Shown: in pieces, positions 1 to 47,319 of the stretch
Numbering within the stretch: position 1 is the first letter of the stretch
How the letters are laid out: every line of letters begins with the position of its first letter
Sequence record: NC_042046.1
Source: Escherichia phage C119
DNA: 47,319 nucleotides
Reading direction: 5' to 3' (one strand)
Translations under genes and position numbers: made by a program
The notes under the pieces: generated by a model
Databases searched by the model: none
What the model was told of the DNA's origin: nothing
Seen by the model: the letters and a program-made list of their open reading frames with translations, nothing else

Positions 1-190
1 GAAAAAAAAAAAAAGCCAGGATGAGATTCCTGCTGATTGGGTACGCTTTGATGCGCTACAGACGAATATCGTTGTTAATCATATCGCACTCGTATATAAA
101 GGTCGCGCAGGTATTGCTAAACTCAATCTGGACGCGGAACAGGAAAACCCGTATACTGATACCGTTCAATCAAATAAAGAGGATAAATTG

Positions 191-673
191 ATGATTAAGA
201 TTAAACTCGATGGCGAACAGGAGTTCGAAATCGCCCCGGAAGTTGCTAAGCATATCGAAGCTGTTAAGGCTGATGCGGAGCAGGCTAAAGCTAAAGCTGA
301 CACTCTGGAAGCTGAGCGCGACGCACTGAAAGCTAAAGTTGATGGCATCCCCGCTGAAATAGAAGCTGCTTTAGCCAAAGCTAAGACTGATGCTGACGAA
401 ATGGCTGCCCTGGTCGCAGTTGCCGCAGAAGCTGGCGTTAAATGTGATGGCCTGGATGCTAAAGCAATCAAAGTTGCTTACGTTAAAGAAGTGTCTGGTA
501 TTGAAGTTGCTGAGAAATCTGACGCATACATCGATGCAGCCTTTGATATCGCTAAAGATAGTGATAAAATGGCCGAAGCCCGCAAAGCAGTTGCTGCTGC
601 GGATAAATCTGACGCAGCCGACGCGCCTAAGAAATTAGACCCGCGCGCTCGCCTCGCTAAATTGAAAAAATAA
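191..673 (+). CDS. Head scaffolding-like protein (Ala/Lys/Glu-rich, predicted coiled coil)
   Basis: ATG 191 preceded by GAGG at 179-182; low-complexity A/K/E-rich product; sits between the head-morphogenesis genes and the capsid gene. The same frame is open upstream to the window start (position 2). Confidence 0.5.
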   Translation: MIKIKLDGEQEFEIAPEVAKHIEAVKADAEQAKAKADTLEAERDALKAKVDGIPAEIEAALAKAKTDADEMAALVAVAAEAGVKCDGLDAKAIKVAYVKEVSGIEVAEKSDAYIDAAFDIAKDSDKMAEARKAVAAADKSDAADAPKKLDPRARLAKLKK

Positions 674-684
674 GGAGTCTTAAT

Positions 685-1152
685 ATGGCAATTCGTCGTC
701 AAGCTACTGCTGGTATGGTTGCAGATACCTCTCTGTACAATATTGATGGTGCCTGTGTAACATCTTCGGCTCTCGTGCGCAATGTTGGCACTGCTGTTGG
801 AGTTGGTTCAGTTGTTGATGGTCACAAGGTGCTGGTAGCCCCGGCATCTGGTAACGTTTACGGCGTCCTGGTTAAGTCACACTATGAAAGCCCTCGCGGT
901 TCTTACGGTGGCGCTGTTGGCAATGTCGACAACTTCTCCGTGGCTAACGTAATGACTCACGGTCGAATCTGGATGGCAACTAGCCTTTCAGAAGCGCCTG
1001 CATTTGGTAGCGCCGTTACCGTTGATGCCAATGGGTTAGCAACAAGCGGTGATGCCTTAGGTACTAACTGGACATTCGCAGGTGGATTCCAGGCAGCTGA
1101 TGCCGCATCTGGAGAACCAGCGCTCGTTGAAGTCCAGGTCATTCAGAAGTAA
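685..1152 (+). CDS. Capsid-associated / head decoration-like protein (155 aa)
   Basis: ATG 685 with AAGGAG at 672-677; Gly/Val/Ala-rich small protein directly upstream of the capsid region; followed by a hairpin plus T-tract at 1170-1193. Confidence 0.45.
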   Translation: MAIRRQATAGMVADTSLYNIDGACVTSSALVRNVGTAVGVGSVVDGHKVLVAPASGNVYGVLVKSHYESPRGSYGGAVGNVDNFSVANVMTHGRIWMATSLSEAPAFGSAVTVDANGLATSGDALGTNWTFAGGFQAADAASGEPALVEVQVIQK

Positions 1153-1245
1153 TTATCACCTCCAAATCAAACCTCCTTCGGGAGGTTTTTTATTGCCTGT
1201 TTTCTGTTAGACTGTCAATGATCATTAACCAATCAGGAGATAGAA

Positions 1246-2691
1246 ATGGCTTACACAGAAATTGCTATGGCAGTAGGGAATTCACCTGAAATCTTAGCCA
1301 GGAACGTAAAAGTGATGATGTCATCAGGCTTTCAGCCATATGGTGATGTGCAGATGCTAAGCGGCACCCTCTTTGGCATGAAGATGGCGAAAGGAACAAC
1401 AAACAACGTTGAAGACTTCATGGTTACATCCGACACCACAATTCAGGGGCTAGTTAACATGGTTAACCGATATCTAGCGCAGGGCTGGAAAAGGTTTGGC
1501 AATGCTCACTTCGAGGATGGCGCTTATATTTCAGCTCTGGCTAAAGGTGATTTTGCAAGTGATGAAGGAGGGGGTTCAGGTGAAGCAGGTCCACAAGGTC
1601 CGGTTGGTCCGCAGGGTCCAGCAGGTCCCGCAGGCGAAGCTGGTCCGCAAGGCCCTCAAGGTCCAACTGGTGCAACTGGCCCAGCAGGTGCGGCAGGCGC
1701 CAAAGGTGACACTGGTCCGGCAGGCCCTGCAGGCCCGCAAGGTCCTCAAGGCGAGACTGGAGAAGCTGGTCCACAGGGTCCTATGGGCCCAACAGGTGCA
1801 ACAGGTCCGGCTGGCCCAAAAGGTGATAAAGGTGATGCAGGTCCAGTTGGTCCGGCAGGCTTGACATTCCGTGGGGTGTACGACGCAGCGACAGCTTACG
1901 TTAAAGATGATGTTGTTACATTCAATAACTCCAGCTGGTTTGCTACCACTGCTGTTACCGGAGAGAATCCAGATGTTAGCGATTCCTGGGAATTGCTGGC
2001 TGCACAAGGCGCCCCTGGCCCACAAGGAGCAACCGGTCCAGCAGGCCCGACTGGCCCAGCAGGCCCGGCTGGCATTCAAGGTCCTCAGGGAGAAAGAGGC
2101 CTTCAGGGTGAGCAGGGTCCGACAGGTCCGCAAGGCTTGCAAGGTGCAGCAGGTGCAGTCGGGCCTCAAGGCCCAGCAGGTCCTCAGGGTGAGCCAGGAA
2201 TACAGGGTCCTGTTGGCCATCAAGGTCCAATTGGCCCTAAAGGCGATAAGGGAGACCCGGGAATATCAAGAACCTTCATGAAAGTTAAAACATCGCCTGA
2301 TGTTGGCACTAATCATATGTTAAGACTACCAGCTCCTCTTAACAACCTATCTGTTGGTATAAGGCTTGATTCAACAGTGCTTTTTAGCATTAGAGCCTGG
2401 ATTGATGAGGGAAGCACTGCCAGGAACATAAGAGGTAATATTGAGGGCTTCAATAATACAGATAACTACTTCAATACAACAGTAAGGACAGCAATATCTT
2501 CATCTTCCGTAACTGGAACAGCATTGGTTACTGGCATTGGTGAATTTCAAAGAATAAGGCCATATGTTTTTAGCTTTTATGAAACCACAACAGGAACGGC
2601 GTGGAGAGTAACAATAAATCTATTTACAGTCGGTTATGTTGTGAGCGACAATCAAGACCTGTGTATAGAAGTTGTAAGGCTTGATGCATAA
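1246..2691 (+). CDS. Collagen-like triple-helix repeat protein (481 aa) with globular N- and C-terminal domains
   Basis: ATG 1246 with AGGAGA RBS; two long runs of Gly-X-Y repeats ([28 protein letters not shown]... and [31 protein letters not shown]...) separated by a non-collagen segment; C-terminal domain of about 140 aa. Confidence 0.8.
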
Positions 2692-2782
2692 AATCAATAG
2701 AGAAATGATTACTCTATTGTTCCAATTAAAATCTCGTGTATAATTGACACGTAAACTCATAAACAAAAGGATGCATCTTAAT

Positions 2783-3730
2783 ATGACTATCAAACTTGAC
2801 GCTTTCGAGCAAGAAAAGATCACTAACCACCTGCGAGCCATGGGCGTTGATAAGGCTGATGCAGCTGGTATCTGGACCGTGAAGCAGCTCACCGCAAGCC
2901 TGAATAAAGCTTACGAAACCGAGTACGACCAGAACTCCGTGGTAAACCTGTTCCCTGTAAGCAATGAAATTCCTGGCTACGCTAAGTACTTTGAGTATCC
3001 GGTATTTGATGGCGTTGGTATTGCTCAGATCGTGGCTGACTACACTGATGACCTGCCGCTGGTTGATGCTTTGGCAACTGAACGTCAGGGTAAAGTTTTC
3101 CGTTTCGGTAACGCGTTCCTGATTTCCATTGATGAAATTAAAGTTGGTCAGGCTACCGGTCAGTCTCTGTCTACTCGCAAGCAGTCTCTTGCTTTCGAAG
3201 CTCATGACAAGCTGCTTGATAAACTGGTGTGGTCCGGCTCTACTGCTCACGGCATCCCGAGTGTGTTCGACTACCCGAACATCAACAACGTTGTTAGCGG
3301 TGGTTCATGGTCTCAACCAACTACAGCAGTAAGCGATATTACAAGCCTGCTGGATATCATTGAGACTTCAACTAATGGTCAGCACCGTGCAACTCACCTG
3401 CTTCTGCCTACTACCGCCCGTCGTATTATGCAGAACCTGGTGCCTGGCACTTCTGTTAGCTACGGTGAGTTCTTCCGTCAGAACAATAGCGGCGTAACCG
3501 TTGAGTTCGTTCAGTACCTGAATGATTACAATGGCACTGGTACCTCTGCAGCTATCGCTTACGAGAAAGACCCTAACAACATGGCAATCGAGATTCCGGA
3601 AGCGACTAACGCACTGCCGGCTCAGCCGCGCGACTTGCACTTCCGTGTTCCGGTAACTTCTAAAGCAACCGGTTTGATCGTGTTTAGGCCTTTAACTATG
3701 GCTGTCATGAAGGGCATTACTTTTGCTTAA
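2783..3730 (+). CDS. Major capsid protein
   Basis: About 315 aa ORF in the canonical position after scaffold/decoration genes, followed by a strong hairpin plus T-tract terminator. Start is uncertain: in-frame candidates at 2744 (TTG), 2771 and 2783 (ATG); RBS AAAGGA at 2766-2770. Confidence 0.7.
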   Translation: MTIKLDAFEQEKITNHLRAMGVDKADAAGIWTVKQLTASLNKAYETEYDQNSVVNLFPVSNEIPGYAKYFEYPVFDGVGIAQIVADYTDDLPLVDALATERQGKVFRFGNAFLISIDEIKVGQATGQSLSTRKQSLAFEAHDKLLDKLVWSGSTAHGIPSVFDYPNINNVVSGGSWSQPTTAVSDITSLLDIIETSTNGQHRATHLLLPTTARRIMQNLVPGTSVSYGEFFRQNNSGVTVEFVQYLNDYNGTGTSAAIAYEKDPNNMAIEIPEATNALPAQPRDLHFRVPVTSKATGLIVFRPLTMAVMKGITFA

Positions 3731-3751
3731 TAGCACTTTTTGACAATGACA

Positions 3752-3778
3752 AGCACCCTTCGGGGTGCTATTTTTTTG
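3752..3778 (+). terminator. Rho-independent terminator after capsid gene
   Basis: agcacccttcggggtgct hairpin followed by T7 tract. Confidence 0.7.
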
Positions 3779-3800
3779 TCTAAAGAAAAGTGGAGGGGTT

Positions 3801-4331
3801 ATGATTAAGGTAAAAGACATAATTGATCTTATAAATGTTGATAGTGAAAGTGGGGTGATAACATGGAAGCTCAGGGATTCAGCGAGGCCTCAGTGGAATG
3901 CAAGGTTTGCCGGAAAGAGGGCAGGTAACGAGTTCCAGGTTAGAACTGGTGGAAAGTACAGAAGAATAAGGTTTACTGTTAACGGAGAGACGGCTACATT
4001 ATTGGAGCATAGGATGATCTGGGAATTTGTTAATGGTGAAATACCTGATGGGATGGAGATAGATCACATAGACAAAGACTCAACGAACAACTCAATATCA
4101 AACCTTAGGGTTTGCAACAGAGCTCAGAATAGCTCAAACAAGGATAGGCATGCTGACAATACATCTGGGTATAAAGGTGTATCATACTTTAAGCAAACCG
4201 ATAAGTTCAGGGCGAGAATAATGCATAATGGTAACGACATGCATATAGGTTACTTCGATACAGCTGAAGGCGCTCACCGGGCCTACATGTTAAAGCAGGC
4301 AGAGTTGTGCGGTGAGTTTGCTAGAGGGTAG
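3801..4331 (+). CDS. HNH homing endonuclease with AP2-like DNA-binding domain (copy 1)
   Basis: ATG 3801 after GGAGGGG RBS; motifs NGEIPDGMEIDHIDKD...NLRVCNRAQN (HNH) and SGYKGVSYFKQTDKFRARI (AP2-like); paralogous to ORFs at 21437 and 31791; free-standing between capsid and neck genes. Confidence 0.8.
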   Translation: MIKVKDIIDLINVDSESGVITWKLRDSARPQWNARFAGKRAGNEFQVRTGGKYRRIRFTVNGETATLLEHRMIWEFVNGEIPDGMEIDHIDKDSTNNSISNLRVCNRAQNSSNKDRHADNTSGYKGVSYFKQTDKFRARIMHNGNDMHIGYFDTAEGAHRAYMLKQAELCGEFARG

Positions 4332-4373
4332 CTATTGAGATATAATCAAACAATCGAAACAAAGGAGGAATAA

Positions 4374-4619
4374 ATGAAACTGTTACATAAAGGTGCTTGT
4401 GTTATCCGTCTTGGCGCAAAAGATTATCTTCCAGGCGACACTATCGAGGTTGAAGAGTTATCAGTTGGATTAAAGATTCTGGTAGCTGAAGGTAAGCTTG
4501 AGGTTGAGGATGACCACAAGGCAACTAAAGAAATCGAGCAGGAAGTTAAAGCCAAGGCTAAGCCCAAGAAGCAACCAAAGACTATTGATGAAGCTGAGAA
4601 TGGCGGCGACTACAAATAA
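4374..4619 (+). CDS. Hypothetical head/neck-region protein (81 aa)
   Basis: ATG with AAAGGAGG RBS; Lys/Glu-rich C-terminus; followed by a UUCG-tetraloop hairpin at 4626-4648. Confidence 0.6.
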   Translation: MKLLHKGACVIRLGAKDYLPGDTIEVEELSVGLKILVAEGKLEVEDDHKATKEIEQEVKAKAKPKKQPKTIDEAENGGDYK

Positions 4620-4663
4620 ACCAAAAGGGCGCTTCGGCGTCCTTTATTGTATGGAGATATCAC

Positions 4664-5065
4664 ATGAATGAAGAAGTAATTGCGTACATGCGCACGCTTT
4701 ACCCGCCTCTTAAGAGTCAGCCTGATGATGTTCTTAACGCATGGATTGAGGTAGCCAAGCTATTCATCTGCTTAGACAAGTTTGGTGACAAGCAGGTTCA
4801 GGCACTGGCATTCTACACTCTTCACTTGCTTAGCCAGGATATTGCACTTAAGACTGAGAATGATTCAAGCCAGACATCATCTGAGCGGGTTAAGTCCTAC
4901 TCACTTTCAGGCGAGTACACGATTAGCTACGATACAAGCACTGCCGCAGCTAGCTCATCAAACCTTGAGGAATCCTCATGGGGTAAGCTTTACATTGATT
5001 TGATGCGTCGCAAGGTTGGCCGCTGGGGCTTGATTACCTCTGGTGGGTCGAGGTGCTGCCGATGA
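4664..5065 (+). CDS. Head-tail connector / adaptor protein (133 aa)
   Basis: Position between capsid and tail genes; GGAGA RBS; stop overlaps the next start (ATGA). Confidence 0.5.
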   Translation: MNEEVIAYMRTLYPPLKSQPDDVLNAWIEVAKLFICLDKFGDKQVQALAFYTLHLLSQDIALKTENDSSQTSSERVKSYSLSGEYTISYDTSTAAASSSNLEESSWGKLYIDLMRRKVGRWGLITSGGSRCCR

Positions 5066-5430
5066 ATCATGCACTTTTGCAGCAGCAAATTAAGGCTGGT
5101 ATTAATCTCCTGTCAGATGGTGATGGAGTTTTCGAAGCTACGACACAGCCAGCCATCTCTATCGTTAATGGCTATGAAGTGCGCACACCAGGCACTTCCT
5201 ACACTGTGCGGGGTGTTATCCGTGAATTCAAAGCGAGAGACATTGATGGTGACATCATCAAATTCGGTGACCGTCGCGGAATTTTTACTGCTGATTCAGT
5301 TGTATCGGAAGGAGACCGCATCTACATTGACCAGGAAGCATACACAGTAATTGACCCTCGACCAGTGAAGCCAACTGGCACGGTAATCGCCTACAGGCCA
5401 GTATTGCGGAGGGCTGCAACTTATGGCTAA
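5062..5430 (+). CDS. Head closure / head-tail joining protein
   Basis: Translationally coupled (ATGA overlap at 5062-5065) in the neck gene run; alternative GTG start at 5053. Confidence 0.5.
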   Translation: MNHALLQQQIKAGINLLSDGDGVFEATTQPAISIVNGYEVRTPGTSYTVRGVIREFKARDIDGDIIKFGDRRGIFTADSVVSEGDRIYIDQEAYTVIDPRPVKPTGTVIAYRPVLRRAATYG

Positions 5431-5851
5431 TGACGTTGTTAGTTTCAGGAACTCAATTAACGCATGGATTGATGGAGTCACGGAGGGTGTAGAATTGATT
5501 GTGGAAGGCACATTAACCAAGGCTGCCAACGACATCGTTAAGCTATCTCCCGTTGATACTGGTCGATTTAGAGGTAACTGGCAGGCTACTGGCAACTCAC
5601 CAGCTGCGCAGTCACTGAATAATTACGACCCTGACGGAAATGAGACTCGAAACTCTCTTCGTAGGCAGATCTACGCACTCGCCAGTGATAACAATACGAA
5701 CGTAATTTACATTACCAACCGCCTTGATTATGCGCAAGGTCTTGAGTTTGGTTCATCCAATCAGGCACCTTCTGGTGTTCTTGGAGTTGTCCAAAAGAGG
5801 CTTGGCCGTTACTTTGCTGAGGCGGTACAGGAGGCTAAACGTGCACTATGA
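5423..5851 (+). CDS. Neck / tail completion protein (HK97 gp10-like by position)
   Basis: ATG 5423 after GGAGGG; 142 aa; coupled with flanking genes. Confidence 0.45.
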   Translation: MANDVVSFRNSINAWIDGVTEGVELIVEGTLTKAANDIVKLSPVDTGRFRGNWQATGNSPAAQSLNNYDPDGNETRNSLRRQIYALASDNNTNVIYITNRLDYAQGLEFGSSNQAPSGVLGVVQKRLGRYFAEAVQEAKRAL

Positions 5852-6239
5852 AATGATGGTTGCAGCAAGGAAACTGGTTAGTGATGCGGCAGTTGATATT
5901 GCTGGCAGTCTACCAGTTGCTTACGAGAACTGCGGATTCACGCCACCCAAAAACGGAAGTTCATGGTTGAAGTTTGATTACACGGAGGTTGATAGTGTGA
6001 CATGGGGATTGCAGCGAACATGCAGGTATTACGTAGGCATGGTTCAGGTCTCTATATTCTTTTCACCAGGTGAGGGGACTGATAGACCTCGCCAATTGGC
6101 TGGGCGATTGTCAGAAGCTTTCGCCGATGGTACAATGCTTGACAGCGGATACATTTATGAAGGCGGATCCGTATTTCCTCCAGTGAAATCGCAATCCGGC
6201 TGGTTCATTCCTGTCCGATTCTACGTACGTATGGATTAA
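5841..6239 (+). CDS. Tail terminator-like protein
   Basis: GTG 5841 six nt after GAGG (the ORF track extends to 5724, probably too far upstream); immediately precedes the major tail protein gene. Confidence 0.4.
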   Translation: MHYEMMVAARKLVSDAAVDIAGSLPVAYENCGFTPPKNGSSWLKFDYTEVDSVTWGLQRTCRYYVGMVQVSIFFSPGEGTDRPRQLAGRLSEAFADGTMLDSGYIYEGGSVFPPVKSQSGWFIPVRFYVRMD

Positions 6240-6253
6240 TTAAGGAGATTTAC

Positions 6254-6904
6254 ATGGCCCATCTCAGCAATGGCACACAAATTTTTTTGCAAGGCTCTAA
6301 ATCTGAATCGGTAGCCGTAACGGCTATCACTAACGCAGCTCAGCCAGTTATGACGGTAGCTGACGCTTCAACTTTCGCAGCTGGTGACTTCATTGTTGTT
6401 GAGTCATCTTCATGGTCTAAACTTTCAGAGAAACAGTTGCGAGTAGTTACATCAACGGATACAACAATTACCGTTGAAGGCATTGACACTACTGACCCGC
6501 TTCAGTTCCCAGCTGGCGGAACGGCATCGATCTACAAGGTTCTTACCTGGTATGAAATGCCTTGTGTTCAAGACGTTTCAACTGATGGCGGAGAGCAGCA
6601 GTTCGTTACTTATCAGTGCCTGGCTGATGACCGTGAGCAGCAGATTCCAACTTATAAGTCAGCGGTAAACACGACCTATACGTTTGCTCACGAGTTCACC
6701 AACCCGATCTACCCGGTACTCCGTAACTACGACGAGTCTGGCGCGCTGATTGCGATTCGTGCATACGTTCCTAAAGCTGGCGAAGTTCGACTTTGGACTG
6801 GCACTATCGCGTTTAACGAAACTCCAAACGTTTCCGTTAACGAGATCGAAACTGTATCCGTAGCAATTACGGTACGTGGACGCTATAGCTTCCTGGCTGC
6901 ATAA
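6254..6904 (+). CDS. Major tail protein
   Basis: ATG 6254 with AAGGAGA RBS; 216 aa; directly upstream of the chaperone/tape-measure genes; strong terminator follows at 6910-6935. Confidence 0.65.
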   Translation: MAHLSNGTQIFLQGSKSESVAVTAITNAAQPVMTVADASTFAAGDFIVVESSSWSKLSEKQLRVVTSTDTTITVEGIDTTDPLQFPAGGTASIYKVLTWYEMPCVQDVSTDGGEQQFVTYQCLADDREQQIPTYKSAVNTTYTFAHEFTNPIYPVLRNYDESGALIAIRAYVPKAGEVRLWTGTIAFNETPNVSVNEIETVSVAITVRGRYSFLAA

Positions 6905-6909
6905 CAATC

Positions 6910-6935
6910 AAGCCCCTTCACAGGGGCTTTTTTTA
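6910..6935 (+). terminator. Rho-independent terminator after major tail protein gene
   Basis: agccccttcacaggggct hairpin followed by T7. Confidence 0.75.
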
Positions 6936-6977
6936 TGTTATAATTTCAACTCAAACAAACACGAGAGGATTATTTAA

Positions 6978-7292
6978 ATGGCGAAATTCAAATTAAAATT
7001 AGGCGCGCTCCCTGATTTCAAGCTTCCGGTTAAGTTCCAGATGATCAACGGCGAGGAAGCTGAGGTTATCTTCAATGCCAAGCACCGTAAGGCTAAGGAG
7101 ATTCAGGAAGTATTCCAGACCGAAGGCCTTAAGGATTTTGACTTTGTTAAAGAGATTTGCAGCGGCTGGAACCTTGAAGAAGAATTTAACGACGAGAACA
7201 TCGAAGAGCTGGTATCTCTGTTCCCCGCATCCGTTCTGGCACTGACTAATGCTTACATGCAAGCTCTGGCGGGCCAGCGCGCAAAGGTCTAA
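6978..7292 (+). CDS. Tail assembly chaperone (lambda gpG-like)
   Basis: ATG 6978 with GAGAGGA RBS; 104 aa acidic protein immediately upstream of the tape measure gene. Confidence 0.7.
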   Translation: MAKFKLKLGALPDFKLPVKFQMINGEEAEVIFNAKHRKAKEIQEVFQTEGLKDFDFVKEICSGWNLEEEFNDENIEELVSLFPASVLALTNAYMQALAGQRAKV

Positions 7293-7609
7293 AGCGCGCA
7301 GTATATCTACAGTATCAAAGAGAGCCAACGGACGCCGAACTTGAAGCCATTGGAATGCGGCGTTCCGATTACGAAGATGAGGAGCCAGAGGAGTTACACT
7401 TCGATGATGACATGATGCTGGCATGGACTGTTTATCAGGCAGCTTCAACTCAATGGCGTGTAGGTATGAACGGCGCTACCGGAATAGATTATTCAGTACT
7501 CCCTTTCCTCTTTGATGTGTATAATGTCAAGGACAAAGAGATGACTTTAAATGACTTGCGAATACTGGAGTGCAAAGCACTTGAGATGATGCAAGTAAGG
7601 CAAAAATAA
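7250..7609 (+). CDS. Tail assembly chaperone frameshift extension (gpT-like), probably expressed as a G-T fusion by -1 frameshift
   Basis: The -1 frame is open from 7250 through 7609 and overlaps the last 40 nt of the gpG-like ORF; candidate slip site at GCA AAG G (7281-7287); no good independent RBS for the ATG at 7355. Confidence 0.55.
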   Translation, partial: CLHASSGGPARKGLKRAVYLQYQREPTDAELEAIGMRRSDYEDEEPEELHFDDDMMLAWTVYQAASTQWRVGMNGATGIDYSVLPFLFDVYNVKDKEMTLNDLRILECKALEMMQVRQK

Positions 7610-7633
7610 CCTCCCTTTGTGGAGGTTTTTTTA
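7609..7633 (+). terminator. Hairpin plus T-tract between chaperone and tape measure genes
   Basis: cctccctttgtggagg followed by T7. Confidence 0.5.
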
Positions 7634-7643
7634 TGGAGGTTAC

Positions 7644-10600
7644 ATGGCAGAATTTGCAGGTATCACACTTGGCGTTGACGTTCGCCAGGTTGACCAGGGC
7701 ACAAAGTCCCTGCAAGAATTTAAACGTGCCAATGAACAGGCGGCAGCTGGAGTTAGCGAGTTCGTTAATGCTGAGCTGGTTGCGAAGAATCAGGCTCGCG
7801 ACACTGCAAGGTATCTTTCTGAGCAGAGAAGTGCTTTTCAGTCGCTTCAGTCTGCAATTGATCCAACAGCTTCAAAATTGCGAAAACTTCAAGATGCAGC
7901 AAGTTCTCTTGATAAGGCCTTCTCCGCAGGGGTTGTTCCAGAGGCTGAGTTTTACAGGCTTGGTGAAGCATTAGAAACGCAAACAAATAGGTTAATAAGG
8001 TCTAGGTCAGCATTAACTGAGGAGGGTAGGGCGGCTATAGAAGCTGCAAAAAATAAAGAGTCCGCTGAGAGGCAAGCGCAATCATTTATTAGGTCGCTTC
8101 AAGCGCAGGCTGATGCAGCGACATTAAGTAGGGATGAGTTCTTAAAGTTAAGGGCGGCACAGCTTGGAGTTAGCGATCAGGCAGCACCAATAATAGATAG
8201 AATAACACAGGCATCAAGTAACAATACTAACGCTATAGCAAATCAAAGTAGGGCGTTTCAGGCGGCTGGGATATCGGCAGGTCAGTACAATCAGGCCTTA
8301 AGGTTCCTTCCTGTACAGATCAATGATATCACCAGCTCGATTGCTAACGGTATGCCTTTATTTATGGTGCTTACCCAGCAAATACCGCAGATTACAGATT
8401 CATTTGGTGGATTTTCAAATACATTATCAGCTGCGCAAGGTGCAGTTATAGATTATGTATCATCAATAGGAGAGCTGAGAAGTTCATTTGCTGATGTTAA
8501 GACTCTTGGTGATGAGGCTATCTTAAGGTTTGGTCGTGCTGCAACTATATTTGGTGGCGCGATAGTTGCTTCATTAGCTGTTCTTGGTAAAGCCGCTTAC
8601 GACTCATTTATTGAGGTTAGGCAACTTAATAACGCAATAATTGAAACTGGAAGGTCGTCGACTTTATCAGTTGCCGCTATCAAGGATTACGCTGATCAGC
8701 TAAATGAAACATCAAGGGCAACAAAAGGTTCTATTGGTGACATTTACCAGTCGCTAGTATCAAACGGAAGGCTTACTGTTAGTCAGATTAACTTAATCGC
8801 TAAGTCTGTTGCTAACCTTTCAGCTGTTAGTTCAAGGTCTGCGGAATCAATAATATCTGACTTTGATAAGATAGCAAAAGATCCAGTTAAGGGGCTGATA
8901 GAGTTAGATAAGCAATTTAACTTTCTTAGCGAAGGGCAGTTGACCCTAGTTAACAACCTAAAAGAAACGGAAGGGCAAACAGCAGCAGTAACAGCAGCTT
9001 TAGAAATATTTGCAGCTAGAAATGAGTCAGTTACAAAGCAGATTGAAGGCTCGCTTACACCTCTTGAATTGGCTTGGGGCGATTTCCGTAAGTTCGTTTC
9101 AGACACATGGGATGCTATAGGTGACAGGACTATAGGAGCTCTAAACCTATTTACTGACGTTATAGCTGCGACTATTGAGCGAATAAGACTGATAATTGGC
9201 ACTGGCGACAAGCTAATAAATGATTTCGTAATACGCGGAATAGAGGCGTTACAAAAGATACCAGGAGCATCTGGCGTTGGTAATGGAATAGCCGAACAAC
9301 TAAGGAAGGATAATGACGCAATAGAAAAGGAAAACATAAGGCTAGCTAAATCTATCGCTGATAGGGATGCAAGGGTTCGCAGGGGCGAGACTGGTTACTT
9401 GAGTGTTGGAGAGGGTTCAGAAAGTCAAACTGGAACTTCTGATAGAGATTCAGAATCAAGAAGAAAGGCTTTGGCCGATGAGATTAAAGCAATTGAGGAG
9501 AGAAGTAAAAAGACAAAATCTGGAGCAAAAGAAGAGAGGGATTTGACTATAAGTTATGAGTCTGGCGTTCTAGCTCTTCAGGCTCAGCTTAAGGTTCTTC
9601 AGGAGCACCGCCAGATTAGTGATGTTATCAGTAACGAACGCAAGCAGCTTTTTGCGGAGGAAGCTAAGTTTGCAATCCTTAATGAAAGGCTTGCAGACGG
9701 AACCATCACAAAGCAACAGCGATCATTACTGTTGCAGCAGGATAAAATCTTAGGACTTGCTCGCGAGAAGGCTGAGATTGGCGACCAGATTGTGCTGCAA
9801 GAAAGGGCCAATAAACTTCTTGATGACAACATCAAGAAGACTCGGCAGATTAACGCTGAAGCGGCATCAATTAGTGTTGGAGCAGGATTATCTCAGCGCG
9901 AAGCGGAAAGGCGGCGTGAGTTGGCGGCGCTAGAAGCCCAGCAAATTTCTAAAGGTGGCTCCGTAGATGACACTGACTTCCAGGCTTTACTTCAGGCTCG
10001 TCAGAATTTCTACAATCAGGAAGATGCATTACGTGGTAACTGGCTGGCTGGCGTTAAATCTGCGTTTGCTGAGACGGCTGATGAATTGGCAAACTTTAAT
10101 CAGATTGGTTCCGAGCTAGCCATGAGTGCCTTTAACGGATTGACTGACCAGATAACAAACCTGGTAACTACTGGAGAAGCTAGCTTCCGTGAGTTTACCG
10201 CATCGATTCTGAAGCAGATTGCACGCATTGCAACGCAGCTACTTTTAATTAAGGCGATTGAATCAACCATCTCCAGTTTTGGCGGTAGTGGTGGTGCAAT
10301 TGGCTCTATTGGTAGCGCATTTGGTTTCGCTTCTGGCGGTTATACTGGAAACGGTGGTAAGTACGAGCCAGCTGGCACGGTGCATAAAGGTGAATTCGTC
10401 TTTACGAAGGAGGCAACCTCAAGGATTGGCGTTGATAACCTTTATAAGTTAATGCGCGGATACGCAAATGGTGGAGTGGTTGGTGCTGGTCCTGGCTATG
10501 CGACTGGCGGGCTTGTTGGTGGAAGTAACGTTAATGTTGGTGGAGTGAATGTTACCGTTCAGACAGGTCTTGGCGGTGGTGGCGGTAATGACGCTAAACA

Positions 10601-10697
10601 GTTAGAATCTGGTATCAGGGTTATCATCGCGGAAGAGATTACTCAGTCCTTCCAGCAGGGCGGAACGGCTTACCAGTTCTTGCGAGGTTATAGTTAA
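7644..10697 (+). CDS. Tail tape measure protein
   Basis: About 1017 aa, long alpha-helical Ala/Gln/Glu-rich protein with Gly-rich C-terminal region, downstream of the chaperone pair; ATG 7644 after GGAGG (ORF track starts at an alternative TTG 7617). Confidence 0.85.
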   Translation: MAEFAGITLGVDVRQVDQGTKSLQEFKRANEQAAAGVSEFVNAELVAKNQARDTARYLSEQRSAFQSLQSAIDPTASKLRKLQDAASSLDKAFSAGVVPEAEFYRLGEALETQTNRLIRSRSALTEEGRAAIEAAKNKESAERQAQSFIRSLQAQADAATLSRDEFLKLRAAQLGVSDQAAPIIDRITQASSNNTNAIANQSRAFQAAGISAGQYNQALRFLPVQINDITSSIANGMPLFMVLTQQIPQITDSFGGFSNTLSAAQGAVIDYVSSIGELRSSFADVKTLGDEAILRFGRAATIFGGAIVASLAVLGKAAYDSFIEVRQLNNAIIETGRSSTLSVAAIKDYADQLNETSRATKGSIGDIYQSLVSNGRLTVSQINLIAKSVANLSAVSSRSAESIISDFDKIAKDPVKGLIELDKQFNFLSEGQLTLVNNLKETEGQTAAVTAALEIFAARNESVTKQIEGSLTPLELAWGDFRKFVSDTWDAIGDRTIGALNLFTDVIAATIERIRLIIGTGDKLINDFVIRGIEALQKIPGASGVGNGIAEQLRKDNDAIEKENIRLAKSIADRDARVRRGETGYLSVGEGSESQTGTSDRDSESRRKALADEIKAIEERSKKTKSGAKEERDLTISYESGVLALQAQLKVLQEHRQISDVISNERKQLFAEEAKFAILNERLADGTITKQQRSLLLQQDKILGLAREKAEIGDQIVLQERANKLLDDNIKKTRQINAEAASISVGAGLSQREAERRRELAALEAQQISKGGSVDDTDFQALLQARQNFYNQEDALRGNWLAGVKSAFAETADELANFNQIGSELAMSAFNGLTDQITNLVTTGEASFREFTASILKQIARIATQLLLIKAIESTISSFGGSGGAIGSIGSAFGFASGGYTGNGGKYEPAGTVHKGEFVFTKEATSRIGVDNLYKLMRGYANGGVVGAGPGYATGGLVGGSNVNVGGVNVTVQTGLGGGGGNDAKQLESGIRVIIAEEITQSFQQGGTAYQFLRGYS

Positions 10698-10728
10698 TAA
10701 ATGGGGCTTCGGCCCCTAAGGATTTTAA

Positions 10729-11079
10729 ATGGCATTAGATACTTTTACATGGTGTACCCAAATTCAAGGTGGATCAGCAAACTTTACTAACGCGAATAAC
10801 GTTAGGGTTGTTAGCTTTGGCAATGGCTACGAGCAGCGCGGAACCGGAGGTTACAGGACCAATAAGCGCACCTACAACATGACCTACACCAACACCAGCT
10901 GGAAGGAAGTGTTGGACTTCTGCTTTGCTCACATCATCACCCCGTTCGCATGGACAACTCCGCAGGGTGAGCTTAAGCTGTTTGTTGTAGCTCAGGACAG
11001 TATCAGCGTCACACCAAACACCAAGGACGTGCAGACTGTATCAATGCAGTTTGTAGAAGTTTTCACATCTATGCAGTAA
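10729..11079 (+). CDS. Minor tail protein (lambda gpM-like)
   Basis: 116 aa ORF immediately after the tape measure gene, TAAGGA RBS; first gene of the M-L-K-I-J run. Confidence 0.65.
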   Translation: MALDTFTWCTQIQGGSANFTNANNVRVVSFGNGYEQRGTGGYRTNKRTYNMTYTNTSWKEVLDFCFAHIITPFAWTTPQGELKLFVVAQDSISVTPNTKDVQTVSMQFVEVFTSMQ

Positions 11080-11151
11080 ATAGCACTAATTGCTAAACAG
11101 AAATACCAAGGAAGGTTTACAATTAAAAAACTTAAACAAGAGGTGATTGAT

Positions 11152-11367
11152 ATGAAAATTAATTTGCTTTGCACAAATGCTGAAGTTGGTGTCTTTGATT
11201 TAAATGTTGGTCAAACTTATGTGGCATACTTCAATGATGATTATGGTCATTATGAACTTTCTGATGAAGGTTTTTCTTATGAGTTAAGCGAGGTTAGAGG
11301 TGCTCCTTTGACTTTCTACTGTAAATCTTTTAGTGGTGGATTGGTGACATTCATTAAAGTAAACTAA
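11152..11367 (+). CDS. Hypothetical small protein (72 aa) inserted between tail genes M and L
   Basis: ATG 11152 with AAGAGG RBS; preceded by cassette motif aaatagcactaattgctaaa (11078-11097) and followed by its own hairpin terminator (11368-11389); AT-rich relative to neighbours. Confidence 0.6.
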   Translation: MKINLLCTNAEVGVFDLNVGQTYVAYFNDDYGHYELSDEGFSYELSEVRGAPLTFYCKSFSGGLVTFIKVN

Positions 11368-11389
11368 GGCCCTACGGGGTCTTTTTATT
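11368..11389 (+). terminator. Rho-independent terminator after the inserted small gene
   Basis: ggccc-UACG-gggtc hairpin followed by tttttatt. Confidence 0.6.
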
Positions 11390-11400
11390 GGAGAAATATT

Positions 11401-12165
11401 ATGGCTACGCCATTGAGCACTAAGTTTGAGAATCAATTACAAAGCTTGTTCCCTGGTGAGGTTGTCACGTTGATTGAGGTTGACGGAGGAAAGTTTGGTG
11501 CACCAGTTTACCGATTTCATGGGGAGAATATCAGCTATACCCCAGAAGAAATCATGATGGCGCAATCAACAGGCCAGCCACTACCAGCAAAGACAATTAC
11601 CTTCCGTGGGCAAGAGTACGGAGCAAGGCCTTTCGGTATTCAGGGGATCAATATGACCTCTGATGGCAAGGCAAATAAGGTGACTCTAGTCGTATCCAAC
11701 GTAGACCAGAATATATCTGCGCTTATCCGCACTTACAATGGACTTGTTCAGGCCAAAGTTACTATCTGGATCACCCTCCGCGAGAATATTAACGAAGATG
11801 GCACCATTGCTGATGGGGATTACCGCAAGCTGGTTTACTTCATTGAGCGACCTAAGCAGGTTGATTACAATACAGCCTCATTTGAACTAACTAGCCCAAT
11901 GGATATGGATGGTATTTACATTCCAGCGCGACTTGTTCAGTCTGTTTGTTATTGGGCACAGCGAGGGCTTTACCGATCAGGTAATGGATGTAACTACATG
12001 GGTACTCGATATTTCGATAAGGACAACGCGCCTGTGACTGACCCATCGCAAGACTTCTGTGCCGGAACGGTTCGTGCGTGCAAGCTAAGGTTCGGAGAAA
12101 ATAATCAGTTAGACTTTGGTGGTTGCGCTGCTGCAAGCCTGCAAGCTAAAGCCAACCAAAACTAA
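11401..12165 (+). CDS. Minor tail protein L (lambda gpL-like)
   Basis: 254 aa; C-terminal Cys cluster (CYWAQ...GNGCNY...FCAGTVRACK...GGCAAAS) as in Fe-S-binding gpL-type proteins; position between M and K. Confidence 0.75.
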   Translation: MATPLSTKFENQLQSLFPGEVVTLIEVDGGKFGAPVYRFHGENISYTPEEIMMAQSTGQPLPAKTITFRGQEYGARPFGIQGINMTSDGKANKVTLVVSNVDQNISALIRTYNGLVQAKVTIWITLRENINEDGTIADGDYRKLVYFIERPKQVDYNTASFELTSPMDMDGIYIPARLVQSVCYWAQRGLYRSGNGCNYMGTRYFDKDNAPVTDPSQDFCAGTVRACKLRFGENNQLDFGGCAAASLQAKANQN

Positions 12166-12174
12166 GGAGAGGTA

Positions 12175-12921
12175 ATGTTAACGCCTAAAGTTAAGATCGA
12201 AATATTTCGCCACGCCAACGAGGTTTACCCGCAAGAATCTTGCGGGGTTGTAACTCAGAAGGGGATGGCGCAGAAGTATCACAGGATTACCAACGTATCC
12301 AAAACACCAGAGCAATCATTCATTCTCGACCCAATGGAATTCATGGAGATTTCGGACAATGAAAGCGTTGTTTATGTTGTACATTCACATACTGGTGATG
12401 GCGCTACTACTAGGCCAAGCGCAGCTGATATTTGCAGCTGCAATGAGTGCGATCTGCCTTATGTTATTGTTTCTATACCTGAAGGGGACTTGCGGATTAT
12501 TCAGCCAGAAAAGATGCCGCTTGCTGGTCGCCCATGGGGTCTTGGCAGCTTCGACTGCTGGGGTTTGGTTATGGAATTTCACAAGCTACACGGTGTTAAG
12601 CTTAACGATTATCGCGTAGATTATCAGTGGTGGACCAATGAATACCCTGACAATATCTACGATGATAATTGGGAGTTAGAAGGGTTCGAATTAGTCAGAA
12701 GCAATGATATTCCAATTGGCTCAATGGTTATGATGCAGATTCAGAGCGAGAAGACCAACCACGCCGCCATATACATTGGTGACAATAAAATCCTACACCA
12801 TTTATATGGTAAGATGAGTAAGGTTGATTTGTACGGCGATTACTATCGTGAGCGGACTGTACGAATCGTAAGGCATAAAGATTTACCGGAGGATGCTGGT
12901 TATGACCCAGAACGTGATTGA
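12175..12921 (+). CDS. Tail assembly protein K (JAB/MPN plus NlpC/P60 domains)
   Basis: JAMM-like motif HSHTGDGATTRPSAADICSC and NlpC/P60-like GSFDCWGLV...H; AAGGAGAGG RBS. Confidence 0.8.
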   Translation: MLTPKVKIEIFRHANEVYPQESCGVVTQKGMAQKYHRITNVSKTPEQSFILDPMEFMEISDNESVVYVVHSHTGDGATTRPSAADICSCNECDLPYVIVSIPEGDLRIIQPEKMPLAGRPWGLGSFDCWGLVMEFHKLHGVKLNDYRVDYQWWTNEYPDNIYDDNWELEGFELVRSNDIPIGSMVMMQIQSEKTNHAAIYIGDNKILHHLYGKMSKVDLYGDYYRERTVRIVRHKDLPEDAGYDPERD

Positions 12922-13468
12922 TGTTAAGTTGGGATTAGGTTTGGGCAGGAGGTTTGGAAAGCTACATAAGCTTTGCGTTAAAACGGTTCCAGAGGCAATG
13001 CGGGCGCTGTCTGTAAACATCCCTGAGTTTAAAGATTTCATGCGTAGCCATGTGGGCCAGAACACAAGGTTTGCTGTATTCGTTGACGGTAAGAATGTTA
13101 ACGAGCACAAGATTAATGACCTTGAGACTGTGCGTGAAATTAGGATTATGCCAATCCCGCAAGGTCGAAAATCTGGCGGCTTATTCCAGACCATCCTTGG
13201 AGGTGTACTTTTGGTGGCATCATACTTCTTTCCTGTTCTTTTGCCAGTGGCTGTAGGCCTCCTTGCTGGTGGAGTGGCTCAGTTATTGGCGCCACAAGCT
13301 ACAGGATTGAATGACCAGGCATCACAAACAAGCAACCGAGCATCATACGCATTCGGCTCAGCAGTAAATACAATTGCGGCAGGCAACCCCGTTTGCTTAC
13401 CTTATGGATATCGAACTGTTGGTGGTGCTGTATTTAGTGCAGGCTCGTATGCAGAAGACATTAGTTAA
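12893..13468 (+). CDS. Tail assembly protein I (gpI-like)
   Basis: ATG 12893 after GGAGG, overlaps the end of K; hydrophobic C-terminal half; position before J. Confidence 0.65.
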   Translation: MLVMTQNVIDVKLGLGLGRRFGKLHKLCVKTVPEAMRALSVNIPEFKDFMRSHVGQNTRFAVFVDGKNVNEHKINDLETVREIRIMPIPQGRKSGGLFQTILGGVLLVASYFFPVLLPVAVGLLAGGVAQLLAPQATGLNDQASQTSNRASYAFGSAVNTIAAGNPVCLPYGYRTVGGAVFSAGSYAEDIS

Positions 13469-13475
13469 AATCACA

Positions 13476-13500
13476 ACCCGCCTAGTGCGGGTTTTTTATT
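13476..13500 (+). terminator. Hairpin plus T-tract between gpI-like and gpJ-like genes
   Basis: cccgcctagtgcggg followed by ttttttatt. Confidence 0.5.
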
Positions 13501-13509
13501 TAGTGTAGA

Positions 13510-16500
13510 ATGGCACAAATGGTTAAACAAACAACGAGGTTATATGATATGGCCGATTTGCCAAAGATTTATGGAAGCAAGGGTGGTAGCAAGAAGCCGC
13601 ACACACCTGTAGAGCAAGAAGATAACCTGATTTCACTAAACAAGATTAAGGTGCTACTGGCTGTAGCTGATGGAGAGGTTGATTCTAGTTTCTCGCTCAA
13701 GGATGTTTACCTTGCTGACGTTCCGGTGCAAAACCAGGATAACTCATTCAACTATGAAGGTGTTACGGCAGAGTTTAGGTCTGGTACTCAGTCGCAGGAT
13801 TACATCGCAGGACTAGATGGCGCAGCTTCAGAGATTCAGGTTAGTCGTGAAATCAATAATGACACACCTTATATCATCGCAGTCAACAACAGTCAGCTAT
13901 CAGCAATTCGAGTCAAGCTGTTCTGGCCTCGACTCGTTAAGCAAGAAGAGAATGGAGATTTAAATGGCACAACATGTGAATATGCAATCGATTTATCAGT
14001 TAATGGCTCAGCGTACACTGAGTATATCAGAGGCGTGGCTAACGGTAAAACTACAACAGGTTACGACCGCAGTATCAGGGTTAACTTACCAGCCGAGTTT
14101 AGCAGCGCTCTTGTTCGTATTAGGAAGTTAACGCCAGACTCAACAAATAGCACCCTGGTTAACGGGATGCAGATCACAACCTATCAGGAAGTAATCGATG
14201 CTAAATTCCGCTACCCTCTTACGGCACTTGTTTACGTGGAGTTCAGTTCTGACCTGTTCCCTAACGGGATCCCAACTATAGCCATTAAGAAAAAGTGGAA
14301 ACTTATCCGCGTACCGACAAACTACAATCCAGAGACAAGGGCTTATAGCGGCACATGGAATGGAACTTTTAAAATGGCATGGTCTGACAACCCGGCCTGG
14401 GTTTTATATGATCTGGTGGTTAGTCAGCGCTACGGATTGGATCAGCGAGAGCTTGGTGTAGAGATTGATAAGTGGGGTCTGTATGAAGCAGCGCAATTCT
14501 GCGACCAGATGGTTCCTGATGGTAAGGGTGGAATGGAGCCGCGATATACTTGTAACGTTGTCATTCAGCAGAAAGTGGAAGCGTATCAGCTTATTCGTGA
14601 CATCTGTTCTATCTTCCGCGGTTTAACCTTCTATGATGGTGAGCAAATCGGGATTGTTGTAGACAGGCCGCGCCAGCCAAGCTATGTGTTCACTAATGAT
14701 AACGTTGTTGATGGATTGTTTAACAGGACATTCTCTAGCGACAAGAGCCTTTACACGACAGCCAACGTTCAGTTTGATGACGAGCAGAACAACTACCAGC
14801 AGGATGTCGAGCCAGTATTCGACTTAGAAGCAACACGCCGATTTGGTTACAACCCTGTAGACTTGACTGCAATTGGCTGCGTAAGGCGAAGCGAGGCTAA
14901 CCGTCGCGGGCGTTGGTTGCTGAAAACAAACCTTCGCAGTGAAACGGTAACGTTCACAACTGGCCTCGAAGGCATGATTCCTATGATTGGTGATGTAATT
15001 GCCGTTAATGACCAGGCTTGGTCAAGCAACTACACATTAAACCTTTCGGGTCGAATTGTTGAAGCTACAGGTTTGCAGGTGTTCGTGCCATTCGCTATTG
15101 ATGCTGACCCTGGCGACAGGATTTTAATCAACAAGCCAGATGGGAGCCCAGAGTACAGGACTATCGCTTCAGTATCTGCCGATAAGTTGACGCTTGAACT
15201 GAATACAGCATTCAGCTTCACACCTCAGCCGGATACGGTATTTGCAATCGACAAGCAGAATCTGGCGTTGCAGCAATACGTTGTGACAGGAATTCAAAAA
15301 GCAAACACGGACGGCGAGGATTCATTCCAGTACAGCATCACTGCGGTGCAGTATGACCCGAACAAGTATGACGAGATTGACTATGGTGTGAATATTGACG
15401 ACAGGCCAACAAGTATCGTTGACCCTGACAGGATTTTACCACCTGAAAATATCACCGTTACTAGTTACAGCAAGGTAGTTCAGGGCTTAAGCGTTGAGAC
15501 GATGGTTATTGGTTACGACAAGGTGCAGTATGCGAAAACATACAACGTACAGTGGCGCAAGAATAACGGCAACTGGATTAACGTACCTGAGACAGCTAAT
15601 ACCGAGGTTGATATTGAAGGCATTTACGCTGGCATCTACGACGTCAGGGTTCGCGCCGTAACTGACCAGAAATCAGTGTCGGCATGGTCAGATATCACGA
15701 CAGTTAGCCTGACTGGCAAGATTGGGGAACCTTCGGAGCCGCCTGTAATTACGGCTTCTGATGATGAGGTTTTCGGGATTAGGGTTAAGTGGGGCTTCCC
15801 TACTGACTCAGCTGATACCGCTTACACCGAGCTTCAGCAGGTTCCTGATAATGGTGACGGAACATATACACCGGAGAACGCGTCACTGCTTACGCTGGTT
15901 CCGTATCCTCAATACGAATATTGGCACACCACTCTACCAGCAGGTAACGTGAGGTGGTACAGGGCCAGGATTATTGACAGGATAGGTAACGTATCTCCGT
16001 GGACTGATTTTGTCAGAGGTATGGCATCCGATGATGTAAGTGCGATCATTGGTGACATCAAGGTTGATATCGAAAACTCTGATGGTTACAAGTATCTTCT
16101 CCAGAACGCCATTGATGCAAATACTGACATCCAGAATCAGGCCGAAGCTATAATCGAGAACGCCCTGGCAAATGATACTGACGTACGCGTTATGACAAAG
16201 GAGAATCTTAACAGGAAGGCGGAATATCGCCAGGCAGTAAGTTTGATTGCTGATGAAACTCAGGCCCGTGTGGACGCTCTCACGCAGCTTAAAGCGCAGA
16301 TTGATGATGAGATTGTTGGTCAGATTACGACAATTGAAACCGCACTTGCTACGGAGACCGAAGCCAGGGCTACAGCTGATACTCAATTAAGCTCAAGGCT
16401 TGGTGATAACGAGGCGGCTTTGAATCAGAAGCTTGACTCTTATGCCACGGTCGAAGGTGTTGGTGTTCAGTACGGCGTTAAGCTCGGCCTGAAGTACAAT

Positions 16501-16935
16501 GGGGTTGAGTACGGCGCTGGAATGAGCATGGAGTTAACTGGTAGTGGTGGAAATGTTCGTAGTCAGTTTATTTTTGATGCTAACAGGTTCGCAATCAGTA
16601 ACGGCATTAGTTCTGGTTCCGGTCAGTGGTCGCTACCTTTCGTTGTGGAGAATAACCAGGTGTTCATTCAGAGCGCGGTGATTCAGGATGGTTCAATTAC
16701 TAACGCGAAGATTGGTAACAGGATTCAATCAAACAACTATGTTGCTGGTAGTGCTGGTTGGGCAATTGATAAATCTGGTTTTGCTGAGTTAAGTAACGCT
16801 ACCGTTCGCGGTAGTTTGTACGCTAACAATGGTAACTTCGCGTTTAACGGAACCAACAATACTGTCGTAATAAACAATAACGGCATAACTGTTAATTTAC
16901 CAAATGGAGGTAGGGTAGTGGTTGGAGTATGGTAA
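13510..16935 (+). CDS. Host specificity / central tail fibre protein (lambda gpJ-like)
   Basis: 1141 aa, last gene of the tail-tip run, followed by a bidirectional terminator. Confidence 0.85.
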   Translation: MAQMVKQTTRLYDMADLPKIYGSKGGSKKPHTPVEQEDNLISLNKIKVLLAVADGEVDSSFSLKDVYLADVPVQNQDNSFNYEGVTAEFRSGTQSQDYIAGLDGAASEIQVSREINNDTPYIIAVNNSQLSAIRVKLFWPRLVKQEENGDLNGTTCEYAIDLSVNGSAYTEYIRGVANGKTTTGYDRSIRVNLPAEFSSALVRIRKLTPDSTNSTLVNGMQITTYQEVIDAKFRYPLTALVYVEFSSDLFPNGIPTIAIKKKWKLIRVPTNYNPETRAYSGTWNGTFKMAWSDNPAWVLYDLVVSQRYGLDQRELGVEIDKWGLYEAAQFCDQMVPDGKGGMEPRYTCNVVIQQKVEAYQLIRDICSIFRGLTFYDGEQIGIVVDRPRQPSYVFTNDNVVDGLFNRTFSSDKSLYTTANVQFDDEQNNYQQDVEPVFDLEATRRFGYNPVDLTAIGCVRRSEANRRGRWLLKTNLRSETVTFTTGLEGMIPMIGDVIAVNDQAWSSNYTLNLSGRIVEATGLQVFVPFAIDADPGDRILINKPDGSPEYRTIASVSADKLTLELNTAFSFTPQPDTVFAIDKQNLALQQYVVTGIQKANTDGEDSFQYSITAVQYDPNKYDEIDYGVNIDDRPTSIVDPDRILPPENITVTSYSKVVQGLSVETMVIGYDKVQYAKTYNVQWRKNNGNWINVPETANTEVDIEGIYAGIYDVRVRAVTDQKSVSAWSDITTVSLTGKIGEPSEPPVITASDDEVFGIRVKWGFPTDSADTAYTELQQVPDNGDGTYTPENASLLTLVPYPQYEYWHTTLPAGNVRWYRARIIDRIGNVSPWTDFVRGMASDDVSAIIGDIKVDIENSDGYKYLLQNAIDANTDIQNQAEAIIENALANDTDVRVMTKENLNRKAEYRQAVSLIADETQARVDALTQLKAQIDDEIVGQITTIETALATETEARATADTQLSSRLGDNEAALNQKLDSYATVEGVGVQYGVKLGLKYNGVEYGAGMSMELTGSGGNVRSQFIFDANRFAISNGISSGSGQWSLPFVVENNQVFIQSAVIQDGSITNAKIGNRIQSNNYVAGSAGWAIDKSGFAELSNATVRGSLYANNGNFAFNGTNNTVVINNNGITVNLPNGGRVVVGVW

Positions 16936-16958
16936 ATGATTAAGCCCCTTTCGGGGCT
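16932..16958. terminator. Bidirectional rho-independent terminator between gpJ-like gene (+) and receptor-binding gene (-)
   Basis: aagcccctttcggggctt hairpin flanked by T-rich sequence on the plus strand. Confidence 0.7.
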
Positions 16959-16965
16959 TTTTCTT

Positions 16966-17937
16966 TTAGTAGAAGTTGGGAATAAATGGAAGTGCCATTG
17001 ATATGTTTGTATCAAATGGGAATTGCGCGCCAGTTTGAGTTGAATAGTTACCTATAACAGTGCCTGGGACGGCTCTAACTGAACCTCCAGACATGCAAAC
17101 ACCCTTGTATCGTAAGTTATTATATCCACCAGTGACTCTAGTTGTCGCTCCGCATCTAAGTATTGGGAAGAACCCACCATTCACCGACTGGTAACCATTA
17201 TTAATCTGCATAAATCCACTTAGAACAAATGGCCTCCTGACGCTAGAGAAAACTATCTTCCCAGCGCTGTTTGATATCGTTAAACCCGGACCAGCTACTG
17301 GAGGTGTATTATTGAAAATAACTAACTGAACGTAAGTACTTGCAGCAACATCATCAATCCCATTGTACGTTATATCCCTACACCATATCGTACTACCATC
17401 ACTTTCAAGTGATACGTTTTGGTTATCCCATTTACCAAAAGGAATGCCGCCAACTGGCAATGATGCAGAGCCATTAACCTGGATGCCACCAACCCAAGCA
17501 GCAGTCATTAATCTGGAATTACTTGATATCGCTGTAAAGTCAGTCGAGTTCTCAACAAGGACACCGGGGCTTGATTGTGATGATGCTGGTAAAATCTCAA
17601 AGCACTGACCGCCAAACTGCAATATGCGACCATTAGCGCCGTTAAAGTTACTTAATGTAATCCTTCCAACCCCATCATTAACCTTCGAGAACCCATTCAT
17701 GTAATAAACTTCTGGTATAACATCATATGCATCAACATAAACAGCCTGAGTTGGCAGGCAGAATGCTGTTGAGCCAGGAGTCATAGTCAGACCGAAATCC
17801 CATGATGATGCTGGTGAGCTTAACCCGCTAGTGTTTATTGAACCAGTCACGGCTGGAACTCTCAAGCCAGCTGTAATTTCCATTGCTGGCCTTCCGTCAT
17901 TCAAATCTATCAAGATACCTTGAGGCATTATTTCCAC
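16966..17937 (-). CDS. Putative receptor-binding protein / tail fibre (323 aa)
   Basis: Minus-strand ORF convergent with the gpJ-like gene, Gly/Ser/Asn/Thr-rich beta-type composition, immediately downstream of a lipoprotein gene (Llp-pb5-like arrangement). Confidence 0.5.
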
Positions 17938-18173
17938 TCCTTTGAGCCGTGATCTGCAACTGAGCCGCCGTAGCCTCCACCAACCTTTGACTCAATGCCA
18001 GCATAACGAATATCAACCTCTCCAGCTGCAACAATAACACCACCTTTCCACTTAGCTACGCAAACATCACCCGCCTGAGTCGCACACCATCCGTCAGGGC
18101 GCGGACCAGAAGAACAACCTACCGTCATGATTGCTGCTGCTGCGATGATTGCTGATTTGATGAAGTTAGTCAT
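17928..18173 (-). CDS. Small lipoprotein, candidate superinfection-exclusion factor (Llp/Cor-like)
   Basis: Minus-strand ATG at 18173 with AAGGAA RBS; N-terminus [23 protein letters not shown] has a signal peptide plus lipobox; mature part about 60 aa with two further Cys; overlaps the start of the receptor-binding gene. Confidence 0.6.
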
Positions 18174-18356
18174 TTTGTATTCCTTAGTCAGTATGTTTCG
18201 TTTCGATGGAGTAACTATAGCAAAGGCTTCTGCTGTAGTCTTTAGCAAATCGTGCTATTTTATATACGCGTAACCGATGTAACTCGATGTATACAATCTC
18301 ATCCGCTGAAAATTGTATACGCTTTTTACGCGAAGATACGCATTAGTTACATTTAT

Positions 18357-18424
18357 AAATCCTTATATAATAAGGGTTTAGAGTATTATTATTATTATAT
18401 ATATTACTATGTATATCTTGTAAC
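18357..18424. repeat. AT-rich element copy A with (TTA)n microsatellite
   Basis: aaatccttatataataagggtttagagtattattattattatatatattactatg...; near-identical to the element at 38617-38686; lies in a divergent intergenic region. Confidence 0.8.
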
Positions 18425-18719
18425 TACTCTCTATAGCTATGTTGTTGTGTTTTACTAAAATACTATGTTTGATTTCCTGTTAAGGAGAAAATGCATATAT
18501 ATATAGATAGGGTGCAAATTTGGTGGATACATTGGTTACAAGGGTTACATTCAGCATTCATGCGGCGTACAGAGCATCAAAGCGTATTTATGTGAGTTTT
18601 ACAGCTATATACAAAATAGCACGAATAATCAAAAAGCATGATTCCTGATTGGTTATAGTGCACTCACCGGCAGCAGTGGTGCTGCTTTTGATGCAAAAAA
18701 TGCACCACAAAATCCGGGA

Positions 18720-19451
18720 GTGAAAATAATTCAACCCCAAAAACTAGAGATGATAGATATGAATCTGATTAATATTGATGAAAACGTAACCATGAGTAGC
18801 CTTGAAATTGCCGAGATCACGGGAAAGCGACATGACCACGTATTAAGGGATATAAGGGAGATGCTAAATGATGAAGAGGTATCCCCAGATTTGGGGACAC
18901 CATGCGTAGTTGATGATAATACAAAATTGTATTCTCAAAATGGAGGATGTGGCCTCAAATTTGAGGGCACCTACACTAACGAGCAAAACGGTCAGTCTTA
19001 CCCATGTTTTAACTTGCCATACCGTGAAACTATGATTTTGATGGTCGGTTATAACAGAAAGGTAGCCGCAAGAATTATTGACCGCTGGCTTCATCTTGAG
19101 CGGGAGAATAAATTACTAAAAGACCACATGAAGAAGATGGTTTCACTTGACGAGGTCAAAGTTTACAAGATCGAGGCTGCGTCAGCAAAAGCCGCGCAGC
19201 ACAGAGCTGAGGATAACTATTACGCGATTGAGAAGTTCATGTTTAAGAGCATGGATAAGTGTGGAAATCCTGCGGAACTTGATGAGCAATACTTCGATGT
19301 TAAGTTCGAGTCAAATCGTTACCATGACTCTCAAGAGGTGGTTTACAAATATCAGGCTCAGCTTGAGGTTGCCTGCGAAAAGTTAAAGGCTAAAGATGAG
19401 CTTATTGCTAATCTAGTTGATAAGAATAGCGAGATTCTTAAGTTGAAATAA
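18720..19451 (+). CDS. Rha-family phage regulatory protein / antirepressor-like
   Basis: N-terminal region contains SSLEIAEITGKRHDHVLRDIREML, a signature I recognise from Rha/antirepressor proteins; start ambiguous (GTG 18720 or ATG 18750/18759/18792). Confidence 0.6.
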   Translation: MKIIQPQKLEMIDMNLINIDENVTMSSLEIAEITGKRHDHVLRDIREMLNDEEVSPDLGTPCVVDDNTKLYSQNGGCGLKFEGTYTNEQNGQSYPCFNLPYRETMILMVGYNRKVAARIIDRWLHLERENKLLKDHMKKMVSLDEVKVYKIEAASAKAAQHRAEDNYYAIEKFMFKSMDKCGNPAELDEQYFDVKFESNRYHDSQEVVYKYQAQLEVACEKLKAKDELIANLVDKNSEILKLK

Positions 19452-19524
19452 TAGGCAAAACCAATTGGATAAAATTAGCCACGGATGGCATAGTTAAACC
19501 ACACAAACAAAGAGAGATATAGAA

Positions 19525-19719
19525 ATGGCATACTTCATTATTCAAGAGCGAAACAATCCTATTTTCGGCACATGTTACTACTGTGTAGATGGCTCAGGTT
19601 ACACAAGCAATAAATCAGAGGCGGCAAGATTTGATACAAAGCAGGAAGCTATTGAATACGCCCACGTGACAGATGAGGAGCTTGGTTCAGTAATGAAGAT
19701 TATTAAGGTGAAGGAATAA
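19525..19719 (+). CDS. Hypothetical protein (64 aa)
   Basis: ATG 19525 preceded by conserved leader acaaacaaagagagatatagaa, nearly identical to the leader at 20725-20747. Confidence 0.55.
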   Translation: MAYFIIQERNNPIFGTCYYCVDGSGYTSNKSEAARFDTKQEAIEYAHVTDEELGSVMKIIKVKE

Positions 19720-19722
19720 ATT

Positions 19723-20691
19723 ATGAGCTTCAAGGTTTACACTAGCGACGAGTTAACCAACGAAGCCTACCACAAGGAGTCAGACCATGTGTCTGGCTCT
19801 GGTCTGGCTCACATCTTCTCAACTTGCCCCGCTGCTTATAAGTTTGCAGAGCATGATGATAGCAATAAGGCTTTAAAGTTCGGTACATTAGCCCACACGG
19901 TTATTCTTGAAAACTCTGTATTCGATGCGACTTACTATCGCCAGCCAGCGCAAGAAGAGTTTGATGATCTGATTACTAGCAAGACTGCTTTGGCAACTCG
20001 GTTGAAGTCGATGGGTATTGCTGGAACATCTGGTAAGGATTATCCAGAATTAATGGAGATTCTGGCGCTGAGCGGTGAATCACTTAACGTATGGTGGGAT
20101 ATTCAGCGCTCTAACGAGGTTAAAGCGAACGGTCGCGAGATTGTATCAGCTAAAGACTTTGACACAGTACATGCGATGCGAGAGGTGCTGTGTGGCATTC
20201 CTGCATACAATGCGATAGTGAACAGTAAAACCGCTCAGCGAGAGTTATCAATCTTCGGTGAGATTAACGAGTGCGGCGTTAAGGTTCGTCTTGACCATGT
20301 CGATGTCGTTGATGATGTAGTTTATATCCGTGACTACAAGACGACTAGCGACGCATCTCCATCTGGATTTGGGAGATTGGCCTTCAAGCATGGTTACTTG
20401 CTAAAAATGGCGCTTCAGCATGATTTGTTTGTTCGCGCCTTTAATGAGAAGCGTCGAGTTGTTGTTCAGCTTCTTTGCCAGGAAAAGAAAAGCCCATTCC
20501 TTCCAATGTGCTACACGATAACAAAAGAGCACTTAAAGGTTGGTAGATTGCAATACATGAGCGCCCTATCCACATACAAGCAATGCAAGAAACTTGATAT
20601 TTGGCCTGGTTACGGATTTGGCGAAACAGAGATGGAACTGCAAGTTCCTGAGTATGAGATGAAGAAGTACGAAGATAGCACGAATAGCTAA
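19723..20691 (+). CDS. PD-(D/E)XK family recombination exonuclease (YqaJ/RecE/Cas4-like)
   Basis: Motif VRLDHVDVVDDVVYIRDYKTT (D...D/E-x-K core) and gene order exonuclease then annealing protein; stop codon lies inside the cassette motif. Confidence 0.6.
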   Translation: MSFKVYTSDELTNEAYHKESDHVSGSGLAHIFSTCPAAYKFAEHDDSNKALKFGTLAHTVILENSVFDATYYRQPAQEEFDDLITSKTALATRLKSMGIAGTSGKDYPELMEILALSGESLNVWWDIQRSNEVKANGREIVSAKDFDTVHAMREVLCGIPAYNAIVNSKTAQRELSIFGEINECGVKVRLDHVDVVDDVVYIRDYKTTSDASPSGFGRLAFKHGYLLKMALQHDLFVRAFNEKRRVVVQLLCQEKKSPFLPMCYTITKEHLKVGRLQYMSALSTYKQCKKLDIWPGYGFGETEMELQVPEYEMKKYEDSTNS

Positions 20692-20747
20692 AACGGTATT
20701 AAATTGATGGGGTATAGTTACCTCATCGACAACAAAGAGAGATAGAA

Positions 20748-21395
20748 ATGAAGACTTCAGAGAGTAACAAAACAGTTTTACAGGCACTATTTAAAGCTCG
20801 CACAGGATTTGCGAAGGCGGCAAGAGACAAGCAGAACAGTCACCTAAAGAATAGATACGCAACACTTGATTCCATGCTGGAGGCTGTAATCCCAGCACTT
20901 GATGATAACGACTTAATGATTATGCAGAGCATGTTAGAAACATCAACTACTGACAATCTTAACGTAGAGACGACTCTCTATCACGTTTCTGGCGAGTGGG
21001 TTAGCTTCTTCATGATTATGCCAATAGTTAAGAAAGACCCGCAAGGAGTAGGATCTGCATTTACATACGCTCGGCGTTACTCACTAGCGGCGGCTTTGGG
21101 AATTAGTCAGTCTGACGATGATGCGCAGATGGCAGTTAAGAGCGTCAAGGACTGGAAGCGCGATATTGAGAAGGCAGAAACTCGAGAAGAGCTTATCGAA
21201 ATCTACAAATCATGCAAATCACAAGCTGACACGGCAACGTGGGGTATAGTAGAGAAAGCGATAATAGATAAACAAGCAGAGATCAAAATGGCTTCCGCAA
21301 GTGGCTTCAACCCAGCTAAGCCAAAGGAAGTCGCTAAAAAAGTTGCAAACGCAACGAATGAAGTAGTAGAATCACAATCAATCGAGCAGTTCTAA
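20748..21395 (+). CDS. ERF-like single-strand annealing protein
   Basis: Segment NRYATLDSMLEAVIPAL...FTYARRYSLAAALGI is typical of ERF-family annealing proteins; located between exonuclease and SSB. Confidence 0.55.
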   Translation: MKTSESNKTVLQALFKARTGFAKAARDKQNSHLKNRYATLDSMLEAVIPALDDNDLMIMQSMLETSTTDNLNVETTLYHVSGEWVSFFMIMPIVKKDPQGVGSAFTYARRYSLAAALGISQSDDDAQMAVKSVKDWKRDIEKAETREELIEIYKSCKSQADTATWGIVEKAIIDKQAEIKMASASGFNPAKPKEVAKKVANATNEVVESQSIEQF

Positions 21396-21436
21396 ACTAA
21401 ACGGGGCTTCGGCCCCAAAATCAAACGAGATATGAA

Positions 21437-21931
21437 ATGAATTGGGACAAATACTTTGATATCGTGGATGGTAAGCTGGTGTGGAAGTATAGAGAAGAGA
21501 TGCGGCCACAGTGGAACGCAAGATATCAAGGAAAAGAGGCAGGAGCGATAAGGAATGGATACCTTCAGACCGAAATCAATGGGAAGTGTTATTTTTGCCA
21601 TAGAATTATGTGGGAAATGATTAACGGTCGTATACCGGATGGAATGTGCATAGACCACTTGAATCACAAGAGAGATGATAACAGGATTGAAAATCTTAGA
21701 GTTGTATCTCATCAAGATAATTGCAAGAATCAGAGCTTGCGATTGAAAAATAAATCAGGAGTATCGGGAGTTTACTGGAATAAGAAAGCAAATAAGTGGC
21801 TAGCTCAAATAAGTATAAAAGGAAAAAGAAAGCATGTTGGTTTCTTTTTATCAATATCTGACGCTGAGAATGCGATAAAACAAGCAAGAAAAGAAAATCT
21901 TTACCACGAAAATCATTGCTCTAATATTTGA
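21437..21931 (+). CDS. HNH homing endonuclease with AP2-like domain (copy 2)
   Basis: NGRIPDGMCIDHLNHKRDDNRIENLRVVSHQDNCKNQ (HNH) and SGVSGVYWNKKANKWLAQI (AP2-like); N-terminus MNWDKYFDIVDGKLVW parallels copy 3. Confidence 0.8.
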   Translation: MNWDKYFDIVDGKLVWKYREEMRPQWNARYQGKEAGAIRNGYLQTEINGKCYFCHRIMWEMINGRIPDGMCIDHLNHKRDDNRIENLRVVSHQDNCKNQSLRLKNKSGVSGVYWNKKANKWLAQISIKGKRKHVGFFLSISDAENAIKQARKENLYHENHCSNI

Positions 21932-21954
21932 AATAAACAAAAAGAGGTATCAAA

Positions 21955-22377
21955 ATGCACGTAATTACAGGTCAGATTCGTAAGGCTCCTTTCACTAAAG
22001 ATGGTCAGAACGCCAAGGGTAACTGGAAGATGTACGCTATCGAAATGAGCGAATCTTATAAAACACGAGATGGAGAGCGTAAGTATAGTAATTATCGAGC
22101 TACCTTCTTTGCTAGCGAGGCGCAAATTAGCTGGTATGACGAAGCATTTCAGGAAGGAAAAGTTATCTCTGTGAGCGGCGATTCATTAGCGGTTAATGAG
22201 CGCGAACATAATGGCAAGACATATATTACGCTTGAGTTGCAGAATCCTCGATTGATGTTTAGTCAGCGAGGAGGTGAATCAGAACAGCAGCAGCAGCGAC
22301 AACAAGCTCAACAGCAACAGAGACAGCAGCCGCAGCAACAAAGCCGATTTAGTGATGAAGATGATATTCCGTTTTAA
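21955..22377 (+). CDS. ssb: Single-stranded DNA-binding protein
   Basis: OB-fold-sized N-terminal domain, Gln-rich linker and canonical acidic C-terminal tail ...FSDEDDIPF. Confidence 0.85.
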   Translation: MHVITGQIRKAPFTKDGQNAKGNWKMYAIEMSESYKTRDGERKYSNYRATFFASEAQISWYDEAFQEGKVISVSGDSLAVNEREHNGKTYITLELQNPRLMFSQRGGESEQQQQRQQAQQQQRQQPQQQSRFSDEDDIPF

Positions 22378-22385
22378 TGCAAAAG

Positions 22386-22411
22386 ATAAAGCCCCTTTCG
22401 GGGCTTTTTTA
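22386..22411. terminator. Bidirectional terminator between ssb (+) and tailspike (-)
   Basis: aaagcccctttcggggcttt hairpin with A-tract upstream and T-tract downstream. Confidence 0.75.
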
Positions 22412-25126
22412 TTGTGACGTTACATCACCATTCAAACTCAAAAATACTGATTGTTTTGTCAAATCAACACCACCTTTAAGCGAATAGTATCTTGAAGCGC
22501 AATAATCAGACTCATCTGAATAGCTGCCAACGTAAACACCAAAGCCATATCCAGAGCAAGCTACATCACCAGCGCCTTGACCTGAATACATGGTTACATA
22601 GTTACCAGCTGTTGTTAGTATAGGTCTGACATCAATATCTATATACTGAGAATCAAATGACCTTCTAACTCTAAATCCAGTATTCAGGTTTAAGATGCTC
22701 CACCAAACCTTACCAGATACATCAAAACCAAGAGCAATATTGTAAGTACCACCATTGACCATTCTTGATGAGACTGGCAACACACCTGATAAAACTCTTG
22801 TTTCACCTGATGCTGATATTAACAATGAGACACTGTGTTCTCCTGATGCCATCACGTTATACTGCAAGTAAAGAGCATTACTATTAACTCCAAAACCAGT
22901 CCCTATAGCTATAAGGTTAAAGTCTTCAGCAACAGTTATGGTCGGCGATATATTGCATGTAGCGGTGAAACCTAGTGACGGGTCAAATCCAGTGCATATA
23001 ATCTTATCTTTATTTGCCTGTGAAAGCCTTAGCCAATATTGCTGCCCAACTGATGATGCCGCTGCGGCGAATACTGGTGTATTAGAGACCCCATCAAAAG
23101 CTGAAGTGTCGTTTGCTGGCTTAATTCTTGTCTTCCTTTTGTCTATCAGTCCGTTTATCTTCAGGTTTCCTGAATACTCAGCAACATAGTTAGTGTCCCC
23201 TGAGAAATTTGGGCCAAAGTAACCAGATTCAACAACCCCATCGATCACAACATCAGATCTTGAGTCAAGGAATCTGAAGTTGCCAGCGGAAGTTGGCCTT
23301 CCATCGCCATTGTTAGATACATAGTTAAGCCCAACAAAACCATAGATTCTTACAGAGCTATTTGAAAACGAAACGTTATAATCTCTGTAGTTTGAGTTTA
23401 TGCTGTTCCTGTTACTATTTAATCCATTAAATACCACATTTCTAGAGTTTACAATTCTAACACCGTCACCACCGCAATCCTGCGCCTCTATAGCTGACAT
23501 GGTGATGTTTTGGCAGTTATCAATCAGGATGCCATAAGCATCATCAAGCTCATTATAAGCCGACCAACCCGACCAAATAAACTTACCGCCAACAATCCTA
23601 CAGTTTCCGGCATTCCTAAGTATTAGACAATTTCTTCCACAGGTGTTTACCTTTATGTTATTCCATGTGAAGTCTGTTGTTTCGTTAATCAATCCGTCTT
23701 TTTTTATGTGCTGAATAAGAACATCATCAAGAACAGGAGAGTAGTTACCAGCAGCAACGAAAATTCCGTAAACATCAAACCCAGCAATGTGAGTGTTTCT
23801 TATCGTTAAGTCCCTCCTAGGGTCAGCACCAGTGTTGAATGGGTAATTGGTTGATAACCCAGTCGGCGTAGGGATGTAAATCCCAGCAGTACCATCAGTA
23901 AACGCCGTGTCTTGCTGGGCTCCAGTGCCGTAAAGAGCAATACCTTCAATATGAATGAGCGAGCAAGAATCAGAAACCTCAATTAAAGAGCCAATTGATG
24001 AACTAAGCTGAGTTATTCTTGACTTGTGCTTGCCAAAACCAATTATAGAGCAAGATTTATTTCTCATTACCAGGTTTGATGCCATGTAGTCGCTATCAAG
24101 CTTTAATGCCAGCCCGGAGTCTAGGATTTGCTGTATCTGTGTCGTTGAGTCTGATGTCGATGACTTAATGGCCCCAAGTTCGCAAGGCGACAGCTCCCCG
24201 CTACAGATTCTTTCCCAGTAATAACCTGTACTTGATTCAAAAACCAATCCTGAAGATAATCCATATGATAAAGATGACTCCGGCTTACAAACAAAGAACC
24301 CACCACCATAACCAAGACCACCAATGTAAGAATCACAATAGACAACCTCTAAGTCATAAATTCTGGCAGAGTTTGTCATTGCTGATACTGATTCAAACCT
24401 TCTTGTGTAATCCTGTTGAATCCAAAAACCAACTCCAATACCACCTGTAGACTGTGGTGATGAGTTTTGTGGTATGGATTTTGGAACGCTACCAGACCAG
24501 TAATAAACCGAAACATGATTGTCATTAAAGTAAATTGCAGGCTGAGTTCTTGAGTTTATTTCTCCACCATTTGAGAAATCAACTACAAGAGCAGATGACA
24601 CAGAAGCCGCAGCAGAGCTTGCTATTGTAGCTGAAGAGGAAGCCGAGTTAGCGCTACTTTCAGCTAACTGCCTATCAGAAGATACCTGATCTTTGTCAGA
24701 AGAAACTTGAGCAGCATCAACAGCAACTTGCTGAGATTGCATGTTGACATTATTTACGCTTTGCTGGAAAGAATCAGAATCAAATTGATTAAAAGCATCA
24801 ACTGCCGCTGCAACCTCTGTTTCACGGGACTGATAATAACGAAGTGTCTCAGCAACGTCCTGAGCAAGACCTTGGACAGTAATTCCGTCATGAGCAAGGA
24901 TTGAGTACTGAGTCCCAGCTGGCGCAGTAAAACCTTTATCATTGAATACACGAATCTCTGTATCGCTTAAAATCTCAGCGATAGTAACAATGCTTGTCGG
25001 GGTGGTGTTAAAAATCATTGTTGCGCCAACTCGGATTAGCGTTAGTGGTTGCCTCCACGTGGTGCCAACACCAGTTACAGTTCCGTCAGCTGCAAGCGAT
25101 GCAGTTCCAGCGTCATAAATTGCCAT
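22409..25126 (-). CDS. Tailspike / tail fibre with right-handed beta-helix (pectate-lyase-like) domain; candidate depolymerase
   Basis: 905 aa; N-terminal anchor-like region, Ser/Ala-rich linker, then long Asn/Gly/Ile/Val-rich repeats (...NCRIVGGKFIWSGWSAYN...GILIDNCQNITMSAIEAQDCGGDGVRIVNSRNVVFNGL...) typical of beta-helix tailspikes. Confidence 0.65.
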   Translation of the reverse strand: MAIYDAGTASLAADGTVTGVGTTWRQPLTLIRVGATMIFNTTPTSIVTIAEILSDTEIRVFNDKGFTAPAGTQYSILAHDGITVQGLAQDVAETLRYYQSRETEVAAAVDAFNQFDSDSFQQSVNNVNMQSQQVAVDAAQVSSDKDQVSSDRQLAESSANSASSSATIASSAAASVSSALVVDFSNGGEINSRTQPAIYFNDNHVSVYYWSGSVPKSIPQNSSPQSTGGIGVGFWIQQDYTRRFESVSAMTNSARIYDLEVVYCDSYIGGLGYGGGFFVCKPESSLSYGLSSGLVFESSTGYYWERICSGELSPCELGAIKSSTSDSTTQIQQILDSGLALKLDSDYMASNLVMRNKSCSIIGFGKHKSRITQLSSSIGSLIEVSDSCSLIHIEGIALYGTGAQQDTAFTDGTAGIYIPTPTGLSTNYPFNTGADPRRDLTIRNTHIAGFDVYGIFVAAGNYSPVLDDVLIQHIKKDGLINETTDFTWNNIKVNTCGRNCLILRNAGNCRIVGGKFIWSGWSAYNELDDAYGILIDNCQNITMSAIEAQDCGGDGVRIVNSRNVVFNGLNSNRNSINSNYRDYNVSFSNSSVRIYGFVGLNYVSNNGDGRPTSAGNFRFLDSRSDVVIDGVVESGYFGPNFSGDTNYVAEYSGNLKINGLIDKRKTRIKPANDTSAFDGVSNTPVFAAAASSVGQQYWLRLSQANKDKIICTGFDPSLGFTATCNISPTITVAEDFNLIAIGTGFGVNSNALYLQYNVMASGEHSVSLLISASGETRVLSGVLPVSSRMVNGGTYNIALGFDVSGKVWWSILNLNTGFRVRRSFDSQYIDIDVRPILTTAGNYVTMYSGQGAGDVACSGYGFGVYVGSYSDESDYCASRYYSLKGGVDLTKQSVFLSLNGDVTSQ

Positions 25127-25178
25127 GTTATTTCTCCTATTTGATAGATGAAACCTATTGTATCAGATTAAATGCAAT

Positions 25179-25198
25179 AAAAAACCCTCCGAAGAGGG
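25179..25198 (-). terminator. Rho-independent terminator downstream of primase gene (minus strand)
   Basis: ccctccgaagaggg hairpin; T-tract on the minus strand (plus strand aaaaaa at 25179-25184). Confidence 0.55.
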
Positions 25199-25204
25199 TG
25201 ATTG

Positions 25205-26128
25205 CTATGAATGCTTATCTATCAGATCTTGCGGGTTATATAACCTTCTTTCAAGCCCCATCTTGAAATTGCCACCTTTAGGTATTACGACTTTTAGACC
25301 TCTATCATCAGCAACATAAAGCGACTCCTTTTCATCAGCTAAGCAAGCTATCCTGCACTCTTTATTCCTGAGTTCATAAGCAACCATTTCTAAGTTGTGG
25401 TGAGTTAGGCAGTCGTAAGTTGTCCTTTTTGTGCATGCCGATACATGTAGTGCGTTAATCCAGCCAACAGTGAGGTAGATAGCGCCATCACTACATTTAC
25501 TTACCGGAACAACCGAGCCGCGAGTGTAGTCTTTTGCGAGATATGACTCATTACCCTCTTCATCTATAAACTTTACGTTACAAGGCTCATCTGATAAACC
25601 ATCCTCGTAAACCATAAAGCATTGCTCGGCTATAATTTCTTCTCCAGACCCCTTTATTCCTATTTTGTATTCCCGTTCAGTAATAATTGCTTCAAATCTC
25701 GTAAGCTGTGTCATTTCTACAGACTTGGTGCGAGAGATTACCTTCTCGATTGATTCAATGGATGCCTGAGCGCCAAAGTTATATCTCTGAACTCGGCTCG
25801 CTGCTTTGTTTGCCTTCACTATGATTTCGACGGGAGTCAAATTAAGCCAGTCGCCAAGTAAATTTATAGCTTCCACAAATCTAAGGCCGGAACATTTCAT
25901 AACCCAGCCTATTCCTGAGTCACTGCCGCACTTAGAGCAAACTGCGGCCCCATTACCTTTTTCGCTTCCTATTTCGTCTGTAAACCTGAATCTGTCAGTA
26001 CCAAAGCAATAAGGGCACGGCCCGTGCTTCTTGCTAAGGTGTCTATCATTCCAACCAAGCTCCTTTGCATAAAATGATTTCCACAATCCAGCCATTTTAG
26101 GTATTACTTCATTCTTGTCGTAATTCAT
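25205..26128 (-). CDS. DNA primase-like protein (Zn-ribbon plus Toprim-like)
   Basis: C4 zinc ribbon HGPCPYCFGTDRFRF...AAVCSKCGSD near the N-terminus followed by an acidic-residue-containing domain; location in the replication module. Confidence 0.5.
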   Translation of the reverse strand: MNYDKNEVIPKMAGLWKSFYAKELGWNDRHLSKKHGPCPYCFGTDRFRFTDEIGSEKGNGAAVCSKCGSDSGIGWVMKCSGLRFVEAINLLGDWLNLTPVEIIVKANKAASRVQRYNFGAQASIESIEKVISRTKSVEMTQLTRFEAIITEREYKIGIKGSGEEIIAEQCFMVYEDGLSDEPCNVKFIDEEGNESYLAKDYTRGSVVPVSKCSDGAIYLTVGWINALHVSACTKRTTYDCLTHHNLEMVAYELRNKECRIACLADEKESLYVADDRGLKVVIPKGGNFKMGLERRLYNPQDLIDKHS

Positions 26129-26140
26129 TTTTATTTAATC

Positions 26141-26173
26141 CAATAAAAAGGTTGTACCGATTATGGCACAACC
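26141..26173 (-). terminator. Rho-independent terminator downstream of the HTH regulator gene (minus strand)
   Basis: ggttgt...acaacc hairpin followed by a T-tract on the minus strand. Confidence 0.6.
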
Positions 26174-26180
26174 TTAATTT

Positions 26181-26654
26181 TTACTCTTTAGCTTTTCGTG
26201 CTTCTTCTCTTTCTTTCTTAACCTTTCGCCATGATTTACGCTGCGGCTTGGTTGCTAACTCAGCTTCTGTAACAACTCGAAGCATCTGACGCTTCTTGCA
26301 TCGCAGTGTTAGAGGCTTGCCGTTACCGTCGAACTGTAAATCAGGTCGGCAGAATGTAGCCCTGAACCCCTCGCCAGTTCGCTTATATCGATTATGCGCA
26401 AGCTGTGCGCCGCGAGCTGAAATCATTCCCCGCTTACACCATTCTTCTACAGCCTGGCGCGTAACCTTTAGCTGCTTAGCTAGATTGGCCTTGCTGCCGT
26501 AGAAGTCCAATACAATCTCAAGGCGCGCCCTTAATCCCGCTCTCACTTCATCCTTTAGTACATAGTAACCTGATGGACGCTTACGCGGCTTCTTGTCTTC
26601 TGTGCGAATTGTTCCGTTGTTACCATTAAGAGTACGCTTGTCAATTGAATCCAT
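26181..26654 (-). CDS. Helix-turn-helix DNA-binding protein (putative transcriptional regulator)
   Basis: HTH-like segment LAKQLKVTRQAVEEWCKRGMIS; very basic C-terminus; divergently oriented to the helicase operon. Confidence 0.55.
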   Translation of the reverse strand: MDSIDKRTLNGNNGTIRTEDKKPRKRPSGYYVLKDEVRAGLRARLEIVLDFYGSKANLAKQLKVTRQAVEEWCKRGMISARGAQLAHNRYKRTGEGFRATFCRPDLQFDGNGKPLTLRCKKRQMLRVVTEAELATKPQRKSWRKVKKEREEARKAKE

Positions 26655-26665
26655 TTTCTCACCTC

Positions 26666-26746
26666 AATAGCACTTTTTGTTAAACATTGGTTTATATGGC
26701 TGTTATTATATCGTCAATCGAACGAACATTAAAGGCATTTGATATT
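26666..26746 (+). promoter_or_regulatory. Conserved cassette copy upstream of helicase operon
   Basis: aatagcactttttgttaaa followed by tttatatgg (-10-like) and leader tcaatcgaacgaaca resembling the cassette leader. Confidence 0.5.
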
Positions 26747-28690
26747 ATGGAAAACCGATTGAAAACAATACAAAAACAGATTGAAGAATTGGGCGAAGAT
26801 AAGATTAAAGAGATTCAAACTAAATTCACCTCTTCTAACTGTATGGTTCCGTATAGCTATCAGTGTGTTATGTACAATGAGATTGCAAAGCGCATTAGTC
26901 GCTATGAGCATCCATTTATCGCAATGGCTTCAGTTTCTGCTGGTAAGACTCTGGTTTTTGGTATGGTTGCTAAGCGTTGCTCTGAGCTTGGCTTGCCTAT
27001 GCTTGTTCTTGCTCGTCAGGCAGAGCTGGTTAGCCAGAATGCTTCTGAGATTTCTGATTACGGGGTTCCTAACTCCATTTATTGCTCTGGGCTTGGAATA
27101 AAATCATCTTATTTCCCTGTGGTGGTTGGCTCTGAGGGCACAGTAGTTGGCGGGCTTAAGAAGTCACTTGGCGATTTCTGTCCTGCGGTAGTTGCTATTG
27201 ATGAGTGTCACCATATTGATGACCAGGACATAGCGGAGGCAATTGATAACAATGAGACTGCGCAACAGGCATCAGATAAGGGGCGTAGCCAGTATACGGT
27301 CATCATCCTGACTTTAATGGAGCGCTGCCGTGCTAAGTATGGCAAGAATCTTCGTATCTTTGGACTGACTGGTTCTCCTTTCCGTGGAACTACGCCAATA
27401 GTTGTTGAAAACAAAAAGGAGTTGGGATTTTGGCGTGAGACGGTCACAAATATCGATACAAACTACCTGGTAGAGTTCGGTTCCGTGGTTCCGACAAACT
27501 TTGGTGCTACTGATGGCGTTGGTTACGACCTGTCAGAGTTTGATGCATCATCTGAAGATGGTGTTCAGGATTACACTAAAGCCCAGCTTGAAGCCATGGA
27601 TAAAAAGATTCAGGCATCTGGAACAATGACAGCGGAGATAATGAAGAAAGTATGGCTTGCCGCGAAAGACAGGAATGGAGTTCTGGTAACATGCGCAGGT
27701 GAGCGCCATTGCCACGAAGCCGCAAGTTACCTTCCTGAAGGTGAAAAGTTCTGCATTATAACTGGAAAGACTGGCGAGAAGCAGCGCAAGGAGTTGCTTG
27801 ATAAGTGCTTTAGCGGGGAGATTAAATATTGCTTTCAGGTTCAGGCGCTAACCACTGGCGTAAATGTGCCTACATGGGATACAAGCGTTATTCTGCGTAA
27901 GATCGGTAGCCTTACGCTCCTGGTTCAGCTACTTGGTCGAGGAATGCGTAAGCTTAAGAAGCTCCATGAAGATAAAGGAATGGTAAAGAATGACCATTTG
28001 GTACTGGACTTCGCAGGAACGATGGACTCTATGGCATCATTGTACTTCAATCCAATTCTTGAGCAGGCTCAATATCAGCTACGAAAGAGTAATGGCAAGG
28101 AGACTAAGCAGTGTCCAGTATGCGGAACAGAGAACAGCTTCTTTGCTCGACGTTGCATGCATATTGATGAGAATAATAATCGCTGCGAATATTTCTGGGT
28201 TAGTCGCACATGTGAAGACCAGAAAGACCCACGAACCGGAAAGGTTATCGTTAAAGGCTGTGGAGTTCAGAATGACGTTGCAGCTAAGATTTGTAGGGGT
28301 TGCGATTGCACTTTGCTTGATCCAAATCTCAACTTAAGCGGCAAACATTACCGCAAGAACGACTGGTTTGATGTTGTTGACTTTAAGGTTGGGCTAACAA
28401 AGAACCAATCAGGAATCATCTACAACTACATCCTTGATGATGGCATGGGTGGGACATTCAAAGCTCATGAGGTTTTCTTTGTAGAGTCTGGCCATCGAGT
28501 ATGTAAAACGCTCTGGTTGAACAATGGAATTAAAGGTCACGTAGTCGACATGAACGCTAAGCGATATATGGCTGCATATCGCAATGCTCGCAAGATTATG
28601 GAGTATGCGCAGTACATCCATGCCCCTAAGAGGGTAACTCACCGCAAGACCGCTAAAGGTGGCGATAATATTGCTAATAAGGAGTTCTAA
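26747..28690 (+). CDS. Superfamily 2 (DEAD/DEAH-type) helicase with C-terminal Cys-rich zinc-ribbon region
   Basis: Walker A SAGKTLVFG, DEAH-like VAIDECHHID, C-terminal CPVCGT...RRCMH...CRGCDC; ATG 26747 (ORF track begins at 26687). Confidence 0.75.
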   Translation: MENRLKTIQKQIEELGEDKIKEIQTKFTSSNCMVPYSYQCVMYNEIAKRISRYEHPFIAMASVSAGKTLVFGMVAKRCSELGLPMLVLARQAELVSQNASEISDYGVPNSIYCSGLGIKSSYFPVVVGSEGTVVGGLKKSLGDFCPAVVAIDECHHIDDQDIAEAIDNNETAQQASDKGRSQYTVIILTLMERCRAKYGKNLRIFGLTGSPFRGTTPIVVENKKELGFWRETVTNIDTNYLVEFGSVVPTNFGATDGVGYDLSEFDASSEDGVQDYTKAQLEAMDKKIQASGTMTAEIMKKVWLAAKDRNGVLVTCAGERHCHEAASYLPEGEKFCIITGKTGEKQRKELLDKCFSGEIKYCFQVQALTTGVNVPTWDTSVILRKIGSLTLLVQLLGRGMRKLKKLHEDKGMVKNDHLVLDFAGTMDSMASLYFNPILEQAQYQLRKSNGKETKQCPVCGTENSFFARRCMHIDENNNRCEYFWVSRTCEDQKDPRTGKVIVKGCGVQNDVAAKICRGCDCTLLDPNLNLSGKHYRKNDWFDVVDFKVGLTKNQSGIIYNYILDDGMGGTFKAHEVFFVESGHRVCKTLWLNNGIKGHVVDMNAKRYMAAYRNARKIMEYAQYIHAPKRVTHRKTAKGGDNIANKEF

Positions 28691-29079
28691 TGGTTAAGGT
28701 TTTTCACGACAAAACAAGCACGGACAAGGCTAAAGAGGTTGTTCACCAAATAAATTCAATAGCTTGGGTTCGCCACAACCATCCAGAGATATTTGCTTTT
28801 CACGTGAAGAATGAAGGTCTCAAGTCTATCGGCACAGCAATGAAGGACAAGCAGGAGGGAGTAATTAAGGGTGTATCAGATATTCTACTGATTGGACCAA
28901 ATGGCTTTGCCGCAATAGAGCTTAAGCGAGCAATAAAATCAGATAGCAAGGTTTCAAAGGAGCAAAAGGAGTTCCTGGAAAAGGTATCAGAAACAGGAGG
29001 TTACGCAGCAATCTGTTATGGGTTTGAAATGTTTAAGTTGGCAATTACAGATTATCTATCAAATAGCACGAATTGCTAA
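28690..29079 (+). CDS. VRR-NUC domain nuclease
   Basis: Motif DILLIGPNGFAAIELKRA...KEQKEFLEKV is the PD-(D/E)XK variant typical of VRR-NUC; TAATG overlap with helicase; stop lies inside the cassette motif. Confidence 0.65.
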   Translation: MVKVFHDKTSTDKAKEVVHQINSIAWVRHNHPEIFAFHVKNEGLKSIGTAMKDKQEGVIKGVSDILLIGPNGFAAIELKRAIKSDSKVSKEQKEFLEKVSETGGYAAICYGFEMFKLAITDYLSNSTNC

Positions 29080-29137
29080 AGAGATTTCGCAAGGATGCGA
29101 TATAGTTACTTCATCGAAACGAAGAGAGAGAAACAAA
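29061..29137 (+). promoter_or_regulatory. Conserved gene-boundary cassette (reference copy)
   Basis: aaatagcacgaattgctaaa - 12 nt - ggatgcgatatagttacttcatcgaaacgaagagagag then ATG; dyad TAGCA/TGCTA; -10-like TATAGT. Confidence 0.6.
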
Positions 29138-29332
29138 ATGACTACTATCTACACTGAAAAGCTGTACAAGTCACGCAAAACTGGTTATGAATATGAATTA
29201 GCAATCACCCCTGAGGGTTATATTCTTGATGATGGAGACGGTTACTCATTCGAAGTTAGCCCAACATACAAAGATGATTTAGAGACTGTTAAAAACGCAT
29301 TCGGCGAAAAATTTGATGAGGTGTCAGAATAA
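29138..29332 (+). CDS. Hypothetical protein (64 aa)
   Basis: First ATG after the cassette leader. Confidence 0.6.
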   Translation: MTTIYTEKLYKSRKTGYEYELAITPEGYILDDGDGYSFEVSPTYKDDLETVKNAFGEKFDEVSE

Positions 29333-29550
29333 TGAAATTAACCTTTGATAAGCAATGGGAACTCTTTCAGGCAATGGTGGCGCAGGAGTTGAGTAAAGCT
29401 GGATATAAAAATGATGTTTGGGATTTAGCTTGGTGTCTTGATTATAGTTTCGAAGAGGATTATCTGAACACTGATATCGAAACATGGCGCGACCGAATGA
29501 TTGCTGATATCGAAGAAATGAAGAAAGATTGCCCGGAGGATTTTTCATGA
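29332..29550 (+). CDS. Hypothetical protein (72 aa, acidic)
   Basis: ATG 29332 coupled to the upstream stop; GAGG RBS. Confidence 0.55.
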   Translation: MKLTFDKQWELFQAMVAQELSKAGYKNDVWDLAWCLDYSFEEDYLNTDIETWRDRMIADIEEMKKDCPEDFS

Positions 29551-29747
29551 TTACTGCGACTTGCGTAATGACGAACGGCTCATTCACCCTGCTCAATGAG
29601 TATGAATTCAAACTTGACCCGATTAATGACCAGGTTGAAATAGTTAGCGATGACGGATTTGCATGGAAGTTACATAATGAATTTGATGGGTACTACGGGT
29701 GTAATGATGCGAAAGGTAAGCATGTAAGTTTTCTTGTTTATGAGTAA
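29547..29747 (+). CDS. Hypothetical protein (66 aa)
   Basis: ATG 29547 after GGAGG; overlaps upstream stop. Confidence 0.5.
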   Translation: MITATCVMTNGSFTLLNEYEFKLDPINDQVEIVSDDGFAWKLHNEFDGYYGCNDAKGKHVSFLVYE

Positions 29748-29821
29748 ATAGCACTTTTTGTTAAAACTAAAATACAAGGATGGATTATATTAATTACATC
29801 AGCAAATGAGAGGGTTAAGAG

Positions 29822-29947
29822 ATGAAAATTATAGACAAAGAGATGTTCGAGATTGCGCAGTCTTTCGCAAATGACGCAGTTAAGACTGGATCTGAATATT
29901 GCTGGATTTGCGCTCGAGAAGCTTTAAAAATGGCTTACGGCCTATGA
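29822..29947 (+). CDS. Hypothetical small protein (41 aa, CxxC)
   Basis: ATG 29822 after cassette copy at 29746-29766 and leader catcagcaaatgagaggg; contains CWIC; ATGA overlap with the next ORF. Confidence 0.4.
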   Translation: MKIIDKEMFEIAQSFANDAVKTGSEYCWICAREALKMAYGL

Positions 29948-30183
29948 TAGTTGAAACCGGACGCGCCGCTGTATGGGCGCATTGTGGAGAGGCGGGATTG
30001 CAGGATGACATCAAGATGATAGGTAAATACTTTGATATTGATGACATATCTGTAGTTTTCAATGGGAAGTTTAGTTATATGAACCAGCGGCCACGCAAGT
30101 ATGTAAGAGTTCCAGCAACGCCTAGCCTCGCAATGTATCGTGAGGAAGGTAAGAAGATATTTAAGAAAGGTGCGAAGAAATGA
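29944..30183 (+). CDS. Hypothetical protein (79 aa)
   Basis: In-frame ATG 29944 of the 29899 ORF, coupled to the preceding small ORF. Confidence 0.45.
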   Translation: MIVETGRAAVWAHCGEAGLQDDIKMIGKYFDIDDISVVFNGKFSYMNQRPRKYVRVPATPSLAMYREEGKKIFKKGAKK

Positions 30184-30437
30184 ATTTACCTGGTCTGGAT
30201 TTTGATGAGAGTAAGTATCAGGTTGTGTTTTTTGGTGAGAAGCCTTATCGGAAGATTCCTTTCTCTGAGTGGATTCCTCCGGACTACCTCGATGTACTGG
30301 TGCAAATTGAGATTGGTAAGGCTGAGTTGATGTACTACTCACCTGGCTGCAATATGATGATGCCTAGTGAGTATTCTCCAGCAATTGCTGCGCTTGAAAC
30401 TGAGTTTCTTGATTACTGGCTAAAAGAAGTTAAATAG
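30180..30437 (+). CDS. Hypothetical protein (85 aa)
   Basis: ATGA-coupled ORF; stop followed directly by a cassette motif. Confidence 0.5.
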   Translation: MNLPGLDFDESKYQVVFFGEKPYRKIPFSEWIPPDYLDVLVQIEIGKAELMYYSPGCNMMMPSEYSPAIAALETEFLDYWLKEVK

Positions 30438-30505
30438 CACTTTTTGTTAAAACACATCGCCATGGATGGCGTATAGTGTGTTCATCGAAACGAGAGACGA
30501 TTCAG

Positions 30506-30574
30506 ATGAAAACATTACTACCGTTGATGGCTATGCCATTAACCTTTATAATCATGTACTTCATAATCTGCTAA
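30506..30574 (+). CDS. Possible 22-aa hydrophobic micropeptide (MKTLLPLMAMPLTFIIMYFIIC)
   Basis: First ATG after the cassette leader ttcatcgaaacgagagacgattcag, the position other cassette-driven genes occupy. Confidence 0.3.
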   Translation: MKTLLPLMAMPLTFIIMYFIIC

Positions 30575-30588
30575 CAGGAAATTAAATA

Positions 30589-31725
30589 ATGTCTATAGCT
30601 AAAATCACCAACGAAGAGTTAAAGCAAGAACTGGCTAACGGTATGACTAACAAGGCAATCGCAGAGAAGTACGGTATGAATATTCGTAACGTAGAGCTGC
30701 GTCGCAGCAAGTTGGCTAAGGCTGGGGATGGTCACGGTCGCGATGTGAGTAACCTAATTCCTCAGGGCTACATGGTTAAAGGTGTATCTAGCCTTGTTGA
30801 TAATGATGGCAATGTGAAGTTGCAATGGGTTAAGTCCTCTATTGATGCAGAGAAGCTTGAGGAGATGATGAATCAAGCGCGAGAGGCATTCTCTAGCGAG
30901 CTACCAAAAGAAAAAGCAGTTAAATCTGAAGGTCTGAATTTTGATGAAGATACTTTAGCTATGTATCCAGTATTTGACCTTCACATTGGCGCAATGGCCC
31001 ACAAGCATGAGTGCGGAGAAAACTACGACACAGCAACGGCAGAGAAAGTAATGAACGATTATTTTGACTACGCCGTACAGAAATCTCCAAATTCAAAGAA
31101 TGCTGTACTAGTGCTAGGAGGTGATCTGCTTCATTATGATTCTTTGGAAGCCAAAACTCCAGCCAGTGGTCACATCCTGGACAGTGACAGTCGCTACGCC
31201 AAGATTGTTTATGTTTGCATTCGAGCGGTTCGCCGCGCAATTCGAAACATGCTTAGCAAACATGAAAACGTAGAGGTTAAAGTTATATCTGGTAATCATG
31301 ATGAAAGTGGTATGGTTTGGTTGCGGGCTGCGCTTGCTGCATTTTATGAGGAAGAGCCACGCGTTAGTATTGATGTTAGTCCCGCGGCAATGATGGTAAC
31401 TAAGTTTGGTTCTACAATGCTTGGTTTCACTCACGGGCATCAAATGCGTAAAGCTGATACTCGCCTTTCGGTTATGGCTACTGACTGGCGACGTGACTTT
31501 GGTTTAAGTGATTATGTATACACCCACTCAGGCCACTGGCATTCACAGAAGATTACAGAGACAAATCTTGGTATTGATGAGGTTCATGGTCAGCTTGGTT
31601 CACCAGATGCATATAGTGCGAATGGCGGGTGGCGCTCACAAAGGCAGGCTGCGGTAATCATATATCATAAAGAGTTTGGTGAGGTTGGTCGTTTTATCTG
31701 TCGCCCAGAAATGTTTAATAAATAG
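30589..31725 (+). CDS. Calcineurin-like metallophosphoesterase with N-terminal HTH-like segment
   Basis: Phosphoesterase motifs DLHIG, GGDLLHYD, GNHDE, GH.H (FTHGHQ); N-terminal EELKQELANGMTNKAIAEKYGMNIRNVELRRSKL resembles an HTH. Confidence 0.6.
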   Translation: MSIAKITNEELKQELANGMTNKAIAEKYGMNIRNVELRRSKLAKAGDGHGRDVSNLIPQGYMVKGVSSLVDNDGNVKLQWVKSSIDAEKLEEMMNQAREAFSSELPKEKAVKSEGLNFDEDTLAMYPVFDLHIGAMAHKHECGENYDTATAEKVMNDYFDYAVQKSPNSKNAVLVLGGDLLHYDSLEAKTPASGHILDSDSRYAKIVYVCIRAVRRAIRNMLSKHENVEVKVISGNHDESGMVWLRAALAAFYEEEPRVSIDVSPAAMMVTKFGSTMLGFTHGHQMRKADTRLSVMATDWRRDFGLSDYVYTHSGHWHSQKITETNLGIDEVHGQLGSPDAYSANGGWRSQRQAAVIIYHKEFGEVGRFICRPEMFNK

Positions 31726-31743
31726 CACAAATAGTCAAGAAAC

Positions 31744-31770
31744 TACCCGCGAAAGCGGGTGTTTTTGTTT
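31744..31770 (+). terminator. Hairpin plus T-tract upstream of HNH copy 3
   Basis: acccgcgaaagcgggt followed by gtttttgttt. Confidence 0.55.
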
Positions 31771-31790
31771 CACACAACTGAGGAGGTAAT

Positions 31791-32282
31791 ATGAATTGGA
31801 ATGATTTTCTCGAATATAGAGATGGAAAGCTTTACTGGACAGATCCACACTCAACAAAATTTAAGCCAGGGGATGAGGCTGGATGTAGGCATCATAGGGG
31901 TTATCATTATATAAGGAGATATAAAACCACGATGTCAAGGCATAGGATAGTATGGACAATGTTTAATGGAGAGATACCGGAAGGCATGGAGATTGATCAC
32001 ATAGACCATGACGTTGAGAATGATCGGATTGAAAACCTAAGAATGGTTACAAGGAGGCAGAACAATCAAAACAAAAAGCTAGATGAAAGAAATACTAGCG
32101 GACATGTTGGGGTTAGTTGGAACAAGAAGGCAAACAAATGGAGAGCAATGATAGGTATAAAGGGTAATGACGGGAAGCGGAAAACGGTATATGTTTATTA
32201 TGGTGACTCTTTCGACGACGCGGTATTGGCAAGGAAGAAAGCTGAATCTGAATACTCATTTCATGAAAATCACGGAAAATAG
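31791..32282 (+). CDS. HNH homing endonuclease with AP2-like domain (copy 3)
   Basis: NGEIPEGMEIDHIDHDVENDRIENLRMVTRRQNNQNK and SGHVGVSWNKKANKWRAMI; GAGGAGG RBS; stop TAG is the TAG of a cassette motif. Confidence 0.8.
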   Translation: MNWNDFLEYRDGKLYWTDPHSTKFKPGDEAGCRHHRGYHYIRRYKTTMSRHRIVWTMFNGEIPEGMEIDHIDHDVENDRIENLRMVTRRQNNQNKKLDERNTSGHVGVSWNKKANKWRAMIGIKGNDGKRKTVYVYYGDSFDDAVLARKKAESEYSFHENHGK

Positions 32283-32355
32283 CACGAATTGCTAAAACAC
32301 AAATCAAAAGATGGGGTATATTTACTCCATCAAAACAAAACGAGAGGATACAAAG

Positions 32356-32541
32356 ATGGCTAAGTTCACACAATCAGATGCACAGATTGAAGTTAAAGAT
32401 GTTGGTTTTGGTAAGACATTTCGGATTGCACAGGCTTACGGAACTAGCGAAGAAGATGTAAAGGTTGACACTATTAACCTTACTGCTAAGAATGCACGTG
32501 AGATCGCTTATGCAATCCTTGCGGCACTTGGAGAGCGTTAA
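32356..32541 (+). CDS. Hypothetical protein (61 aa)
   Basis: ATG 32356 after a complete cassette (32277-32355). Confidence 0.55.
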   Translation: MAKFTQSDAQIEVKDVGFGKTFRIAQAYGTSEEDVKVDTINLTAKNAREIAYAILAALGER

Positions 32542-32729
32542 TGTTGCAAACAATTAAAGCTGATATGGTAAAGGTGGGTGATGAGGTTTTGTTCTCAAAT
32601 TGCCAACGGCAAAAAGTTAAGGCCACAAGCCTTGAGTATTACCCTAGCTGTACGTTCGTAATGATTAAGACCATGGGCGGTAACTGCTTCCCAATTAATG
32701 TAAACACACTTATTTGCGTAAACCGTTAA
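32541..32729 (+). CDS. Hypothetical protein (62 aa)
   Basis: TAATG-coupled ORF. Confidence 0.5.
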   Translation: MLQTIKADMVKVGDEVLFSNCQRQKVKATSLEYYPSCTFVMIKTMGGNCFPINVNTLICVNR

Positions 32730-32741
32730 GAGATTATCAAA

Positions 32742-32915
32742 ATGACTAAATTATTCTGCGTTAGCAACAAATCAAAATCACTGCCTTTCACTGTAAACAA
32801 CCCTTACAGTGGTGAGTACCAGGGGGATGGTAATTACAAGATTTATGGAGATGACATGACTTGGATCTTCACCCCGATTGATGGAGAATTGGTGGAATTC
32901 ATTATCGCAGACTAA
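32742..32915 (+). CDS. Hypothetical protein (57 aa)
   Basis: ATG 32742; strong terminator follows at 32941-32970. Confidence 0.45.
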   Translation: MTKLFCVSNKSKSLPFTVNNPYSGEYQGDGNYKIYGDDMTWIFTPIDGELVEFIIAD

Positions 32916-32940
32916 CTTATAAGAAACATCAACTTGAAAA

Positions 32941-32970
32941 CAGGCGGCCTTTAAGGCTGCCTTTTTTTCG
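32941..32970 (+). terminator. Rho-independent terminator before the lysis cassette
   Basis: aggcggcctttaaggctgcct hairpin followed by T7. Confidence 0.75.
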
Positions 32971-33030
32971 TTTATGTCAAAGTTTAATATCTGGTATTAT
33001 TTAATCAAATCAACTTAAAGAGGCCGCAAC

Positions 33031-33246
33031 ATGAAGCATTTCTATGACGCAGCCGCCTTATCCGGTAGCGGAGTAGCTATGGGCGGCGGTTTATCTGACA
33101 ACACAATCATCGGCATTATCGGCTTAGTTATCGCCGTATGCTTTGGTATTTTTGGCGCATGGCTGCGATGGCGTGACAGTAAGGCGCTCCATAAAGCACT
33201 TGAGGATGGTGACATTCGAGAGGCAATGAGAATCAGGAGTAAATGA
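33031..33246 (+). CDS. Holin
   Basis: 71 aa, single hydrophobic TM segment IIGIIGLVIAVCFGIFGAWL, charged C-terminus, immediately upstream of the endolysin; AAGAGG RBS. Confidence 0.7.
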   Translation: MKHFYDAAALSGSGVAMGGGLSDNTIIGIIGLVIAVCFGIFGAWLRWRDSKALHKALEDGDIREAMRIRSK

Positions 33247-33728
33247 TGAGCTTCAAGAATAAGGTCATTGGTTCGGCTGTGGCTGGAGCCATGGCATTAG
33301 CTATTCCGTTCCTGAATGAGCATGAAGGAGTTAAGTACAGGCCTTACAGAGATATTGCTGGAGTGTGGACTGTTTGCCAGGGAATCACTGGTCCTGATGT
33401 TATTCTCGGTAAAAAGTACACCCAGAGAGAATGCGATGCACTCCTGATGAAGCACCTTTCAATTCATAGAGCTGCTGTAGATAAAGCGCTGAAGGTTAAT
33501 GTTCCAGTTAGCACCAGGGCGGCGCTGTACAGTTTTTCATTCAATGTTGGAACCAGTGCAATGCGCAATTCAACTGCTATAAGGCGCATAAATCGTGGTG
33601 ATATCAGGGGAGGATGCGAGGCGTTATCTATGTGGAATAAAATCAGCGTTGGTGGTAAGAAAGTTGTTAGCAAAGGCCTGGTTAACAGGCGTAACGCGGA
33701 GATTAAGCTATGCGTCTCGGAATTGTAG
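33243..33728 (+). CDS. Endolysin (phage lysozyme family)
   Basis: Motif NEHEGVKYRPYRDIAGVWTVCQGITG matches the catalytic E...D...T region of phage lysozymes; sits between holin and spanin. Confidence 0.75.
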   Translation: MMSFKNKVIGSAVAGAMALAIPFLNEHEGVKYRPYRDIAGVWTVCQGITGPDVILGKKYTQRECDALLMKHLSIHRAAVDKALKVNVPVSTRAALYSFSFNVGTSAMRNSTAIRRINRGDIRGGCEALSMWNKISVGGKKVVSKGLVNRRNAEIKLCVSEL

Positions 33729-34114
33729 TTCTGGTAATTGCATCACTGACTGGCTGCTCTGCTATGTCAGCCATTTCTGATTTCTTACCAGCAAAGGATG
33801 GCGTCGAGGCAACGGCGCAGGTTGGCGAGTCAAACCAGAAAACTGGCGTTGGATTATCCAGCCAGACAGACAAATCTAGCTCAACAGAGAGCGATATGCG
33901 CAACTCAACTAACAGAGATGTAGATTCATCAAGCCATAAAAAGACTGCTGCTACGGGTCTCTCAGCTAACACAATAACAGCTGAAAAGATTGAAATTCAT
34001 AGCACTGAAAACTCTGGGGTTGACTCTTTAGTCTGGGGTATTCTGGCTGGATTAGTTTCAGGTTTGCTAACTTACTTCGCTTTAAGATTCGCAGGAAACA
34101 AAAAAGGAGCCTAA
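33710..34114 (+). CDS. Unimolecular spanin (u-spanin-like)
   Basis: N-terminal lipoprotein signal MRLGIVVLVIASLTGCSA plus C-terminal TM helix LVWGILAGLVSGLLTYFAL in one polypeptide, the arrangement described for T1 gp11. Confidence 0.65.
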   Translation: MRLGIVVLVIASLTGCSAMSAISDFLPAKDGVEATAQVGESNQKTGVGLSSQTDKSSSTESDMRNSTNRDVDSSSHKKTAATGLSANTITAEKIEIHSTENSGVDSLVWGILAGLVSGLLTYFALRFAGNKKGA

Positions 34115-34130
34115 TGGCTCCTTTATTTTA
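34100..34130. terminator. Bidirectional terminator between convergent spanin (+) and minus-strand operon
   Basis: aggagcctaatggctcct hairpin flanked by A-tract and T-tract. Confidence 0.7.
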
Positions 34131-34463
34131 CGCGAACAGTTGGTCGTCTGTCATTTCTTTTATGGTCATCATCTCATTGGTGTACTTATCACTCTCACCT
34201 CCGAGGCACCTAAAGCTAAAACCGAATGGTCGCTTCGTGCTTCCTTTGCTCCAGTAACTGCCATTAACTCCATCGATGTAACCTTCAGTCATGCATCTTG
34301 CCAGAAACTCCTTTGACGCAGATGATGCAAAGTAACGCGCATTAACTCCAGCTGCCTTAGCCATTCTTTCACATTCTTTGTGGCGGTAAATGAATACCGC
34401 CAGGTGCTGCCTGTTAAACTTTTCGTAGCTCTCGCAGAACTTGAACACATCAAGGATGAACAT
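34128..34463 (-). CDS. Hypothetical protein (111 aa)
   Basis: Minus-strand ORF coupled downstream of the 529-aa gene. Confidence 0.5.
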   Translation of the reverse strand: MFILDVFKFCESYEKFNRQHLAVFIYRHKECERMAKAAGVNARYFASSASKEFLARCMTEGYIDGVNGSYWSKGSTKRPFGFSFRCLGGESDKYTNEMMTIKEMTDDQLFA

Positions 34464-34467
34464 TTAA

Positions 34468-36057
34468 TTACCCCAGCAGCCGTGGATTGATATATACCTT
34501 GTCACCAATCAGGCAGGTATAGTTTTTATCATCAAGCATCGGGAGTAAGTGGTCTTTAATTTTAGCCATAACACCAGCCTGTGACTCGAAAGGTCGAACC
34601 TTACGCGCAGCTTCATAAAGTGAGCGCAAACCCACAACTCCTTTACTGTTCTTGCCTTGCTTGATAAGGATATCAATTAACTTGTTCATCTCAGCGTTAT
34701 CGCCAGCATGACCAGCTGCGTTAGCAGAAGATAAGTAAGTCTTGCTAAGTTCTTCAAACATCAATAAAGCCTCCTGCATCGTTTCCAGTCCAATCTCCCT
34801 GGACTTCTGCGGACTACCGCCATTTGGATTAAACCAGTTACGTATGGTGTGAAGAACGGCAGCAAGGCGAATAACCTGCTTATCCATTTTACCTAGTGCG
34901 CCACGGAGCATTGTGTGTGAATACTTGCCGCCATCCGCAAGGTGTGGCTCCATTTCCTGTCGAGCACGGTTAAGGTGCTTCATTGCTGAGTTACTAATAG
35001 TCAACTTCACATCTTGCTCACTCATAATTTCATGAACAAGACGGAAGTAATCAGCCTTCAACGCTCCGTCAATCGGCTCATATGTTGACTCGCCATTATC
35101 ATCGACGAAAACACGCTCACCAAGGAATGACTTTTCACGCACAAGCAAGAAACGTTCGGATACACCAATACCGCGAGCACCAGCATTCATGATTGCGACT
35201 ATTGTTTCATCCTGCGCAATTACAGAAATACACCCCATAGCAATAAAGCTCATGTTGTTCTCTGCGTTCGCACGCGCGATAGATACGTTACCAGCATCCC
35301 AGGCCTTAAGTACCAGTTCGCTGTTTGTTTTCTTTGTTCCATCACCATAGGTCATGCCAAGCAGTGAGTTGACGCTCGTCGCCTCATCCGAGATGACAGC
35401 GAAGCTACCCTGACGATGGTTAATGCGTGCCAGACCTTCAGGAGTAGTATCAGATACAGGGAATACGATGTCGCAAAGTTTCTCGAGCTTATCTTCCAGC
35501 TCCTCCTTCTCCTCAAACAAACCAGCCATCTCAGAAGGCGACTTCTCCTGCTTCATTTCTTTAGCCAGAGCCGACAGCTTGGCCATAATCTTTTTACGGT
35601 CACGCTTACGCAGATCGTTTAGTCGCTCAGTCTCTGCAATCATTGGAGCCAGAGACAGCGAGTTAATGGCGGATTTACCAGTTGATGGAGGCTGGCTGGT
35701 CACTACATACAGTGATGTTGGTTGTTGAGTTCCGTGATACTCAACCGTAAAGCGACCTAACATAGCTGCCGAGATGCAACCAAGGAAGTGCATATAAGCA
35801 GATGATTCAGGAAACTGAACAGAACGAGCAATGTTGCTTGATAGTTTGCCAACTACATCATAGTCGTTACCAAGCGAGATAACAGGATACTTGTCGCCAG
35901 TAGAATCAATCTCAACCGGAGCTTTCCAGAATGATGCGCTCTGGCGATAACCGTTCGCATTAATAGCAACACGTAAAGGAGGTAATCCATCCTGAGCGGC
36001 AACAGCCATTACTTGTTCAACAGTCAATTTGTCATCATTAAAATCAAACATTATCAT
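34468..36057 (-). CDS. Putative P-loop NTPase of unknown function (529 aa); full-length paralog of the ORF at 39457-40017
   Basis: Walker A-like VVTSQPPSTGKSA; N-terminus (MIMFDFNDDKLTVEQVMAVAAQDGLPPLRVAINANGYRQS) and C-terminus (VVGLRSLYEAARKVRPF...CLIGDKVYINP) are shared with the 186-aa ORF. Confidence 0.6.
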   Translation of the reverse strand: MIMFDFNDDKLTVEQVMAVAAQDGLPPLRVAINANGYRQSASFWKAPVEIDSTGDKYPVISLGNDYDVVGKLSSNIARSVQFPESSAYMHFLGCISAAMLGRFTVEYHGTQQPTSLYVVTSQPPSTGKSAINSLSLAPMIAETERLNDLRKRDRKKIMAKLSALAKEMKQEKSPSEMAGLFEEKEELEDKLEKLCDIVFPVSDTTPEGLARINHRQGSFAVISDEATSVNSLLGMTYGDGTKKTNSELVLKAWDAGNVSIARANAENNMSFIAMGCISVIAQDETIVAIMNAGARGIGVSERFLLVREKSFLGERVFVDDNGESTYEPIDGALKADYFRLVHEIMSEQDVKLTISNSAMKHLNRARQEMEPHLADGGKYSHTMLRGALGKMDKQVIRLAAVLHTIRNWFNPNGGSPQKSREIGLETMQEALLMFEELSKTYLSSANAAGHAGDNAEMNKLIDILIKQGKNSKGVVGLRSLYEAARKVRPFESQAGVMAKIKDHLLPMLDDKNYTCLIGDKVYINPRLLG

Positions 36058-36091
36058 CTCTCTCTAAATGCCCCCGAAGGGGCTTGATTAT

Positions 36092-36271
36092 TTACTTGAT
36101 ACGAACTTCAATCATCTGACCTTTATGAGGAAGATACAGCTTTGCGCGACCTCTAATCATTACGGTGATGATATTCTCCTTAAGGTCAACGTGAAGTACT
36201 TTGCGGAACAGTGGCCCCATTTTTACCATCATGCCAGGTTTGATGTTTTCGATAGTAGTCATGATATCCAT
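36092..36271 (-). CDS. Hypothetical protein (59 aa)
   Basis: Minus-strand ATG 36271 downstream of cassette copy (motif 36337-36355, leader 36290-36320); just below the ORF-track size cutoff. Confidence 0.5.
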   Translation of the reverse strand: MDIMTTIENIKPGMMVKMGPLFRKVLHVDLKENIITVMIRGRAKLYLPHKGQMIEVRIK

Positions 36272-36353
36272 TTTTTAGCCCTTTTAATGTATTTCGTTTC
36301 GATGAAGAGAATATATCAATTTTTGTTGTTAAGGTCTTTAGCAAAAAGTGCCA

Positions 36354-36470
36354 TTAAAGACCAACCAGACATTTGCCAACTACAACAGCGATTGCGCCCA
36401 TGAAGCCAAAGAAACCAAACTTAATTACTTGTTCCATTACCGCATCAACTGCTTTAGAGATGTTTTTCAT
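36354..36470 (-). CDS. Small membrane protein (38 aa)
   Basis: ATG 36470 with AAGGTG RBS; hydrophobic helix FGFFGFMGAIAVVVGKCLVGL; the longer ORF-track version would span a cassette motif. Confidence 0.45.
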   Translation of the reverse strand: MKNISKAVDAVMEQVIKFGFFGFMGAIAVVVGKCLVGL

Positions 36471-36555
36471 TTTGTTCACCTTAGTGTTTGTCTTCTTGAT
36501 GGAAACAAATATACCCGCCGAAGCGGGTAGTGTCATTAGCAAAAAGTGCTATTAA

Positions 36556-36750
36556 TTAAAACCTTTCGCCAGATGATAGCTTATTACTAGGCATTTTATC
36601 TATGAAAGTTTCAAGCAACCATTTTCTAGTAATGAAATCAACCACGCAAAAATAGCCTCTATCTTTGCAGTATCTGTACTTAGTGCCGTGTTGTATAGAC
36701 TTGCAATAAATTGAATCTTTTGTTATGTAAATTCTTACTGTCTCATTCAT
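36556..36750 (-). CDS. Hypothetical protein (64 aa, Cys-containing)
   Basis: ORF-track ORF in the minus-strand small-gene array. Confidence 0.5.
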   Translation of the reverse strand: MNETVRIYITKDSIYCKSIQHGTKYRYCKDRGYFCVVDFITRKWLLETFIDKMPSNKLSSGERF

Positions 36751-37100
36751 TTGTATTGGCTCTCGAATTTATAAGTTCCGCAAACAGTTGTAAATCCAAC
36801 ATCTTCAGAGCGAATCAGCGTCCATGAGTCACCATCTTCATCAAATATTTTACCAGCGTTCTGTCCAAGAGATGCGGTCATTTCTACCTGATAGCGACGA
36901 CCTTGCTTGAATGACTTTGATACTCCTGATTTATGGTTAACAAATGTGACATAAAGAGTCTTAGTCTTGATGTAACGCCCCCGCTCAGTGAGATTTTGCC
37001 ATTTACCATGAATCTTGATTTGCTCAATACCATCTTTAACGCGAGCTTTAAACAGATTGTTATCTGAGCTGATCCAGTTTTTAGTGATAGTGGTAGCCAT
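36747..37100 (-). CDS. Hypothetical protein (117 aa)
   Basis: ORF-track ORF, coupled to the downstream gene. Confidence 0.55.
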   Translation of the reverse strand: MATTITKNWISSDNNLFKARVKDGIEQIKIHGKWQNLTERGRYIKTKTLYVTFVNHKSGVSKSFKQGRRYQVEMTASLGQNAGKIFDEDGDSWTLIRSEDVGFTTVCGTYKFESQYK

Positions 37101-37125
37101 TACTATTTTCCTTTTTGGTTTGTTA

Positions 37126-37428
37126 TTAGTTAGCGTTATGACGTTCGATATAGTCGCGGATTGTTTCGCCTACGCTTTTAGCGGCACCAAAAGTGCCCTT
37201 TGCGTGGCGTGAATCGCGGTACGTCTGGAAGAATTTACGAGCGATGTTTGCGAACATTGAACCAGTCACGCGAGCATCACCGAAATTTGTTTCGATAGCG
37301 TTGCTAATGCCATCCTTGAACTCATTTTCAGTCATGAACATCTCTGCCATGCCAGCAGTCTCGAAAAGGTTAGCTAATTCATTCATGTTGTTATGGTCTT
37401 CGGCTGTAAACAGGTTCATGTTAATCAT
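37126..37428 (-). CDS. Hypothetical protein (100 aa)
   Basis: Preceded on the minus strand by cassette leader attcatctcatcgaaacgaaactaa. Confidence 0.55.
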   Translation of the reverse strand: MINMNLFTAEDHNNMNELANLFETAGMAEMFMTENEFKDGISNAIETNFGDARVTGSMFANIARKFFQTYRDSRHAKGTFGAAKSVGETIRDYIERHNAN

Positions 37429-37502
37429 CTTCGTGATTCTTTAGTTTCGTTTCGATGAGATGAATATACAATAAAAGCCCCGAAGGGCTTTAGCAATTCG
37501 TG

Positions 37503-37655
37503 CTATTTCTTTGCTGCTTTTGCAATTGCCTTCTGGACGATGTTGAAGCTCTCAATCAAATCTTCTTTGAAGTAGTCACCAACAGGCCAACCCTTACCGC
37601 TGTACTTGGCTATGGTTTCTAGATCGTAATAGTTCAAGTCAGATGGCTTTAGCAT
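37503..37655 (-). CDS. Hypothetical protein (50 aa)
   Basis: ATG 37655 adjacent to the upstream stop (TAA-ATG); stop TAG is the TAG of a minus-strand cassette motif (37489-37507). Confidence 0.4.
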   Translation of the reverse strand: MLKPSDLNYYDLETIAKYSGKGWPVGDYFKEDLIESFNIVQKAIAKAAKK

Positions 37656-37895
37656 TTACTTAACCTCATCAAAAGTTGCAATACCAGGAATAAACACTCC
37701 AACCTTCCAGCCTGTAATGGCAATCCATCCAGAATCGTGCTTGTGTGGTCGCTCAGCGCCATTAATAACCCATTCGTTCGGGATTGCCTTGCCGTTAATG
37801 ATTAGACGCTCAGCGTCGTATAAAGAGCCTTTTACGAATGGTGTTAGTATTTTCTTGTCGGTACTTGTAATGCAATTGGTGCAGCGAATTTTCAT
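37656..37895 (-). CDS. Hypothetical protein (79 aa)
   Basis: ORF-track ORF with GAGG RBS. Confidence 0.55.
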   Translation of the reverse strand: MKIRCTNCITSTDKKILTPFVKGSLYDAERLIINGKAIPNEWVINGAERPHKHDSGWIAITGWKVGVFIPGIATFDEVK

Positions 37896-37905
37896 ATCTC
37901 AATCC

Positions 37906-38085
37906 TCAAATAAATGGTAAACATTCGACGCAGCCAAGTCCATCGCAGCACAGAAATTCATCTTCTGACTGGAATTGCTTAGCCAAATCAATGTCCAGCT
38001 TTCCGCGCAGCACAAGGTTGGTGTAAACTTCGTTAAGTCCAATCAGTGCGCATTCGTGGCGCAACTCGTCTTTATCAATCTTCAT
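37906..38085 (-). CDS. Hypothetical Cys-rich small protein (59 aa)
   Basis: Minus ATG 38085; C-terminal CCDGLGCVECLPFI; overlaps neighbours. Confidence 0.4.
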   Translation of the reverse strand: MKIDKDELRHECALIGLNEVYTNLVLRGKLDIDLAKQFQSEDEFLCCDGLGCVECLPFI

Positions 38086-38269
38086 AACGCTCTACCTCGA
38101 AGTTGTATACCATTACGTTTCTATCATGCTTGTTCTTTATCACCATTGACTCAAGCTCTTCGTATACAGCCACTACATTGTAAACACCACCAGGCTCAAG
38201 GCCGTAGAATTCGTACTCTTCATCGTCAAAACCATCCGTTTTACTTAGTGCTGTTATTTTTACCTTCAT
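38075..38269 (-). CDS. Hypothetical acidic protein (64 aa)
   Basis: First gene after minus-strand cassette copy (motif 38325-38345, leader 38270-38292). Confidence 0.55.
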   Translation of the reverse strand: MKVKITALSKTDGFDDEEYEFYGLEPGGVYNVVAVYEELESMVIKNKHDRNVMVYNFEVERYED

Positions 38270-38616
38270 ATCTATCTCCTCGTTGTTGATGAGTTTACTA
38301 TAGCCTTGCCATCCCCATTTGTCTTTAGCAAAAAGTGCTATTCGTCAGATTTATGGATTGTTGCAGGCATTGCGATGATTAGCATGACTATTACACATAA
38401 AGCAATATTTCATCGATTGCAATGATTTTCTGGACTGTTGCGAATTTATCAATGATTGATGGATTGATGGAATGAAGTGAGGGTTGTATCAACTAGTTGG
38501 TTGGTTTTAGCTTTCACAAGGAGCTTTCCTTTATGTACGCGTTATGGCTTGTTCAACCGTGTAGAGAAATTGCCATATTTACGCCATCCACGCCAGTTTA
38601 CGCGCTGGTTACAAAA

Positions 38617-38686
38617 TAAATCCCTTATATAACAACCATTTAGATTTATTATTATTATTATTATTATATATGTTATTCCGTAACCA
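38617..38686. repeat. AT-rich element copy B with (TTA)7 microsatellite
   Basis: aaatcccttatataacaaccatttagatttattattattattattatatatgttattccgtaacc; direct repeat of the element at 18357-18424. Confidence 0.8.
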
Positions 38687-38941
38687 TGATTATCTGAGAT
38701 ATTGGTGATATTTTTTGATATTGCGCGGCGCATAAAGATTTAGATAAAGAGATAGGGATGCAAGCGGGGTGGCGAAAATGGCTTAACATACCATAACGGC
38801 AATAACAGCCTTGATACGACTAGCGTCAGCATGTAACAATTTAGCATAACGTGCGATTACCGAGTTGAACGTGTAAATAACGCTTGCGACATTCACCAAT
38901 CATGGTAAGATGCTCTCACACCAAACGAGAGGAGTAGTAAA

Positions 38942-39457
38942 ATGAGTAATACAATTCGTGAAGCAAACCCGACACTTGGCGACCTGGTGCGGCACCTTGT
39001 TAAGATGGCTCTTAATTCAGAGGATGGAAGCGTAACAGTTCCCGTTAAGTTGCTTTACAAGAATCTTTACGGAGAAATTGATAACGACTATGTAGCAGCT
39101 GACTTTAGACCTGGCGGCAAATATTCACTTCCAAAGCTTAAGGCTTCCTATGTTTCAAATACAGCCAGCAGAATGCAGGAAGTTAAAGACGCAGATAAGC
39201 GCGCAAGGTTCTCTTGTGGAGAGATGGAGTATAATGGTGATGAGCATTATTGCGTAAAAATCACAATGGTCAACGGTGCTGTTAAGAATGGAACCCGAGC
39301 TAAGACAAACAGTCAATTAGAGGAGAAAGCGGTAAGCGAGTTTAAAGCTAGGCTACTTAAGCTTTCCCCCAGCGTAGCAGGAATGAGTGGAGATGAACTG
39401 AAGGGTGCGGTAGCTATGATTAACGCATATCAGGAAATGATTAAGGAGACTAAATAA
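38942..39457 (+). CDS. Hypothetical protein (171 aa)
   Basis: ATG 38942 with GAGGAG RBS; first gene of the rightward operon after the 650-bp noncoding region. Confidence 0.6.
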   Translation: MSNTIREANPTLGDLVRHLVKMALNSEDGSVTVPVKLLYKNLYGEIDNDYVAADFRPGGKYSLPKLKASYVSNTASRMQEVKDADKRARFSCGEMEYNGDEHYCVKITMVNGAVKNGTRAKTNSQLEEKAVSEFKARLLKLSPSVAGMSGDELKGAVAMINAYQEMIKETK

Positions 39458-40017
39458 TGTTTGATTTCAACGAGGATAAGTTAACTGATGACCAGGTGAT
39501 GGAAGTCGCCAGGCAAGATAACCTGCCGCCACTTCGTGTGGCAATCAGTACTAATGGATACCGCCAATCATTCAATTTCTGGCCCAGCGCCGAAGAGATG
39601 CTGTGCGTCAAGTTGAGCTACAAATACGGTGTCGTAGTTAGCAGGATTAGCCGCCATGGCTGGAATGGAGTGGTTGGCATTCGATCTCTATACGAGGCAA
39701 TACGAAATGTCCAGCCATTCGTCGGGCGCGAAGGGATTATGCATGACCTGACAAATAACATCATCCCAGAACTACAAGAGGCGGGAATTGTTTGCCTCAT
39801 TGGCGATAAGATTTATGTTCATCCGGCCCTGGTTGAGATGGATAAGGACGACGTGCAAAACTGGTGCAGTCAGTGCCGATCCGACGTGCCACGCTCAAAC
39901 TACGTGCCACCGCAAACAACAATCCATGGCTATAATGCCGATGAGGTGGAGAAGGCCATACAGTTCTACCGGAAAGCGAAAGCTCTCCCGAATGGTGAAT
40001 ATAGCACAAATTGCTAA
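39457..40017 (+). CDS. Truncated paralog (186 aa) of the 529-aa NTPase-like protein, lacking the central P-loop core
   Basis: N-terminus MFDFNEDKLTDDQVMEVARQDNLPPLRVAISTNGYRQS and C-terminal block VVGIRSLYEAIRNVQPF...CLIGDKIYVHP align to the ends of the 34468-36057 product; AAGGAG RBS; stop inside a cassette motif. Confidence 0.65.
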   Translation: MFDFNEDKLTDDQVMEVARQDNLPPLRVAISTNGYRQSFNFWPSAEEMLCVKLSYKYGVVVSRISRHGWNGVVGIRSLYEAIRNVQPFVGREGIMHDLTNNIIPELQEAGIVCLIGDKIYVHPALVEMDKDDVQNWCSQCRSDVPRSNYVPPQTTIHGYNADEVEKAIQFYRKAKALPNGEYSTNC

Positions 40018-40074
40018 ACAATAAATTGGGTAGTCAGCTATGATTACCCTATCAACAACAAAGAGGAAATAACC

Positions 40075-40305
40075 ATGAAAGCTGTAATTATTGAAGGTTT
40101 CGCAGGCGCTCGCACAGAGGTGTCAACCTCAGTACATTACGAAGGCATCGTGAGTATTGATATCAACTTCGGTAACCATGGCGACGGATGTGCGCTTGCT
40201 CACTATACTGCCTACCAAGCGCGCAAACTGGCGGCGGCGCTTATTCAGGCGGCTGAGGGGATTGAGAATGGTAAGGGTTACACTGGTCGGCGTAGAAGCG
40301 AGTAA
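40075..40305 (+). CDS. Hypothetical protein (76 aa)
   Basis: ATG after a complete cassette (39998-40074). Confidence 0.55.
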   Translation: MKAVIIEGFAGARTEVSTSVHYEGIVSIDINFGNHGDGCALAHYTAYQARKLAAALIQAAEGIENGKGYTGRRRSE

Positions 40306-40355
40306 ATTCAGTATCATAATTGAAGCAAATGACAACTAAACGATAGGAAGCTAAC

Positions 40356-40589
40356 ATGATTACCATTAACCTTTCAGAAGAGCATGCTGCCGAGATTAGG
40401 GCTATACTAATGCATTGCCTTAGCCGCAAGATGTTTAGCGCGTCAGAATCGCTTACAGAGGTTGTAAATCAGATTCGAAATCAGGAGTTTGAAGATATAC
40501 TGCCGTGGGAAGAGGACTTGGCCTGGCTTGAGTACGAGCAGATTTGCACGGCACTATCAGGCTGCCAACTGGCTAGCCAATACAAGTGA
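40356..40589 (+). CDS. Hypothetical protein (77 aa)
   Basis: AGGAAG RBS. Confidence 0.5.
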   Translation: MITINLSEEHAAEIRAILMHCLSRKMFSASESLTEVVNQIRNQEFEDILPWEEDLAWLEYEQICTALSGCQLASQYK

Positions 40590-40707
40590 CAATCTACGAA
40601 CACAAATTCAGCAGCAGGGGTATCGATATGCTCCTGCATTACGTAGACGAGAGATACGCCATGTTAATGCAGAAGACGCATGGCGGCACAATAACGAGGA
40701 TTGAGAT

Positions 40708-40869
40708 ATGAGCTTGAATTTTTTTAAAACTAGCATAATTGAAGTTGATGAGGCAGTTTACTTTCACGAAAATCACGGATTCGACACCGAATGCCTTGCT
40801 GATGAGGGTATGGTACTTATTGTTGAGCGAGATGAGTTTTCAGAAAACGTAAAATGGAGTGAAAAATAA
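40708..40869 (+). CDS. Hypothetical protein (53 aa)
   Basis: ATG 40708 after ACGAGGA; TAATG overlap with the next gene. Confidence 0.4.
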   Translation: MSLNFFKTSIIEVDEAVYFHENHGFDTECLADEGMVLIVERDEFSENVKWSEK

Positions 40870-41120
40870 TGAGCAAGTACAACCGACAGATTGTTGGGCT
40901 GAATGGTAAAGTAACAACCATTGATGTATATCGGGTTCTGGATGCATTCCAGGTAACTGACCCCGCAACTCAACACGCCATTAAGAAAATGCTTTGTAGT
41001 GGGTTGCGTGGGCACAAGGACTATTTAACAGACCTTGATGAAGCTATTGAGTCGCTTAATAAGGCTTATGAACTTCGAAAGCAGCGTGATGAGCTTGGAT
41101 ATGTTTATTTCAGTAAATAG
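40869..41120 (+). CDS. Hypothetical protein (83 aa)
   Basis: ORF-track ORF; stop TAG is the TAG of the cassette motif at 41115-41134. Confidence 0.55.
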   Translation: MSKYNRQIVGLNGKVTTIDVYRVLDAFQVTDPATQHAIKKMLCSGLRGHKDYLTDLDEAIESLNKAYELRKQRDELGYVYFSK

Positions 41121-41192
41121 CACAAATTGCTAAACATCCATCGCAAGGATGCGTTACCATTACTTTATCGAAATTAGACGAGGAAAGATTAA

Positions 41193-41321
41193 ATGTGTGG
41201 ATATGATGAGTTGCCAAGTGAATGGTGTAAAAAAATGATGGATGAGGCTAAAGATGGGGATGAAGTAATGGCGTACTTTGAGTTGATGAACATGTGGCGC
41301 GAACGTGAGGAGAAGAAATGA
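41193..41321 (+). CDS. Hypothetical small protein (42 aa)
   Basis: ATG after cassette leader, GAGGAAAG RBS; ATGA-coupled to the next ORF. Confidence 0.4.
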   Translation: MCGYDELPSEWCKKMMDEAKDGDEVMAYFELMNMWREREEKK

Positions 41322-41611
41322 AAATTAACGTATTCACTGGCAACTTATTGGCAGCCAACGATTCTGAGGGTGGAGACGGCAAGCGAGCAATTCATATGTG
41401 GAGTAAGAAACAAACAATGAGGCGCATATCTATTGATGAGGCAATTAAAATTGGTAGCTTCGTTTGCTTGTGGGTATGTGATGGTGAGCTTCAAGCGGAA
41501 CAGGTTAGGAATGGTTACGTATATACTGGATATGATGAATATGACGATGAGAGAGAATTGTTTCAGCCTGCATTTTATCTCGACGCTGAATTTTACATCG
41601 CTGGAGAATAA
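41318..41611 (+). CDS. Hypothetical protein (97 aa)
   Basis: ORF-track ORF. Confidence 0.55.
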   Translation: MKINVFTGNLLAANDSEGGDGKRAIHMWSKKQTMRRISIDEAIKIGSFVCLWVCDGELQAEQVRNGYVYTGYDEYDDERELFQPAFYLDAEFYIAGE

Positions 41612-41614
41612 CCC

Positions 41615-41749
41615 ATGATATGGATTCACACGTACTACACTGGCAAGTTCAATAGCGTAATGCACAAACGAGTGTATGACAGCTATGAAGCGGCAAAGGC
41701 ACAGCAGGCAGTCCTGGGTGGCGATATTCAATCTTACAAGAAGGCTTAA
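41615..41749 (+). CDS. Hypothetical small protein (44 aa)
   Basis: ATG 41615 after GGAGA. Confidence 0.35.
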   Translation: MIWIHTYYTGKFNSVMHKRVYDSYEAAKAQQAVLGGDIQSYKKA

Positions 41750-41751
41750 TC

Positions 41752-41991
41752 ATGTTCGGACTTACTCAACCACAATTTAATGCAGTTCGCGCCCAAGCTA
41801 AGAAACTTAACGAGGCGGTGGATAAGCTGACAAGCAAGCAGAAGCAGGATAATGACATCATGAAGGCGATTATCTGTGAGTTTCATAGCCCAGTCAGTAC
41901 AATCATCGAGAAGATGAAGTTTGTTTGGGTTGCAGGCTATCTTGCTGGTCGCGTAGGTAAGCGTGAAGATGGGGAGCAGATTTATGACTAA
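41752..41991 (+). CDS. Hypothetical protein (79 aa)
   Basis: ORF-track ORF. Confidence 0.5.
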   Translation: MFGLTQPQFNAVRAQAKKLNEAVDKLTSKQKQDNDIMKAIICEFHSPVSTIIEKMKFVWVAGYLAGRVGKREDGEQIYD

Positions 41992-42178
41992 ATCACTAGG
42001 GAAAGTCAGATGTATTGTGTCTTACAATGATAAGAAGTTCAAAACTGGTAAATCTTACAGCATTTTGTCATCACCCGCATATGGTTGGGTTAAATGTGAG
42101 TCAGAAGATGGGTGTATAGAGATGGTTAAAGATGGCATTGACATTGAGTTTGGTTACTTTGAGGTATTTTATGACTGA
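41984..42178 (+). CDS. Hypothetical protein (64 aa, Cys-containing)
   Basis: ATG 41984 overlapping the upstream stop (ORF track begins at GTG 41963). Confidence 0.45.
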   Translation: MTKSLGKVRCIVSYNDKKFKTGKSYSILSSPAYGWVKCESEDGCIEMVKDGIDIEFGYFEVFYD

Positions 42179-42464
42179 GCTATCAATCTGGTTCCTGGCT
42201 GGCATGTTGACGTGGATTTATTTCGTCGTCATGGCTTGACGAAAATGTTAAAAGTGGTTAGTATTAACCACGTAGACGGCAATGACCGTAACGCGCATCG
42301 CGGAGATGCAAGCCGATAGCCGGGCTGGATAAAGATACGAGGCAAATAAAACCGCAGTTAGACATTGAGAACTTCGCGAAGCGAACCAATCAATGCAGTA
42401 AGTCGGGCTTGACATTCCGAGGATTGTGAAACCTCCCCGCATTCGGTAAGCGGGACTCATTCTA

Positions 42465-42540
42465 GTTCTGCTGGCGTAACAGGATAACGCAGAGACCTCC
42501 TAAGTCTCAGTTACTGGTTCGAGTCCAGTGCGGAACACCA
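42465..42540 (+). tRNA. tRNA-Arg (anticodon CCU, reads AGG) with encoded CCA
   Basis: Hand-folded cloverleaf: acceptor gttctgc/gcggaac (7 bp, one G-U), D-arm gcgt-aacaggata-acgc, anticodon arm gagac-ctCCTaa-gtctc (U33, A37 present), 4-nt variable loop, T-arm actgg-TTCGAGT-ccagt, discriminator A, CCA. Confidence 0.75.
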
Positions 42541-42556
42541 AACATGGAGCATCCTA

Positions 42557-42742
42557 GTGAATAACTACGAAGTCCGTTTAACTTCCCGCCTAATGGGTCG
42601 GCAATGCAAATCTTGCCAGCAATCCTACGAAGGTAGGTTCATTGCTAAAAGCCCTGAAGAAGCAGTTGCAGCCGCAAAGGCAGCATTTAAGATTGACCTG
42701 ACAGTCCACAAAGTCAGCGTTGATAAAGTATCCCTCGTTTGA
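42557..42742 (+). CDS. Hypothetical protein (61 aa, CxxC)
   Basis: GTG start with GGAG RBS; followed by a strong terminator. Confidence 0.45.
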   Translation: MNNYEVRLTSRLMGRQCKSCQQSYEGRFIAKSPEEAVAAAKAAFKIDLTVHKVSVDKVSLV

Positions 42743-42769
42743 GATTGGTCATCTCGCAATGCAGTACTT

Positions 42770-42795
42770 TGCCCTCCTTGTGAGGGCTTTTTTTC
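42770..42795 (+). terminator. Rho-independent terminator upstream of terS
   Basis: gccctccttgtgagggc followed by T7; then TACAAT -10-like and AGGAGG RBS for terS. Confidence 0.75.
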
Positions 42796-42841
42796 GTCCA
42801 TAGTCATGGTACAATGACTTTTAAAACAGGAGGAATATCAA

Positions 42842-43357
42842 ATGTCAGAAGAGAAAAAAATTCACCAGAAGATTGGTAACTTCAAGGAGCTTTACAATAA
42901 GAAGTATGGCGACATTGCCAATCTTAAGATTAACCACAGATACACTCCCGAGCAGGTATTCGACATGGCTGTAAGGTATTTCAGCTGGGCTGAAGAGCAG
43001 GCAATTAAAGCTATCGAGACAGCAAGCTTTCAGGGTGTCGTAACGGAAAACCTTGTTCACAAGCCGAGGGTATTTACGATAACTGGATTCCAGCTTTTCT
43101 GCGGCGTTGGTCATAATGCTATTAGCAAATGGCGCTCATCACCAGGATTCGATGAAGTTATGGAGTTCGTCGACTCAGTTATCTTTGAACAGAAGTACCA
43201 GTTGGGTGTTAACAACATCGTCAACCCTGGACTTATTAGCAAAGACCTTGGCATCGATAAGCCGCAAGAGGTTAACATCAACAACGCTTCTAATGCTGTA
43301 GTAAACGACGAGGAAGCAATGAAGTCTGCTCTGGCTTCTGTAATGGATAAACTATGA
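42842..43357 (+). CDS. Terminase small subunit
   Basis: 171 aa ORF immediately upstream of, and ATGA-coupled to, the large terminase gene. Confidence 0.65.
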   Translation: MSEEKKIHQKIGNFKELYNKKYGDIANLKINHRYTPEQVFDMAVRYFSWAEEQAIKAIETASFQGVVTENLVHKPRVFTITGFQLFCGVGHNAISKWRSSPGFDEVMEFVDSVIFEQKYQLGVNNIVNPGLISKDLGIDKPQEVNINNASNAVVNDEEAMKSALASVMDKL

Positions 43358-44922
43358 AGACATTGGTTTGGGAAGAAATGACGCCAGCCGAAAAGCTGGC
43401 AGTTAAAGTGCTGTCCACTCACAGCTTCGAGGCATTCCTTCGCGTGTGGTTTCAGCTAAGCCAGGGAGAGCGATACATCCCTAACTGGCATCACAAGTAC
43501 CTTTGCCGAATAATTGACGAGGTTATTAGTGGCGAGCGTAGGGATACCATCATTAACGTGGCTCCCGGGGCCGGGAAGACCGAGATTACTTCAATACACT
43601 TCCCTGTATACTCAATGCTTAAGCTAAAGAAGGTGCGAAATCTGAGCCTCTCATTCTCTGACAGTCTGGTGAAGCGCAACTCTAAGCGTGTTCGCGACCT
43701 TATAAAGTCAGCTGAGTTTCAGGAACTATGGCCCTGTAAGTTCGGCACGTGCAAGGATGACGAGATTCAGGTTCTTGACGAGAGTGGAAAGGTTAGGTTC
43801 GAAGCGATATCTAAGGCAATTGGCGGTCAGATTACCGGCGCTCGTGGCGGTTATATTACTGAAACCTATAGCGGTTGCTTGATGCTTGATGACCCAGACA
43901 AGCCAGACGATATGCTCAGCAAGGTAAGGCGAGAAGCTGTCCACGTTTTACTTAAAAATACCATTCGCTCACGTAGGGCGAGTAGCGTTAAAGGTAAAGC
44001 TACGCCGATTTTGTCCATCCAGCAAAGGCTTCATACGCAGGATTCGACGTGGTTCATGACTTCTGGTGGTATGGGTATCGACTTTGATGTATTGAAGATA
44101 CCGGCGCTGGTCACTGAAGAATATGTGAATGAACTTCCTGACTGGATTCGTGAGCAGTTCGAGAAGGACGTGCTTTCATCCGAGTACGTCGAGCGAGATG
44201 GTGTTAAGTATTACAGCTACTTCCCGCAGAAGGAATCTGCGCATGACTTGATGGCAATGTGGGACTCAGATCCGTACACGTTCCTAAGCCAGTACCAACA
44301 ATCTCCAGTAGCCTTAGGTGGAAACCTGATTAACGTAGATTGGTTCGTGAGGCTTGACGAGAACAACAGGCCGCCAGTCAAGTATGACTACCGCTTCATT
44401 ACAGCTGATACTGCCATGACTACGAAGAGTTACAGCGATTATTCTGTGTTCCAGCTTTGGGGTAGAAAGGATAACAAGATTTATCTTCTGGATATGGTTA
44501 GGGGTAAATGGGAGGCTCCAGAGCTTGAGCAAACTCTTCTGAACTTTGAGAGTAAGCACCGAGCAGCTAGTAAAACAGATGGTATCTTACGTAAGGTTAT
44601 TATCGAGAAGAAAGCATCTGGCATAGGGCTTATCCAGTCAGCAGGTCGAACGATGCGGACTCCTATTGAGCCTTTCGTTCCCGATACAGATAAGTTAACC
44701 AGGGTGATGAGCGCATTACCACAGATTAAGGCTGGTAACGTAGTTCTGCCAGACTCAGCGCCATGGCTTACATCTCTGCTAACTGAGTTCTCGGCGTTCA
44801 CTGCGGACGATTCACACCCCCATGATGACATTGTAGATACAACAACGATGGCAATAAACTGTGAATTGAACTTGAGTGACGACCCAAGAGCTAGGTTAAT
44901 GAGGCTAGCTGGAGTTAAGTAA
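43354..44922 (+). CDS. Terminase large subunit
   Basis: 522 aa; Walker A NVAPGAGKTE; C-terminal nuclease-type acidic residues; followed by the portal gene. Confidence 0.85.
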   Translation: MKTLVWEEMTPAEKLAVKVLSTHSFEAFLRVWFQLSQGERYIPNWHHKYLCRIIDEVISGERRDTIINVAPGAGKTEITSIHFPVYSMLKLKKVRNLSLSFSDSLVKRNSKRVRDLIKSAEFQELWPCKFGTCKDDEIQVLDESGKVRFEAISKAIGGQITGARGGYITETYSGCLMLDDPDKPDDMLSKVRREAVHVLLKNTIRSRRASSVKGKATPILSIQQRLHTQDSTWFMTSGGMGIDFDVLKIPALVTEEYVNELPDWIREQFEKDVLSSEYVERDGVKYYSYFPQKESAHDLMAMWDSDPYTFLSQYQQSPVALGGNLINVDWFVRLDENNRPPVKYDYRFITADTAMTTKSYSDYSVFQLWGRKDNKIYLLDMVRGKWEAPELEQTLLNFESKHRAASKTDGILRKVIIEKKASGIGLIQSAGRTMRTPIEPFVPDTDKLTRVMSALPQIKAGNVVLPDSAPWLTSLLTEFSAFTADDSHPHDDIVDTTTMAINCELNLSDDPRARLMRLAGVK

Positions 44923-44933
44923 TCATGATAAAC

Positions 44934-44959
44934 TGCCCCTTACTCAGGGGCTTTTTTAT
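44934..44959 (+). terminator. Hairpin plus T-tract between terL and portal
   Basis: gccccttactcaggggc followed by ttttttatt; the same cttttttattggagaaat...atg junction precedes gpL at 11380-11403. Confidence 0.55.
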
Positions 44960-44971
44960 TGGAGAAATTAC

Positions 44972-46246
44972 ATGGTAAAAGCAGACAGCTACGCAAACAT
45001 CTTTCTCAACGGGAGTGATGGTAGCGAGATTTACGGAAAGCTTGGCGGCCTTGGCCTAACAGCTCCAGCGCAGCTTGAGCAGCTTTACGTCAACAGCGCA
45101 CTGGTTCGCCGAATCATTGATATCGTGCCGGAGGTTGTACTTGGTGCTGGCTTTAACATCGAAGGCATCAGCGATGAAGGTGCTTTCTGGTCTCGATGGG
45201 ATGATTTAGACCTTTCAGATAGCGTAATTGACGCCCTGGCGTGGGCAAGGTTATACGGTGGCGCAGCTGTAGTAGCAATAGTTAAGGATGGTAGGGCGCT
45301 AACTAGCCCAGCTCGTGAAGGTGCGGAGCTCGAAACCGTTCGCGTATACGACCGGCAGCAAGTAAAAGTGCAGACTCGCGAGGAGAATCCACGAAACGCT
45401 CGATTTGGTAAGCCATTAACTTACCGCATCACGCCAAATGGTTCAGCTACGTTCTATGATGTACACTACACACGTTGCCATATCATTGATGGCGAGCGAG
45501 TGCCTAACAATTTACGTCGTAATAACGATGGTTGGGGCGCAAGCGTGCTAACTAGTGACTTAATCGACGCGATTGACGACTATCAGAACTGCGAGAGACT
45601 GGCTACTCAGTTACTGCGTCGTAAGCAGCAGGCTGTATGGAAAGCTAAAGGCCTTGCTGACTTGTGCGATGATTCGGATGGATTTGGCGCGGCTCGTTTA
45701 CGTCTGGCTCAGGTAGATAATAACAGTGGCGTTGGTCAGGCTATCGGGATTGACGCGGAGAGTGAAGAGTACAACGTTCTCAACTCAGATATTGGCGGTA
45801 TTGATACATTTCTGAGTCAGAAGTTCGATCGAATCGTTGCCCTGAGCGGCATCCATGAAATTATTCTCAAAGCCAAGAATACTGGCGGTGTATCAGCCAG
45901 CCAAAATACGGCTCTGGAAACTTTCTATGGTTACGTTGACCGCAAGCGCAAGGCTGAATTACTGCCCCTTCTTGAGTTCCTGATTTCATTCATTGTAAGT
46001 GAGCAGGAATGGTCAGTAGAATTTAACCCTCTATCGCAGATTAGCGACAAGGATAAATCTGAGATTCTTGAGAAGAACGTCAATTCAGTTGCCGCATTGA
46101 TTGCAGCTGGAATCATTGACGCAGACGAAGCAAGAGATACGTTGCGCGCAATTTCAACTGAGGTTAAGATTGGCGAAGGCTCAATTCAAACGGAGGTTGT
46201 AATTAATGAATCAGAAGACCCGCTGGATGTATCCGCAAATAATTGA
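44972..46246 (+). CDS. Portal protein
   Basis: 424 aa, directly downstream of terL, acidic C-terminus. Confidence 0.8.
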   Translation: MVKADSYANIFLNGSDGSEIYGKLGGLGLTAPAQLEQLYVNSALVRRIIDIVPEVVLGAGFNIEGISDEGAFWSRWDDLDLSDSVIDALAWARLYGGAAVVAIVKDGRALTSPAREGAELETVRVYDRQQVKVQTREENPRNARFGKPLTYRITPNGSATFYDVHYTRCHIIDGERVPNNLRRNNDGWGASVLTSDLIDAIDDYQNCERLATQLLRRKQQAVWKAKGLADLCDDSDGFGAARLRLAQVDNNSGVGQAIGIDAESEEYNVLNSDIGGIDTFLSQKFDRIVALSGIHEIILKAKNTGGVSASQNTALETFYGYVDRKRKAELLPLLEFLISFIVSEQEWSVEFNPLSQISDKDKSEILEKNVNSVAALIAAGIIDADEARDTLRAISTEVKIGEGSIQTEVVINESEDPLDVSANN

Positions 46247-46970
46247 GAGCCAGATTAATCGCAGCCTTTTGGTTGCGGTATCTGAACTTATTGAGCAAAT
46301 GAAGTTATCTGCAAAGAGGCTAAAAATTGACACAGCGCAGGAGATTGAAGAGGAAGATTCAGACCTTTCAGATGTAATCTCAGCGCTGCTATCTGGTTTT
46401 GTTTCCACTCTGCCTGCGCTGGCACTAGCAATATATCGTTATAACTCGGCGCAATTCCTTAAGGTGGCCAACAACTCCGGAGGTAAGGATAATCCTGTAG
46501 TTCTTGCGCTAGGATTGTATGGTATTAACGCGGATGAACCATGGTGGCTCGACACCAGGAACTCATGGATTGTTGGCACGCAGTTAAGTGCATCAAAGCT
46601 GCTAAACAACATCAAGGATGATTTCATAAACAACGCCATTACTGCGCAGGCTGGTAACACTGTTGACCTTGATGATAGATACCGAATCTACAGAAAGAGA
46701 ACAGCAAATATCGCTGCTGGAATTACAGGGTCTCTAAACTCAAACCTTATGCGGAGAAGGCTTGAAGATGCCGGTGTATCTCAGTATGTTTGGCGTGGTA
46801 GACTTGACGACAAAGAGCGACCATCTCACGTTTTGCGTGAGGGGGTTAGCTTTAAATCAGATGGTTCGGACGCTGGAAAACTTGACGGCCTTGCGATATT
46901 CCCCGGTCAGCAATACGGGTGTCGTTGCTGGGCTGTTCCTAAATGGGAGAATTTAATTAATGAAGAGTAA
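46206..46970 (+). CDS. Head morphogenesis protein (Mu F / SPP1 gp7-like)
   Basis: Position after portal; C-terminal ...GQQYGCRCWAVP resembles the conserved C-terminus of MuF-like minor head proteins. Confidence 0.65.
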   Translation: MNQKTRWMYPQIIESQINRSLLVAVSELIEQMKLSAKRLKIDTAQEIEEEDSDLSDVISALLSGFVSTLPALALAIYRYNSAQFLKVANNSGGKDNPVVLALGLYGINADEPWWLDTRNSWIVGTQLSASKLLNNIKDDFINNAITAQAGNTVDLDDRYRIYRKRTANIAAGITGSLNSNLMRRRLEDAGVSQYVWRGRLDDKERPSHVLREGVSFKSDGSDAGKLDGLAIFPGQQYGCRCWAVPKWENLINEE

Positions 46971-47313
46971 AATGCGTTATGATAGCGCCAAGGTAAAAGC
47001 CCGTTTCGATGAGAACGGTTTTCTCGTGGACACCCCAGTGGTTGCTCGCGTAGGTGTACAAACCTACTATATGCCAGATGGTTCAGAGCGCCGAGAGTTC
47101 CGTCCGGCTTCAGAGGTTTTTAAAGCCGATTCGCTGCAAAGTTACCAGGGTAAGCCGCTTACTCTTGGTCACGTGGTTGTAAACTCTGAAAATGCTAAAG
47201 AGGTGGTTGTTGGTTCTGTATCTGGGTCAGCAATGCGTCAGGACTCGGCAGTGATTGTTCCTCTTACCGTTTACGACAAGGAAGCAATTGAGAAGGCCAA
47301 AAGAGCCAAGTAA
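46960..47313 (+). CDS. Hypothetical head-module protein (117 aa)
   Basis: ATG 46960 overlapping the MuF-like stop; lies between the head-morphogenesis gene and the scaffold-like frame at the window edge. Confidence 0.45.
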   Translation: MKSKMRYDSAKVKARFDENGFLVDTPVVARVGVQTYYMPDGSERREFRPASEVFKADSLQSYQGKPLTLGHVVVNSENAKEVVVGSVSGSAMRQDSAVIVPLTVYDKEAIEKAKRAK

Positions 47314-47319
47314 GGAAAA

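Follow-up and report, generated by a model that had tools for sequence, protein, structure and literature searches.

The 481-aa protein encoded between the cement and major capsid genes of Escherichia phage C119 (NC_042046.1; the window is the whole stretch of 47,319 nucleotides that was analysed) is probably a trimeric collagen-like fibre carried on the exterior of the capsid. The architecture of the protein was shown to be a tandem DUF1737, 33 Gly-X-Y triplets, a CBM5/12-like knob, 29 triplets and a 140-aa beta domain. Recognition of the N-terminus as a tandem DUF1737, the domain that docks on the hexons of phage phi24B, is new here; since this putative hexamer-binding domain is doubled at the N-terminus, the product is most likely fixed to the capsid as a fibre whose tip can be exchanged. 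The capsid location is suggested by the homology of the domain, by the gene context and by co-variation. The sequence-only reading had proposed a capsid fibre or a decoration protein displaying a C-terminal binding domain, and this proposal was supported by the tandem DUF1737, by the co-variation with the capsid protein and by the presence of gp21 in the virions of phage Rogue1. The features of the gene and its surroundings are shown in Table 1.

Table 1. Features of the collagen-like fibre gene of Escherichia phage C119 and of related loci in the window
Feature	Position (nt)	Residues (aa)	Strand	Basis or remark
Prohead protease/scaffold, C-terminal part, upstream of the cement gene	188..673
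Cement/decoration protein, upstream neighbour	685..1152		+	PF22758 Phage_cement, E 1.8e-22
Terminator-like hairpin and T-run, between cement gene and fibre gene	1169..1194		+
Shine-Dalgarno AGGAG	1235..1239		+	6 nt upstream of ATG; read from the sequence
Gene for the 481-aa collagen-like protein, complete	1246..2691		+	Stop TAA 2689-2691
N-terminal domain, two tandem DUF1737-like units, proposed capsid anchor	1246..1569	1-108	+
Collagen tract 1, 33 Gly-X-Y triplets	1570..1866	109-207	+	Pfam Collagen
Middle knob, 47 aa, CBM5/12-like	1867..2007	208-254	+	Pfam CBM_5_12
Collagen tract 2, 29 Gly-X-Y triplets	2008..2268	255-341	+	Triplet count
C-terminal distal domain "type A", 140 aa, predicted all-beta	2269..2688	342-481	+
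Major capsid protein, downstream neighbour	2771..3730		+	PF09950, E 7e-41; start taken from the phiKP26 annotation (TTG 2744 in the ORF list)
Central tail fibre J, separate from the collagen gene	13510..16935		+	phrog_31, E 0
Lateral tail fibre gene, 904 aa, separate from the collagen gene	22409..25126		-	phrog_4818 full length, E 0

The window belongs to Rogunavirus (Drexlerviridae), a T1-like coliphage, with 98.6% identity to phiKP26. The collagen gene lies inside the head module, ~11 kb away from J, and its described position between the scaffold/decoration genes and the major capsid gene held, with the cement gene before it and the capsid gene after it. The hairpin upstream has a stem of 8 bp (AAACCTCC/GGAGGTTT) and a TTCG loop, followed by TTTATT. 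PHROG 5073 matched the 481-aa protein over its full length (E 5e-166). Compared with Rogue1, dN/dS was 0.09-0.16 in every segment of the plus frame, which is a genuine gene under purifying selection. The GC content was 0.64 in the collagen tracts and 0.39-0.48 in the remainder of the gene, and the high value of the tracts was due to codon positions 1 and 2 only (GC1 0.87, GC3 0.27-0.36). Five overlapping ORFs (77-215 aa, both strands) were found inside the tracts, in agreement with the earlier remark that the GC-rich repeats create spurious ORFs on both strands.

The two Gly-X-Y tracts were long and unbroken, with non-collagen flanks, as had been read from the sequence; in 2000 shuffles of the protein, the longest run of triplets had a mean of 3.2 and a maximum of 7. 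Pfam Collagen (PF01391) matched the 481-aa protein with 94.7 bits (cut-off 27.2; E 2.7e-27). Proline was common at X (20 of 33 triplets in tract 1 and 14 of 29 in tract 2), while glutamine, alanine and threonine were frequent at Y, which is the pattern of bacterial collagens. The tracts of three chains are predicted to form triple helices of ~28 nm (tract 1) and ~25 nm (tract 2), so that the fibre would be ~55-60 nm long, about one capsid diameter. The version in JK06 is short (10 triplets), with its junction inside a 28-nt repeat in a sequence with known errors, and the short version in phiJLA23 is disturbed at the collagen site by ambiguous bases and frame shifts; for these reasons neither can be trusted as a natural deletion. 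The segment said to be absent from JK06 consisted of collagen repeats and the knob, nothing more.

The N-terminal domain was shown to be homologous to DUF1737, in two units spanning about aa 1-50 and aa 54-101. Pfam DUF1737 (PF08410) scored 20.5 bits (E 4.5e-4) on the C119 domain, below the gathering cut-off of 24, while the homologues of MM01 and RobRod40 scored above it, with 37.5 and 38 bits, respectively, in two stretches each; 933W NanS-p, the positive control, scored 65.4 bits. Nine of the 12 half-units of the family had a DUF1737 match, and hhalign of the 12 half-units against the 933W NanS-p DUF1737 gave 97.2% (E 4e-11). Both units were also found in BLASTP with the 933W NanS-p N-terminus (E 4e-6 and 3e-4). 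The AF2 model of the domain (pLDDT 87.3, pTM 0.80) showed beta-alpha-beta-beta twice, as E5-11 H14-26 E30-39 E42-49 and then E54-63 H66-78 E82-90 E93-102. Each unit therefore has the helix and three strands of the DUF1737 of phi24B gp84, described as an alpha helix with three antiparallel beta strands (bioRxiv 10.64898/2026.04.10.717836). Half-length fold matches in BFVD included annotated DUF1737 proteins. In Foldseek against the PDB, the model had nothing below E 0.14, the phi24B model being apparently not in the PDB copy used.

The connection of DUF1737 with hexons comes from a single preprint of 2026, the only DUF1737-capsid link in the literature searched, in which cryo-EM of phi24B showed a hexamer of the gp84 DUF1737 bound centrally on the capsid hexon, with Tyr42 as a loop "tooth" residue inserted in the pore of the capsid protein (bioRxiv 10.64898/2026.04.10.717836). 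The alignments of unit 1 to the 933W DUF1737 in BLASTP and hhalign stopped at residues 33-37, short of Tyr42, and the loop of unit 1 that matches the site, judged by eye, is SGTLF, without a tyrosine. In unit 2, Y94 paired with Tyr42 in a weak BLASTP alignment. No sequence similarity was found between the phi24B capsid protein (PF13252) and that of C119 (PF09950).

An exhaustive HMMER search with the N-terminal domain gave 17 matches, of which 10 were true tandem-DUF1737 proteins. Two (P0007 and P0016) were unrelated repeat proteins, judged from their sequences, and P0010, P0012 and P0017-19, multi-stretch matches with partial query coverage, were left out with their sequences unread. Word-indexed protein searches yielded fragmentary proteins in small number (1 with the N-domain, 0 with the C-domain and 4 with the N-domain alignment), so there was no deep alignment for structure prediction. 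A sequence match of the N-domain to designed TPR proteins in the PDB (E 8e-12) was spurious; it came from a 22-residue helix-turn motif (aa 77-98) that is repeated in the targets, and no single stretch was significant.

The middle knob matched Pfam CBM_5_12 (PF02839) with 22.9 bits (E 9e-5), below the cut-off of 26.2, and 10 of the 11 family members matched the same model (best 4e-6). As a profile against the PDB, the knob matched the binding domains of chitinase 60, ChiC, ChiB and ChiA1 (E 8e-6 to 3e-2). The Pfam domain Pf2 (PF03406) was absent from the 481-aa protein. For the C-terminal domain, a single-sequence AF2 model gave 9 strands with pLDDT 48. It had no Pfam match at E<=1, PfC (PF06820) included, and no credible match to the PDB by sequence, alone or as a 4-sequence profile; a Nudix match of 47 residues only (E 0.047) was taken as chance. 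The domain shared 71% identity with Rogue1/JK06 and 75% with myovirus UPEC06, and in other relatives unrelated domains replace it, with at least 6 C-terminal types shuffled. From this modular exchange the domain is a putative binding domain.

A Mantel test (n=7) linked the identity of the N-domain to that of the capsid protein (r 0.91, p 0.0006). The identity of the C-domain did not follow it in this way (r 0.21), despite its coding sequence adjoining the capsid gene. The N-domain thus co-varies with the capsid protein and the C-domain is exchanged freely, and both observations are new here. The correlation of the N-domain with the cement protein was weaker (r 0.67). The position between cement and capsid genes was kept in the Rogunavirinae and in the Braunvirinae phage RobRod40. 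In atuna the same slot held a paralogue of the cement protein with Big_2 fused to it, in DTL a protein whose tandem DUF1737 is joined to a C-terminal part without collagen, and in Opt-719 an SGNH hydrolase; the slot was empty in KP36 and 12210III.

Virion mass spectrometry, which had been named as a check, was answered by existing data on an orthologue. Rogue1 gp21 matches the C119 protein in length (481 aa) and architecture, and the two N-domains are 93.5% identical. It was identified by MALDI in CsCl-purified virions with a coverage of 59.5%, as one of the three analysed bands, alongside the major capsid and major tail proteins; these data bear on presence in the virion only and not on the place in the particle (PMC3496638). 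In the proteomics of AHP24-type relatives, neither the collagen protein nor the cement protein is listed, which is uninformative because only seven excised bands were covered.

Among known systems, phi24B gp84 and 933W NanS-p share the homologous N-terminal DUF1737 fold, and gp84 likewise carries its cargo C-terminal to the anchor, forms an abundant virion band and is accessory. The two differ in that the C119 anchor is doubled in tandem and its cargo is a collagen fibre, a knob and a beta tip, whereas the gp84 cargo is a SASA esterase; the C119 gene lies in the head module and the gp84 gene adjoins stx and lysis genes; the C119 capsid (PF09950) is probably T=7 and that of phi24B (PF13252) is T=9. 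Proteolytic processing is reported for gp84, with no sign of it in the C119 protein. SPP1 gp12 is a non-essential collagen-like trimer on capsid hexamer centres (PMC7602432). It shares the Gly-X-Y motif, and its accessory gene lies between the scaffold and capsid genes, directly upstream of the latter, a precedent for a collagen capsid protein at the C119 position. In contrast to the C119 protein (481 aa, 62 triplets), gp12 is 64 aa long with 8 triplets and lacks a globular anchor, knob or tip, and BLASTP similarity was confined to the GXY segment, with no homology found outside these repeats. An N-terminal lattice anchor, a collagen-like or Gly-rich stalk of variable length and a C-terminal beta-sandwich knob make up the exosporium nap protein BclA of Bacillus anthracis and the P5 spike of PRD1. 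This layout yields a hair-like surface layer and is an analogy only to the C119 fibre. T4 Hoc, T5 pb10 and phi29 gp8.5 are non-essential capsid-surface proteins at hexamer centres or quasi-three-fold positions, with a proposed adhesion role (PMC7602432); they differ from the C119 protein in being Ig-like monomers or an alpha-helical coiled-coil fibre, with no collagen and no DUF1737.

Existing labels point to other readings. The GenBank records of JK06, phiKP26, phiJLA23, Sf12 and Opt-719, and phrog_22681 likewise, carry a DNA polymerase label, and an intein was considered by the authors of Rogue1 (PMC3496638). A reading on which the product is no part of the virion, being a replication enzyme ("DNA polymerase I") or a protein with an intein, or on which the region is non-coding GC-rich repeats with chance ORFs, has a negligible probability and is already refuted: Pfam showed neither a polymerase nor an intein domain, the Rogue1 orthologue is in purified virions, all segments of the plus frame have low dN/dS, and the segment missing from JK06 is of collagen and knob. 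A second label is that of tail fibre, given by the RefSeq name ("tail fiber protein"), PHROG 5073 and many collagen-containing PHROGs, and it would make the protein a lateral (side) tail fibre, attached through its N-domain to the tube or the tip of the tail, with a receptor-binding tip formed by the C-domain. The layout agrees with this, since the E. coli prophage collagen-like proteins EPclA-D include EPclB with Col-Pf2-Col (Ghosh et al. 2012, PMC3368898), and such lambda-type side tail fibres, with phi24B gp61, likewise have a collagen shaft with a small globular interruption and a trimeric C-terminal domain. The EPcl shaft lengths also vary in multiples of three residues, as in the C119 family (PMC3368898). 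Modular exchange of the tip is typical of receptor-binding proteins, and proteins of Vequintavirinae that carry the annotation side tail fibre contain a shaft and tip cassette with a C-domain 75% identical; in these relatives, however, the N-terminal anchor is a different one, and the annotations were assigned automatically. The tail reading is nevertheless quite unlikely. PfN (Phage_tail_N, PF08400; no Pfam match at E<=0.1), PfC, Pf2 and any other tail-attachment domain were lacking in the Pfam search of the C119 protein, which instead begins with the capsid-hexon binder of phi24B, varies with the capsid protein and is encoded in the head module. The phage also encodes J and a lateral fibre at other loci.

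A position on the head but off the hexon centre, either at a three-fold or quasi-three-fold site (for example atop cement trimers) or as neck whiskers, with the tandem DUF1737 as a generic docking module, is unlikely as well. Three-fold sites naturally suit a trimeric fibre, and the gene comes directly after the cement gene. The capsid protein is also unrelated in sequence to that of phi24B, the alignments end before Tyr42, and gp84 occupies only hexons on icosahedral three-fold axes (bioRxiv 10.64898/2026.04.10.717836), of which a T=7 lattice has none. The co-variation argues the other way, being closer with the capsid protein than with the cement protein; in e4/1c and RobRod40 the cement proteins are 97% identical and the N-domains only 41%. 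A three-fold site would also leave unexplained the conserved duplication, with six units per trimer, and SPP1 gp12 is a collagen trimer on the hexamer centre.

On the preferred reading of a capsid fibre, three chains would wind into the collagen fibre, and the N-terminal DUF1737 units would dock on the centre of the major-capsid hexamer, as the gp84 hexamer does. With two units per chain there would be six per trimer, and these six, arranged as a pseudo-hexameric ring, could allow a fibre of three-fold symmetry to sit on a six-fold capsomer. Up to 60 fibres might be present on a capsid of T=7, a value presumed from the sizes of the genome and the head; both the 3 x 2 = 6 model and the fibre number are pure inference. 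The distal C-domain, and perhaps the CBM-like knob, may attach to a ligand on a surface, for example a glycan of the host or the environment, and help reversible adsorption. The distal domain would be swapped between relatives by recombination, probably via the repetitive collagen DNA, and the fibre gene would be accessory, its slot in related phages being empty or taken by other surface-display genes. More tentatively, and at somewhat less than an even chance, the DUF1737 duplication may be an adaptation that plugs the hexamer pore and gives "hairy" siphoviruses with up to ~60 fibres of ~55-60 nm, free tip exchange and head-first reversible contact with host or mucosal glycans. The anchor logic of a tandem DUF1737 with a trimeric stalk would then recur with non-collagen stalks, as in DTL, and make a natural capsid-display scaffold.

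In the library searched, no literature was found that links collagen with the structure of Rogunavirus or Drexlerviridae. If the capsid fibre reading is true, it would correct the "DNA polymerase I" and "tail fiber protein" labels in many Drexlerviridae genomes, several of the mislabelled phages being candidates for biocontrol of E. coli O157:H7. Capsid binding by DUF1737, a very recent finding, would then hold for a second lineage of capsids and with a new type of cargo, and two anchors per chain would be a simple way for a trimeric fibre to fit a capsomer of six-fold symmetry. For the T1-like phages, the interval between cement and capsid genes would be a hot spot for the exchange of surface-display modules, with a bearing on host or mucus adherence, phage pharmacokinetics and capsid-display engineering; among these modules are collagen fibres with at least 6 tip types, an Ig domain and an SGNH hydrolase.

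The 481-aa collagen-like protein of Escherichia phage C119 was composed of five parts: an N-domain (aa 1-108), a first collagen tract, a knob (aa 208-254), a second tract and a C-domain, or tip (aa 342-481). A scripted scan confirmed the two uninterrupted Gly-X-Y tracts claimed by the sequence-only reading, with 33 triplets (aa 109-207) and 29 triplets (aa 255-341), against a longest run of 3.2 on average and 7 at most in 2000 protein shuffles. Pfam Collagen matched the protein (E 2.7e-27). As triple helices, the tracts would measure about 28 nm and 25 nm. Their GC content (0.64) and the five overlapping ORFs inside them, on both strands, also agreed with that reading, which had called such ORFs spurious. 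GC was enriched at codon positions 1 and 2 only, with a GC3 (0.27-0.36) like the rest of the phage; the Gly, Pro and Ala codons thus explain the composition, and foreign DNA is not suggested. The annotated frame is a real gene, because dN/dS between C119 and its Rogue1 orthologue was 0.09-0.16 in every segment of the + frame, including the collagen tracts. An AGGAG motif was located 6 nt 5' of the ATG.

The features are listed in the table, and the neighbours of the gene were those first described, scaffold/decoration genes on one side and the major capsid gene on the other. The window is a Rogunavirus (Drexlerviridae) genome, complete or nearly so. Identity over its first 6 kb was 98.6% with the Escherichia phage phiKP26 and 91.7% with vB_EcoS_Rogue1. 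By comparison with phiKP26, the start of the window falls within the prohead protease/scaffold gene and its last ORFs are upstream head genes, so it is apparently an entire genome in circularly permuted form. The HNH gene is probably a mobile homing endonuclease; an HNH gene was present at the same position in Rogue1 and absent from JK06 and Opt-719, and the RefSeq annotation of phiKP26 shows no more than a short 'HNH endonuclease' on the reverse strand.

Positions of the features in the C119 window and in the records of relatives (L-numbers)
Feature	Coordinates	Strand	Remark
Prohead protease/scaffold C-terminus	to 673 (1-673)		Head-module neighbour
Phage_cement decoration protein	685..1152		Directly precedes collagen-like gene
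Terminator-like hairpin	1169-1188		After cement gene, before collagen-like gene
Collagen-like gene	1246..2691	+	481 aa, stop TAA; N-domain at 1246-1569
Knob	1867-2007		
Major capsid protein	to 3730		Directly after collagen-like gene
HNH endonuclease	3765-4331		HNH_3 and AP2 domains; directly after capsid gene
J tail-fibre gene	13510..16935		Separate from collagen-like gene
Lateral tail-fibre gene	22409..25126	-	Separate from collagen-like gene
Last ORFs	46206-47319		Portal, head morphogenesis
UPEC06 (L004, MW250786), two collagen-like genes	3318-7118 and 7831-9429		Just after capsid gene
JK06 (L002), short version	2233-3069		
phiJLA23 (L018), short version	2501-3400		
atuna (L016, MN850620), second cement paralogue	2331-3113		
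DTL (L015, NC_047893), ORF	~2390-3108		
Opt-719 (L003, OL539451), hydrolase gene	2234-3520		In the slot equivalent to window 1153-1245
MM01 (L010), extra ORFs	2312-2872		
e4/1c (L011), extra ORFs	2293-2874		
RobRod40 (L012), extra ORFs	2329-2874		

The N-domain comprised a pair of similar units, each roughly 50 residues long, with a shared pattern visible across 12 aligned half-units from six phages. Pfam DUF1737 matched 9 of the 12 half-units and, in two stretches each, the whole N-domains of MM01 (37.5 bits) and RobRod40 (38 bits; cut-off 24); the C119 N-domain scored 20.5 bits, and the positive control, the N-terminal DUF1737 of the phage 933W NanS-p, 65.4 bits. The 933W domain matched both units in BLASTP (E 4e-6 and 3e-4) and the half-unit profile in hhalign (97.2%, E 4e-11), showing that the N-domain is homologous to DUF1737. 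The AlphaFold2 model from a 5-sequence alignment (pLDDT 87.3, pTM 0.80) had a strand-helix-strand-strand order twice. Foldseek hits in BFVD were orthologues, further tandem proteins and single-domain proteins carrying a DUF1737 annotation; no fold match in PDB was significant. In a 2026 preprint on phage phi24B, cryo-EM showed that the NanS-p esterase gp84 carries an N-terminal DUF1737, folded as a helix with three antiparallel strands, which assembles as a hexamer in the pore at the centre of capsid hexons. Only hexons on icosahedral three-fold axes are occupied, and DUF1737 was named a capsid-binding domain (bioRxiv 10.64898/2026.04.10.717836). No other link between DUF1737 and capsids was found in the searchable literature.

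For the knob, Pfam CBM_5_12 scored 22.9 bits (cut-off 26.2) in C119 and matched 10 of the 11 family members (best E 4e-6), and the knob profile matched chitin-binding domains of several chitinases in PDB (E 8e-6 to 1e-3). Ranked above these was chain 7b5h_AE, 'All3316 protein' (E 5e-6). The C-domain had no match in Pfam or in the PDB sequence search; its single-sequence model was all-beta with 9 strands, at low confidence (pLDDT 48).

Virion mass spectrometry, proposed earlier as a check, is available for the Rogue1 orthologue. CsCl-purified Rogue1 virions gave about six bands on SDS-PAGE, and MALDI identified three: gp21 at 52.7 kDa (59.5% coverage), the major capsid protein at 30.5 kDa and the major tail protein at 25.9 kDa (Kropinski et al. 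2012, PMC3496638). The protein gp21 (F856_gp21, calculated mass 48.5 kDa) is the 481-aa orthologue, which has four GPVGP motifs, matching that report. Its authors pointed out that the DNA polymerase I label of the JK06 homologue is wrong and raised the possibility of an intein; collagen went unrecognised, and no location was assigned (PMC3496638). In AHP24-type phages, Niu et al. (2014) examined seven excised bands only, and neither the collagen-like nor the cement protein was listed. The 'DNA polymerase (I)' label has spread over GenBank/RefSeq records (JK06, phiKP26, phiJLA23, Sf12, Opt-719) and is repeated by PHROG 22681 (category DNA metabolism), which represents the tandem-DUF1737 N-domain with the first collagen repeats; Pfam found no polymerase domain in the protein. 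A non-structural role was refuted by the domain search, gp21 in purified virions and the dN/dS of 0.09-0.16.

The same five-part architecture was found in Rogue1, phiKP26, UDF157lw, MM01, e4/1c and RobRod40, in each case immediately before the capsid gene. An exhaustive HMMER search added the metagenomic proteins P0005, P0008, P0009 and P0014, and P0011 with one collagen tract only. The C-domains (132-165 aa) fell into at least six mutually unalignable types, reshuffled relative to the N-domain types: Opt-719 and C119 had 99% identical capsid proteins, 92% identical N-domains and unrelated tips, and UDF157lw and MM01 shared a 93% identical tip with N-domains only 40% identical. Across seven related phages, a small sample, N-domain identity followed capsid-protein identity (Pearson 0.91, Mantel p 0.0006), whereas C-domain identity did not (0.21, p 0.23), despite its coding sequence adjoining the capsid gene. 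This co-variation is supportive of capsid anchoring and not decisive. The tip is a modular part exchanged among relatives, and the dS between C119 and Rogue1 (1.19 in the C-domain, 0.2-0.6 elsewhere) fits its gain by recombination.

In UPEC06 (myovirus, Vequintavirinae), a 532-aa protein (51 + 49 triplets) carried the same knob and a tip of the C119 type (type A, 75% identical) behind a different 45-aa N-terminus; its gene is third past the capsid gene, beside that of a 1266-aa collagen protein. This N-terminus was also observed in A73, W70, A7_1 and A5-4, with more distant versions in Certrevirus phages. Mass spectrometry detected the collagen protein of Certrevirus CB7, whose gene adjoins the capsid gene, in virions (PMC7344957), and the UPEC06-type and Certrevirus proteins may be head fibres too. 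JK06 had the same N- and C-domains with only 10 triplets between, the junction lying in a 28-nt repeat, and phiJLA23 had ambiguous bases and frame shifts at the matching place. These short versions could be real recombinational deletions or collapsed repeat assemblies; the JK06 sequence contains errors according to the Rogue1 authors (PMC3496638).

The earlier proposal of a capsid fibre or decoration protein is supported by indirect but convergent evidence. The fibre, made of three chains, would be about 55-60 nm long, similar in size to the Rogue1 head (53 nm; PMC3496638), and would be anchored on the capsid by the DUF1737 units. With two units on each chain, a trimer would present six, as many as in the phi24B ring, and the three-fold symmetry of the fibre would thereby suit a six-fold capsomer. 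If the capsid is T=7, an assumption based on genome and head size, it would offer up to 60 sites, which would suit the prominent gel band. Another head site, such as cement trimers or the neck, is unlikely; in its favour, the capsid proteins of phi24B/933W (PF13252) and C119 (PF09950) share no sequence similarity, the alignments to the 933W DUF1737 stop short of the gp84 anchor residue Tyr42, and the assumed T=7 lattice lacks the three-fold-axis hexons to which gp84 binding is confined. Against such a site, N-domain identity correlates better with the capsid protein than with the cement protein (0.91 vs 0.67 in the seven phages).

A lateral tail fibre, the label given by databases, would be in keeping with collagen shafts and swapped tips, which are typical of tail fibres, but is quite unlikely. 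Neither the N-terminus nor the gene order supports it; Pfam found no PfN, PfC or Pf2 tail-fibre domain in the protein, and C119 has its own J and lateral tail-fibre genes. A collagen-like capsid accessory protein is known in SPP1, whose gp12 gene lies between those for scaffold and capsid. As a dispensable trimer, gp12 (64 aa, 8 triplets) sits at the centres of hexamers; its similarity to the C119 protein is limited to the Gly-X-Y repeats. DUF1737-anchored decoration is likewise known from phi24B gp84 (preprint). In these T1-like coliphages a doubled anchor is joined to a long collagen stalk, which has two segments and a CBM-like knob, and to tips that are swapped among relatives; this combination is undescribed in the searchable literature, where no paper joins collagen with Rogunavirus or with Drexlerviridae structure. 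The tip, possibly together with the CBM-like knob, may recognise a glycan of host or environmental origin and so help reversible adsorption. More tentatively, a pseudo-hexameric 3 x 2 anchor may give rise to a 'hairy' capsid, which would be the first part of the virion to touch surfaces.

No gene occupied the slot that separates cement and capsid genes in KP36 and vB_EcoS-12210III. In atuna (Tempevirinae) it held a second cement paralogue (PF22758, E 3e-22) with a fused Big_2 Ig-like domain (E 6e-7), another route to domain display on the capsid. In DTL the slot was taken up by an ORF of ~230 aa, whose N-terminus resembled a tandem DUF1737 (hhalign 93%, E 2.6e-7) and preceded an Ala/Gly-rich, non-collagen part with a C-terminal end that was coiled-coil-like by eye; RefSeq annotates no more than the final 58 aa of this ORF, as 'virion structural protein'. 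Opt-719 carried an extra 428-aa SGNH/GDSL hydrolase gene (Lipase_GDSL_2, E 5.5e-11; no Pfam match in the N-terminal 170 aa) after the cement gene and before the collagen-like gene, as did Phleasolo, Sadiya and Opt-79 by product annotations; in all four records the collagen gene was split into two ORFs with a different C-terminal domain. By analogy with the SGNH-type esterase decorating phi24B (bioRxiv 10.64898/2026.04.10.717836), this hydrolase may also be capsid-displayed. MM01, e4/1c and RobRod40 had one or two extra small ORFs (52-186 aa) with no convincing Pfam match between the cement and collagen-like genes, and the MM01 record has a terminator annotated on either side of its ORF. Since the slot content varies across Drexlerviridae, the collagen-like gene is accessory and the slot gathers surface-display functions.

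Follow-up and report, generated by a model that had tools for sequence, protein, structure and literature searches.

Among the described systems closest to the genes considered here, I-HmuI of Bacillus phage SPO1 is a site-specific nicking enzyme encoded within a group I intron, in which an N-terminal beta-hairpin region and an HNH_3 His-Me finger are combined with a helical C-terminal DNA-binding part of the NUMOD/IENR type. The free-standing Seg and Mob homing endonucleases of T4-type phages belong to a different phage lineage; their genes are intergenic, intron-less and polymorphic between related phages, have conserved essential genes as neighbours and carry flanking markers along by co-conversion as they spread, the Seg proteins being GIY-YIG enzymes and the Mob proteins HNH enzymes that lack an AP2 domain. 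Packaging HNH proteins of the HK97 gp74 type fall into another HNH subfamily, one characterised by cysteines that bind zinc. HNH(HNN)-AP2 endonucleases form a family that spans phages, cyanobacteria and ciliates, as reportedly described by Magnani et al. 2004. To our knowledge, no enzyme of the HNN-AP2 family has been characterised biochemically, and we know of no HNH-AP2 enzyme from a T1-like phage with demonstrated cleavage, target site or transfer. The HNN-AP2 family has been regarded as one of homing endonucleases, with more than one copy each in T1 and Rtp, both relatives of phiC119, and in T5, and its insertion was concluded to be sequence-independent from the non-conserved flanks of the genes in Xanthomonas phages (PMC2248197). 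The IPA-HNH genes of Vibrio phage ICP1, which encode HNH-AP2 proteins, have also been described as homing endonuclease genes and were found where regions of genetic exchange meet their neighbours (Barth et al. 2023, PMC10448857).

Escherichia phage C119 (phiC119) is a T1-like E. coli phage of the genus Rogunavirus with a published genome, and RefSeq already gives the product name "HNH endonuclease" to three of its genes (Table 1). We consider it likely that these three are free-standing genes of the HNH(HNN)-AP2 homing-endonuclease family, each a selfish insert in an intergenic gap. A preliminary description of the window (the whole 47,319-nt stretch analysed, NC_042046.1) had located the three ORFs correctly, and all are intact, their translations being free of internal stops. 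A GGAGGGG ribosome-binding site precedes the ATG of copy 1 at 3801; a GTG at 3765 was rejected as an earlier start, as it falls within a terminator stem. The GC content of copies 2 and 3 is 0.37 and 0.39, respectively, versus 0.44 for the genome. A family HMM run against the six-frame translation of the window recovered neither a further HNH-AP2 gene (next best E = 0.9) nor truncated HNH remnants. Since Rfam detected no introns and the ORFs on either side are undisrupted, the genes are free-standing, unlike that of I-HmuI.

Table 1. Coordinates of the HNH-AP2 genes of phiC119 and of the features associated with their slots
Feature	Position	Strand	Remarks
Left half of split cassette: ATAGCAC-TTGACA motif and capsid-gene intrinsic terminator	3730..3779	+	
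Insert 1	3780..4339	+	~560 bp where the empty allele has ~10 bp (TTATATGGCT)
HNH-AP2 gene copy 1	3801..4331	+	176 aa; YP_009615840.1 (RefSeq)
Right half of split cassette: TATAAT and leader caaacaatcgaaacaaaggagg	4340..4373	+	Upstream of DUF7444 gene
GGGGC-UUCG-GCCCC hairpin after Erf gene	21403..21416	+	Kept in empty alleles
Insert 2	21431..21941	+	~511 bp; from Erf stop/hairpin/leader (..AAATCAAACGAGA) to ssb ribosome-binding site
HNH-AP2 gene copy 2	21437..21931	+	164 aa; YP_009615862.1
Local divergence tract	21932..21976	+	ssb ribosome-binding site and codons 1-7
9-bp direct repeat AAATAGCAC, left copy	31720..31728	+	Includes phosphoesterase stop TAG
Module 3	31726..32276	+	Hairpin-type cassette and HNH gene; variable slot
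Terminator-like hairpin ACCCGC-GAAA-GCGGGT and TTTTTGTTT	31744..31770	+	Travels with module 3
HNH-AP2 gene copy 3	31791..32282	+	163 aa; YP_009615876.1
9-bp direct repeat AAATAGCAC, right copy	32277..32285	+	Includes copy 3 stop TAG; opens next promoter cassette

The HNH and AP2-like motifs quoted in the preliminary description are real and align across the three copies as NG(E/R)IP(D/E)GMxIDH...N..I.NLR and SGxxGVx(W/Y)xKxxxK(W/F)xAxI, the latter with KF in copy 1 and KW in copies 2 and 3. With Pfam HNH_3 matched by all three (E = 5e-18 to 2e-20) and PHROG 99 'HNH endonuclease' at E ~1e-57, the motif and domain similarity of the copies is far beyond chance. The AP2 domain scores 21-29 bits in Pfam, under the gathering score of 33.3, yet the predicted fold supports the assignment: in the structure model of copy 3 (pLDDT 93.7) the C-terminal domain is a strand-strand-strand-helix unit that matches AtERF1 (1GCC) and WRINKLED1 (7WQ5) at rmsd 2.3-2.6 Å (prob 1.0). 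The top solved-structure match is I-HmuI (PDB 1U3E; sequence E = 0.003; fold E = 8.6e-4, prob 1.0), at a sequence identity of only ~23%; D69, H70, N82 and N91 (copy 3 numbering) align with its D74, H75, N87 and N96 and are invariant in 66 homologues. Each gene thus encodes an I-HmuI-like His-Me-finger nuclease domain, likewise with an N-terminal beta-hairpin region and with all catalytic positions kept, followed by a DNA-binding domain of AP2 fold where I-HmuI has its helical part, an architecture that agrees with the one first described. Since I-HmuI nicks its target, nicking is, by analogy, the likely chemistry of the phiC119 enzymes. The HNN-AP2 proteins of Xp10, OP1 and Xop411 share with them the two domains, the small size and the absence of zinc-binding cysteine dyads (PMC2248197), and the ICP1 IPA-HNH proteins the domain order, with HNH at the N-terminus and AP2 at the C-terminus, although divergence keeps the latter proteins from matching the Pfam HNH_3 model that the phiC119 proteins match strongly (PMC10448857).

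It had been claimed that each copy interrupts an otherwise conserved gene run, and comparison with relatives had been suggested as a means of defining the junctions. Alignment of empty and otherwise filled alleles bears out the claim: rather than being constant in gene content, all three slots show clear presence/absence polymorphism among Rogunavirinae, with slots 1 (capsid/DUF7444) and 2 (Erf/ssb) empty and slot 3 (phosphoesterase/small genes) otherwise filled in relatives. Each gene is lacking in viable isolates whose flanks are 99-100% identical to those of phiC119. The flanking capsid (PF09950), DUF7444 and ERF (PF04404) genes all exceed the Pfam threshold, the phosphoesterase shows a weak Metallophos match only, and annotations in relatives agree with these assignments. 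Terminal or target-site repeats and transposon ends were not found at the inserts. Several dispersed copies per genome, at positions differing between related phages, are also a feature of the HNN-AP2 family as described earlier (PMC2248197), but unlike the Xanthomonas genes, those of phiC119 occupy three intergenic slots in which genes of different lineages recur across Rogunavirinae. The surroundings of sites 1 and 3 are generally mosaic, and the identity shifts there are not HNH-specific.

In slot 1, Jk06, Phleasolo and Sf12 have no gene, and Rogue1, Sd1 and phiEB49 have HNH-AP2 genes other than copy 1 (34-53% identity); the borders of insert 1 were set by alignment against the three empty alleles and the occupied ones of Rogue1 and Sd1, and fall at the T-run of the capsid terminator and at the TATAAT/leader of the DUF7444 gene. 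In the empty alleles both cassette parts are contiguous inside a 92-bp intergenic region; copy 1 thus splits a cassette, as had been noted, albeit with coordinates that were ~2 nt off. Terminator-like hairpins do precede copies 1 and 3, but the idea that each gene brings its own holds only for copy 3 (stem 31744-31761, T-rich tail); the hairpin at site 1 (stem 3752-3769, followed by a T7 run) is also present in relatives with an empty slot and is therefore the terminator of the capsid gene. The 3' end of copy 1 brings a TTGCTA 17 nt upstream of TATAAT (4318-4346).

No gene occupies slot 2 in Rogue1, AHP42, AHS24, Phagiculus and Phleasolo, whose alleles were aligned to set the borders of insert 2; in e4/1c the slot is taken by an unrelated HNH. 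The hairpin upstream of copy 2 is followed by no T-run on the plus strand. The tract adjoining copy 2 shows 19-20 mismatches in 45 nt versus 4-7 in the next 1200 nt (binomial P ~1e-33), within flanks that are 99.5% identical (0.3-0.6% mismatch). We regard this tract as a candidate co-converted or target-site region, and copy 2 appears to have brought 45 nt of foreign flanking sequence with it, a pattern that fits the co-conversion associated with Seg/Mob genes. The ssb N-terminus of phiC119 is of the AHS24 type; the same variant occurs in AHS24 and Phagiculus, where slot 2 is empty, and it is not exclusive to HNH carriers.

AHP42 and AKS96 share the phiC119 gene in slot 3, Sf12 has a different HNH there (37% identical), and in Rogue1 and Phleasolo the slot is filled by a 65-aa ORF that does not encode a nuclease; module 3 is limited on the left by the phosphoesterase stop codon and on the right by the next ATAGCAC promoter cassette. 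This conserved promoter/terminator cassette is repeated ~16 times in the genome, with ATAGCAC occurring 19 times versus 7 expected, between genes and in their orientation. Such an arrangement could be explained if the nuclease genes were passive cargo, their slots exchanging contents through homologous or microhomology recombination between the ATAGCAC cassettes of co-infecting phages with the nuclease uninvolved; the direct repeat on both sides of module 3 and the hairpin-type cassettes ahead of copies 1 and 3 point in the same direction. As non-nuclease cargo occupies slot 3 in other phages, cassette-mediated module exchange could contribute there. As an account of all three genes we nevertheless deem it unlikely: the slots mostly hold HNH-AP2 genes from several unrelated lineages (four in slot 1 and two each in slots 2 and 3, with 27-53% identity between HNH genes found in common slots), insert 2 ends without a cassette repeat, and purifying selection on the nuclease is hard to square with an inert load.

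The copies share 39-52% pairwise BLASTP identity, less than each has with its best match among the HNH genes of other phages (53% for copy 1, 55% for copy 2 and 96% for copy 3), and we therefore see them as separate acquisitions rather than recent duplicates; they are paralogous, as previously termed, in the family sense only. Copy 2 is known from phiC119 only (nearest relatives 55% and 48-49% identical), whereas copy 3 is 96% identical at the amino acid level to AHP42 gp46 and the AKS96 ortholog. Copy 1 has an ortholog in the same slot of the Logan contig L017 (omega = 0.10), and copy 3 one in L018 (omega = 0.06); both copies are under long-term purifying selection. The L017 block with copy 1 is 95% identical versus 88% in its flanks, and the L018 ortholog of copy 3 82% (nt) versus 74-77%; this apparently better conservation of the HNH genes than of the backbone we count in favour of homing. 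The L018 ortholog carries a frameshift, which parts HNH from AP2 as in ICP1 gp115/gp116 (PMC10448857). Between copy 3 and AHP42 there are 7 differing sites, 7/7 of them nonsynonymous, which could reflect recently relaxed constraint. That pattern (probability 0.005 if omega = 0.2) and the frameshift would suit decaying relics, past invaders with open reading frames and lost activity, and post-fixation decay has been described for the Xanthomonas phage HNN-AP2 genes (PMC2248197); we find this quite improbable for three full-length ORFs that keep every invariant family residue and evolve at a long-term omega of 0.06-0.10, in a window devoid of truncated remnants. Still more doubtful is a domesticated role in packaging, repair, or the exclusion or degradation of competitor phage or host DNA. 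In its favour, the 2016 PeerJ paper on phiC119 proposed, by analogy, packaging for ORF 27 (copy 2) and repair for ORF 41 (copy 3), copy 2 lies inside the recombination module, and copies 1 and 3 are under purifying selection. Against it, the papers cited for those roles deal with other proteins, the terminase (42842-44922) adjoins none of the three genes, the copies lack the CxxC dyads of HK97 gp74-type packaging proteins, and relatives with near-identical flanks are viable without each gene.

Returning to the homing explanation, we infer endonuclease activity, target sites and homing for copies 1-3. During mixed infection with an HNH-less relative, the enzyme would bind a long site near the empty gap via its AP2 and N-terminal domains and nick or cut it, as I-HmuI nicks its own target. 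The break would then be repaired by the phage RecE/Erf/Ssb recombination machinery with the HNH-carrying genome as the template, copying the HNH gene plus some flanking sequence into the recipient, while the carrier genome would itself be spared because the insert and flanking substitutions change the site. The genes are probably expressed by read-through or from weak local promoters that follow closely after terminators, which would hold enzyme levels low. The pattern seen in phiC119 is an ordinary one, already known in kind for phage homing endonuclease genes.

The three ORFs proposed in the preliminary description as HNH-AP2 homing endonuclease genes translate cleanly to proteins of 176, 164 and 163 aa (copies 1-3, respectively), and the HNH and AP2-like motifs noted in them align across all three copies. 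Each exceeds the gathering threshold of the Pfam HNH_3 model (PF13392; 24.8 bits), copy 1 scoring 65.0 bits, copy 2 66.3 and copy 3 72.9, and each matches PHROG 99 'HNH endonuclease' with an E-value of about 1e-57. Searching by sequence finds just two relatives of solved structure: I-HmuI (1U3E; E = 0.003), aligned in the nuclease part, and an AP2 domain from Plasmodium, for which the match is weak (3IGM; E = 0.15). In the alignment with I-HmuI, D69, H70, N82 and N91 of copy 3 correspond to the catalytic and metal-binding positions D74, H75, N87 and N96, and these residues, along with H51 (copy 3 numbering), are invariant across the three copies and 63 database homologues (66 sequences in total). 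An AlphaFold model of copy 3 built from this 66-sequence alignment has a pLDDT of 93.7; its nuclease part (strands 66-70 and 83-87, helix 88-93) displays the beta-beta-alpha-metal fold, and a Foldseek search of the PDB with the model returns I-HmuI 1U3E on top (E = 8.6e-4, probability 1.0). The C-terminal unit of the same model consists of strands 108-111, 116-124 and 130-138 followed by helix 141-154 and superimposes on WRINKLED1 (7WQ5) and AtERF1 (1GCC) with an rmsd of 2.3-2.6 Å over 53-58 residues (probability 1.0) and a TM-score of 0.64 normalised to 1GCC. Against the Pfam AP2 model (PF00847; threshold 33.3 bits), copy 1 scores 25.3 bits, copy 2 29.0 and copy 3 21.2, with E-values from 2e-5 to 3.5e-4. 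The AP2 assignment thus fails the Pfam cut-off but passes the fold test, the latter for copy 3. CxxC zinc dyads are absent from all three protein sequences, which in this respect match the 'HNN-AP2' subtype of Xanthomonas phages (PMC2248197).

By megablast the window falls among the T1-like E. coli siphophages (Drexlerviridae), in the Rogunavirus group, with identities of 99.3% to phiKP26, 99.8% to phiJLA23 and 96% to Rogue1. Comparison of relatives for the presence or absence of the genes yielded empty alleles at slot 1 (the gap between the capsid and DUF7444 genes) and slot 2 (Erf and ssb), and alternative fillings at these two and at slot 3 (the phosphoesterase and a set of small genes); at all three slots the ORFs on either side are intact and keep the gene order of the relatives. 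HNH-AP2 genes also occur elsewhere in other Rogunavirinae, in slots left unoccupied in the window, namely those between TerS and TerL, two minor tail genes, exoVIII and Erf, and the helicase and VRR-NUC genes, which brings the recurrent HNH slots of the subfamily to at least seven.

Coordinates of the three genes, their insertion modules and associated features (window positions unless a comparison sequence is named)
Feature	Coordinates	Remarks
Copy 1	3801-4331	+ strand
Copy 2	21437-21931	+ strand
Copy 3	31791-32282	+ strand
Insert 1	3780-4339	about 560 bp in place of about 10 bp, between T-run and TATAAT; from alignment with empty alleles
Insert 2	21431-21941	about 511 extra bp; from comparison with empty alleles
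Module 3	31726-32276	phosphoesterase stop to next ATAGCAC promoter cassette
Apparently corrupted stretches in phiKP26/phiJLA23	3780-4339, 21431-22010, 30874-32276	matching window positions
Promoter-type cassette, examples	11080, 18252(-), 20675, 29063, 29748, 30434, 32279, 37500(-), 38335(-), 40001, 41117	
Hairpin-bearing cassette subtype	3730(+), 31722(+), 36546(-), 37500(-)	terminator and promoter features
TerS/TerL	42842-44922	
tRNA-Arg (anticodon CCT)	42465-42540	upstream of small terminase gene; likewise in Rogue1 and AHP42
Copy 3 counterpart in AHP42	L004 35672-36163	
Copy 3 ortholog in Logan contig SRR15275265	L018 3001-3493	
HNH-AP2 genes in other Rogunavirinae	L004 562-1077, 15979-16467; L009 470-943; L016 1480-2004	L004 is AHP42

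Slot 1 is empty in Jk06, Sf12, and Phleasolo with its near-identical kin, where a contiguous 92-bp intergenic region runs from the capsid stop through an ATAGCA motif, a GC hairpin with a T-run, TATATAAT and a leader to the ribosome-binding site. The suggestion that copy 1 splits a cassette is thereby borne out, the two halves being contiguous in these empty alleles. As the same alleles keep the hairpin, that at site 1 is the terminator of the capsid gene; terminator-like hairpins do stand 5' of copies 1 and 3, as described, but the one at site 1 is not copy 1's own. Copy 2 is preceded by a UUCG hairpin without a T-run. Other HNH-AP2 genes refill slot 1 in Rogue1, Sd1 and phiEB49, with 34%, 44% and 53% identity to copy 1. 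To the left of the slot, HNH-bearing alleles have ATAGCACTTTTTGA.. with the stem AGCACCC and empty alleles ATAGCAATTATTGCT.. with the stem (A/G)CCACCC. An independent assembly (L017, Logan SRR28154160) carries copy 1 in the same slot, with 16 synonymous and seven nonsynonymous differences (omega = 0.10); the capsid-HNH-DUF7444 block is 95% identical between the two and its flanks 88%, at a site that is mosaic anyway. The last codons of copy 1 yield a TTGCTA exactly 17 nt 5' of the resident TATAAT of the DUF7444 gene (4318-4346), a 10/12 promoter match, and therefore insert 1 may restore or strengthen the putative downstream promoter that it split.

Slot 2 is empty in Rogue1, AHP42, AHS24, Phagiculus and Phleasolo, the last three of which have an HNH gene one gap over, between exoVIII and Erf, while in e4/1c it holds an unrelated HNH gene (27% identity). 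The slot-2 flanks are 99.4-99.7% identical to those of Rogue1 and AHP42 apart from one 45-nt tract lying right after the copy 2 stop, which covers the ssb ribosome-binding site and codons 1-7 and bears 19-20 differences (P about 1e-33). The resulting ssb N-terminus, MHVITGQ, is of the AHS24/Phagiculus type, and the flank variant is thus also found in AHS24, which lacks an HNH gene in this slot.

The closest records, those of phiKP26 (NC_042038 / KC579452) and phiJLA23 (NC_047740 / KC333879), match the window at about 100% identity away from the HNH sites. Precisely at the three sites, they contain runs of N and noisy bases as well as frameshifts and chimeric junctions, for which reason we rejected both as 'empty' comparators. 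At site 2, for instance, phiJLA23 has 259 nt, the exact length of the empty allele, with the first 13 HNH codons joined to ssb; in another case the right-hand HNH junction marks the end of a gap of 1.4 kb. The likely explanation of these anomalies is reference-guided mis-assembly over an insert, and so we base no conclusion on either genome. Apparent corruption at mobile genes is a concern for comparative or taxonomic users of the two records.

Slot 3 differs in that no fully empty allele was seen among the relatives compared, only alternative fillings. The copy 3 gene is shared with AHP42 and AKS96 (region collinear at 95.6%), Sf12 has an HNH gene of 37% identity, and in Rogue1, Phleasolo and others a 65-aa ORF occupies the slot; a reading of the Rogue1 ORF as a decayed HNH/AP2 gene was rejected, as it has no HNH, AP2 or Pfam similarity. 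A 9-bp repeat, AAATAGCAC, stands at either end of module 3; it is the start of the resident promoter cassette, and its TAG is the stop codon of the phosphoesterase and of copy 3 alike. Copy 3 and its AHP42 counterpart differ at seven nucleotides, all seven nonsynonymous, against an omega of 0.09 for the adjoining phosphoesterase and 0.09-0.2 for adjacent genes overall; small as the numbers are, this indicates recently relaxed or diversifying selection. Relative to the distant ortholog in L018, a Logan contig, omega is 0.06 at a dS of about 1, and the gene is 82% identical where its flanks are 74-77%, again at a mosaic site. In the L018 ortholog, a single additional A, within the A-run AAAACAAAAAG between the HNH and AP2 parts, puts the AP2 part out of frame and leaves an HNH-only ORF of 108 aa, reflecting either gene decay or a homopolymer sequencing error.

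The copies were earlier termed paralogous, which holds in that they belong to the same family but not in the sense of recent duplication: they are 39-52% identical pairwise, and each has a closer relative in another phage: phiEB49 gp51 for copy 1 (53%), Sf12 gp22 for copy 2 (55%) and AHP42 gp46 for copy 3 (96%). For copy 2, no relative exceeds 55% identity in 50,697 phage records or 49% in 5.8 billion proteins. A family HMM picks up exactly these three genes in the window, with no sign of remnants; the best further hits have E-values of 0.1 (tblastn) and 0.9 (the HMM on six-frame pieces). On these sequence comparisons, we conclude that the three copies are family members that were separately acquired.

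The HNH-AP2 architecture, dispensability in relatives, reuse of slots by unrelated lineages and an apparently foreign flank patch together make up the standard signature expected of free-standing homing endonuclease genes, as do the apparently better conservation than the backbone, purifying selection and lack of transposon ends or introns. As regards the flanks, the divergence is clear at site 2 (19-20 of 45 nt), but the variant there is shared with the HNH-less AHS24, and sites 1 and 3 are mosaic. By analogy, we infer that the putative enzyme would nick or cut the empty allele and that recombinational repair of the break would then use the carrier genome as template. The main rival, most plausible at slot 3, is nuclease-independent swapping of modules at the repeated ATAGCAC cassette. 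Since each gene is missing from near-identical relatives that are viable, the genes are unlikely to have a beneficial, 'domesticated' role. An HNH protein of the terminase-associated packaging kind (HK97 gp74 type) was rejected, as no HNH gene adjoins TerS/TerL and the copies are dispensable in relatives. A transposon or insertion sequence was likewise rejected, since no terminal inverted repeats or target-site duplications were found to bound the inserts: the repeats detected are short and at chance level, and none coincides with a junction of insert 1 or insert 2. Rfam detected no intron family in the window, and group I/II introns were not found.

A promoter-type cassette recurs at about 16 intergenic sites of the window, on the strand of the downstream gene. 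It consists of ATAGCAC-nnn-TTGCTA, a stretch of about 17 nt, TATAGT and CATCGAAACGA, followed by a ribosome-binding site; ATAGCAC occurs 19 times as against seven expected. The -10 element of many of its copies lies in the loop of a GATGGgg/ccCCATC-type dyad. In a hairpin-bearing subtype, ATAGCAC is followed by a -35-like hexamer, a GC hairpin whose loop is UUCG or GAAA, and a T-run; two of the four instances stand directly 5' of HNH genes, and the hairpins at 31744 and 36546(-) are near-identical (ACTACCCGC...GCGGGT). AATCAAAC is enriched (nine occurrences, 2.7 expected) and is found no more than 15 nt from a junction of insert 1 and of insert 2 (at 4344 and 21419). Since it stands on opposite sides of the two inserts, it is unsupported as a common target motif and is probably no more than part of the common leader.

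HNH-AP2 genes less than 55% identical to each other recur in the same few intergenic slots, and these slots are built on one cassette with ATAGCAC, a -35 element, a GC hairpin (UUCG/GAAA loop) and a leader. It is conceivable, though we consider it quite improbable, that the enzymes, or at least their AP2 domains, recognise this shared promoter/terminator cassette instead of a gene-specific site. Were this true, one endonuclease gene could hop between non-homologous loci, and phage promoter architecture would be tied to the spread of selfish genes.

Magnani and colleagues reportedly defined the HNH-AP2 family as homing endonucleases in 2004. RefSeq has exact matches to all three proteins, each named 'HNH endonuclease [Escherichia phage C119]', and the family is multi-copy in T1, Rtp and T5 (PMC2248197) and in ICP1 (PMC10448857). 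The copies are hence already annotated and the multi-copy, polymorphic behaviour of the family in T1-like phages already published; the present finding is correct and ordinary and does not depart from that picture. What it adds is small: it defines the junctions, shows how slots are reused, estimates selection and points to apparent assembly errors in two public relatives. It also corrects the paper in which the window was published as the phiC119 genome (PeerJ 2016, PMC5028729), which gives the HNH genes packaging and repair roles and does not raise their mobility. While the practical value is modest overall, the exact empty and occupied junctions are usable substrates for what would be, to our knowledge, the first characterisation of a T1-like HNH-AP2 enzyme. 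For phage-therapy candidates like phiC119, the HNH genes are harmless and account for much of the strain-to-strain difference in gene content.

Follow-up and report, generated by a model that had tools for sequence, protein, structure and literature searches.

The 47,319-nt stretch of Escherichia phage C119 DNA analysed here (NC_042046.1; the window) is the complete genome of a T1-like coliphage of the Rogue1/phiKP26 type, and it carries at its gene ends a recurrent cassette composed of an inverted repeat (part 1) and a downstream -10-like region with a leader (part 2). We propose, with about even confidence, that these cassettes are activator-dependent sigma70 promoters built like the Mor/C promoters of phage Mu, with a small phage-encoded regulator as the best candidate for the binding protein. 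Each cassette would serve as a compact transcription-unit boundary of T1-like (Drexlerviridae) phages.

Exact matches to part 1 (AATAGCAC-N3-5-TTGCTAAA) occur seven times in the window and were absent from 100 shuffles. When 1, 2, or 3 mismatches to AATAGCAC-N3-TTGCTAAA were allowed, 13, 15, and 17 copies were found, versus 0.01, 0.06, and 0.97 in dinucleotide shuffles; the roughly 17 copies reported in an initial annotation of this DNA are therefore well beyond the shuffle expectation. All 17 are oriented with transcription and lie at gene ends. The part-1 coordinates of that annotation were each correct to 1-3 nt, but its list omitted an exact copy (18241-18259, minus strand) and a copy with 2 mismatches (38840-38858, minus strand). 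Its claim that at least nine upstream genes terminate inside the motif was confirmed, as the stop codon lies within part 1 in 9 window copies (in 4 further copies, a TAA overlaps the first bases of AATAGCAC), and the STNC/STNS protein ends it described were recovered as the C-termini DSTNS, NSTNC, and YSTNC. The distance from part 1 to the start codon is 64-86 nt, with the decayed 18615 copy (105 nt) as the sole outlier. Part 1 was also found in T1, TLS, and Rtp, as well as in Drexlerviridae reported from Vibrio, Pseudomonas, and Pantoea, and the IMG/VR contigs with many copies are 47-52 kb long.

Table 1 Cassettes and related features of the window (distances in the -10 column are counted from TTGCTA).
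Feature	Strand	Part 1	-10	Predicted +1	Downstream gene	Other
3729..3803	+	3729-3747, right arm TTGACA, 3 mismatches	TATTTT 3769-3774, 23 nt		HNH-AP2 endonuclease, ATG 3801	behind major head gene; terminator 3753-3768 in spacer
11079..11154	+	11079-11097, exact	TACAAT 11118-11123, 22 nt		small gene missing from JK06, phiEB49, Rtp, ATG 11152	
13509..13527	+	look-alike, 3 mismatches	none downstream		tail J-like	overlaps the ATG
18171..18259	-	18241-18259, exact	extended, tgcTATAGT 18214-18219, 23 nt	18207 (CATCGAAACGAAAC)	lipoprotein, ATG 18173	AAGACT at -35 position
18615..18722	+	decayed: left arm retained, right arm lost (AATAGCACGAATAATCAAA)	TATAGT 18654-18659, 22 nt retained		Rha-like	
19447..19527	+	diverged, unrecognisable			ATG 19525	only part 2 retained: GGATGG-CATAGT, leader, Shine-Dalgarno
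20674..20750	+	20674-20692, holds TAA of RecE-like gene (..DSTNS*)	TATAGT 20713-20718	20725	Erf	9-bp hairpin GATGGGGTA/TACCTCATC brackets -10, -13 kcal/mol
26181..26654	-					candidate part-1 binder, 157-aa regulator, T1 gp23/Rtp52 family
26666..26749	+	26666-26684	extended, tgtTATTAT 26704-26709, 21 nt	26716	helicase cassette, ATG 26747	divergent from regulator gene
26705..26733	-		TATAAT 26710-26705		regulator	sigma70-type promoter; -35 TTTAAT 26733-26728, 17-nt spacer
29062..29140	+	29062-29080, exact, holds TAA of VRR-NUC gene (..NSTNC*)	TATAGT 29101-29106	29113	ATG 29138	
29747..29824	+	29747-29765, TTGTTA variant	TATATT 29786-29791	29798	ATG 29822	
30433..30508	+	30433-30451, holds upstream TAG	TATAGT 30472-30477	30484 (CATCGAAACGAGAG)	very short ORF ahead of exonuclease gene, ATG 30506	
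31721..31793	+	31721-31739, decayed, right arm lost	none		HNH, 31791-32282	terminator 31744-31761; Rogue1 is without the sequence between ~31728 and 32277
32278..32358	+	32278-32296, exact, holds TAG of HNH gene	TATATT 32317-32322	32329	ATG 32356	bracketing hairpin, -13 kcal/mol
36269..36355	-	36337-36355, AATGGCAC variant	extended, tgaTATATT 36310-36315, 23 nt	36303	ATG 36271	
36468..36553	-	36535-36553	TATATT 36508-36513, 23 nt		ATG 36470	terminator 36512-36529 in spacer; ATGACA at -35 position
37426..37507	-	37489-37507, exact, holds upstream TAG	TATATT 37463-37468	37456 (CATCGAAACGAAAC)	ATG 37428	terminator 37474-37491 within 22-nt spacer
38267..38342	-	38324-38342, exact	TATAGT 38297-38302, 23 nt	38290	leads leftward small-gene operon, ATG 38269	AAGACA at -35 position
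38840..38858	-	look-alike AATCGCACGTTATGCTAAA, 2 mismatches	none at 21-23 nt			isolated, in 600-bp non-coding region
38884..38918	+	none	TGgTAAGAT	38918	rightward operon from gene 38942	TTGCGA, 16-nt spacer; cassette-type leader CACACCAAACGAGAGGAG
40000..40077	+	40000-40018, holds TAA (..YSTNC*)	TATGAT 40039-40044	40051	ATG 40075	hairpin GGGTAGTCA/TGATTACCC, -13 kcal/mol
41116..41195	+	41116-41134, exact, holds TAG	TACCAT 41155-41160	41167	ATG 41193	

Among the three functions that the initial annotation proposed without choosing between them, a promoter or operator is the best supported, given a -10-like hexamer at a fixed offset, no -35, and CA at the predicted start. In 58 of 81 copies, exactly 22 nt separate TTGCTA from this hexamer, compared with a per-position background of 2.1%. 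This spacing, described as constant, holds for 9 copies in the window, while 5 copies have 23 nt and one has 21 nt; across the family (539 unique sites), it is 22 nt in 462, 23 nt in 49, and 21 nt in 28. None of the 462 sites of the 22-nt class has a match of at least 4/6 to a -35 hexamer. The argument that this distance excludes TTGCTA as an ordinary sigma70 -35 is correct. Unlike an ordinary sigma70 promoter, this class has a -10 but no -35, with part 1 instead. The genome shows no enrichment of matches to conventional sigma70 promoters (33 versus 44 expected; 31 versus 24 expected). In a logo covering four phage subfamilies, the conserved positions are -51 to -32, G-14, the -10 hexamer, and C-1/A+1; within part 2, only the latter three and an A-rich leader are conserved. 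From the consensus geometry, we infer that transcription starts at the A of CATCG. The -10 has a TGn extension in ~40% of copies, which could be active without an activator, a point against the activator reading. In the 23-nt class, 49% of sites have xxGACA at the -35 position; this minority class may be early and can probably be transcribed independently of the factor.

Part 1 could instead be a host-recognised or negative element. At the leading promoter of the leftward operon, this reading fits equally well as the activator reading, since the promoter has an exact part 1, yet should fire before any phage protein, and a partial -35 is present. The promoter at 38884..38918, which has no part 1, is likely an activator-independent early promoter, and is the positional equivalent of P01 of phage TLS (PMC11447400). 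Whether the nearby look-alike at 38840-38858 is a genuine part-1 copy is uncertain. The other look-alike, at the tail J-like gene, has weak counterparts (3 mismatches, no -10) just upstream of the equivalent tail-protein gene in T1 (25020) and in TLS (24907; DR8 of the TLS authors, PMC11447400). The occurrence of part 1 alone (38840-38858), or followed by a terminator but by no -10 (31721), was counted against the activator reading.

A recombination homology block, also suggested initially, has some support as a by-product. In comparison with close relatives, homology breakpoints occur at 9/17 cassette junctions versus 11/59 other junctions (p = 0.01); the difference loses significance when more distant comparators are used (15/17 versus 40/59, p = 0.13). 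As ~20 near-identical 70-nt units at gene ends, the cassettes also mark module exchange and may promote it.

Part 1 reads A-A-TAGCA-C-NNN-T-TGCTA-AAA and spans -51 to -32, with a pair of 5-bp half-sites in inverted orientation, 10 bp apart, a dyad centre near -42, and an A/T-rich middle (TTT, GAA, TAA, or AAA). Over 585 sites, the dyad pairs vary on one side only (AC 32, AA 19, CT 10) and no compensatory pair type was found, which argues for a protein site rather than a hairpin. The same data do not support the RNA processing previously suggested within this dyad.

Around the -10 lies a different hairpin, whose arms covary. The mean minimum free energy is -9.2 kcal/mol, versus -4.7 for random 38-mers (mean z of -2.6), and a hairpin at or below -7 kcal/mol is present in 47 of 70 cassettes, bracketing the -10 in 38 of the 47. 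Stability is higher on the sense strand in 54 cassettes and on the antisense strand in 15 (p = 2e-6), suggesting that the hairpin probably forms in RNA; G-U pairs number 63 versus 27. GGATGG...CATC, the only form in which the initial annotation recognised it, is the C119 version of this variable-arm hairpin. A terminator was said to replace part 2 in three copies, which is correct at 31721, the only copy with a terminator and no -10. At 36553 and 37507 (minus strand), the terminator hairpin lies within the 22/23-nt spacer and is followed by the -10 TATATT and a leader; the 3729 cassette has the same build.

The candidate part-1 binder, a probable assignment, combines an HTH core of the Cro/Xre type with an N-terminal arm, DKRxxNGNNG, that is invariant. 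The regulator is present in 829 phage records, and the core gene set of these phages contains no other recognisable transcription factor. The AF2 model (pLDDT 88.9) matches Cro and controller-protein HTH folds, with weak E-values for Cro (0.02-1). The invariant parts are the N-terminal arm and a C-terminal segment; the assignment is weakened because the predicted recognition helix varies (TRQAVEEW, SNQTVQGW, CCVRLTNAY, PYVTVRNAY) while the DNA motif is nearly invariant. The -10 of the regulator promoter overlaps that of the helicase cassette on the opposite strand, and part 1 lies at ~+15 to +33 of the regulator transcript. In nine phages, the regulator promoter has a -35 and a 17-nt spacer, and in most of them the -10 overlap is visible and part 1 lies in the regulator 5' UTR; the TLS equivalent is P57, a conventional promoter (Supplementary Table S1, PMC11447400). 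Given this antiparallel overlap, binding would shift polymerase away from the regulator gene and onto the helicase operon.

In the activator reading, host sigma70 RNA polymerase would read a family-specific promoter whose core consists of a -10 (TATAGT or similar), a start 7 nt beyond the hexamer, at the A of C-A-TCGAAAC, and a short leader that is rich in A and carries a strong Shine-Dalgarno sequence, with no -35 hexamer. The hairpin, an independent second element located downstream of part 1 and upstream of the start site, usually around the -10, would form in RNA reading through from the preceding gene and act as a terminator, an attenuator, or a 3' stabiliser, so that the end of one unit coincides with the beginning of the next.

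The repeat itself is already in print: the dyad is the 21-nt "direct repeat" aaATAGCACnnnTTGnTAAAA published in 2024 for phage TLS, whose authors found it in T1, Rtp, and Rogue1 as well and described just three conventional promoters in TLS (PMC11447400). The literature searched holds no transcript, footprint, or reporter data for any T1-like phage. New here are the -10 at 22 nt, the lack of a -35 in the 22-nt class, the predicted start at the A of CATCG, the dyad centre near -42, and the distinction between the dyad as a non-covarying protein site and a covarying hairpin that brackets the -10 and is more stable on the sense strand.

In this reading, the cassettes would be built like the Mor/C promoters of phage Mu. 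The element to which the Mor dimer binds takes the place of the -35: it is 16 bp long, is centred at -43.5, and contains two 5-bp inverted repeats (PMC4390567). A dimeric phage protein on part 1, for which the regulator is the best candidate, would likewise recruit or position RNA polymerase in place of a -35, in the manner of Mor and C on phage Mu promoters or of class II activators.

The dyad AATAGCAC-N3-5-TTGCTAAA, which forms part 1 of the gene-boundary cassette and precedes a second part made up of a -10 hexamer, a leader and a Shine-Dalgarno sequence, occurs in exact form seven times in the window and never in shuffled sequence. With up to 1, 2 and 3 mismatches allowed, 13, 15 and 17 copies are found versus 0.01, 0.06 and 0.97 expected; the repeat is thus real, and the coordinates that the initial annotation gave for its copies all hold to within 1-3 nt. 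That list had, however, overlooked an exact copy on the minus strand (18241-18259), which is followed by a complete part 2 (tgcTATAGT, then CATCGAAACGAAAC). Every copy points the same way as its downstream gene and lies 64-86 nt from the start codon, or 105 nt in the case of the decayed copy 18615. Stop codons of upstream genes had been placed within part 1, and we find them there in nine copies, with a TAA overlapping the first bases of part 1 in four others; the STNC and STNS protein tails described at such gene ends are real as well. The distance from TTGCTA to the -10 hexamer, thought to be a constant 22 nt, has this value in nine window copies but is 23 nt in five and 21 nt in one, which gives 15 of 17 copies with a -10 at 21-23 nt. 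A terminator was said to replace part 2 in three copies. This is so at 31721, the sole copy with a terminator and without a -10, but not at 36553(-) or 37507(-), where the hairpin sits inside the spacer and the -10 and leader come after it; a terminator hairpin lies likewise within the spacer at 3729, ahead of the -10 and leader.

For annotation, the predicted transcription start sites correct several start codons. Because of the copy at 18241-18259(-) upstream, the most likely start of the lipoprotein gene (17928-18248, minus strand) is ATG 18173 and not TTG 18248. Cassette geometry also suggests a very short ORF from ATG 30506, located after the 30433 cassette and before the exonuclease gene. 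Weak look-alikes of part 1 accompany a tail J-like gene: one at 13509-13527 overlaps its start codon in the window, and others immediately precede its counterpart in T1 (25020) and TLS (24907, the direct repeat DR8). None of these look-alikes has a downstream -10.

The window is a complete, circularly permuted genome of a T1-like siphophage. Its 26000-34000 segment, searched by megablast, is 97-99% identical in nucleotide sequence to Escherichia phages phiKP26, AKS96, AHP42 and Rogue1, and phiKP26 is classified in Drexlerviridae, Rogunavirinae, Rogunavirus. Members of Drexlerviridae are among the commonest isolates of coliphages and Klebsiella phages used in therapy and genetics, and T1 is, to our knowledge, the least understood of the classical T phages as regards transcription. 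A tRNA-Arg gene (anticodon CCU; 42465-42540, plus strand) is also present in Rogue1 and the AHP phages; apart from tRNA, an Rfam search returned no family match. Between the divergent early operons lies a 600-bp non-coding region (38343-38941) with a (TTA)n run at ~38645-38670, short direct repeats GATTGATGGATTGATGGAATGA at ~38452-38475 and an inverted part-1 look-alike with two mismatches (38840-38858). This region could contain an origin or other control sites.

Positions of gene blocks and promoter elements in the window
Feature	Position	Strand	Details
Structural genes	~42.8-47.3 kb and 0-17 kb		
DNA-metabolism genes and small genes	18-42 kb		
Cassette copy, 23-nt class	3729		
Cassette copy, 23-nt class	18259	-	
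Cassette copy, 23-nt class	36355	-	
Cassette copy, 23-nt class	36553	-	
Cassette copy, 23-nt class	38342	-	
Promoter without part 1	38884-38911	+	TTGCGA, 16-nt spacer, TGgTAAGAT; heads the rightward operon; TLS P01 at the same position
Overlapping -10 hexamers	26698-26733	both	regulator TATAAT 26710-26705; helicase cassette TATTAT 26704-26709

The motif is found in about 20 copies each in T1, TLS and Rtp, and also in family members reported from Vibrio, Pseudomonas and Pantoea. In a pattern scan of IMG/VR, the contigs with many copies were 47-52 kb long, and larger contigs, searched for occurrences outside the T1-like phages, gave single matches. A -10-like hexamer, defined by A at position 2 and T at position 6, lies exactly 22 nt past TTGCTA in 58 of 81 copies versus a per-position background of 2.1%. 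Among 539 unique sites from 1.5 Mb of family sequence, the distance is 22 nt in 462, 23 nt in 49 and 21 nt in 28. A sequence logo drawn over four subfamilies conserves positions -51 to -32, G-14, the -10 hexamer, C-1/A+1 and an A-rich leader, and only those; the GGATGG and CATCGAAACGAGAG elements are therefore partly lineage-specific. We infer a start about 7 nt after the -10, the conserved C-1/A+1 being what is seen in the sequence itself, and a search of the accessible literature for transcript maps of T1-like phages gave nothing of use.

No site of the 22-nt class (0 of 462) matches TTGACA at four or more of six positions with a 17-nt spacer, and such matches occur only in the 21- and 23-nt classes. 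The 23-nt class carries xxGACA at the canonical -35 place in 49% of its sites, and in the window three of the four cassettes in the leftward small-gene operon belong to it; the 21-nt class, which consists of helicase promoters, has TAAACA. A TGn directly before the -10 is present in 23 of 58 copies and in about 40% of the 462 sites, and is clear in the window at 18259, 26666 and 36355. Conventional sigma70 promoter matches are not enriched in the genome. We consider it very probable that the cassettes are promoters.

Two conventional readings of part 1 were rejected. TTGCTA does not serve as a -35 element, given that the -10 is 22 nt away and that, in the hexamer found 17 nt downstream (TGGNNT), the second position, an essential one, is occupied by G. 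The sigma54 (-24/-12) consensus TGGCAC-N5-TTGCA resembles both halves of part 1, T(A/G)GCAC ... TTGC(T/A), and copy 36355 reads TGGCAC. However, the spacing is 2 bp too short (a G-to-G distance of 9 versus 11 for GG-N10-GC), AG stands for GG, the first G being A in 565 of 585 part-1 sites, and the -10 and start follow only after another 22-35 nt, with the cassette start about 40 nt downstream behind a -10 of the sigma70 type. The resemblance is that of a look-alike only.

Relative to the predicted start, the TAGCA half-site spans -49 to -45 and the TGCTA half-site -39 to -35, one helical turn apart; the centre between them, at -42, is A/T-rich. Across 585 sites the left arm is some 99% invariant. 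Changes at the five positions that could pair are one-sided and break the pairing, without compensatory pair types, and this pattern is the signature of a protein site on duplex DNA rather than of a hairpin; a hairpin in part 1 was rejected for want of covariation in the 585 sites.

A hairpin does exist in the spacer region. The segment from -31 to +4 folds much more stably than chance would give, with a mean minimum free energy of -9.2 kcal/mol versus -4.7 for random 38-mers and a mean z of -2.6. A hairpin of -7 kcal/mol or stronger is present in 47 of 70 cassettes and brackets the -10 in 38 of them (median limits -25.5 to +1), and its arms vary from copy to copy yet remain complementary (GGGGTA/TACCCC, AAGGCCA/TGGCCTT, GGGGAAT/ATTCCCC). 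The sense strand forms the stabler structure in 54 cassettes versus 15 for the antisense strand (p=2e-6), with 63 versus 27 G-U pairs, and this bias in sense-strand stability points to RNA. Since its 5' arm lies upstream of the start, the hairpin can exist only in read-through transcripts. We infer from these features that it may act as a terminator, an attenuator or a 3' stabiliser. True terminators, with a G+C-rich stem and a T run, occur at 3729, 31721, 36553 and 37507; after most of the hairpins around the -10 comes ATCGAAAC in place of a T run.

Part 1 has been published before. A 2024 re-annotation of TLS describes a 21-nt direct repeat, aaATAGCACnnnTTGnTAAAA, that occurs at 21 places, is oriented with transcription, precedes start codons by some 76 nt and has AAA, TTT and GAA subgroups; its authors state that the element occurs in T1, Rtp and vB_EcoS_Rogue1 as well, listed only three conventional sigma70 promoters in TLS, and offered stoperators, enhancer-binding sites and UP elements as roles without choosing among them (PMC11447400). 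The part-1 matches of the window are identical to DR sequences in Table S1 of that paper, and the TLS repeats DR1-DR18 share with part 1 their consensus, orientation, intergenic place and AAA/TTT/GAA subgroups, which makes them the same element. Part 1 is therefore a known element. The two-part cassette, its geometry and a mechanism are absent from the TLS paper (PMC11447400), and the fixed 22-nt link to the -10, the absence of a -35, the hairpin around the -10 and the overlap with the regulator promoter were found in the present analysis. The papers on Rogue1 and the AHP phages searched for promoters by sigma70 consensus only.

Among the genes that the window has in common with T1, TLS, Rtp, Vc1, Motto and AAS23, a single product can be recognised as a transcription factor, namely a 157-aa protein of the T1 gp23/Rtp52 family, encoded at 26181-26654 on the minus strand and present in 829 phage records. 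Its AlphaFold model (pLDDT 88.9) has a Cro/Xre-type helix-turn-helix core, and Foldseek aligned it with Xfaso1 Cro (TM 0.73) and also with N15 Cro, controller proteins and lambda cI, all with weak E-values. In each of the nine phages examined, the regulator gene is preceded by a conventional promoter (TTGAAT, TTGACT or TTTAAT, a 17-nt spacer, and TATAAT or similar), and the TLS counterpart is P57 in Supplementary Table S1 (PMC11447400). It is divergent from the helicase cassette, whose part 1 lies at 26666; this arrangement recurs in the nine family members checked, and an overlap of the two -10 hexamers is visible in most. Because these hexamers overlap on opposite strands, polymerase cannot occupy both promoters at once. 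Part 1 falls at about +15 to +33 of the regulator transcript. On its layout, this promoter pair looks as an autoregulated activator switch would be expected to look.

That the regulator binds part 1 is possible, and we would place the likelihood somewhat short of even. Its predicted recognition helix varies greatly among relatives and the DNA motif does not, which counts against a simple helix-turn-helix reading of the dyad. Co-variation of helix and motif could not be used, the motif being invariant even in the most divergent members (Vc1, Motto and AAS23). Two other segments of the protein are invariant, namely an N-terminal arm of low pLDDT at residues 5-25 (DKRxxNGNNGxxRxxDxxxR) and a C-terminal segment at residues 96-112 (GFRAxFCRPDLxFDxNGK). 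Such invariant arms together with a variable recognition helix are unusual in a sequence-specific protein of this type. About 20 records named 'Campylobacter phage' carry a homologue of the regulator, at most about 68% identical in amino-acid sequence to that of the window, as enterobacterial T1-like phages do; these host assignments look doubtful. A DUF7174 protein (38942-39457, plus strand), encoded by the first gene after the promoter without part 1, was considered as a second factor and set aside: its model, although confident (pLDDT 83), has no structural relative in the PDB, and tblastn showed no conservation of it across the family. No sigma, anti-sigma, MotA-like or AsiA-like domain was found among 40 small ORFs of the window.

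An activator bound at part 1 is not the only way to read the cassette. Part 1 could instead be a negative element, an operator or 'stoperator' at which a phage protein, be it the regulator or a different one, shuts promoters later in infection or blocks read-through from the upstream gene, the promoters being self-sufficient by virtue of their -10 or extended -10. We regard this as unlikely. The stoperators of mycobacteriophage L5 block elongation irrespective of where promoters lie, silence the prophage via its repressor and are not, as far as we know, tied to a -10 at a fixed distance, whereas part 1 keeps a 22-nt distance that a pure roadblock would not need, and T1-like phages, being virulent, do not have to keep up any silencing for lysogeny. 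Moreover, 60% of the copies lack both TGn and any -35, and such promoters would be very weak unaided; the TGn of 23 of 58 copies fits the idea to that extent. It is also favoured by the position of part 1 directly after upstream stop codons, by its presence in the 5' untranslated region of the regulator gene, a natural place for autorepression, and by its association with terminators and, at 31721, its occurrence without a -10. Resemblance to L5 was raised by the TLS authors, whose summary describes the L5 sites as many, oriented, asymmetric, located in short intergenic gaps and aligned with transcription (PMC11447400); the roughly 20 copies of part 1 are likewise oriented, intergenic and aligned with transcription.

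Equally improbable, in our estimate, is that the host reads part 1 without any phage factor, either as an UP-like element for the alpha-CTD of RNA polymerase or through a conserved host regulator such as Lrp. Nearly every promoter has part 1, the first leftward one included, and this is most easily explained by a factor present at the moment of infection; the recognition helix of the regulator, in addition, is not conserved. An A/T tract (AATT or TTTTT) near -42 is of the kind favoured by alpha-CTD or Lrp, UP elements are among the options of the TLS authors (PMC11447400), and the Lrp consensus yAGhAwATTwTdCTr (PMC5554404) fits TAGCAcnnnTTGCTA at 11-13 of 15 positions. However, the invariant AGCAC and TTGCTAAA are foreign to UP elements, the consensus of which is mostly A and T tracts (PMC4390567), a conserved C occupies -44 where the Lrp consensus wants A/T, and family members reported on Vibrio and Pseudomonas retain the motif unaltered. 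A Keio-collection screen of the T1-like phage LL5 identified only eight required host genes, LPS-core (waa) genes among them, and the paper makes no mention of lrp (PMC7229145), which would count against Lrp provided that LL5 carries the motif. Lrp is kept as a minor rival only.

It is very doubtful that the cassettes serve mainly as recombination substrates, that is, as shared blocks of homology for swapping unrelated genes with regulation as a secondary role. Homology with phiKP26, Rogue1 and JK06 does break at 9 of 17 cassette junctions versus 11 of 59 others (Fisher p=0.01), many of the breaks coincide with the base that opens part 1 (11080, 32277, 41115 and 39999), and the segment between the part-1 copies 31721 and 32278, with the HNH gene 31791-32282, is absent from Rogue1. 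This enrichment is modest, though, and with all six comparators, the distant ones included, the counts of 15 of 17 versus 40 of 59 are not significant (p=0.13); module edges would in any case coincide with promoter-led units. Spacing, -10 and start-site bases are strictly conserved over four subfamilies, which shows selection for transcription and not for homology alone, and in our view the breakpoint pattern follows from the repetition of promoter units where modules meet. A precedent exists in the PeSLs of T4-type phages, short repeated units of a terminator or stem-loop and a promoter that lie between small variable genes at the boundaries of indels and swaps (PMC4122927). The cassettes share this build and setting and, when compared with close relatives, the association with boundaries, but have a conserved dyad and no -35, in contrast to the ordinary early sigma70 promoters of PeSLs. 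Three HNH endonuclease genes of the window (3801-4331, 21437-21931 and 31791-32282), two of which encode an AP2 domain, are each missing or replaced in some close relatives; the first and third lie directly behind a cassette, and the third is flanked by two part-1 copies.

An RNA role for part 1, in which a 5-bp stem with a 5-nt loop, similar to lambda boxB, would recruit, at the 3' end of the upstream transcript, a processing nuclease or an antiterminator that carries polymerase past the next hairpin, was already disfavoured and is most improbable. In its favour, TAGCA and TGCTA can pair, the common C-to-T change at -37 retains a G-U pair (180 of 585 sites), and part 1 lies without exception on the sense strand, with a hairpin or terminator after it. 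Against it, the other variants break pairing (CA 46, AA 27, AC 32, AA 44) with no compensatory change at the five pairs, the stem has only 5 bp with two G-C pairs, the sequence itself is conserved, also beyond the stem, and no Rfam family matches. The hairpin, moreover, shifts in position from copy to copy, whereas the -10 keeps its set spacing from part 1.

We conclude that the repeated cassette is genuine and has a well-defined anatomy. For the mechanism, the best-supported statement is that the cassettes form a class of activator-dependent sigma70 promoters similar to those served by Mor, and we give it about an even chance of being correct as a whole. A more detailed scheme, in which an uncharacterised class of promoters runs most of the T1-like genome, is put forward tentatively. 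The Cro-fold protein with its invariant N-terminal DKRxxNGNNG arm, bound at -42, would redirect host sigma70 polymerase to about 20 promoters devoid of a -35, and would stand for a new family of activators that has no relation to Mor/C, MotA or CRP. At the regulator gene, two promoters on opposite strands with overlapping -10 boxes would set the switch, and every promoter would be fused to an RNA hairpin ending the preceding transcription unit. A published but unexplained repeat is thereby turned into a specific and cheaply testable hypothesis, built on the 22-nt coupling to the -10, the lack of a -35, the dyad at -42 and the promoter switch at the regulator gene. If true, it would explain the temporal programme of Drexlerviridae, add a new family of activators of sigma70 polymerase, and yield about 20 portable, graded promoters under the control of a phage factor.

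Several known systems have a comparable organisation. In class II CRP/FNR-dependent promoters, as in the MotA/AsiA system of T4, a protein site located upstream, with constant spacing to the -10, takes the place of the -35 contact, as proposed here. Class II activator sites are centred near -41.5, close to the part-1 centre at -42, whereas the MotA box lies at -30. T4 middle promoters require the phage factors MotA and AsiA (PMC6024815). The geometry of the cassettes is that of phage Mu promoters. At Mu Pm, the -35 is replaced by a 16-bp element centred at -43.5, the two 5-bp inverted repeats of which are bound by a Mor dimer (PMC4390567), and Mu late promoters depend on the C protein and possess a -10 without a -35 (PMC2582627). 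The cassettes similarly combine a recognisable -10 and no -35 with two 5-bp inverted repeats, here in a 15-bp element centred near -42, and host sigma70 polymerase, which acts at the Mu promoters, is proposed for the cassettes also. In contrast to the 5 such promoters of Mu, there are about 20 per genome in the T1-like phages, and the regulator falls outside the Mor/C family, with no Pfam match to Mor and only sub-threshold matches to P22_Cro and YdaS.

Follow-up and report, generated by a model that had tools for sequence, protein, structure and literature searches.

A small gene and a probable repeat promoter unit inserted between tail genes M and L of a T1-like phage: comparison with moron and PeSL cassettes

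Described cassette systems and the present locus

Additional genes standing between the otherwise adjacent genes of related phages are known from the lambdoid phages as morons; gene 15 of HK97, situated within the tail operon, is an example (Cumby, Davidson and Maxwell, 2012; PMC3594210). A second type, the promoter-early stem-loop (PeSL) element, has been described in T4-type phages as a mobile regulatory cassette (Arbiol et al., 2010; PMC2839356). In phage TLS a 21-nt direct repeat, aaATAGCACnnnTTGnTAAAA, has been reported, the copies of which are oriented with transcription and stand about 76 nt upstream of start codons; T1, Rtp and Rogue1 were noted to have it as well, and the authors left open whether it acts as a stoperator, an enhancer site or an UP-like element (PMC11447400). 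Finally, the study of phage Bas11 describes the nonessential protein Gp54, which directly binds and activates the CapRel(SJ46) toxin–antitoxin defence and which its authors suggest may be an inhibitor of another defence system (PMC11578894). Bas11 is reported there to escape CapRel when gene 54 suffers nonsense, missense or deletion mutations or a mutation of its promoter, and activation is attributed to the Bas11 allele only, being lost even in close Gp54 homologues.

The locus described here lies in a stretch of 47,319 nt from Escherichia phage C119 (NC_042046.1), the whole of which we call the window. Over this region it is about 99.8% identical to the T1-like siphovirus phiKP26 (KC579452; Drexlerviridae, Rogunavirinae, Rogunavirus). 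Between tail genes M and L stands an ORF of 71 amino acids, termed ORF71. As with morons, extra DNA separates genes that are adjacent in relatives, its GC content is deviant, a promoter (here a predicted one) accompanies the gene and the spread has been horizontal. Classical morons, however, were defined for temperate phages, in which the repressed prophage expresses them, whereas the present phage is virulent; the predicted promoter of ORF71 is a repeat of the phage family and not a generic one, and its terminator is resident and not imported. Set against the definition of a moron, the cassette has the extra DNA and the deviant composition but neither a terminator of its own nor expression from a prophage.

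The resemblance to PeSLs is of a different kind. In both systems a promoter motif is repeated within each genome beside small nonessential ORFs, and gain, loss or replacement of the ORF separates close relatives; here there are at least 12 copies per genome, one site that occurs with two alternative ORFs and in an empty state, and an ORF family found at three sites. The phage family and the motif are not the same, and PeSLs are composites of a strong σ70 promoter and a terminator stem-loop that are concentrated in hyperplastic regions, with excised mini-circles as a further trait, whereas the ORF71 cassette sits in a conserved structural operon. Recombination between repeats is something that we infer in the case of ORF71. 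GenBank already contains the gene, wrongly named, and the repeat has been published; new are the resemblance in fold to Gp54, the precise structure of the inserted segment and the movement of repeat promoter and gene together to three sites. In our view, the locus is best interpreted as a moron-like promoter–gene cassette of T1-like phages whose product would have a role in conflict, an explanation that we favour as a whole with moderate confidence.

Anatomy of the insertion and its predicted promoter unit

Gene M, on the left (10729–11079, plus strand), encodes a minor tail protein resembling lambda gpM (PF05939, E = 1.5e-18) and is labelled minor tail protein in the phiKP26 and Rogue1 records; gene L, on the right (11401–12165, plus strand), encodes a product resembling lambda gpL (PF05100, E = 1.3e-45). 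The two domain matches bear out the flanks named in a preliminary description of this DNA, and the tail-tip genes in the neighbourhood are all of lambda type, K (JAB and NlpC/P60) and I (PF06805) included. Between them is an inserted cassette of 283 bp (11081–11363, plus strand), absent from AHP42, JK06, AKS96, phiEB49 and others, which consists of a promoter unit, a ribosome-binding site and the ORF as far as its last sense codon. It is bounded by two direct copies of AGTAAA on the plus strand. The left copy (11075–11080) takes in the stop codon TAA of M (11077–11079) and is defined by the sequence and by empty sites in which CAGTAAA runs directly into CTAAG; the right copy (11358–11363) lies within the last codons of ORF71 and is defined by the sequence and by comparison of the junctions. 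The ORF itself (11152–11367, plus strand) has the coordinates and ATG start first assigned to it, and its length is 71 residues, the 72 given originally having included the stop codon. The Shine–Dalgarno sequence GAGGTG (11140–11145, plus strand) is 6 nt 5' of the ATG and bears out the ribosome-binding site noted originally. The predicted product (8.0 kDa, pI 4.4) belongs to PHROG 29402 and is entered in GenBank as kp_34, 'tailspike sialidase', which is a misnomer.

The composition of the insert is foreign. Its GC content is 32.2%, compared with 47.0% for M and 46.7% for L, and the GC3 of ORF71 is 23.9% as against 56.9% (M) and 45.7% (L). No terminal inverted repeats of the insert were found, only the direct repeat of 4–6 bp, and a transposon or MITE was rejected on this ground. 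An RNA gene was likewise rejected, as the Rfam match was only a chance one to a snoRNA (E = 0.85) and the repeat itself folds weakly (−3.7 kcal/mol). The minus-strand ORFs over the region (10992–11174 and 11284–11436) showed no homologues and no signals.

The M–L junction was surveyed with the insert removed from the query, and the 60 best of 258 matching records were compared. In most of them the junction spans 778–797 bp ('empty'). In these, and in AHP42, JK06, AKS96, phiEB49, IME253, EC3a and Bas11, a hairpin of some 40 bp is all that parts M from L. M and L are thus adjacent in most of the relatives compared, as the preliminary description had held, and the comparison of synteny that it proposed finds the insert present, absent or replaced among relatives, which supports the reading as an insertion. 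Within the Rogunavirinae the site is polymorphic. ORF71 is carried by phiKP26, UDF157lw, BECP10 and Rogue1; an unrelated ORF of 64 amino acids (PHROG 24631) stands behind the same repeat promoter in AHP24 (gp20), AHS24 (gp21) and Sf12 (gp45); and AHP42, JK06, AKS96, the Opt phages, phiEB49, Sd1 and e4/1c have nothing inserted there. The insertion point of the two cassettes is exactly TAAA^CTAAG; each begins with TAGCAC and finishes with TAAA. They also share the repeat promoter at the left edge, the resident terminator and a similar size, and differ in that the proteins are unrelated in sequence and the promoter of the 64-residue type retains an TCATCGAGACGA leader. The M–L junction of the Rogunavirinae is in this sense a precise and re-used insertion point. 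Variable presence in near-identical phages, foreign GC content and a promoter unit in register (see below) all uphold the reading of a small gene inserted between M and L, and we place high confidence in the insertion, its boundaries and its cassette nature.

Three further records show altered states of the site. In phiJLA23, the flanks of which are 99.9% identical, the repeat is kept while the ORF, the hairpin and the −10 element are missing and an 'N' stands at the junction, a state that reflects a deletion or else an artefact of assembly. The Rogue1 copy of ORF71 is frameshifted by one extra T in a T-run (454 data), and a copy in a metagenome contig (L010) is also frameshifted; these may be true inactivations or sequencing errors. 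To judge from the genomes compared, ORF71 is dispensable for phage growth, since close relatives that are viable lack it and AHP24 and Sf12 have another ORF in its place.

The hairpin which the preliminary description assigned to the ORF as its own terminator does exist, but it is not the ORF's own. It is an intrinsic terminator or attenuator (AAGGCCC UACG GGGUCUU followed by a U-run; 11366–11386, plus strand; ΔG = −10.8 kcal/mol; found by a terminator scan) which overlaps the stop codon of ORF71 and also occurs in phages that lack the insert. In AHP42, phiEB49, IME253 and EC3a, all without the insert, the junction reads TAA ACTAAG-hairpin-TTTTTTATTGGAGAAAT-ATG, the AHP42 sequence being CAGTAAA-CTAAGACCCTACGGGGTCTTTTTTATTGGAGAAAC-ATG. 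The empty sites of these four phages and of JK06, AKS96 and the Opt phages share the form TAA-ACTAAG-hairpin-ATTGGAGAAAT, with a T-run after the hairpin in the four, and a terminator is likewise found at the M–L position in Bas11. Because phiEB49 belongs to another genus, and IME253 and EC3a to another subfamily (Braunvirinae), the recurrence of the same junction identifies the hairpin as an old resident of the site and not as part of the cassette. The opposite reading, prompted by a similar terminator in the homologous L015 cassette, was that the hairpin belongs to the cassette and that the empty sites are deletion scars; it was rejected since the junction recurs in other genera and in another subfamily. 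The cassette would accordingly borrow the resident hairpin as the end of its transcript, if it is transcribed as we propose.

The motif recognized at 11078–11097 in the preliminary description is real (11 matches in the window with up to three mismatches, against 0.01 expected), but it makes up no more than the 5' portion of a longer unit. A looser pattern search of the window yielded at least 12 genuine copies, among which the copy at 11081 is still the sole one inside the head/tail module, as originally stated. The segment 11078–11098 (plus strand), AAATAGCACTAATTGCTAAAC, matches the 21-nt T1/TLS consensus, with TAGCAC at 11081–11086 and TTGCTA at 11090–11095; it is intergenic, on the strand of ORF71, and 71 nt separate TAGCAC from the ATG. 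When all copies are aligned the unit consists of ATAGCAC-N3-TTG(C/T)TAAA, 22 nt, TAnnnT (usually TATAGT), often a TCATCGAAACGA leader, a ribosome-binding site and ATG. TAnnnT lies at +36 to +38 from TAGCAC and the ATG at +71 to +84 in 12 of 12 copies. In the ORF71 copy the −10-like hexamer TACAAT (11118–11123, plus strand) begins 37 nt after the T of TAGCAC and the ATG is at +71, in register with the 11 others, but this copy has TACAAT and not TATAGT and is without the TCATCGAAACGA leader common to most copies. TTGCTA is 22 nt from the −10 hexamer; a σ70 scan pairs TACAAT with TAAACA at a spacing of 18 nt. Some copies have a hairpin just 5' of the repeat or in the spacer.

ORF71 most probably has its own promoter, predicted here from the register of the motifs, and we think it quite likely that the unit is functional. 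Downstream of the other copies in the window are a lipoprotein gene, genes of recombination and helicase function and clusters of small genes, and for this reason ORF71 is probably co-regulated with non-structural genes. A comparable arrangement, ATAGCACTTTTTGTTAAA-N22-TATCAT, is present upstream of gene 54 of Bas11. In the Bas11 study, uninfected MG1655 is reported to have produced Gp54-FLAG from a pBR322 construct carrying the native promoter, and escape mutations immediately 5' of gene 54 to have lowered expression (Zhang et al., 2024; PMC11578894). This is independent experimental evidence that a promoter of this type is active, and by analogy the activity may carry over to the ORF71 copy. 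A literature search for transcription-start mapping in the Drexlerviridae found none. Beyond what was described in TLS, every copy here keeps a −10-like hexamer in fixed register, and the repeat is seen to travel with a gene to new sites. Since the register is fixed and the repeat has moved with the gene to three sites, our evidence bears on the question left open for the T1/TLS repeat and speaks more for a component of a portable promoter than for a stoperator.

The ORF71 family, its selection and its predicted fold

The family of ORF71 is small, with members in four of 50,697 phage records and in five clusters among 5.8 billion proteins. Profile searching of 1.84 billion representatives added two further relatives of 71 residues, P0006 and P0007, whereas a search of IMG/VR for more members returned only phiKP26 itself and one of the JGI metagenomes gave no match. 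Profile matches within three long proteins (P0008–P0010; 970–2501 residues, with five or six matching stretches each) were dismissed as spurious: near-identical internal repeats match one β-hairpin, and their scores are inflated because this match is repeated.

P0006 and P0007 both belong to PHROG 29402 and both stand behind the same repeat promoter. P0006 (49% identical to ORF71) lies between a terminator and the terS promoter of a phage that is 92% identical to DTL and SU57. These two phages are without about 334 bp at the site, and the alignment is that of a clean insertion of repeat, TATAAT, ribosome-binding site, ORF and terminator. P0007 (41% identical) is found between the portal and head protease genes of another type of Drexlerviridae, with CGCACGAATTGCTAAAA-N-TATCAT upstream and a terminator downstream; in its relatives 2725-N35 and phiA2-1 the portal and protease genes are adjacent. 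The homologous cassettes at loci L015 and L016 differ from that of the window in bringing a terminator with them. Over four contexts the homology spans the repeat, the 5' UTR with its ribosome-binding site and the ORF, and the segment GAGGTGATTG..ATG is common to the window and the remote locus L016. Because the homology runs through repeat, UTR and ORF, promoter and gene have moved as one unit, and the ORF family is mobile across three insertion sites. The flanking repeats of 4–6 bp, the joint travel of promoter, UTR and ORF and the use of three sites suggest that the cassette has probably spread by illegitimate or short-homology recombination.

ORF71 is a real gene under purifying selection. 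In divergent pairs its dN/dS is 0.20–0.30, compared with 0.03 for M and L. Its dS in the pair formed by the window and L008 (0.62) equals that of M and L (0.65 and 0.70), and we conclude that in this pair it has co-diverged with them. Its length and the core motifs NDD, DxGFxY and SFS are kept down to 41% identity and in three genomic contexts.

These values also bear on the rival that survives best, namely that ORF71 is mostly a passenger or a decaying remnant, either with its promoter retained to boost L-K-I-J through a leaky hairpin or with the cassette persisting by spread alone. Phages that lack the insert have the hairpin between M and L as well, so it must be leaky, and transcription from a promoter ahead of it would reach the tail genes that follow. 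The constraint on ORF71 is about ten times weaker than that on M and L, two of the seven known M–L copies (those of Rogue1 and L010) look frameshifted, the family comprises only seven proteins in the databases searched, and the closest pair differs by six non-synonymous changes against one synonymous, a ratio that is not significant. However, decay would not give a dN/dS of 0.2–0.3 sustained over a dS of 0.6–0.9 with length and motifs kept, nor would it lead one to expect the confident and compact fold predicted below. The L015 and L016 cassettes bring their own terminator, so the promoter there is not obviously serving downstream genes, and phiJLA23 keeps the repeat and loses the −10 element, so it was not the promoter that was kept there. 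We consider this account improbable and retain the reading of a cassette with a functional product.

AlphaFold2 predicted for ORF71 an all-β domain of six strands in which a long loop joins strand 1 to strand 2 (pLDDT 89.9). This first prediction was based on only four sequences, and of its five models two were poor; P0006, modelled independently from a wider alignment, reached a pLDDT of 94.3, with all five models at 89.7 or above. The predicted fold is that of the rare six-stranded β-barrel with a prominent β1–β2 loop, as seen in Gp54 (PDB entry 9axb), and on these models ORF71 very probably has a fold of the Gp54 type. Gp54 of Bas11 is the only structural relative, beside which BFVD shows further small Drexlerviridae proteins with similar predicted folds; the BFVD neighbours include A0A2S1GSG2 (IME347), A0A7D5FSB9 (SU57) and A0A7S6U4K9 (066039).

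The likeness to Gp54 is one of fold only, with no detectable sequence relationship. BLASTP found nothing between the two proteins, tblastn was negative and hhalign of ORF71 against Gp54 family alignments gave a probability of 0.08%, and homology by sequence was rejected on these results. Gp54 itself scores 116 bits against PF25180 ('Phage antiviral trigger protein Gp54'), whereas ORF71 did not match this family at E values of up to 10; ORF71 was therefore kept out of PF25180, and no member of that family was found to be encoded in the window. The two genes also differ in setting and in breadth. Gene 54 of Bas11 lies in a leftward cluster of small genes and ORF71 in the structural operon, and the Gp54 family is represented in 215 phage records as compared with the four of ORF71. 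Convergence on a small barrel may be an alternative account of the match in fold. Other searches gave little: PHROGs matched ORF71 only to its own family, which has no assigned function, Pfam returned only DUF7244 at E = 0.1, far below the cut-off, and a search of PDB sequences found nothing. The DUF7244 lead was dropped, as a true member of that family is encoded in the window at 32742–32915 and has no BLASTP similarity to ORF71. The statement that the product has no recognisable motif consequently stands at the level of sequence (PHROGs, Pfam and PDB sequences) but not at that of the predicted fold, which is recognisable as the Gp54 type.

Proposed role of the cassette and alternative readings

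We propose the following course of events, in which the transcript, its timing and the function of the protein are steps that we infer. A cassette entered at TAAA^CTAAG, after the stop codon of M and ahead of the resident M–L terminator. Its 5' part (11081–11151) is a copy of the family-wide repeat promoter, consisting of ATAGCAC-N3-TTGCTAAA, 22 nt, TACAAT and the ribosome-binding site. Host RNA polymerase would start near 11130 and produce a short mRNA of about 250 nt ending leakily at the hairpin. The resulting acidic barrel of 8 kDa would, by analogy, bind a host protein in the cytoplasm as an anti-defence or takeover factor, and could itself be liable to sensing by immune proteins such as CapRel. 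Such a liability would explain the gain, swap, loss and possible inactivation of the gene among near-identical phages; the patchy distribution, allelic replacement, weaker constraint and possible knock-outs fit a conflict gene that has turned into a liability.

An anti-defence or trigger-type role for ORF71 is nevertheless a tentative suggestion drawn from the comparison with Gp54, and we would not be surprised if it proved wrong. The functional analogy is weak, since close homologues of Gp54 already fail to trigger CapRel. A broader version, which we regard as rather unlikely, is that ORF71 and Gp54 form one diverged superfamily of six-stranded β-barrel accessory proteins of T1-like phages, shuffled between genomes by the ATAGCAC repeat promoter, head and tail operons included, and acting as anti-defence effectors that are detected by CapRel-like sensors. 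If this were true, the polymorphic M–L site would represent a natural arms-race locus, mobilised by the T1/TLS repeat as its module of recombination and expression.

Inspection of the ORF71 sequence by eye revealed no obvious N-terminal signal peptide, lipobox or hydrophobic membrane segment, and the product is probably a non-structural, acidic, cytoplasmic protein. This has a bearing on superinfection exclusion or another host-protecting function, which the preliminary description had suggested from independently transcribed genes in tail clusters. Virulent phages, too, can encode exclusion proteins, and T1-like phages carry a lipoprotein of the Cor/Llp type. The moron-like position in the tail operon and the gene's own predicted promoter would suit such a function, as would the fact that morons of the HK97 gene 15 type lie in tail operons and that some morons encode exclusion (PMC3594210). 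However, typical proteins that block entry are membrane or periplasmic, whereas ORF71 is modelled as a soluble acidic barrel, and its relative in fold, Gp54, resides in the cytoplasm and is recognized by a toxin–antitoxin sensor that is likewise cytoplasmic. The window already encodes a phage lipoprotein (PF24052; 17931–18173, minus strand) behind another copy of the repeat promoter, and this is the likely exclusion gene. Drexlerviridae are virulent phages, with no lysogen to convert, so that the suggestion of lysogenic conversion does not apply; the accompanying remark that lysogeny genes are lacking is correct, the annotation of phiKP26 containing neither integrase nor repressor. Exclusion is, in our opinion, very unlikely, and the reading of ORF71 as a cytoplasmic conflict protein is preferred.

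That ORF71 is a tail-associated protein, whether a minor virion component or a helper in tail-tip assembly, is scarcely credible: its position between M and L in the orientation of the tail genes, the GenBank name in phiKP26, UDF157lw and BECP10 and the label 'putative minor capsid protein' on one BFVD neighbour (rank 6) are outweighed by its absence from, or replacement by an unrelated ORF in, phages whose H-M-L-K-I genes are about 88–96% identical, by homologues that lie outside tail modules, and by a foreign composition and a class of promoter that drives replication, recombination and small-gene clusters. In the virion proteomics that has been published for Rogue1 and the AHP phages such a protein does not appear, although those gels would miss one of 8 kDa.

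The name 'tailspike sialidase' found no support in our searches. No sialidase domain was matched for ORF71, a protein of 71 residues with a predicted six-stranded barrel, in Pfam or among PDB sequences, and a literature search for the term did not find it. To our knowledge, 71 residues are too few for an endosialidase domain. The present results correct this misleading annotation, which has already spread to three phage records. Several relatives that lyse O157:H7 come from phage-therapy or biocontrol studies, so the presence of an unexplained accessory gene in this group is worth knowing.

Alternative states of the M–L and L–K junctions

In AHP24, AHS24 and Sf12 a second cassette, which is unrelated to that of ORF71 (the 71-aa gene between tail genes M and L), is found at the identical M–L point, TAAA^CTAAG. 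This cassette consists of a repeat promoter, built on the 21-nt T1/TLS repeat, and a 64-aa ORF (PHROG 24631), and it lies at 1457–1765 of the AHP24 locus (L007) and at approximately 655–990 of the Sf12 locus (L012). As two unrelated cassettes occupy one exact point, the aligned junctions indicate that TAAA^CTAAG is a hot spot for insertion or replacement that has been used more than once.

The phiJLA23 junction (L003, ~1581–1610), the flanks of which are 99.9% identical, retains the repeat (TAGCACTAATTGCTAAACAGA), followed by an 'N' and then directly by the RBS of L, and contains neither ORF71 nor the resident M–L hairpin. The phiJLA23 record is shorter (43 kb), and this junction would be explained by a natural deletion or by an artefact of assembly.

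Two copies of the ORF71 family are apparently frameshifted. The Rogue1 copy (L002, ~1780), which derives from 454 sequencing data, has T6 in place of T5 within a homopolymer, and the copy on a metagenome contig (L010, ~530–545) has lost 1 nt. Both apparent frameshifts are indistinguishable from sequencing errors.

The next junction, L–K, is likewise variable. The gap from L to K is 9 nt in the window (12165–12175); in AHP42 (L004, 2455–2943) the junction is occupied by a gene for an HNH endonuclease, for which a promoter is annotated, and the listings for the Sf12 and phiEB49 matches include HNH features as well.

Terminators and hairpins

The terminator carried by the cassette upstream of terS (L015, 385–432; TAAATCAAGCCCCTTAATTGGGGCTTTTTT) closely resembles the resident M–L terminator of the Braunvirinae loci (TAAACTAAGCCCCATTAGGGGCTTTTTTT; L021 and L022, ~350–390). 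This pre-terS cassette, including its terminator, may have been copied out of an M–L site.

Between the tape-measure gene and M, the window contains a tetraloop hairpin, GGGGC-UUCG-GCCCC (10703–10716), after which no clear U-run is present on the plus strand. Judged by its predicted hairpins, the tail operon of the window is punctuated by stable tetraloops (UUCG, UACG).

Spacer and leader of the repeat promoter

In many copies the 22-nt spacer that separates the repeat from the -10 hexamer includes a short inverted repeat centred on (A/T)GGA, as seen at 29088–29099, 30458–30471, 41142–41153 and 11105–11116 of the window and at approximately 4956–4967 of L008. The arms vary by copy (CGCA/TGCG, CGCCA/TGGCG, GCCA/TGGC, CTC/GAG and ACC/GGT), and these differences are suggestive of covariation. 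In the copy at 37505 (minus strand) a terminator-like hairpin, GCCCTTCGGGGC, followed by a T-run, is located in the spacer (~37465–37490); this promoter/stem-loop composite recalls the PeSL cassettes of T4-type phages.

Most repeat-promoter copies in the window, among them those at 18257 (minus strand), 29064, 30435, 32280 and 37505 (minus strand), have a transcribed leader in common, (T)CATCGAAACGA, which is conserved directly downstream of the -10 hexamer. The leader is missing from the promoter copy of ORF71 and is retained in the AHP24 cassette (TCATCGAGACGA).

The copy at 18257 drives a phage lipoprotein gene (PF24052; 17931–18260, minus strand), the product of which is probably an exclusion-type protein. 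For the phiKP26 counterpart, kp_40, GenBank gives a start that corresponds to 18248 and overlaps the repeat, which is probably too far upstream. An alternative ATG at about 18173, with an RBS ahead of it, matches the layout of the repeat-promoter unit.

Related protein families and folds

A search of BFVD returned several small uncharacterized proteins, mostly from T1-like phages, with predicted structures similar to that of ORF71 (query-normalized TM-scores of 0.65–0.77): A0A2S1GSG2 (IME347), A0A7D5FSB9 (SU57), A0A192YAG3 (NBD2), A0A7S6U4K9 (phage 066039) and G5DML0 (F20). These structural neighbours hint that the six-stranded β-barrel of the type found in Gp54 of phage Bas11 (PF25180) might be widespread among Drexlerviridae accessory genes. 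The window itself has no PF25180 member. Membership of ORF71 in DUF7244 was rejected, the E value being only 0.1 and BLASTP giving no similarity to the 57-aa DUF7244 ORF of the window. The latter, located just upstream of the holin gene (32742–32915, plus strand), is a strong member of this Pfam family (E = 7e-29).

Follow-up and report, generated by a model that had tools for sequence, protein, structure and literature searches.

Which receptor does Escherichia phage C119 recognise, and what does the small gene beside its candidate receptor-binding gene do? The question is raised by two overlapping minus-strand genes that lie next to the gpJ-like tail gene in the window (the whole stretch of 47,319 nucleotides that was analysed, record NC_042046.1). 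In the records of related phages these genes carry the labels 'hypothetical protein', 'membrane protein' and 'putative lipoprotein', and the receptor-binding proteins (RBPs) of the genus were still called poorly known in the 2024 paper on phage UDF157lw. Our analysis makes it very probable that the two genes form a host-recognition module, composed of an LptD-binding RBP and of an exclusion lipoprotein whose likely target is LptDE.

Genomic setting and layout of the locus

The locus is 99.9% identical to that of phiJLA23, 99.6% to that of phiKP26 and 96-99% to those of JK06, Rogue1, AHP24, AHS24 and UDF157lw, and the same degree of relatedness to Rogunavirus phages holds across 25 kb elsewhere in the window; in the compared stretches, identity to phiJLA23 ranges from 99.6 to 99.9%. 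Because of these identities, we assign the window to a Rogunavirus genome (Drexlerviridae, T1-related), that is, to a Rogue1/JK06-like siphophage.

A preliminary description had proposed that the larger of the two genes converges on the gpJ-like gene, and this is borne out: the stop of the RBP gene lies 30 bp from the gpJ-like gene (Table 1). Within the gap lies a G+C-rich hairpin (16942-16959). On the plus strand a T-run comes after it; read on the minus strand, the hairpin forms without a T-run. In the AHP24 record the matching position bears terminator annotations for both strands. Upstream, the lipoprotein gene is flanked by ~550 bp of non-coding, A+T-rich DNA, where a single sigma-70-like match was found (18388-18415); we regard this promoter candidate as weak because the scan returned fewer sites in the real sequence than in shuffled sequence. 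The AHP24 record has a promoter annotated at the equivalent place. The sole match of an Rfam scan of the window is a tRNA, distant from the locus.

Table 1. Features of the C119 locus, in window coordinates.
Feature	Position	Strand	Basis or remark
gpJ-like central tail fibre / tail tip protein gene, 1141 aa	13510..16935	+	Pfam domains, phrog_31
Last ~35 gpJ codons, FAFNGTNNTVVINNNGITVNLPNGGRVVVGVW, putative RBP docking segment	16828..16932	+	Co-variation with RBP type
Receptor-binding protein (RBP) gene, 320 aa, DUF6453, LptD type	16966..17928	-	PF20051, 9RPT_C match
Rtp45-type prolipoprotein gene, 81 aa	17928..18173	-	Sequence, PF24052, Rtp45 match
Lipoprotein ribosome-binding site AAGGA	18181..18185	-	7 nt 5' of ATG; read from sequence
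Sigma-70-like promoter candidate TATACA-16-AATAAT	18388..18415	-	Consensus match 9/12, ~215 nt upstream of lipoprotein gene

The smaller gene encodes an Rtp45-type lipoprotein

The smaller gene runs on the minus strand from an ATG at 18173 to a TAA at 17928-17930 and encodes 81 aa. Its predicted signal peptide (aa 1-19) has a lysine at position 6 and then a hydrophobic core without charge (aa 7-19); a T-V-G-C lipobox follows, with the lipobox cysteine at position 20 (codon 18114-18116) and Ser21 at +2. The mature protein, starting with CSS, comprises 62 aa and has extra cysteines at 30 and 38. These features agree with the preliminary description, which had spoken of a small lipoprotein with a signal peptide, a VGCSS lipobox, a mature part of ~60 aa and two more cysteines.

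The product matches the 'Phage lipoprotein family' profile PF24052 over the entire model (positions 1-80 of 80; E 3.6e-38) with 129.8 bits, the cut-off of the family being 27 bits. A search of the PDB matched one chain, 9RPS_D, which is Rtp45 of phage Rtp (E 2.4e-33). Over the alignment with Rtp45 the identity is 78%, residues 19-34 and 37-43 are invariant (Cys20, Cys30 and Cys38 included), the signal peptide, lipobox and +2 Ser feature is identical, and the strand by which Rtp45 pairs with LptD is kept (CATQAG here, CATQAS in Rtp45). Identity to OzMSK_039, the lipoprotein of phage OzMSK, is 89%. By this homology the 81-aa product is an Rtp45-type lipoprotein, predicted to be lipidated, to bind LptDE and to act in superinfection exclusion. 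Relative to Rtp45, a 5-residue Gly-rich insertion is present around aa 61-65. This insertion is specific to the Rogue1/OzMSK group.

The larger gene encodes an LptD-type receptor-binding protein

The open-reading-frame listing gives the larger product as 323 aa from a GTG at 17937. This GTG lies within the AAGGAG ribosome-binding site (17937-17942), and an ATG sits 8 nt past the same AAGGAG, at 17928, where the homologues and annotated relatives all begin with MPQG or MAQG. The overlap with the ribosome-binding site and the starts of the homologues rule out the GTG, and the product is therefore 320 aa long, encoded by 16966..17928. Of the overlap with a 323-aa protein that had initially been proposed, the overlap itself stands, whereas both the length of the protein and the size of the overlap had to be revised: the lipoprotein stop and the RBP start share one base, in TAATG. 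This 1-nt overlap is found in 9/9 T1-like relatives examined, namely Rtp, OzMSK, AHP24 and six IMG/VR loci in which lipoprotein ORFs upstream of the RBP gene were sought with an ORF script and tblastn; in one of these six loci (L010) the lipoprotein homologue is GTG-initiated. The lipoprotein and RBP genes are conserved as a coupled pair.

The 320-aa protein matches PF20051 (DUF6453; E 5.7e-138, 459.6 bits) and, over aa 2-320, chain C of the PDB entries 9RPT, 9RPW and 9RQI, which is the RBP of phage Oekolampad on LptDE (E 9e-67 for 9RPT_C). Its identity is 88% to OzMSK_038, 42% to Rtp44, 42% over 100% coverage to the RBPs of Oekolampad and FritzHoffmann and 40.5% to that of TheodorHerzl, and homologues occur in 362 phage records. 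Gln298 here aligns with the LptD-contacting Gln299 of the Oekolampad RBP. Searches with NCBIfam profiles gave no match for the lipoprotein or for the 320-aa protein. The LptD-type RBP family has been delimited by >30% identity and >99% coverage (bioRxiv 10.64898/2026.04.02.716166); the 320-aa protein falls within both limits and is encoded directly downstream of a gpJ homologue. On these family relationships it is an LptD-type RBP, and the term 'beta-rich' first applied to it agrees with the two-beta-sandwich models of the family (PMC13035648). Both minus-strand genes are genuine, as had been supposed, given the profile matches to PF24052 and PF20051 and the retention of the pair in all nine relatives.

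The tip of gpJ varies with the type of receptor-binding protein

The gpJ-like protein contains the Pfam domains FNIII-A_GpJ, Phage-tail_3 and Phage_Tail_Tip and belongs to phrog_31, central tail fibre J. Its last ~35 residues follow the pattern FAFNGTNNTV.IN.NGITVNLPNGGRVVVG.W, and the last ~37 aa are covered only by phages with a DUF6453-type RBP. Among five phages whose RBP is of the DUF6453 type, identity over the C-terminal ~70 aa is 77-89%; for T1, which is of the FhuA type, it is 37%. LptD-specific features of the gpJ C-terminus have been described, and the gpJ tip is associated with specificity, possibly for compatibility with the RBP (bioRxiv 10.64898/2026.04.02.716166). On the co-variation of gpJ with RBP type, the C-terminal ~35 residues of gpJ are probably the docking site of the RBP.

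LptD is the expected receptor

In small siphophages the RBP loci downstream of gpJ are interchangeable, and each locus type corresponds to one receptor, with no exceptions in BASEL (Maffei et al., 2021; PMC8594841). Small in-frame deletions in lptD stopped seven BASEL phages of the LptD locus type (PMC8594841), and among 101 siphoviruses FhuA, BtuB, LptD and YncD each go with one of four unrelated protein families encoded at the locus, again with no exceptions (bioRxiv 10.64898/2026.04.02.716166). OzMSK, a laboratory contaminant, was behind an outbreak among T1-resistant strains in which FhuA is disrupted and, tested as whole phage, fails on the lptD mutants Delta(Y658-Y678)::H and Delta(L394-V396)::Y (Black et al.). 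The same study counts the RBP of Rogue1 among the predicted LptD binders, its model being 0.36 Å RMSD from the OzMSK model, and distinguishes three RBP sequence groups that may differ somewhat in binding (Black et al.). Given the homology of the C119 RBP to the RBPs of LptD-dependent phages, LptD is the expected receptor, and we consider that it is almost certainly LptD that this phage uses, not FhuA or BtuB. The latter two had been put forward as candidates in the preliminary description; the RBP family tracks LptD, and the FhuA, BtuB and YncD types are unrelated families.

Other readings of the RBP and of its receptor fare less well. It is hardly credible that the 320-aa protein belongs to the host cell, as a membrane protein or moron, instead of serving the virion as its RBP: phrog_1265 does label it 'membrane protein; moron, auxiliary metabolic gene and host takeover', and 'membrane protein' is the RefSeq name of its relatives, but its sequence has neither a hydrophobic N-terminus nor a transmembrane stretch, three cryo-EM data sets place an RBP homologue on the extracellular face of LptDE, and the locus directly after gpJ tracks receptor use across phage families. 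The PHROG label was dropped because of the missing membrane segment and of the homologue structure on LptDE. A module as described that would nevertheless target a TonB-dependent transporter (FhuA, BtuB), with a lipoprotein acting like T5 Llp or T1 Cor, is very improbable. FhuA, BtuB or YncD use is indeed common among T1-like phages (PMC8594841), and T1 Cor faintly resembles the lipoprotein in BLASTP (31% over 75 aa, E 7e-4 for a single pair; a second match covers only the signal peptide and lipobox). On PF24052, however, Cor scores 17.7 bits, under the 27-bit cut-off and partly through its signal peptide and lipobox, and T5 Llp and pb5 are without alignment to the C119 proteins (BLASTP: none at E<=100 for the lipoprotein against Llp, best E 6.3 for the RBP against pb5). 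Further, specificity for FhuA, BtuB and YncD at this locus resides in RBPs of unrelated families, and OzMSK, with its 88% identical RBP, infects FhuA-disrupted strains and is stopped by lptD mutations. Quite unlikely, finally, is a need for LptD that would not suffice, with a second receptor read by a gpJ domain and a lipoprotein that blocks one of the two contacts. Bas01, whose RBP is 96% identical to Rtp44, needs NupG as well as LptD, which is credited to a gpJ domain, and the gpJ of C119 is itself a large multi-domain protein; yet the NupG-specific gpJ sequences are unique to two Braunvirinae phages (bioRxiv 10.64898/2026.04.02.716166), and gpJ here has the usual size, the 1141 aa also found in OzMSK, without a C-terminal extension.

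A predicted mechanism of exclusion

With LptD as the probable receptor, the solved complexes of relatives indicate how the pair could act. The structures 9RPS and 9RPT/9RPW/9RQI come from one study (Dunbar et al., PNAS 2025; PMC12685063). In 9RPS, Rtp45 occupies the periplasmic side of closed LptDE(M), lodged between LptE and LptM; its strand 30-35 pairs with LptD 318-323, Cys30 and Cys38 form a disulfide, and its hairpin extends up the LptD lumen and pushes loop EL4 aside by as much as 20 Å, which is not compatible with binding of the RBP (PMC12685063). In 9RPT, the Oekolampad RBP is bound to open LptDE, with Gln299 hydrogen-bonded to LptD Ser350. The same study reports that AlphaFold3 mispredicts both Rtp45 and the Rtp45-LptDE complex. 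In the accessible literature the exclusion role of Rtp45 is deduced from structure; the accessible text of PMC12685063 contains no plating assay with Rtp45-expressing cells, and in the accessible literature we found no report of in vivo exclusion by an Rtp45-type lipoprotein; nor did the accessible literature yield a report of LptD-loop dependence or LptDE binding for any Rogunavirus. From homology we infer that the C119 proteins would act as those of its relatives do, in vivo exclusion included. An RBP paired with a superinfection-exclusion lipoprotein was also the functional proposal made at the outset, and it is supported by full-length homology to the proteins of 9RPS (78%), 9RPT (42%) and OzMSK (88%); since the homologues in 9RPS and 9RPT have solved receptor complexes, this functional reading appears to be right.

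We hypothesize that the RBP is located at the tip of the gpJ-like fibre, probably docked on the C-terminal ~35 residues of gpJ through its conserved N-terminus, and that its other end would insert into the extracellular mouth of open LptD, resulting in irreversible adsorption. The lipoprotein would be made from the same transcript as the RBP, with translation of the two coupled via TAATG. Once exported and lipidated at Cys20, it would be delivered to the outer membrane and reside in its inner leaflet, because a Ser at +2 is not an inner-membrane retention signal. It would then bind LptDE on the periplasmic side, between LptE and LptM, its strand ~30-35 pairing with LptD, and its hairpin in the lumen would lift EL4 by ~20 Å, leaving an LptD that refuses the RBP. 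Infected cells, and the debris left by lysis, would thus cease to adsorb LptD-using phages.

The benefit that the phage draws from such a lipoprotein could also be understood differently. We consider it unlikely that the main benefit of LptDE binding is the protection of progeny from debris, or else an alteration of LPS export by closed LptDE. Such roles would be consistent with the co-transcription and translational coupling of the lipoprotein with a late structural gene (T5 llp, by contrast, has its own promoter and is divergent from oad) and with the fact that Rtp45 occupies the lumen and binds the closed state (PMC12685063). But a receptor block serves exclusion and progeny protection alike, so that the two are not alternatives, and LptM is retained in the Rtp45 complex, with no effect on LPS transport reported in the accessible text (PMC12685063). 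A broader idea, just as doubtful, is that the lipoprotein is a general LptDE clamp that would cross-exclude all LptD phages and, with the translocon closed, change LPS export and the envelope before lysis; the Gly-rich insertion could tune this activity. The idea is suggested by the coupling to a late gene and by the LptD-contacting core being 70-89% identical while the RBPs are at ~40%. An LptD-binding RBP combined with a lipoprotein that excludes superinfecting phages remains our preferred reading.

Comparison with named systems

Phage Rtp (Drexlerviridae, Braunvirinae) has Rtp45 and Rtp44 downstream of gpJ in the order and orientation seen in C119, and its two genes likewise overlap by 1 nt; its lipoprotein, 78% identical, shares the lipobox, the strand 30-35 and the Cys30/Cys38 pair, and both RBPs are DUF6453 proteins. 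It differs by its RBP (42% identical) and by a lipoprotein that lacks the five additional residues of C119 near aa 61-65, and C119 belongs to the Rogunavirinae. In vB_EcoS_OzMSK the layout is again the same, beside a 1141-aa gpJ, with an RBP (OzMSK_038) and a lipoprotein (OzMSK_039) 88% and 89% identical to those of C119, but a DNA methylase gene in the same orientation lies directly upstream, where C119 has ~550 bp of non-coding DNA. Oekolampad (Bas18, Dhillonvirus) shares the RBP fold family, with an end-to-end match (E 9e-67) and Gln299 kept, as well as the logic of the locus; it differs in genus, in the sequence of its RBP (42% identical) and in its lipoprotein bas18_0026, only 35% identical to Rtp45 (PMC12685063). 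Overall, the two members of the pair have diverged unevenly, with 78% identity for the lipoprotein and 42% for the RBP in the comparison with Rtp, and 70-74% and ~40%, respectively, in that with Dhillonvirus phages of the HK578/TheodorHerzl type. This pattern fits frequent recombination in the module, and equally a faster divergence of the partner that is exposed at the surface.

The arrangement had been said to match those of T5 (llp-pb5) and T1/phi80 (cor), which proved not to be the case: the C119 genes are co-oriented and overlapping, unlike both. In T5, llp and oad are divergent and have separate promoters (T5 record); in T1, gpJ is followed by two genes in the same orientation, and cor stands apart from them at the far end of the locus, in the opposite orientation. 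Kinship with T5 Llp and T1 Cor holds as a functional analogy; homology to T5 Llp/pb5 is ruled out by the BLASTP comparisons with the T5 proteins. T5 Llp (precursor of 77 aa) resembles the predicted C119 lipoprotein in being a small outer-membrane lipoprotein that inactivates the receptor of its own phage's RBP, FhuA in the case of pb5, from the periplasmic side. However, the T5 receptor is a TonB-dependent transporter, and Llp acts on FhuA by long-range allostery, as opposed to the steric displacement of EL4 by Rtp45 from inside the LptD barrel (PMC12685063). Similarly, Cor of T1, phi80 and N15 (FhuA) is a small lipoprotein of the tail-fibre region that inactivates the receptor, with weak sequence resemblance to the C119 protein.

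Implications for Rogue1/JK06-like phages

The module is already known, since the Rogue1 RBP has been listed as a predicted LptD binder; the publications on the module, on its receptor and on both structures date from 2021-2025, and the locus reveals no new biology. What is gained is annotation: the two genes can be named as those of an LptD-type RBP and of an Rtp45-type exclusion lipoprotein. Rogue1/JK06-like phages are under study for the control of E. coli O157:H7. For these phages, the module predicts that the terminal receptor is the essential LptDE, the lipopolysaccharide translocon; that resistance would come from small in-frame alterations of the LptD loops and not from losing the receptor; and that they would be cross-excluded by other LptD-targeting phages.

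Distribution of the lipoprotein and receptor-binding protein genes

Coupling of the lipoprotein gene to the receptor-binding protein (RBP) gene is not universal, since in Klebsiella T1-like phages (PNU90, and also mtp2 and mtp3) the homologues of the DUF6453 RBP (~31% identical) and of the lipoprotein (~54% identical) are non-adjacent and lie ~10 kb from each other. DUF6453 proteins 43-48% identical to the RBP of the window are also encoded in 74 of the 80 IMG/VR loci listed (L012-L085), which resemble Salmonella phages FSL SP-016 and 29485; none of these 74 carries an Rtp45-like lipoprotein gene within 3 kb. At L013, the one locus of this group viewed in detail, the DUF6453 gene follows the tail tip gene gpJ in the same orientation, overlapping its end, and is itself followed by a gene for a 443-aa fibre.

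The T1 lipoprotein Cor matches the PF24052 profile below threshold (17.7 bits, residues 3-51), and one of its cysteines aligns with Cys38 of Rtp45-type proteins. Cor and the Rtp45-type lipoproteins may be remote relatives that diverged along with their receptors.

Coordinates of the features compared
Feature	Location	Strand	Remark
Klebsiella phage PNU90, PV402688	19703-20656 and 30255-30485		DUF6453 homologue and lipoprotein homologue
T1 cor	L003 (T1):14624-14851		compared with window 17928-18173
DUF6453 locus L013	L013:23-5269		example of the L012-L085 group
Escherichia phage FS2B, MW929182 (Kuravirus)	L086:526-825 and L087:1483-3487		PF24052 lipoprotein / DUF6453 protein
A+T-rich non-coding DNA, ~550 bp	window 18174-18719		between lipoprotein gene and divergent 243-aa gene
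243-aa gene	window 18720-19451		divergent from lipoprotein gene
905-aa ORF	window 22409-25126	-	position of lateral tail fibre / tailspike gene
tRNA-Arg, anticodon CCU	window 42465-42540	+	Rfam / ARAGORN

Other genes of the window

In the non-coding region upstream of the lipoprotein gene, (TA)n and (TAA)n-like runs occur at ~18385-18500; at the matching position the close relative OzMSK has a DNA methylase gene. For the divergent 243-aa gene beyond this region, relatives carry the annotation regulatory protein or anti-repressor. The 905-aa ORF occupies the same position as T1 gp26, Rtp50 and OzMSK_047 (lateral tail fibre or tailspike). C119 probably binds its primary receptor, O-antigen, through the product of this ORF, which is distinct from the LptD module. 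The tRNA-Arg gene is the sole match of Rfam or ARAGORN in the window.

Both protein families in podophages

Both families extend to the Kuravirus podophages (Gordonclarkvirinae, ~76 kb), represented by FS2B and further by MN03, TH06, Bas86 and Bas88. Their lipoprotein is a full PF24052 member (120 bits) with an LTGC lipobox and an RPDGWCA...GVCV core, and their DUF6453 protein (87.6 bits) is encoded immediately after a protein with a gpJ-type Phage_Tail_Tip domain. The lipoprotein and DUF6453 genes are separated by tens of kb. No link between Kuravirus and LptD was found in the literature searched. Given that these phages encode both the PF24052 lipoprotein and the DUF6453 protein, LptD is predicted to be a terminal receptor of Gordonclarkvirinae podoviruses.
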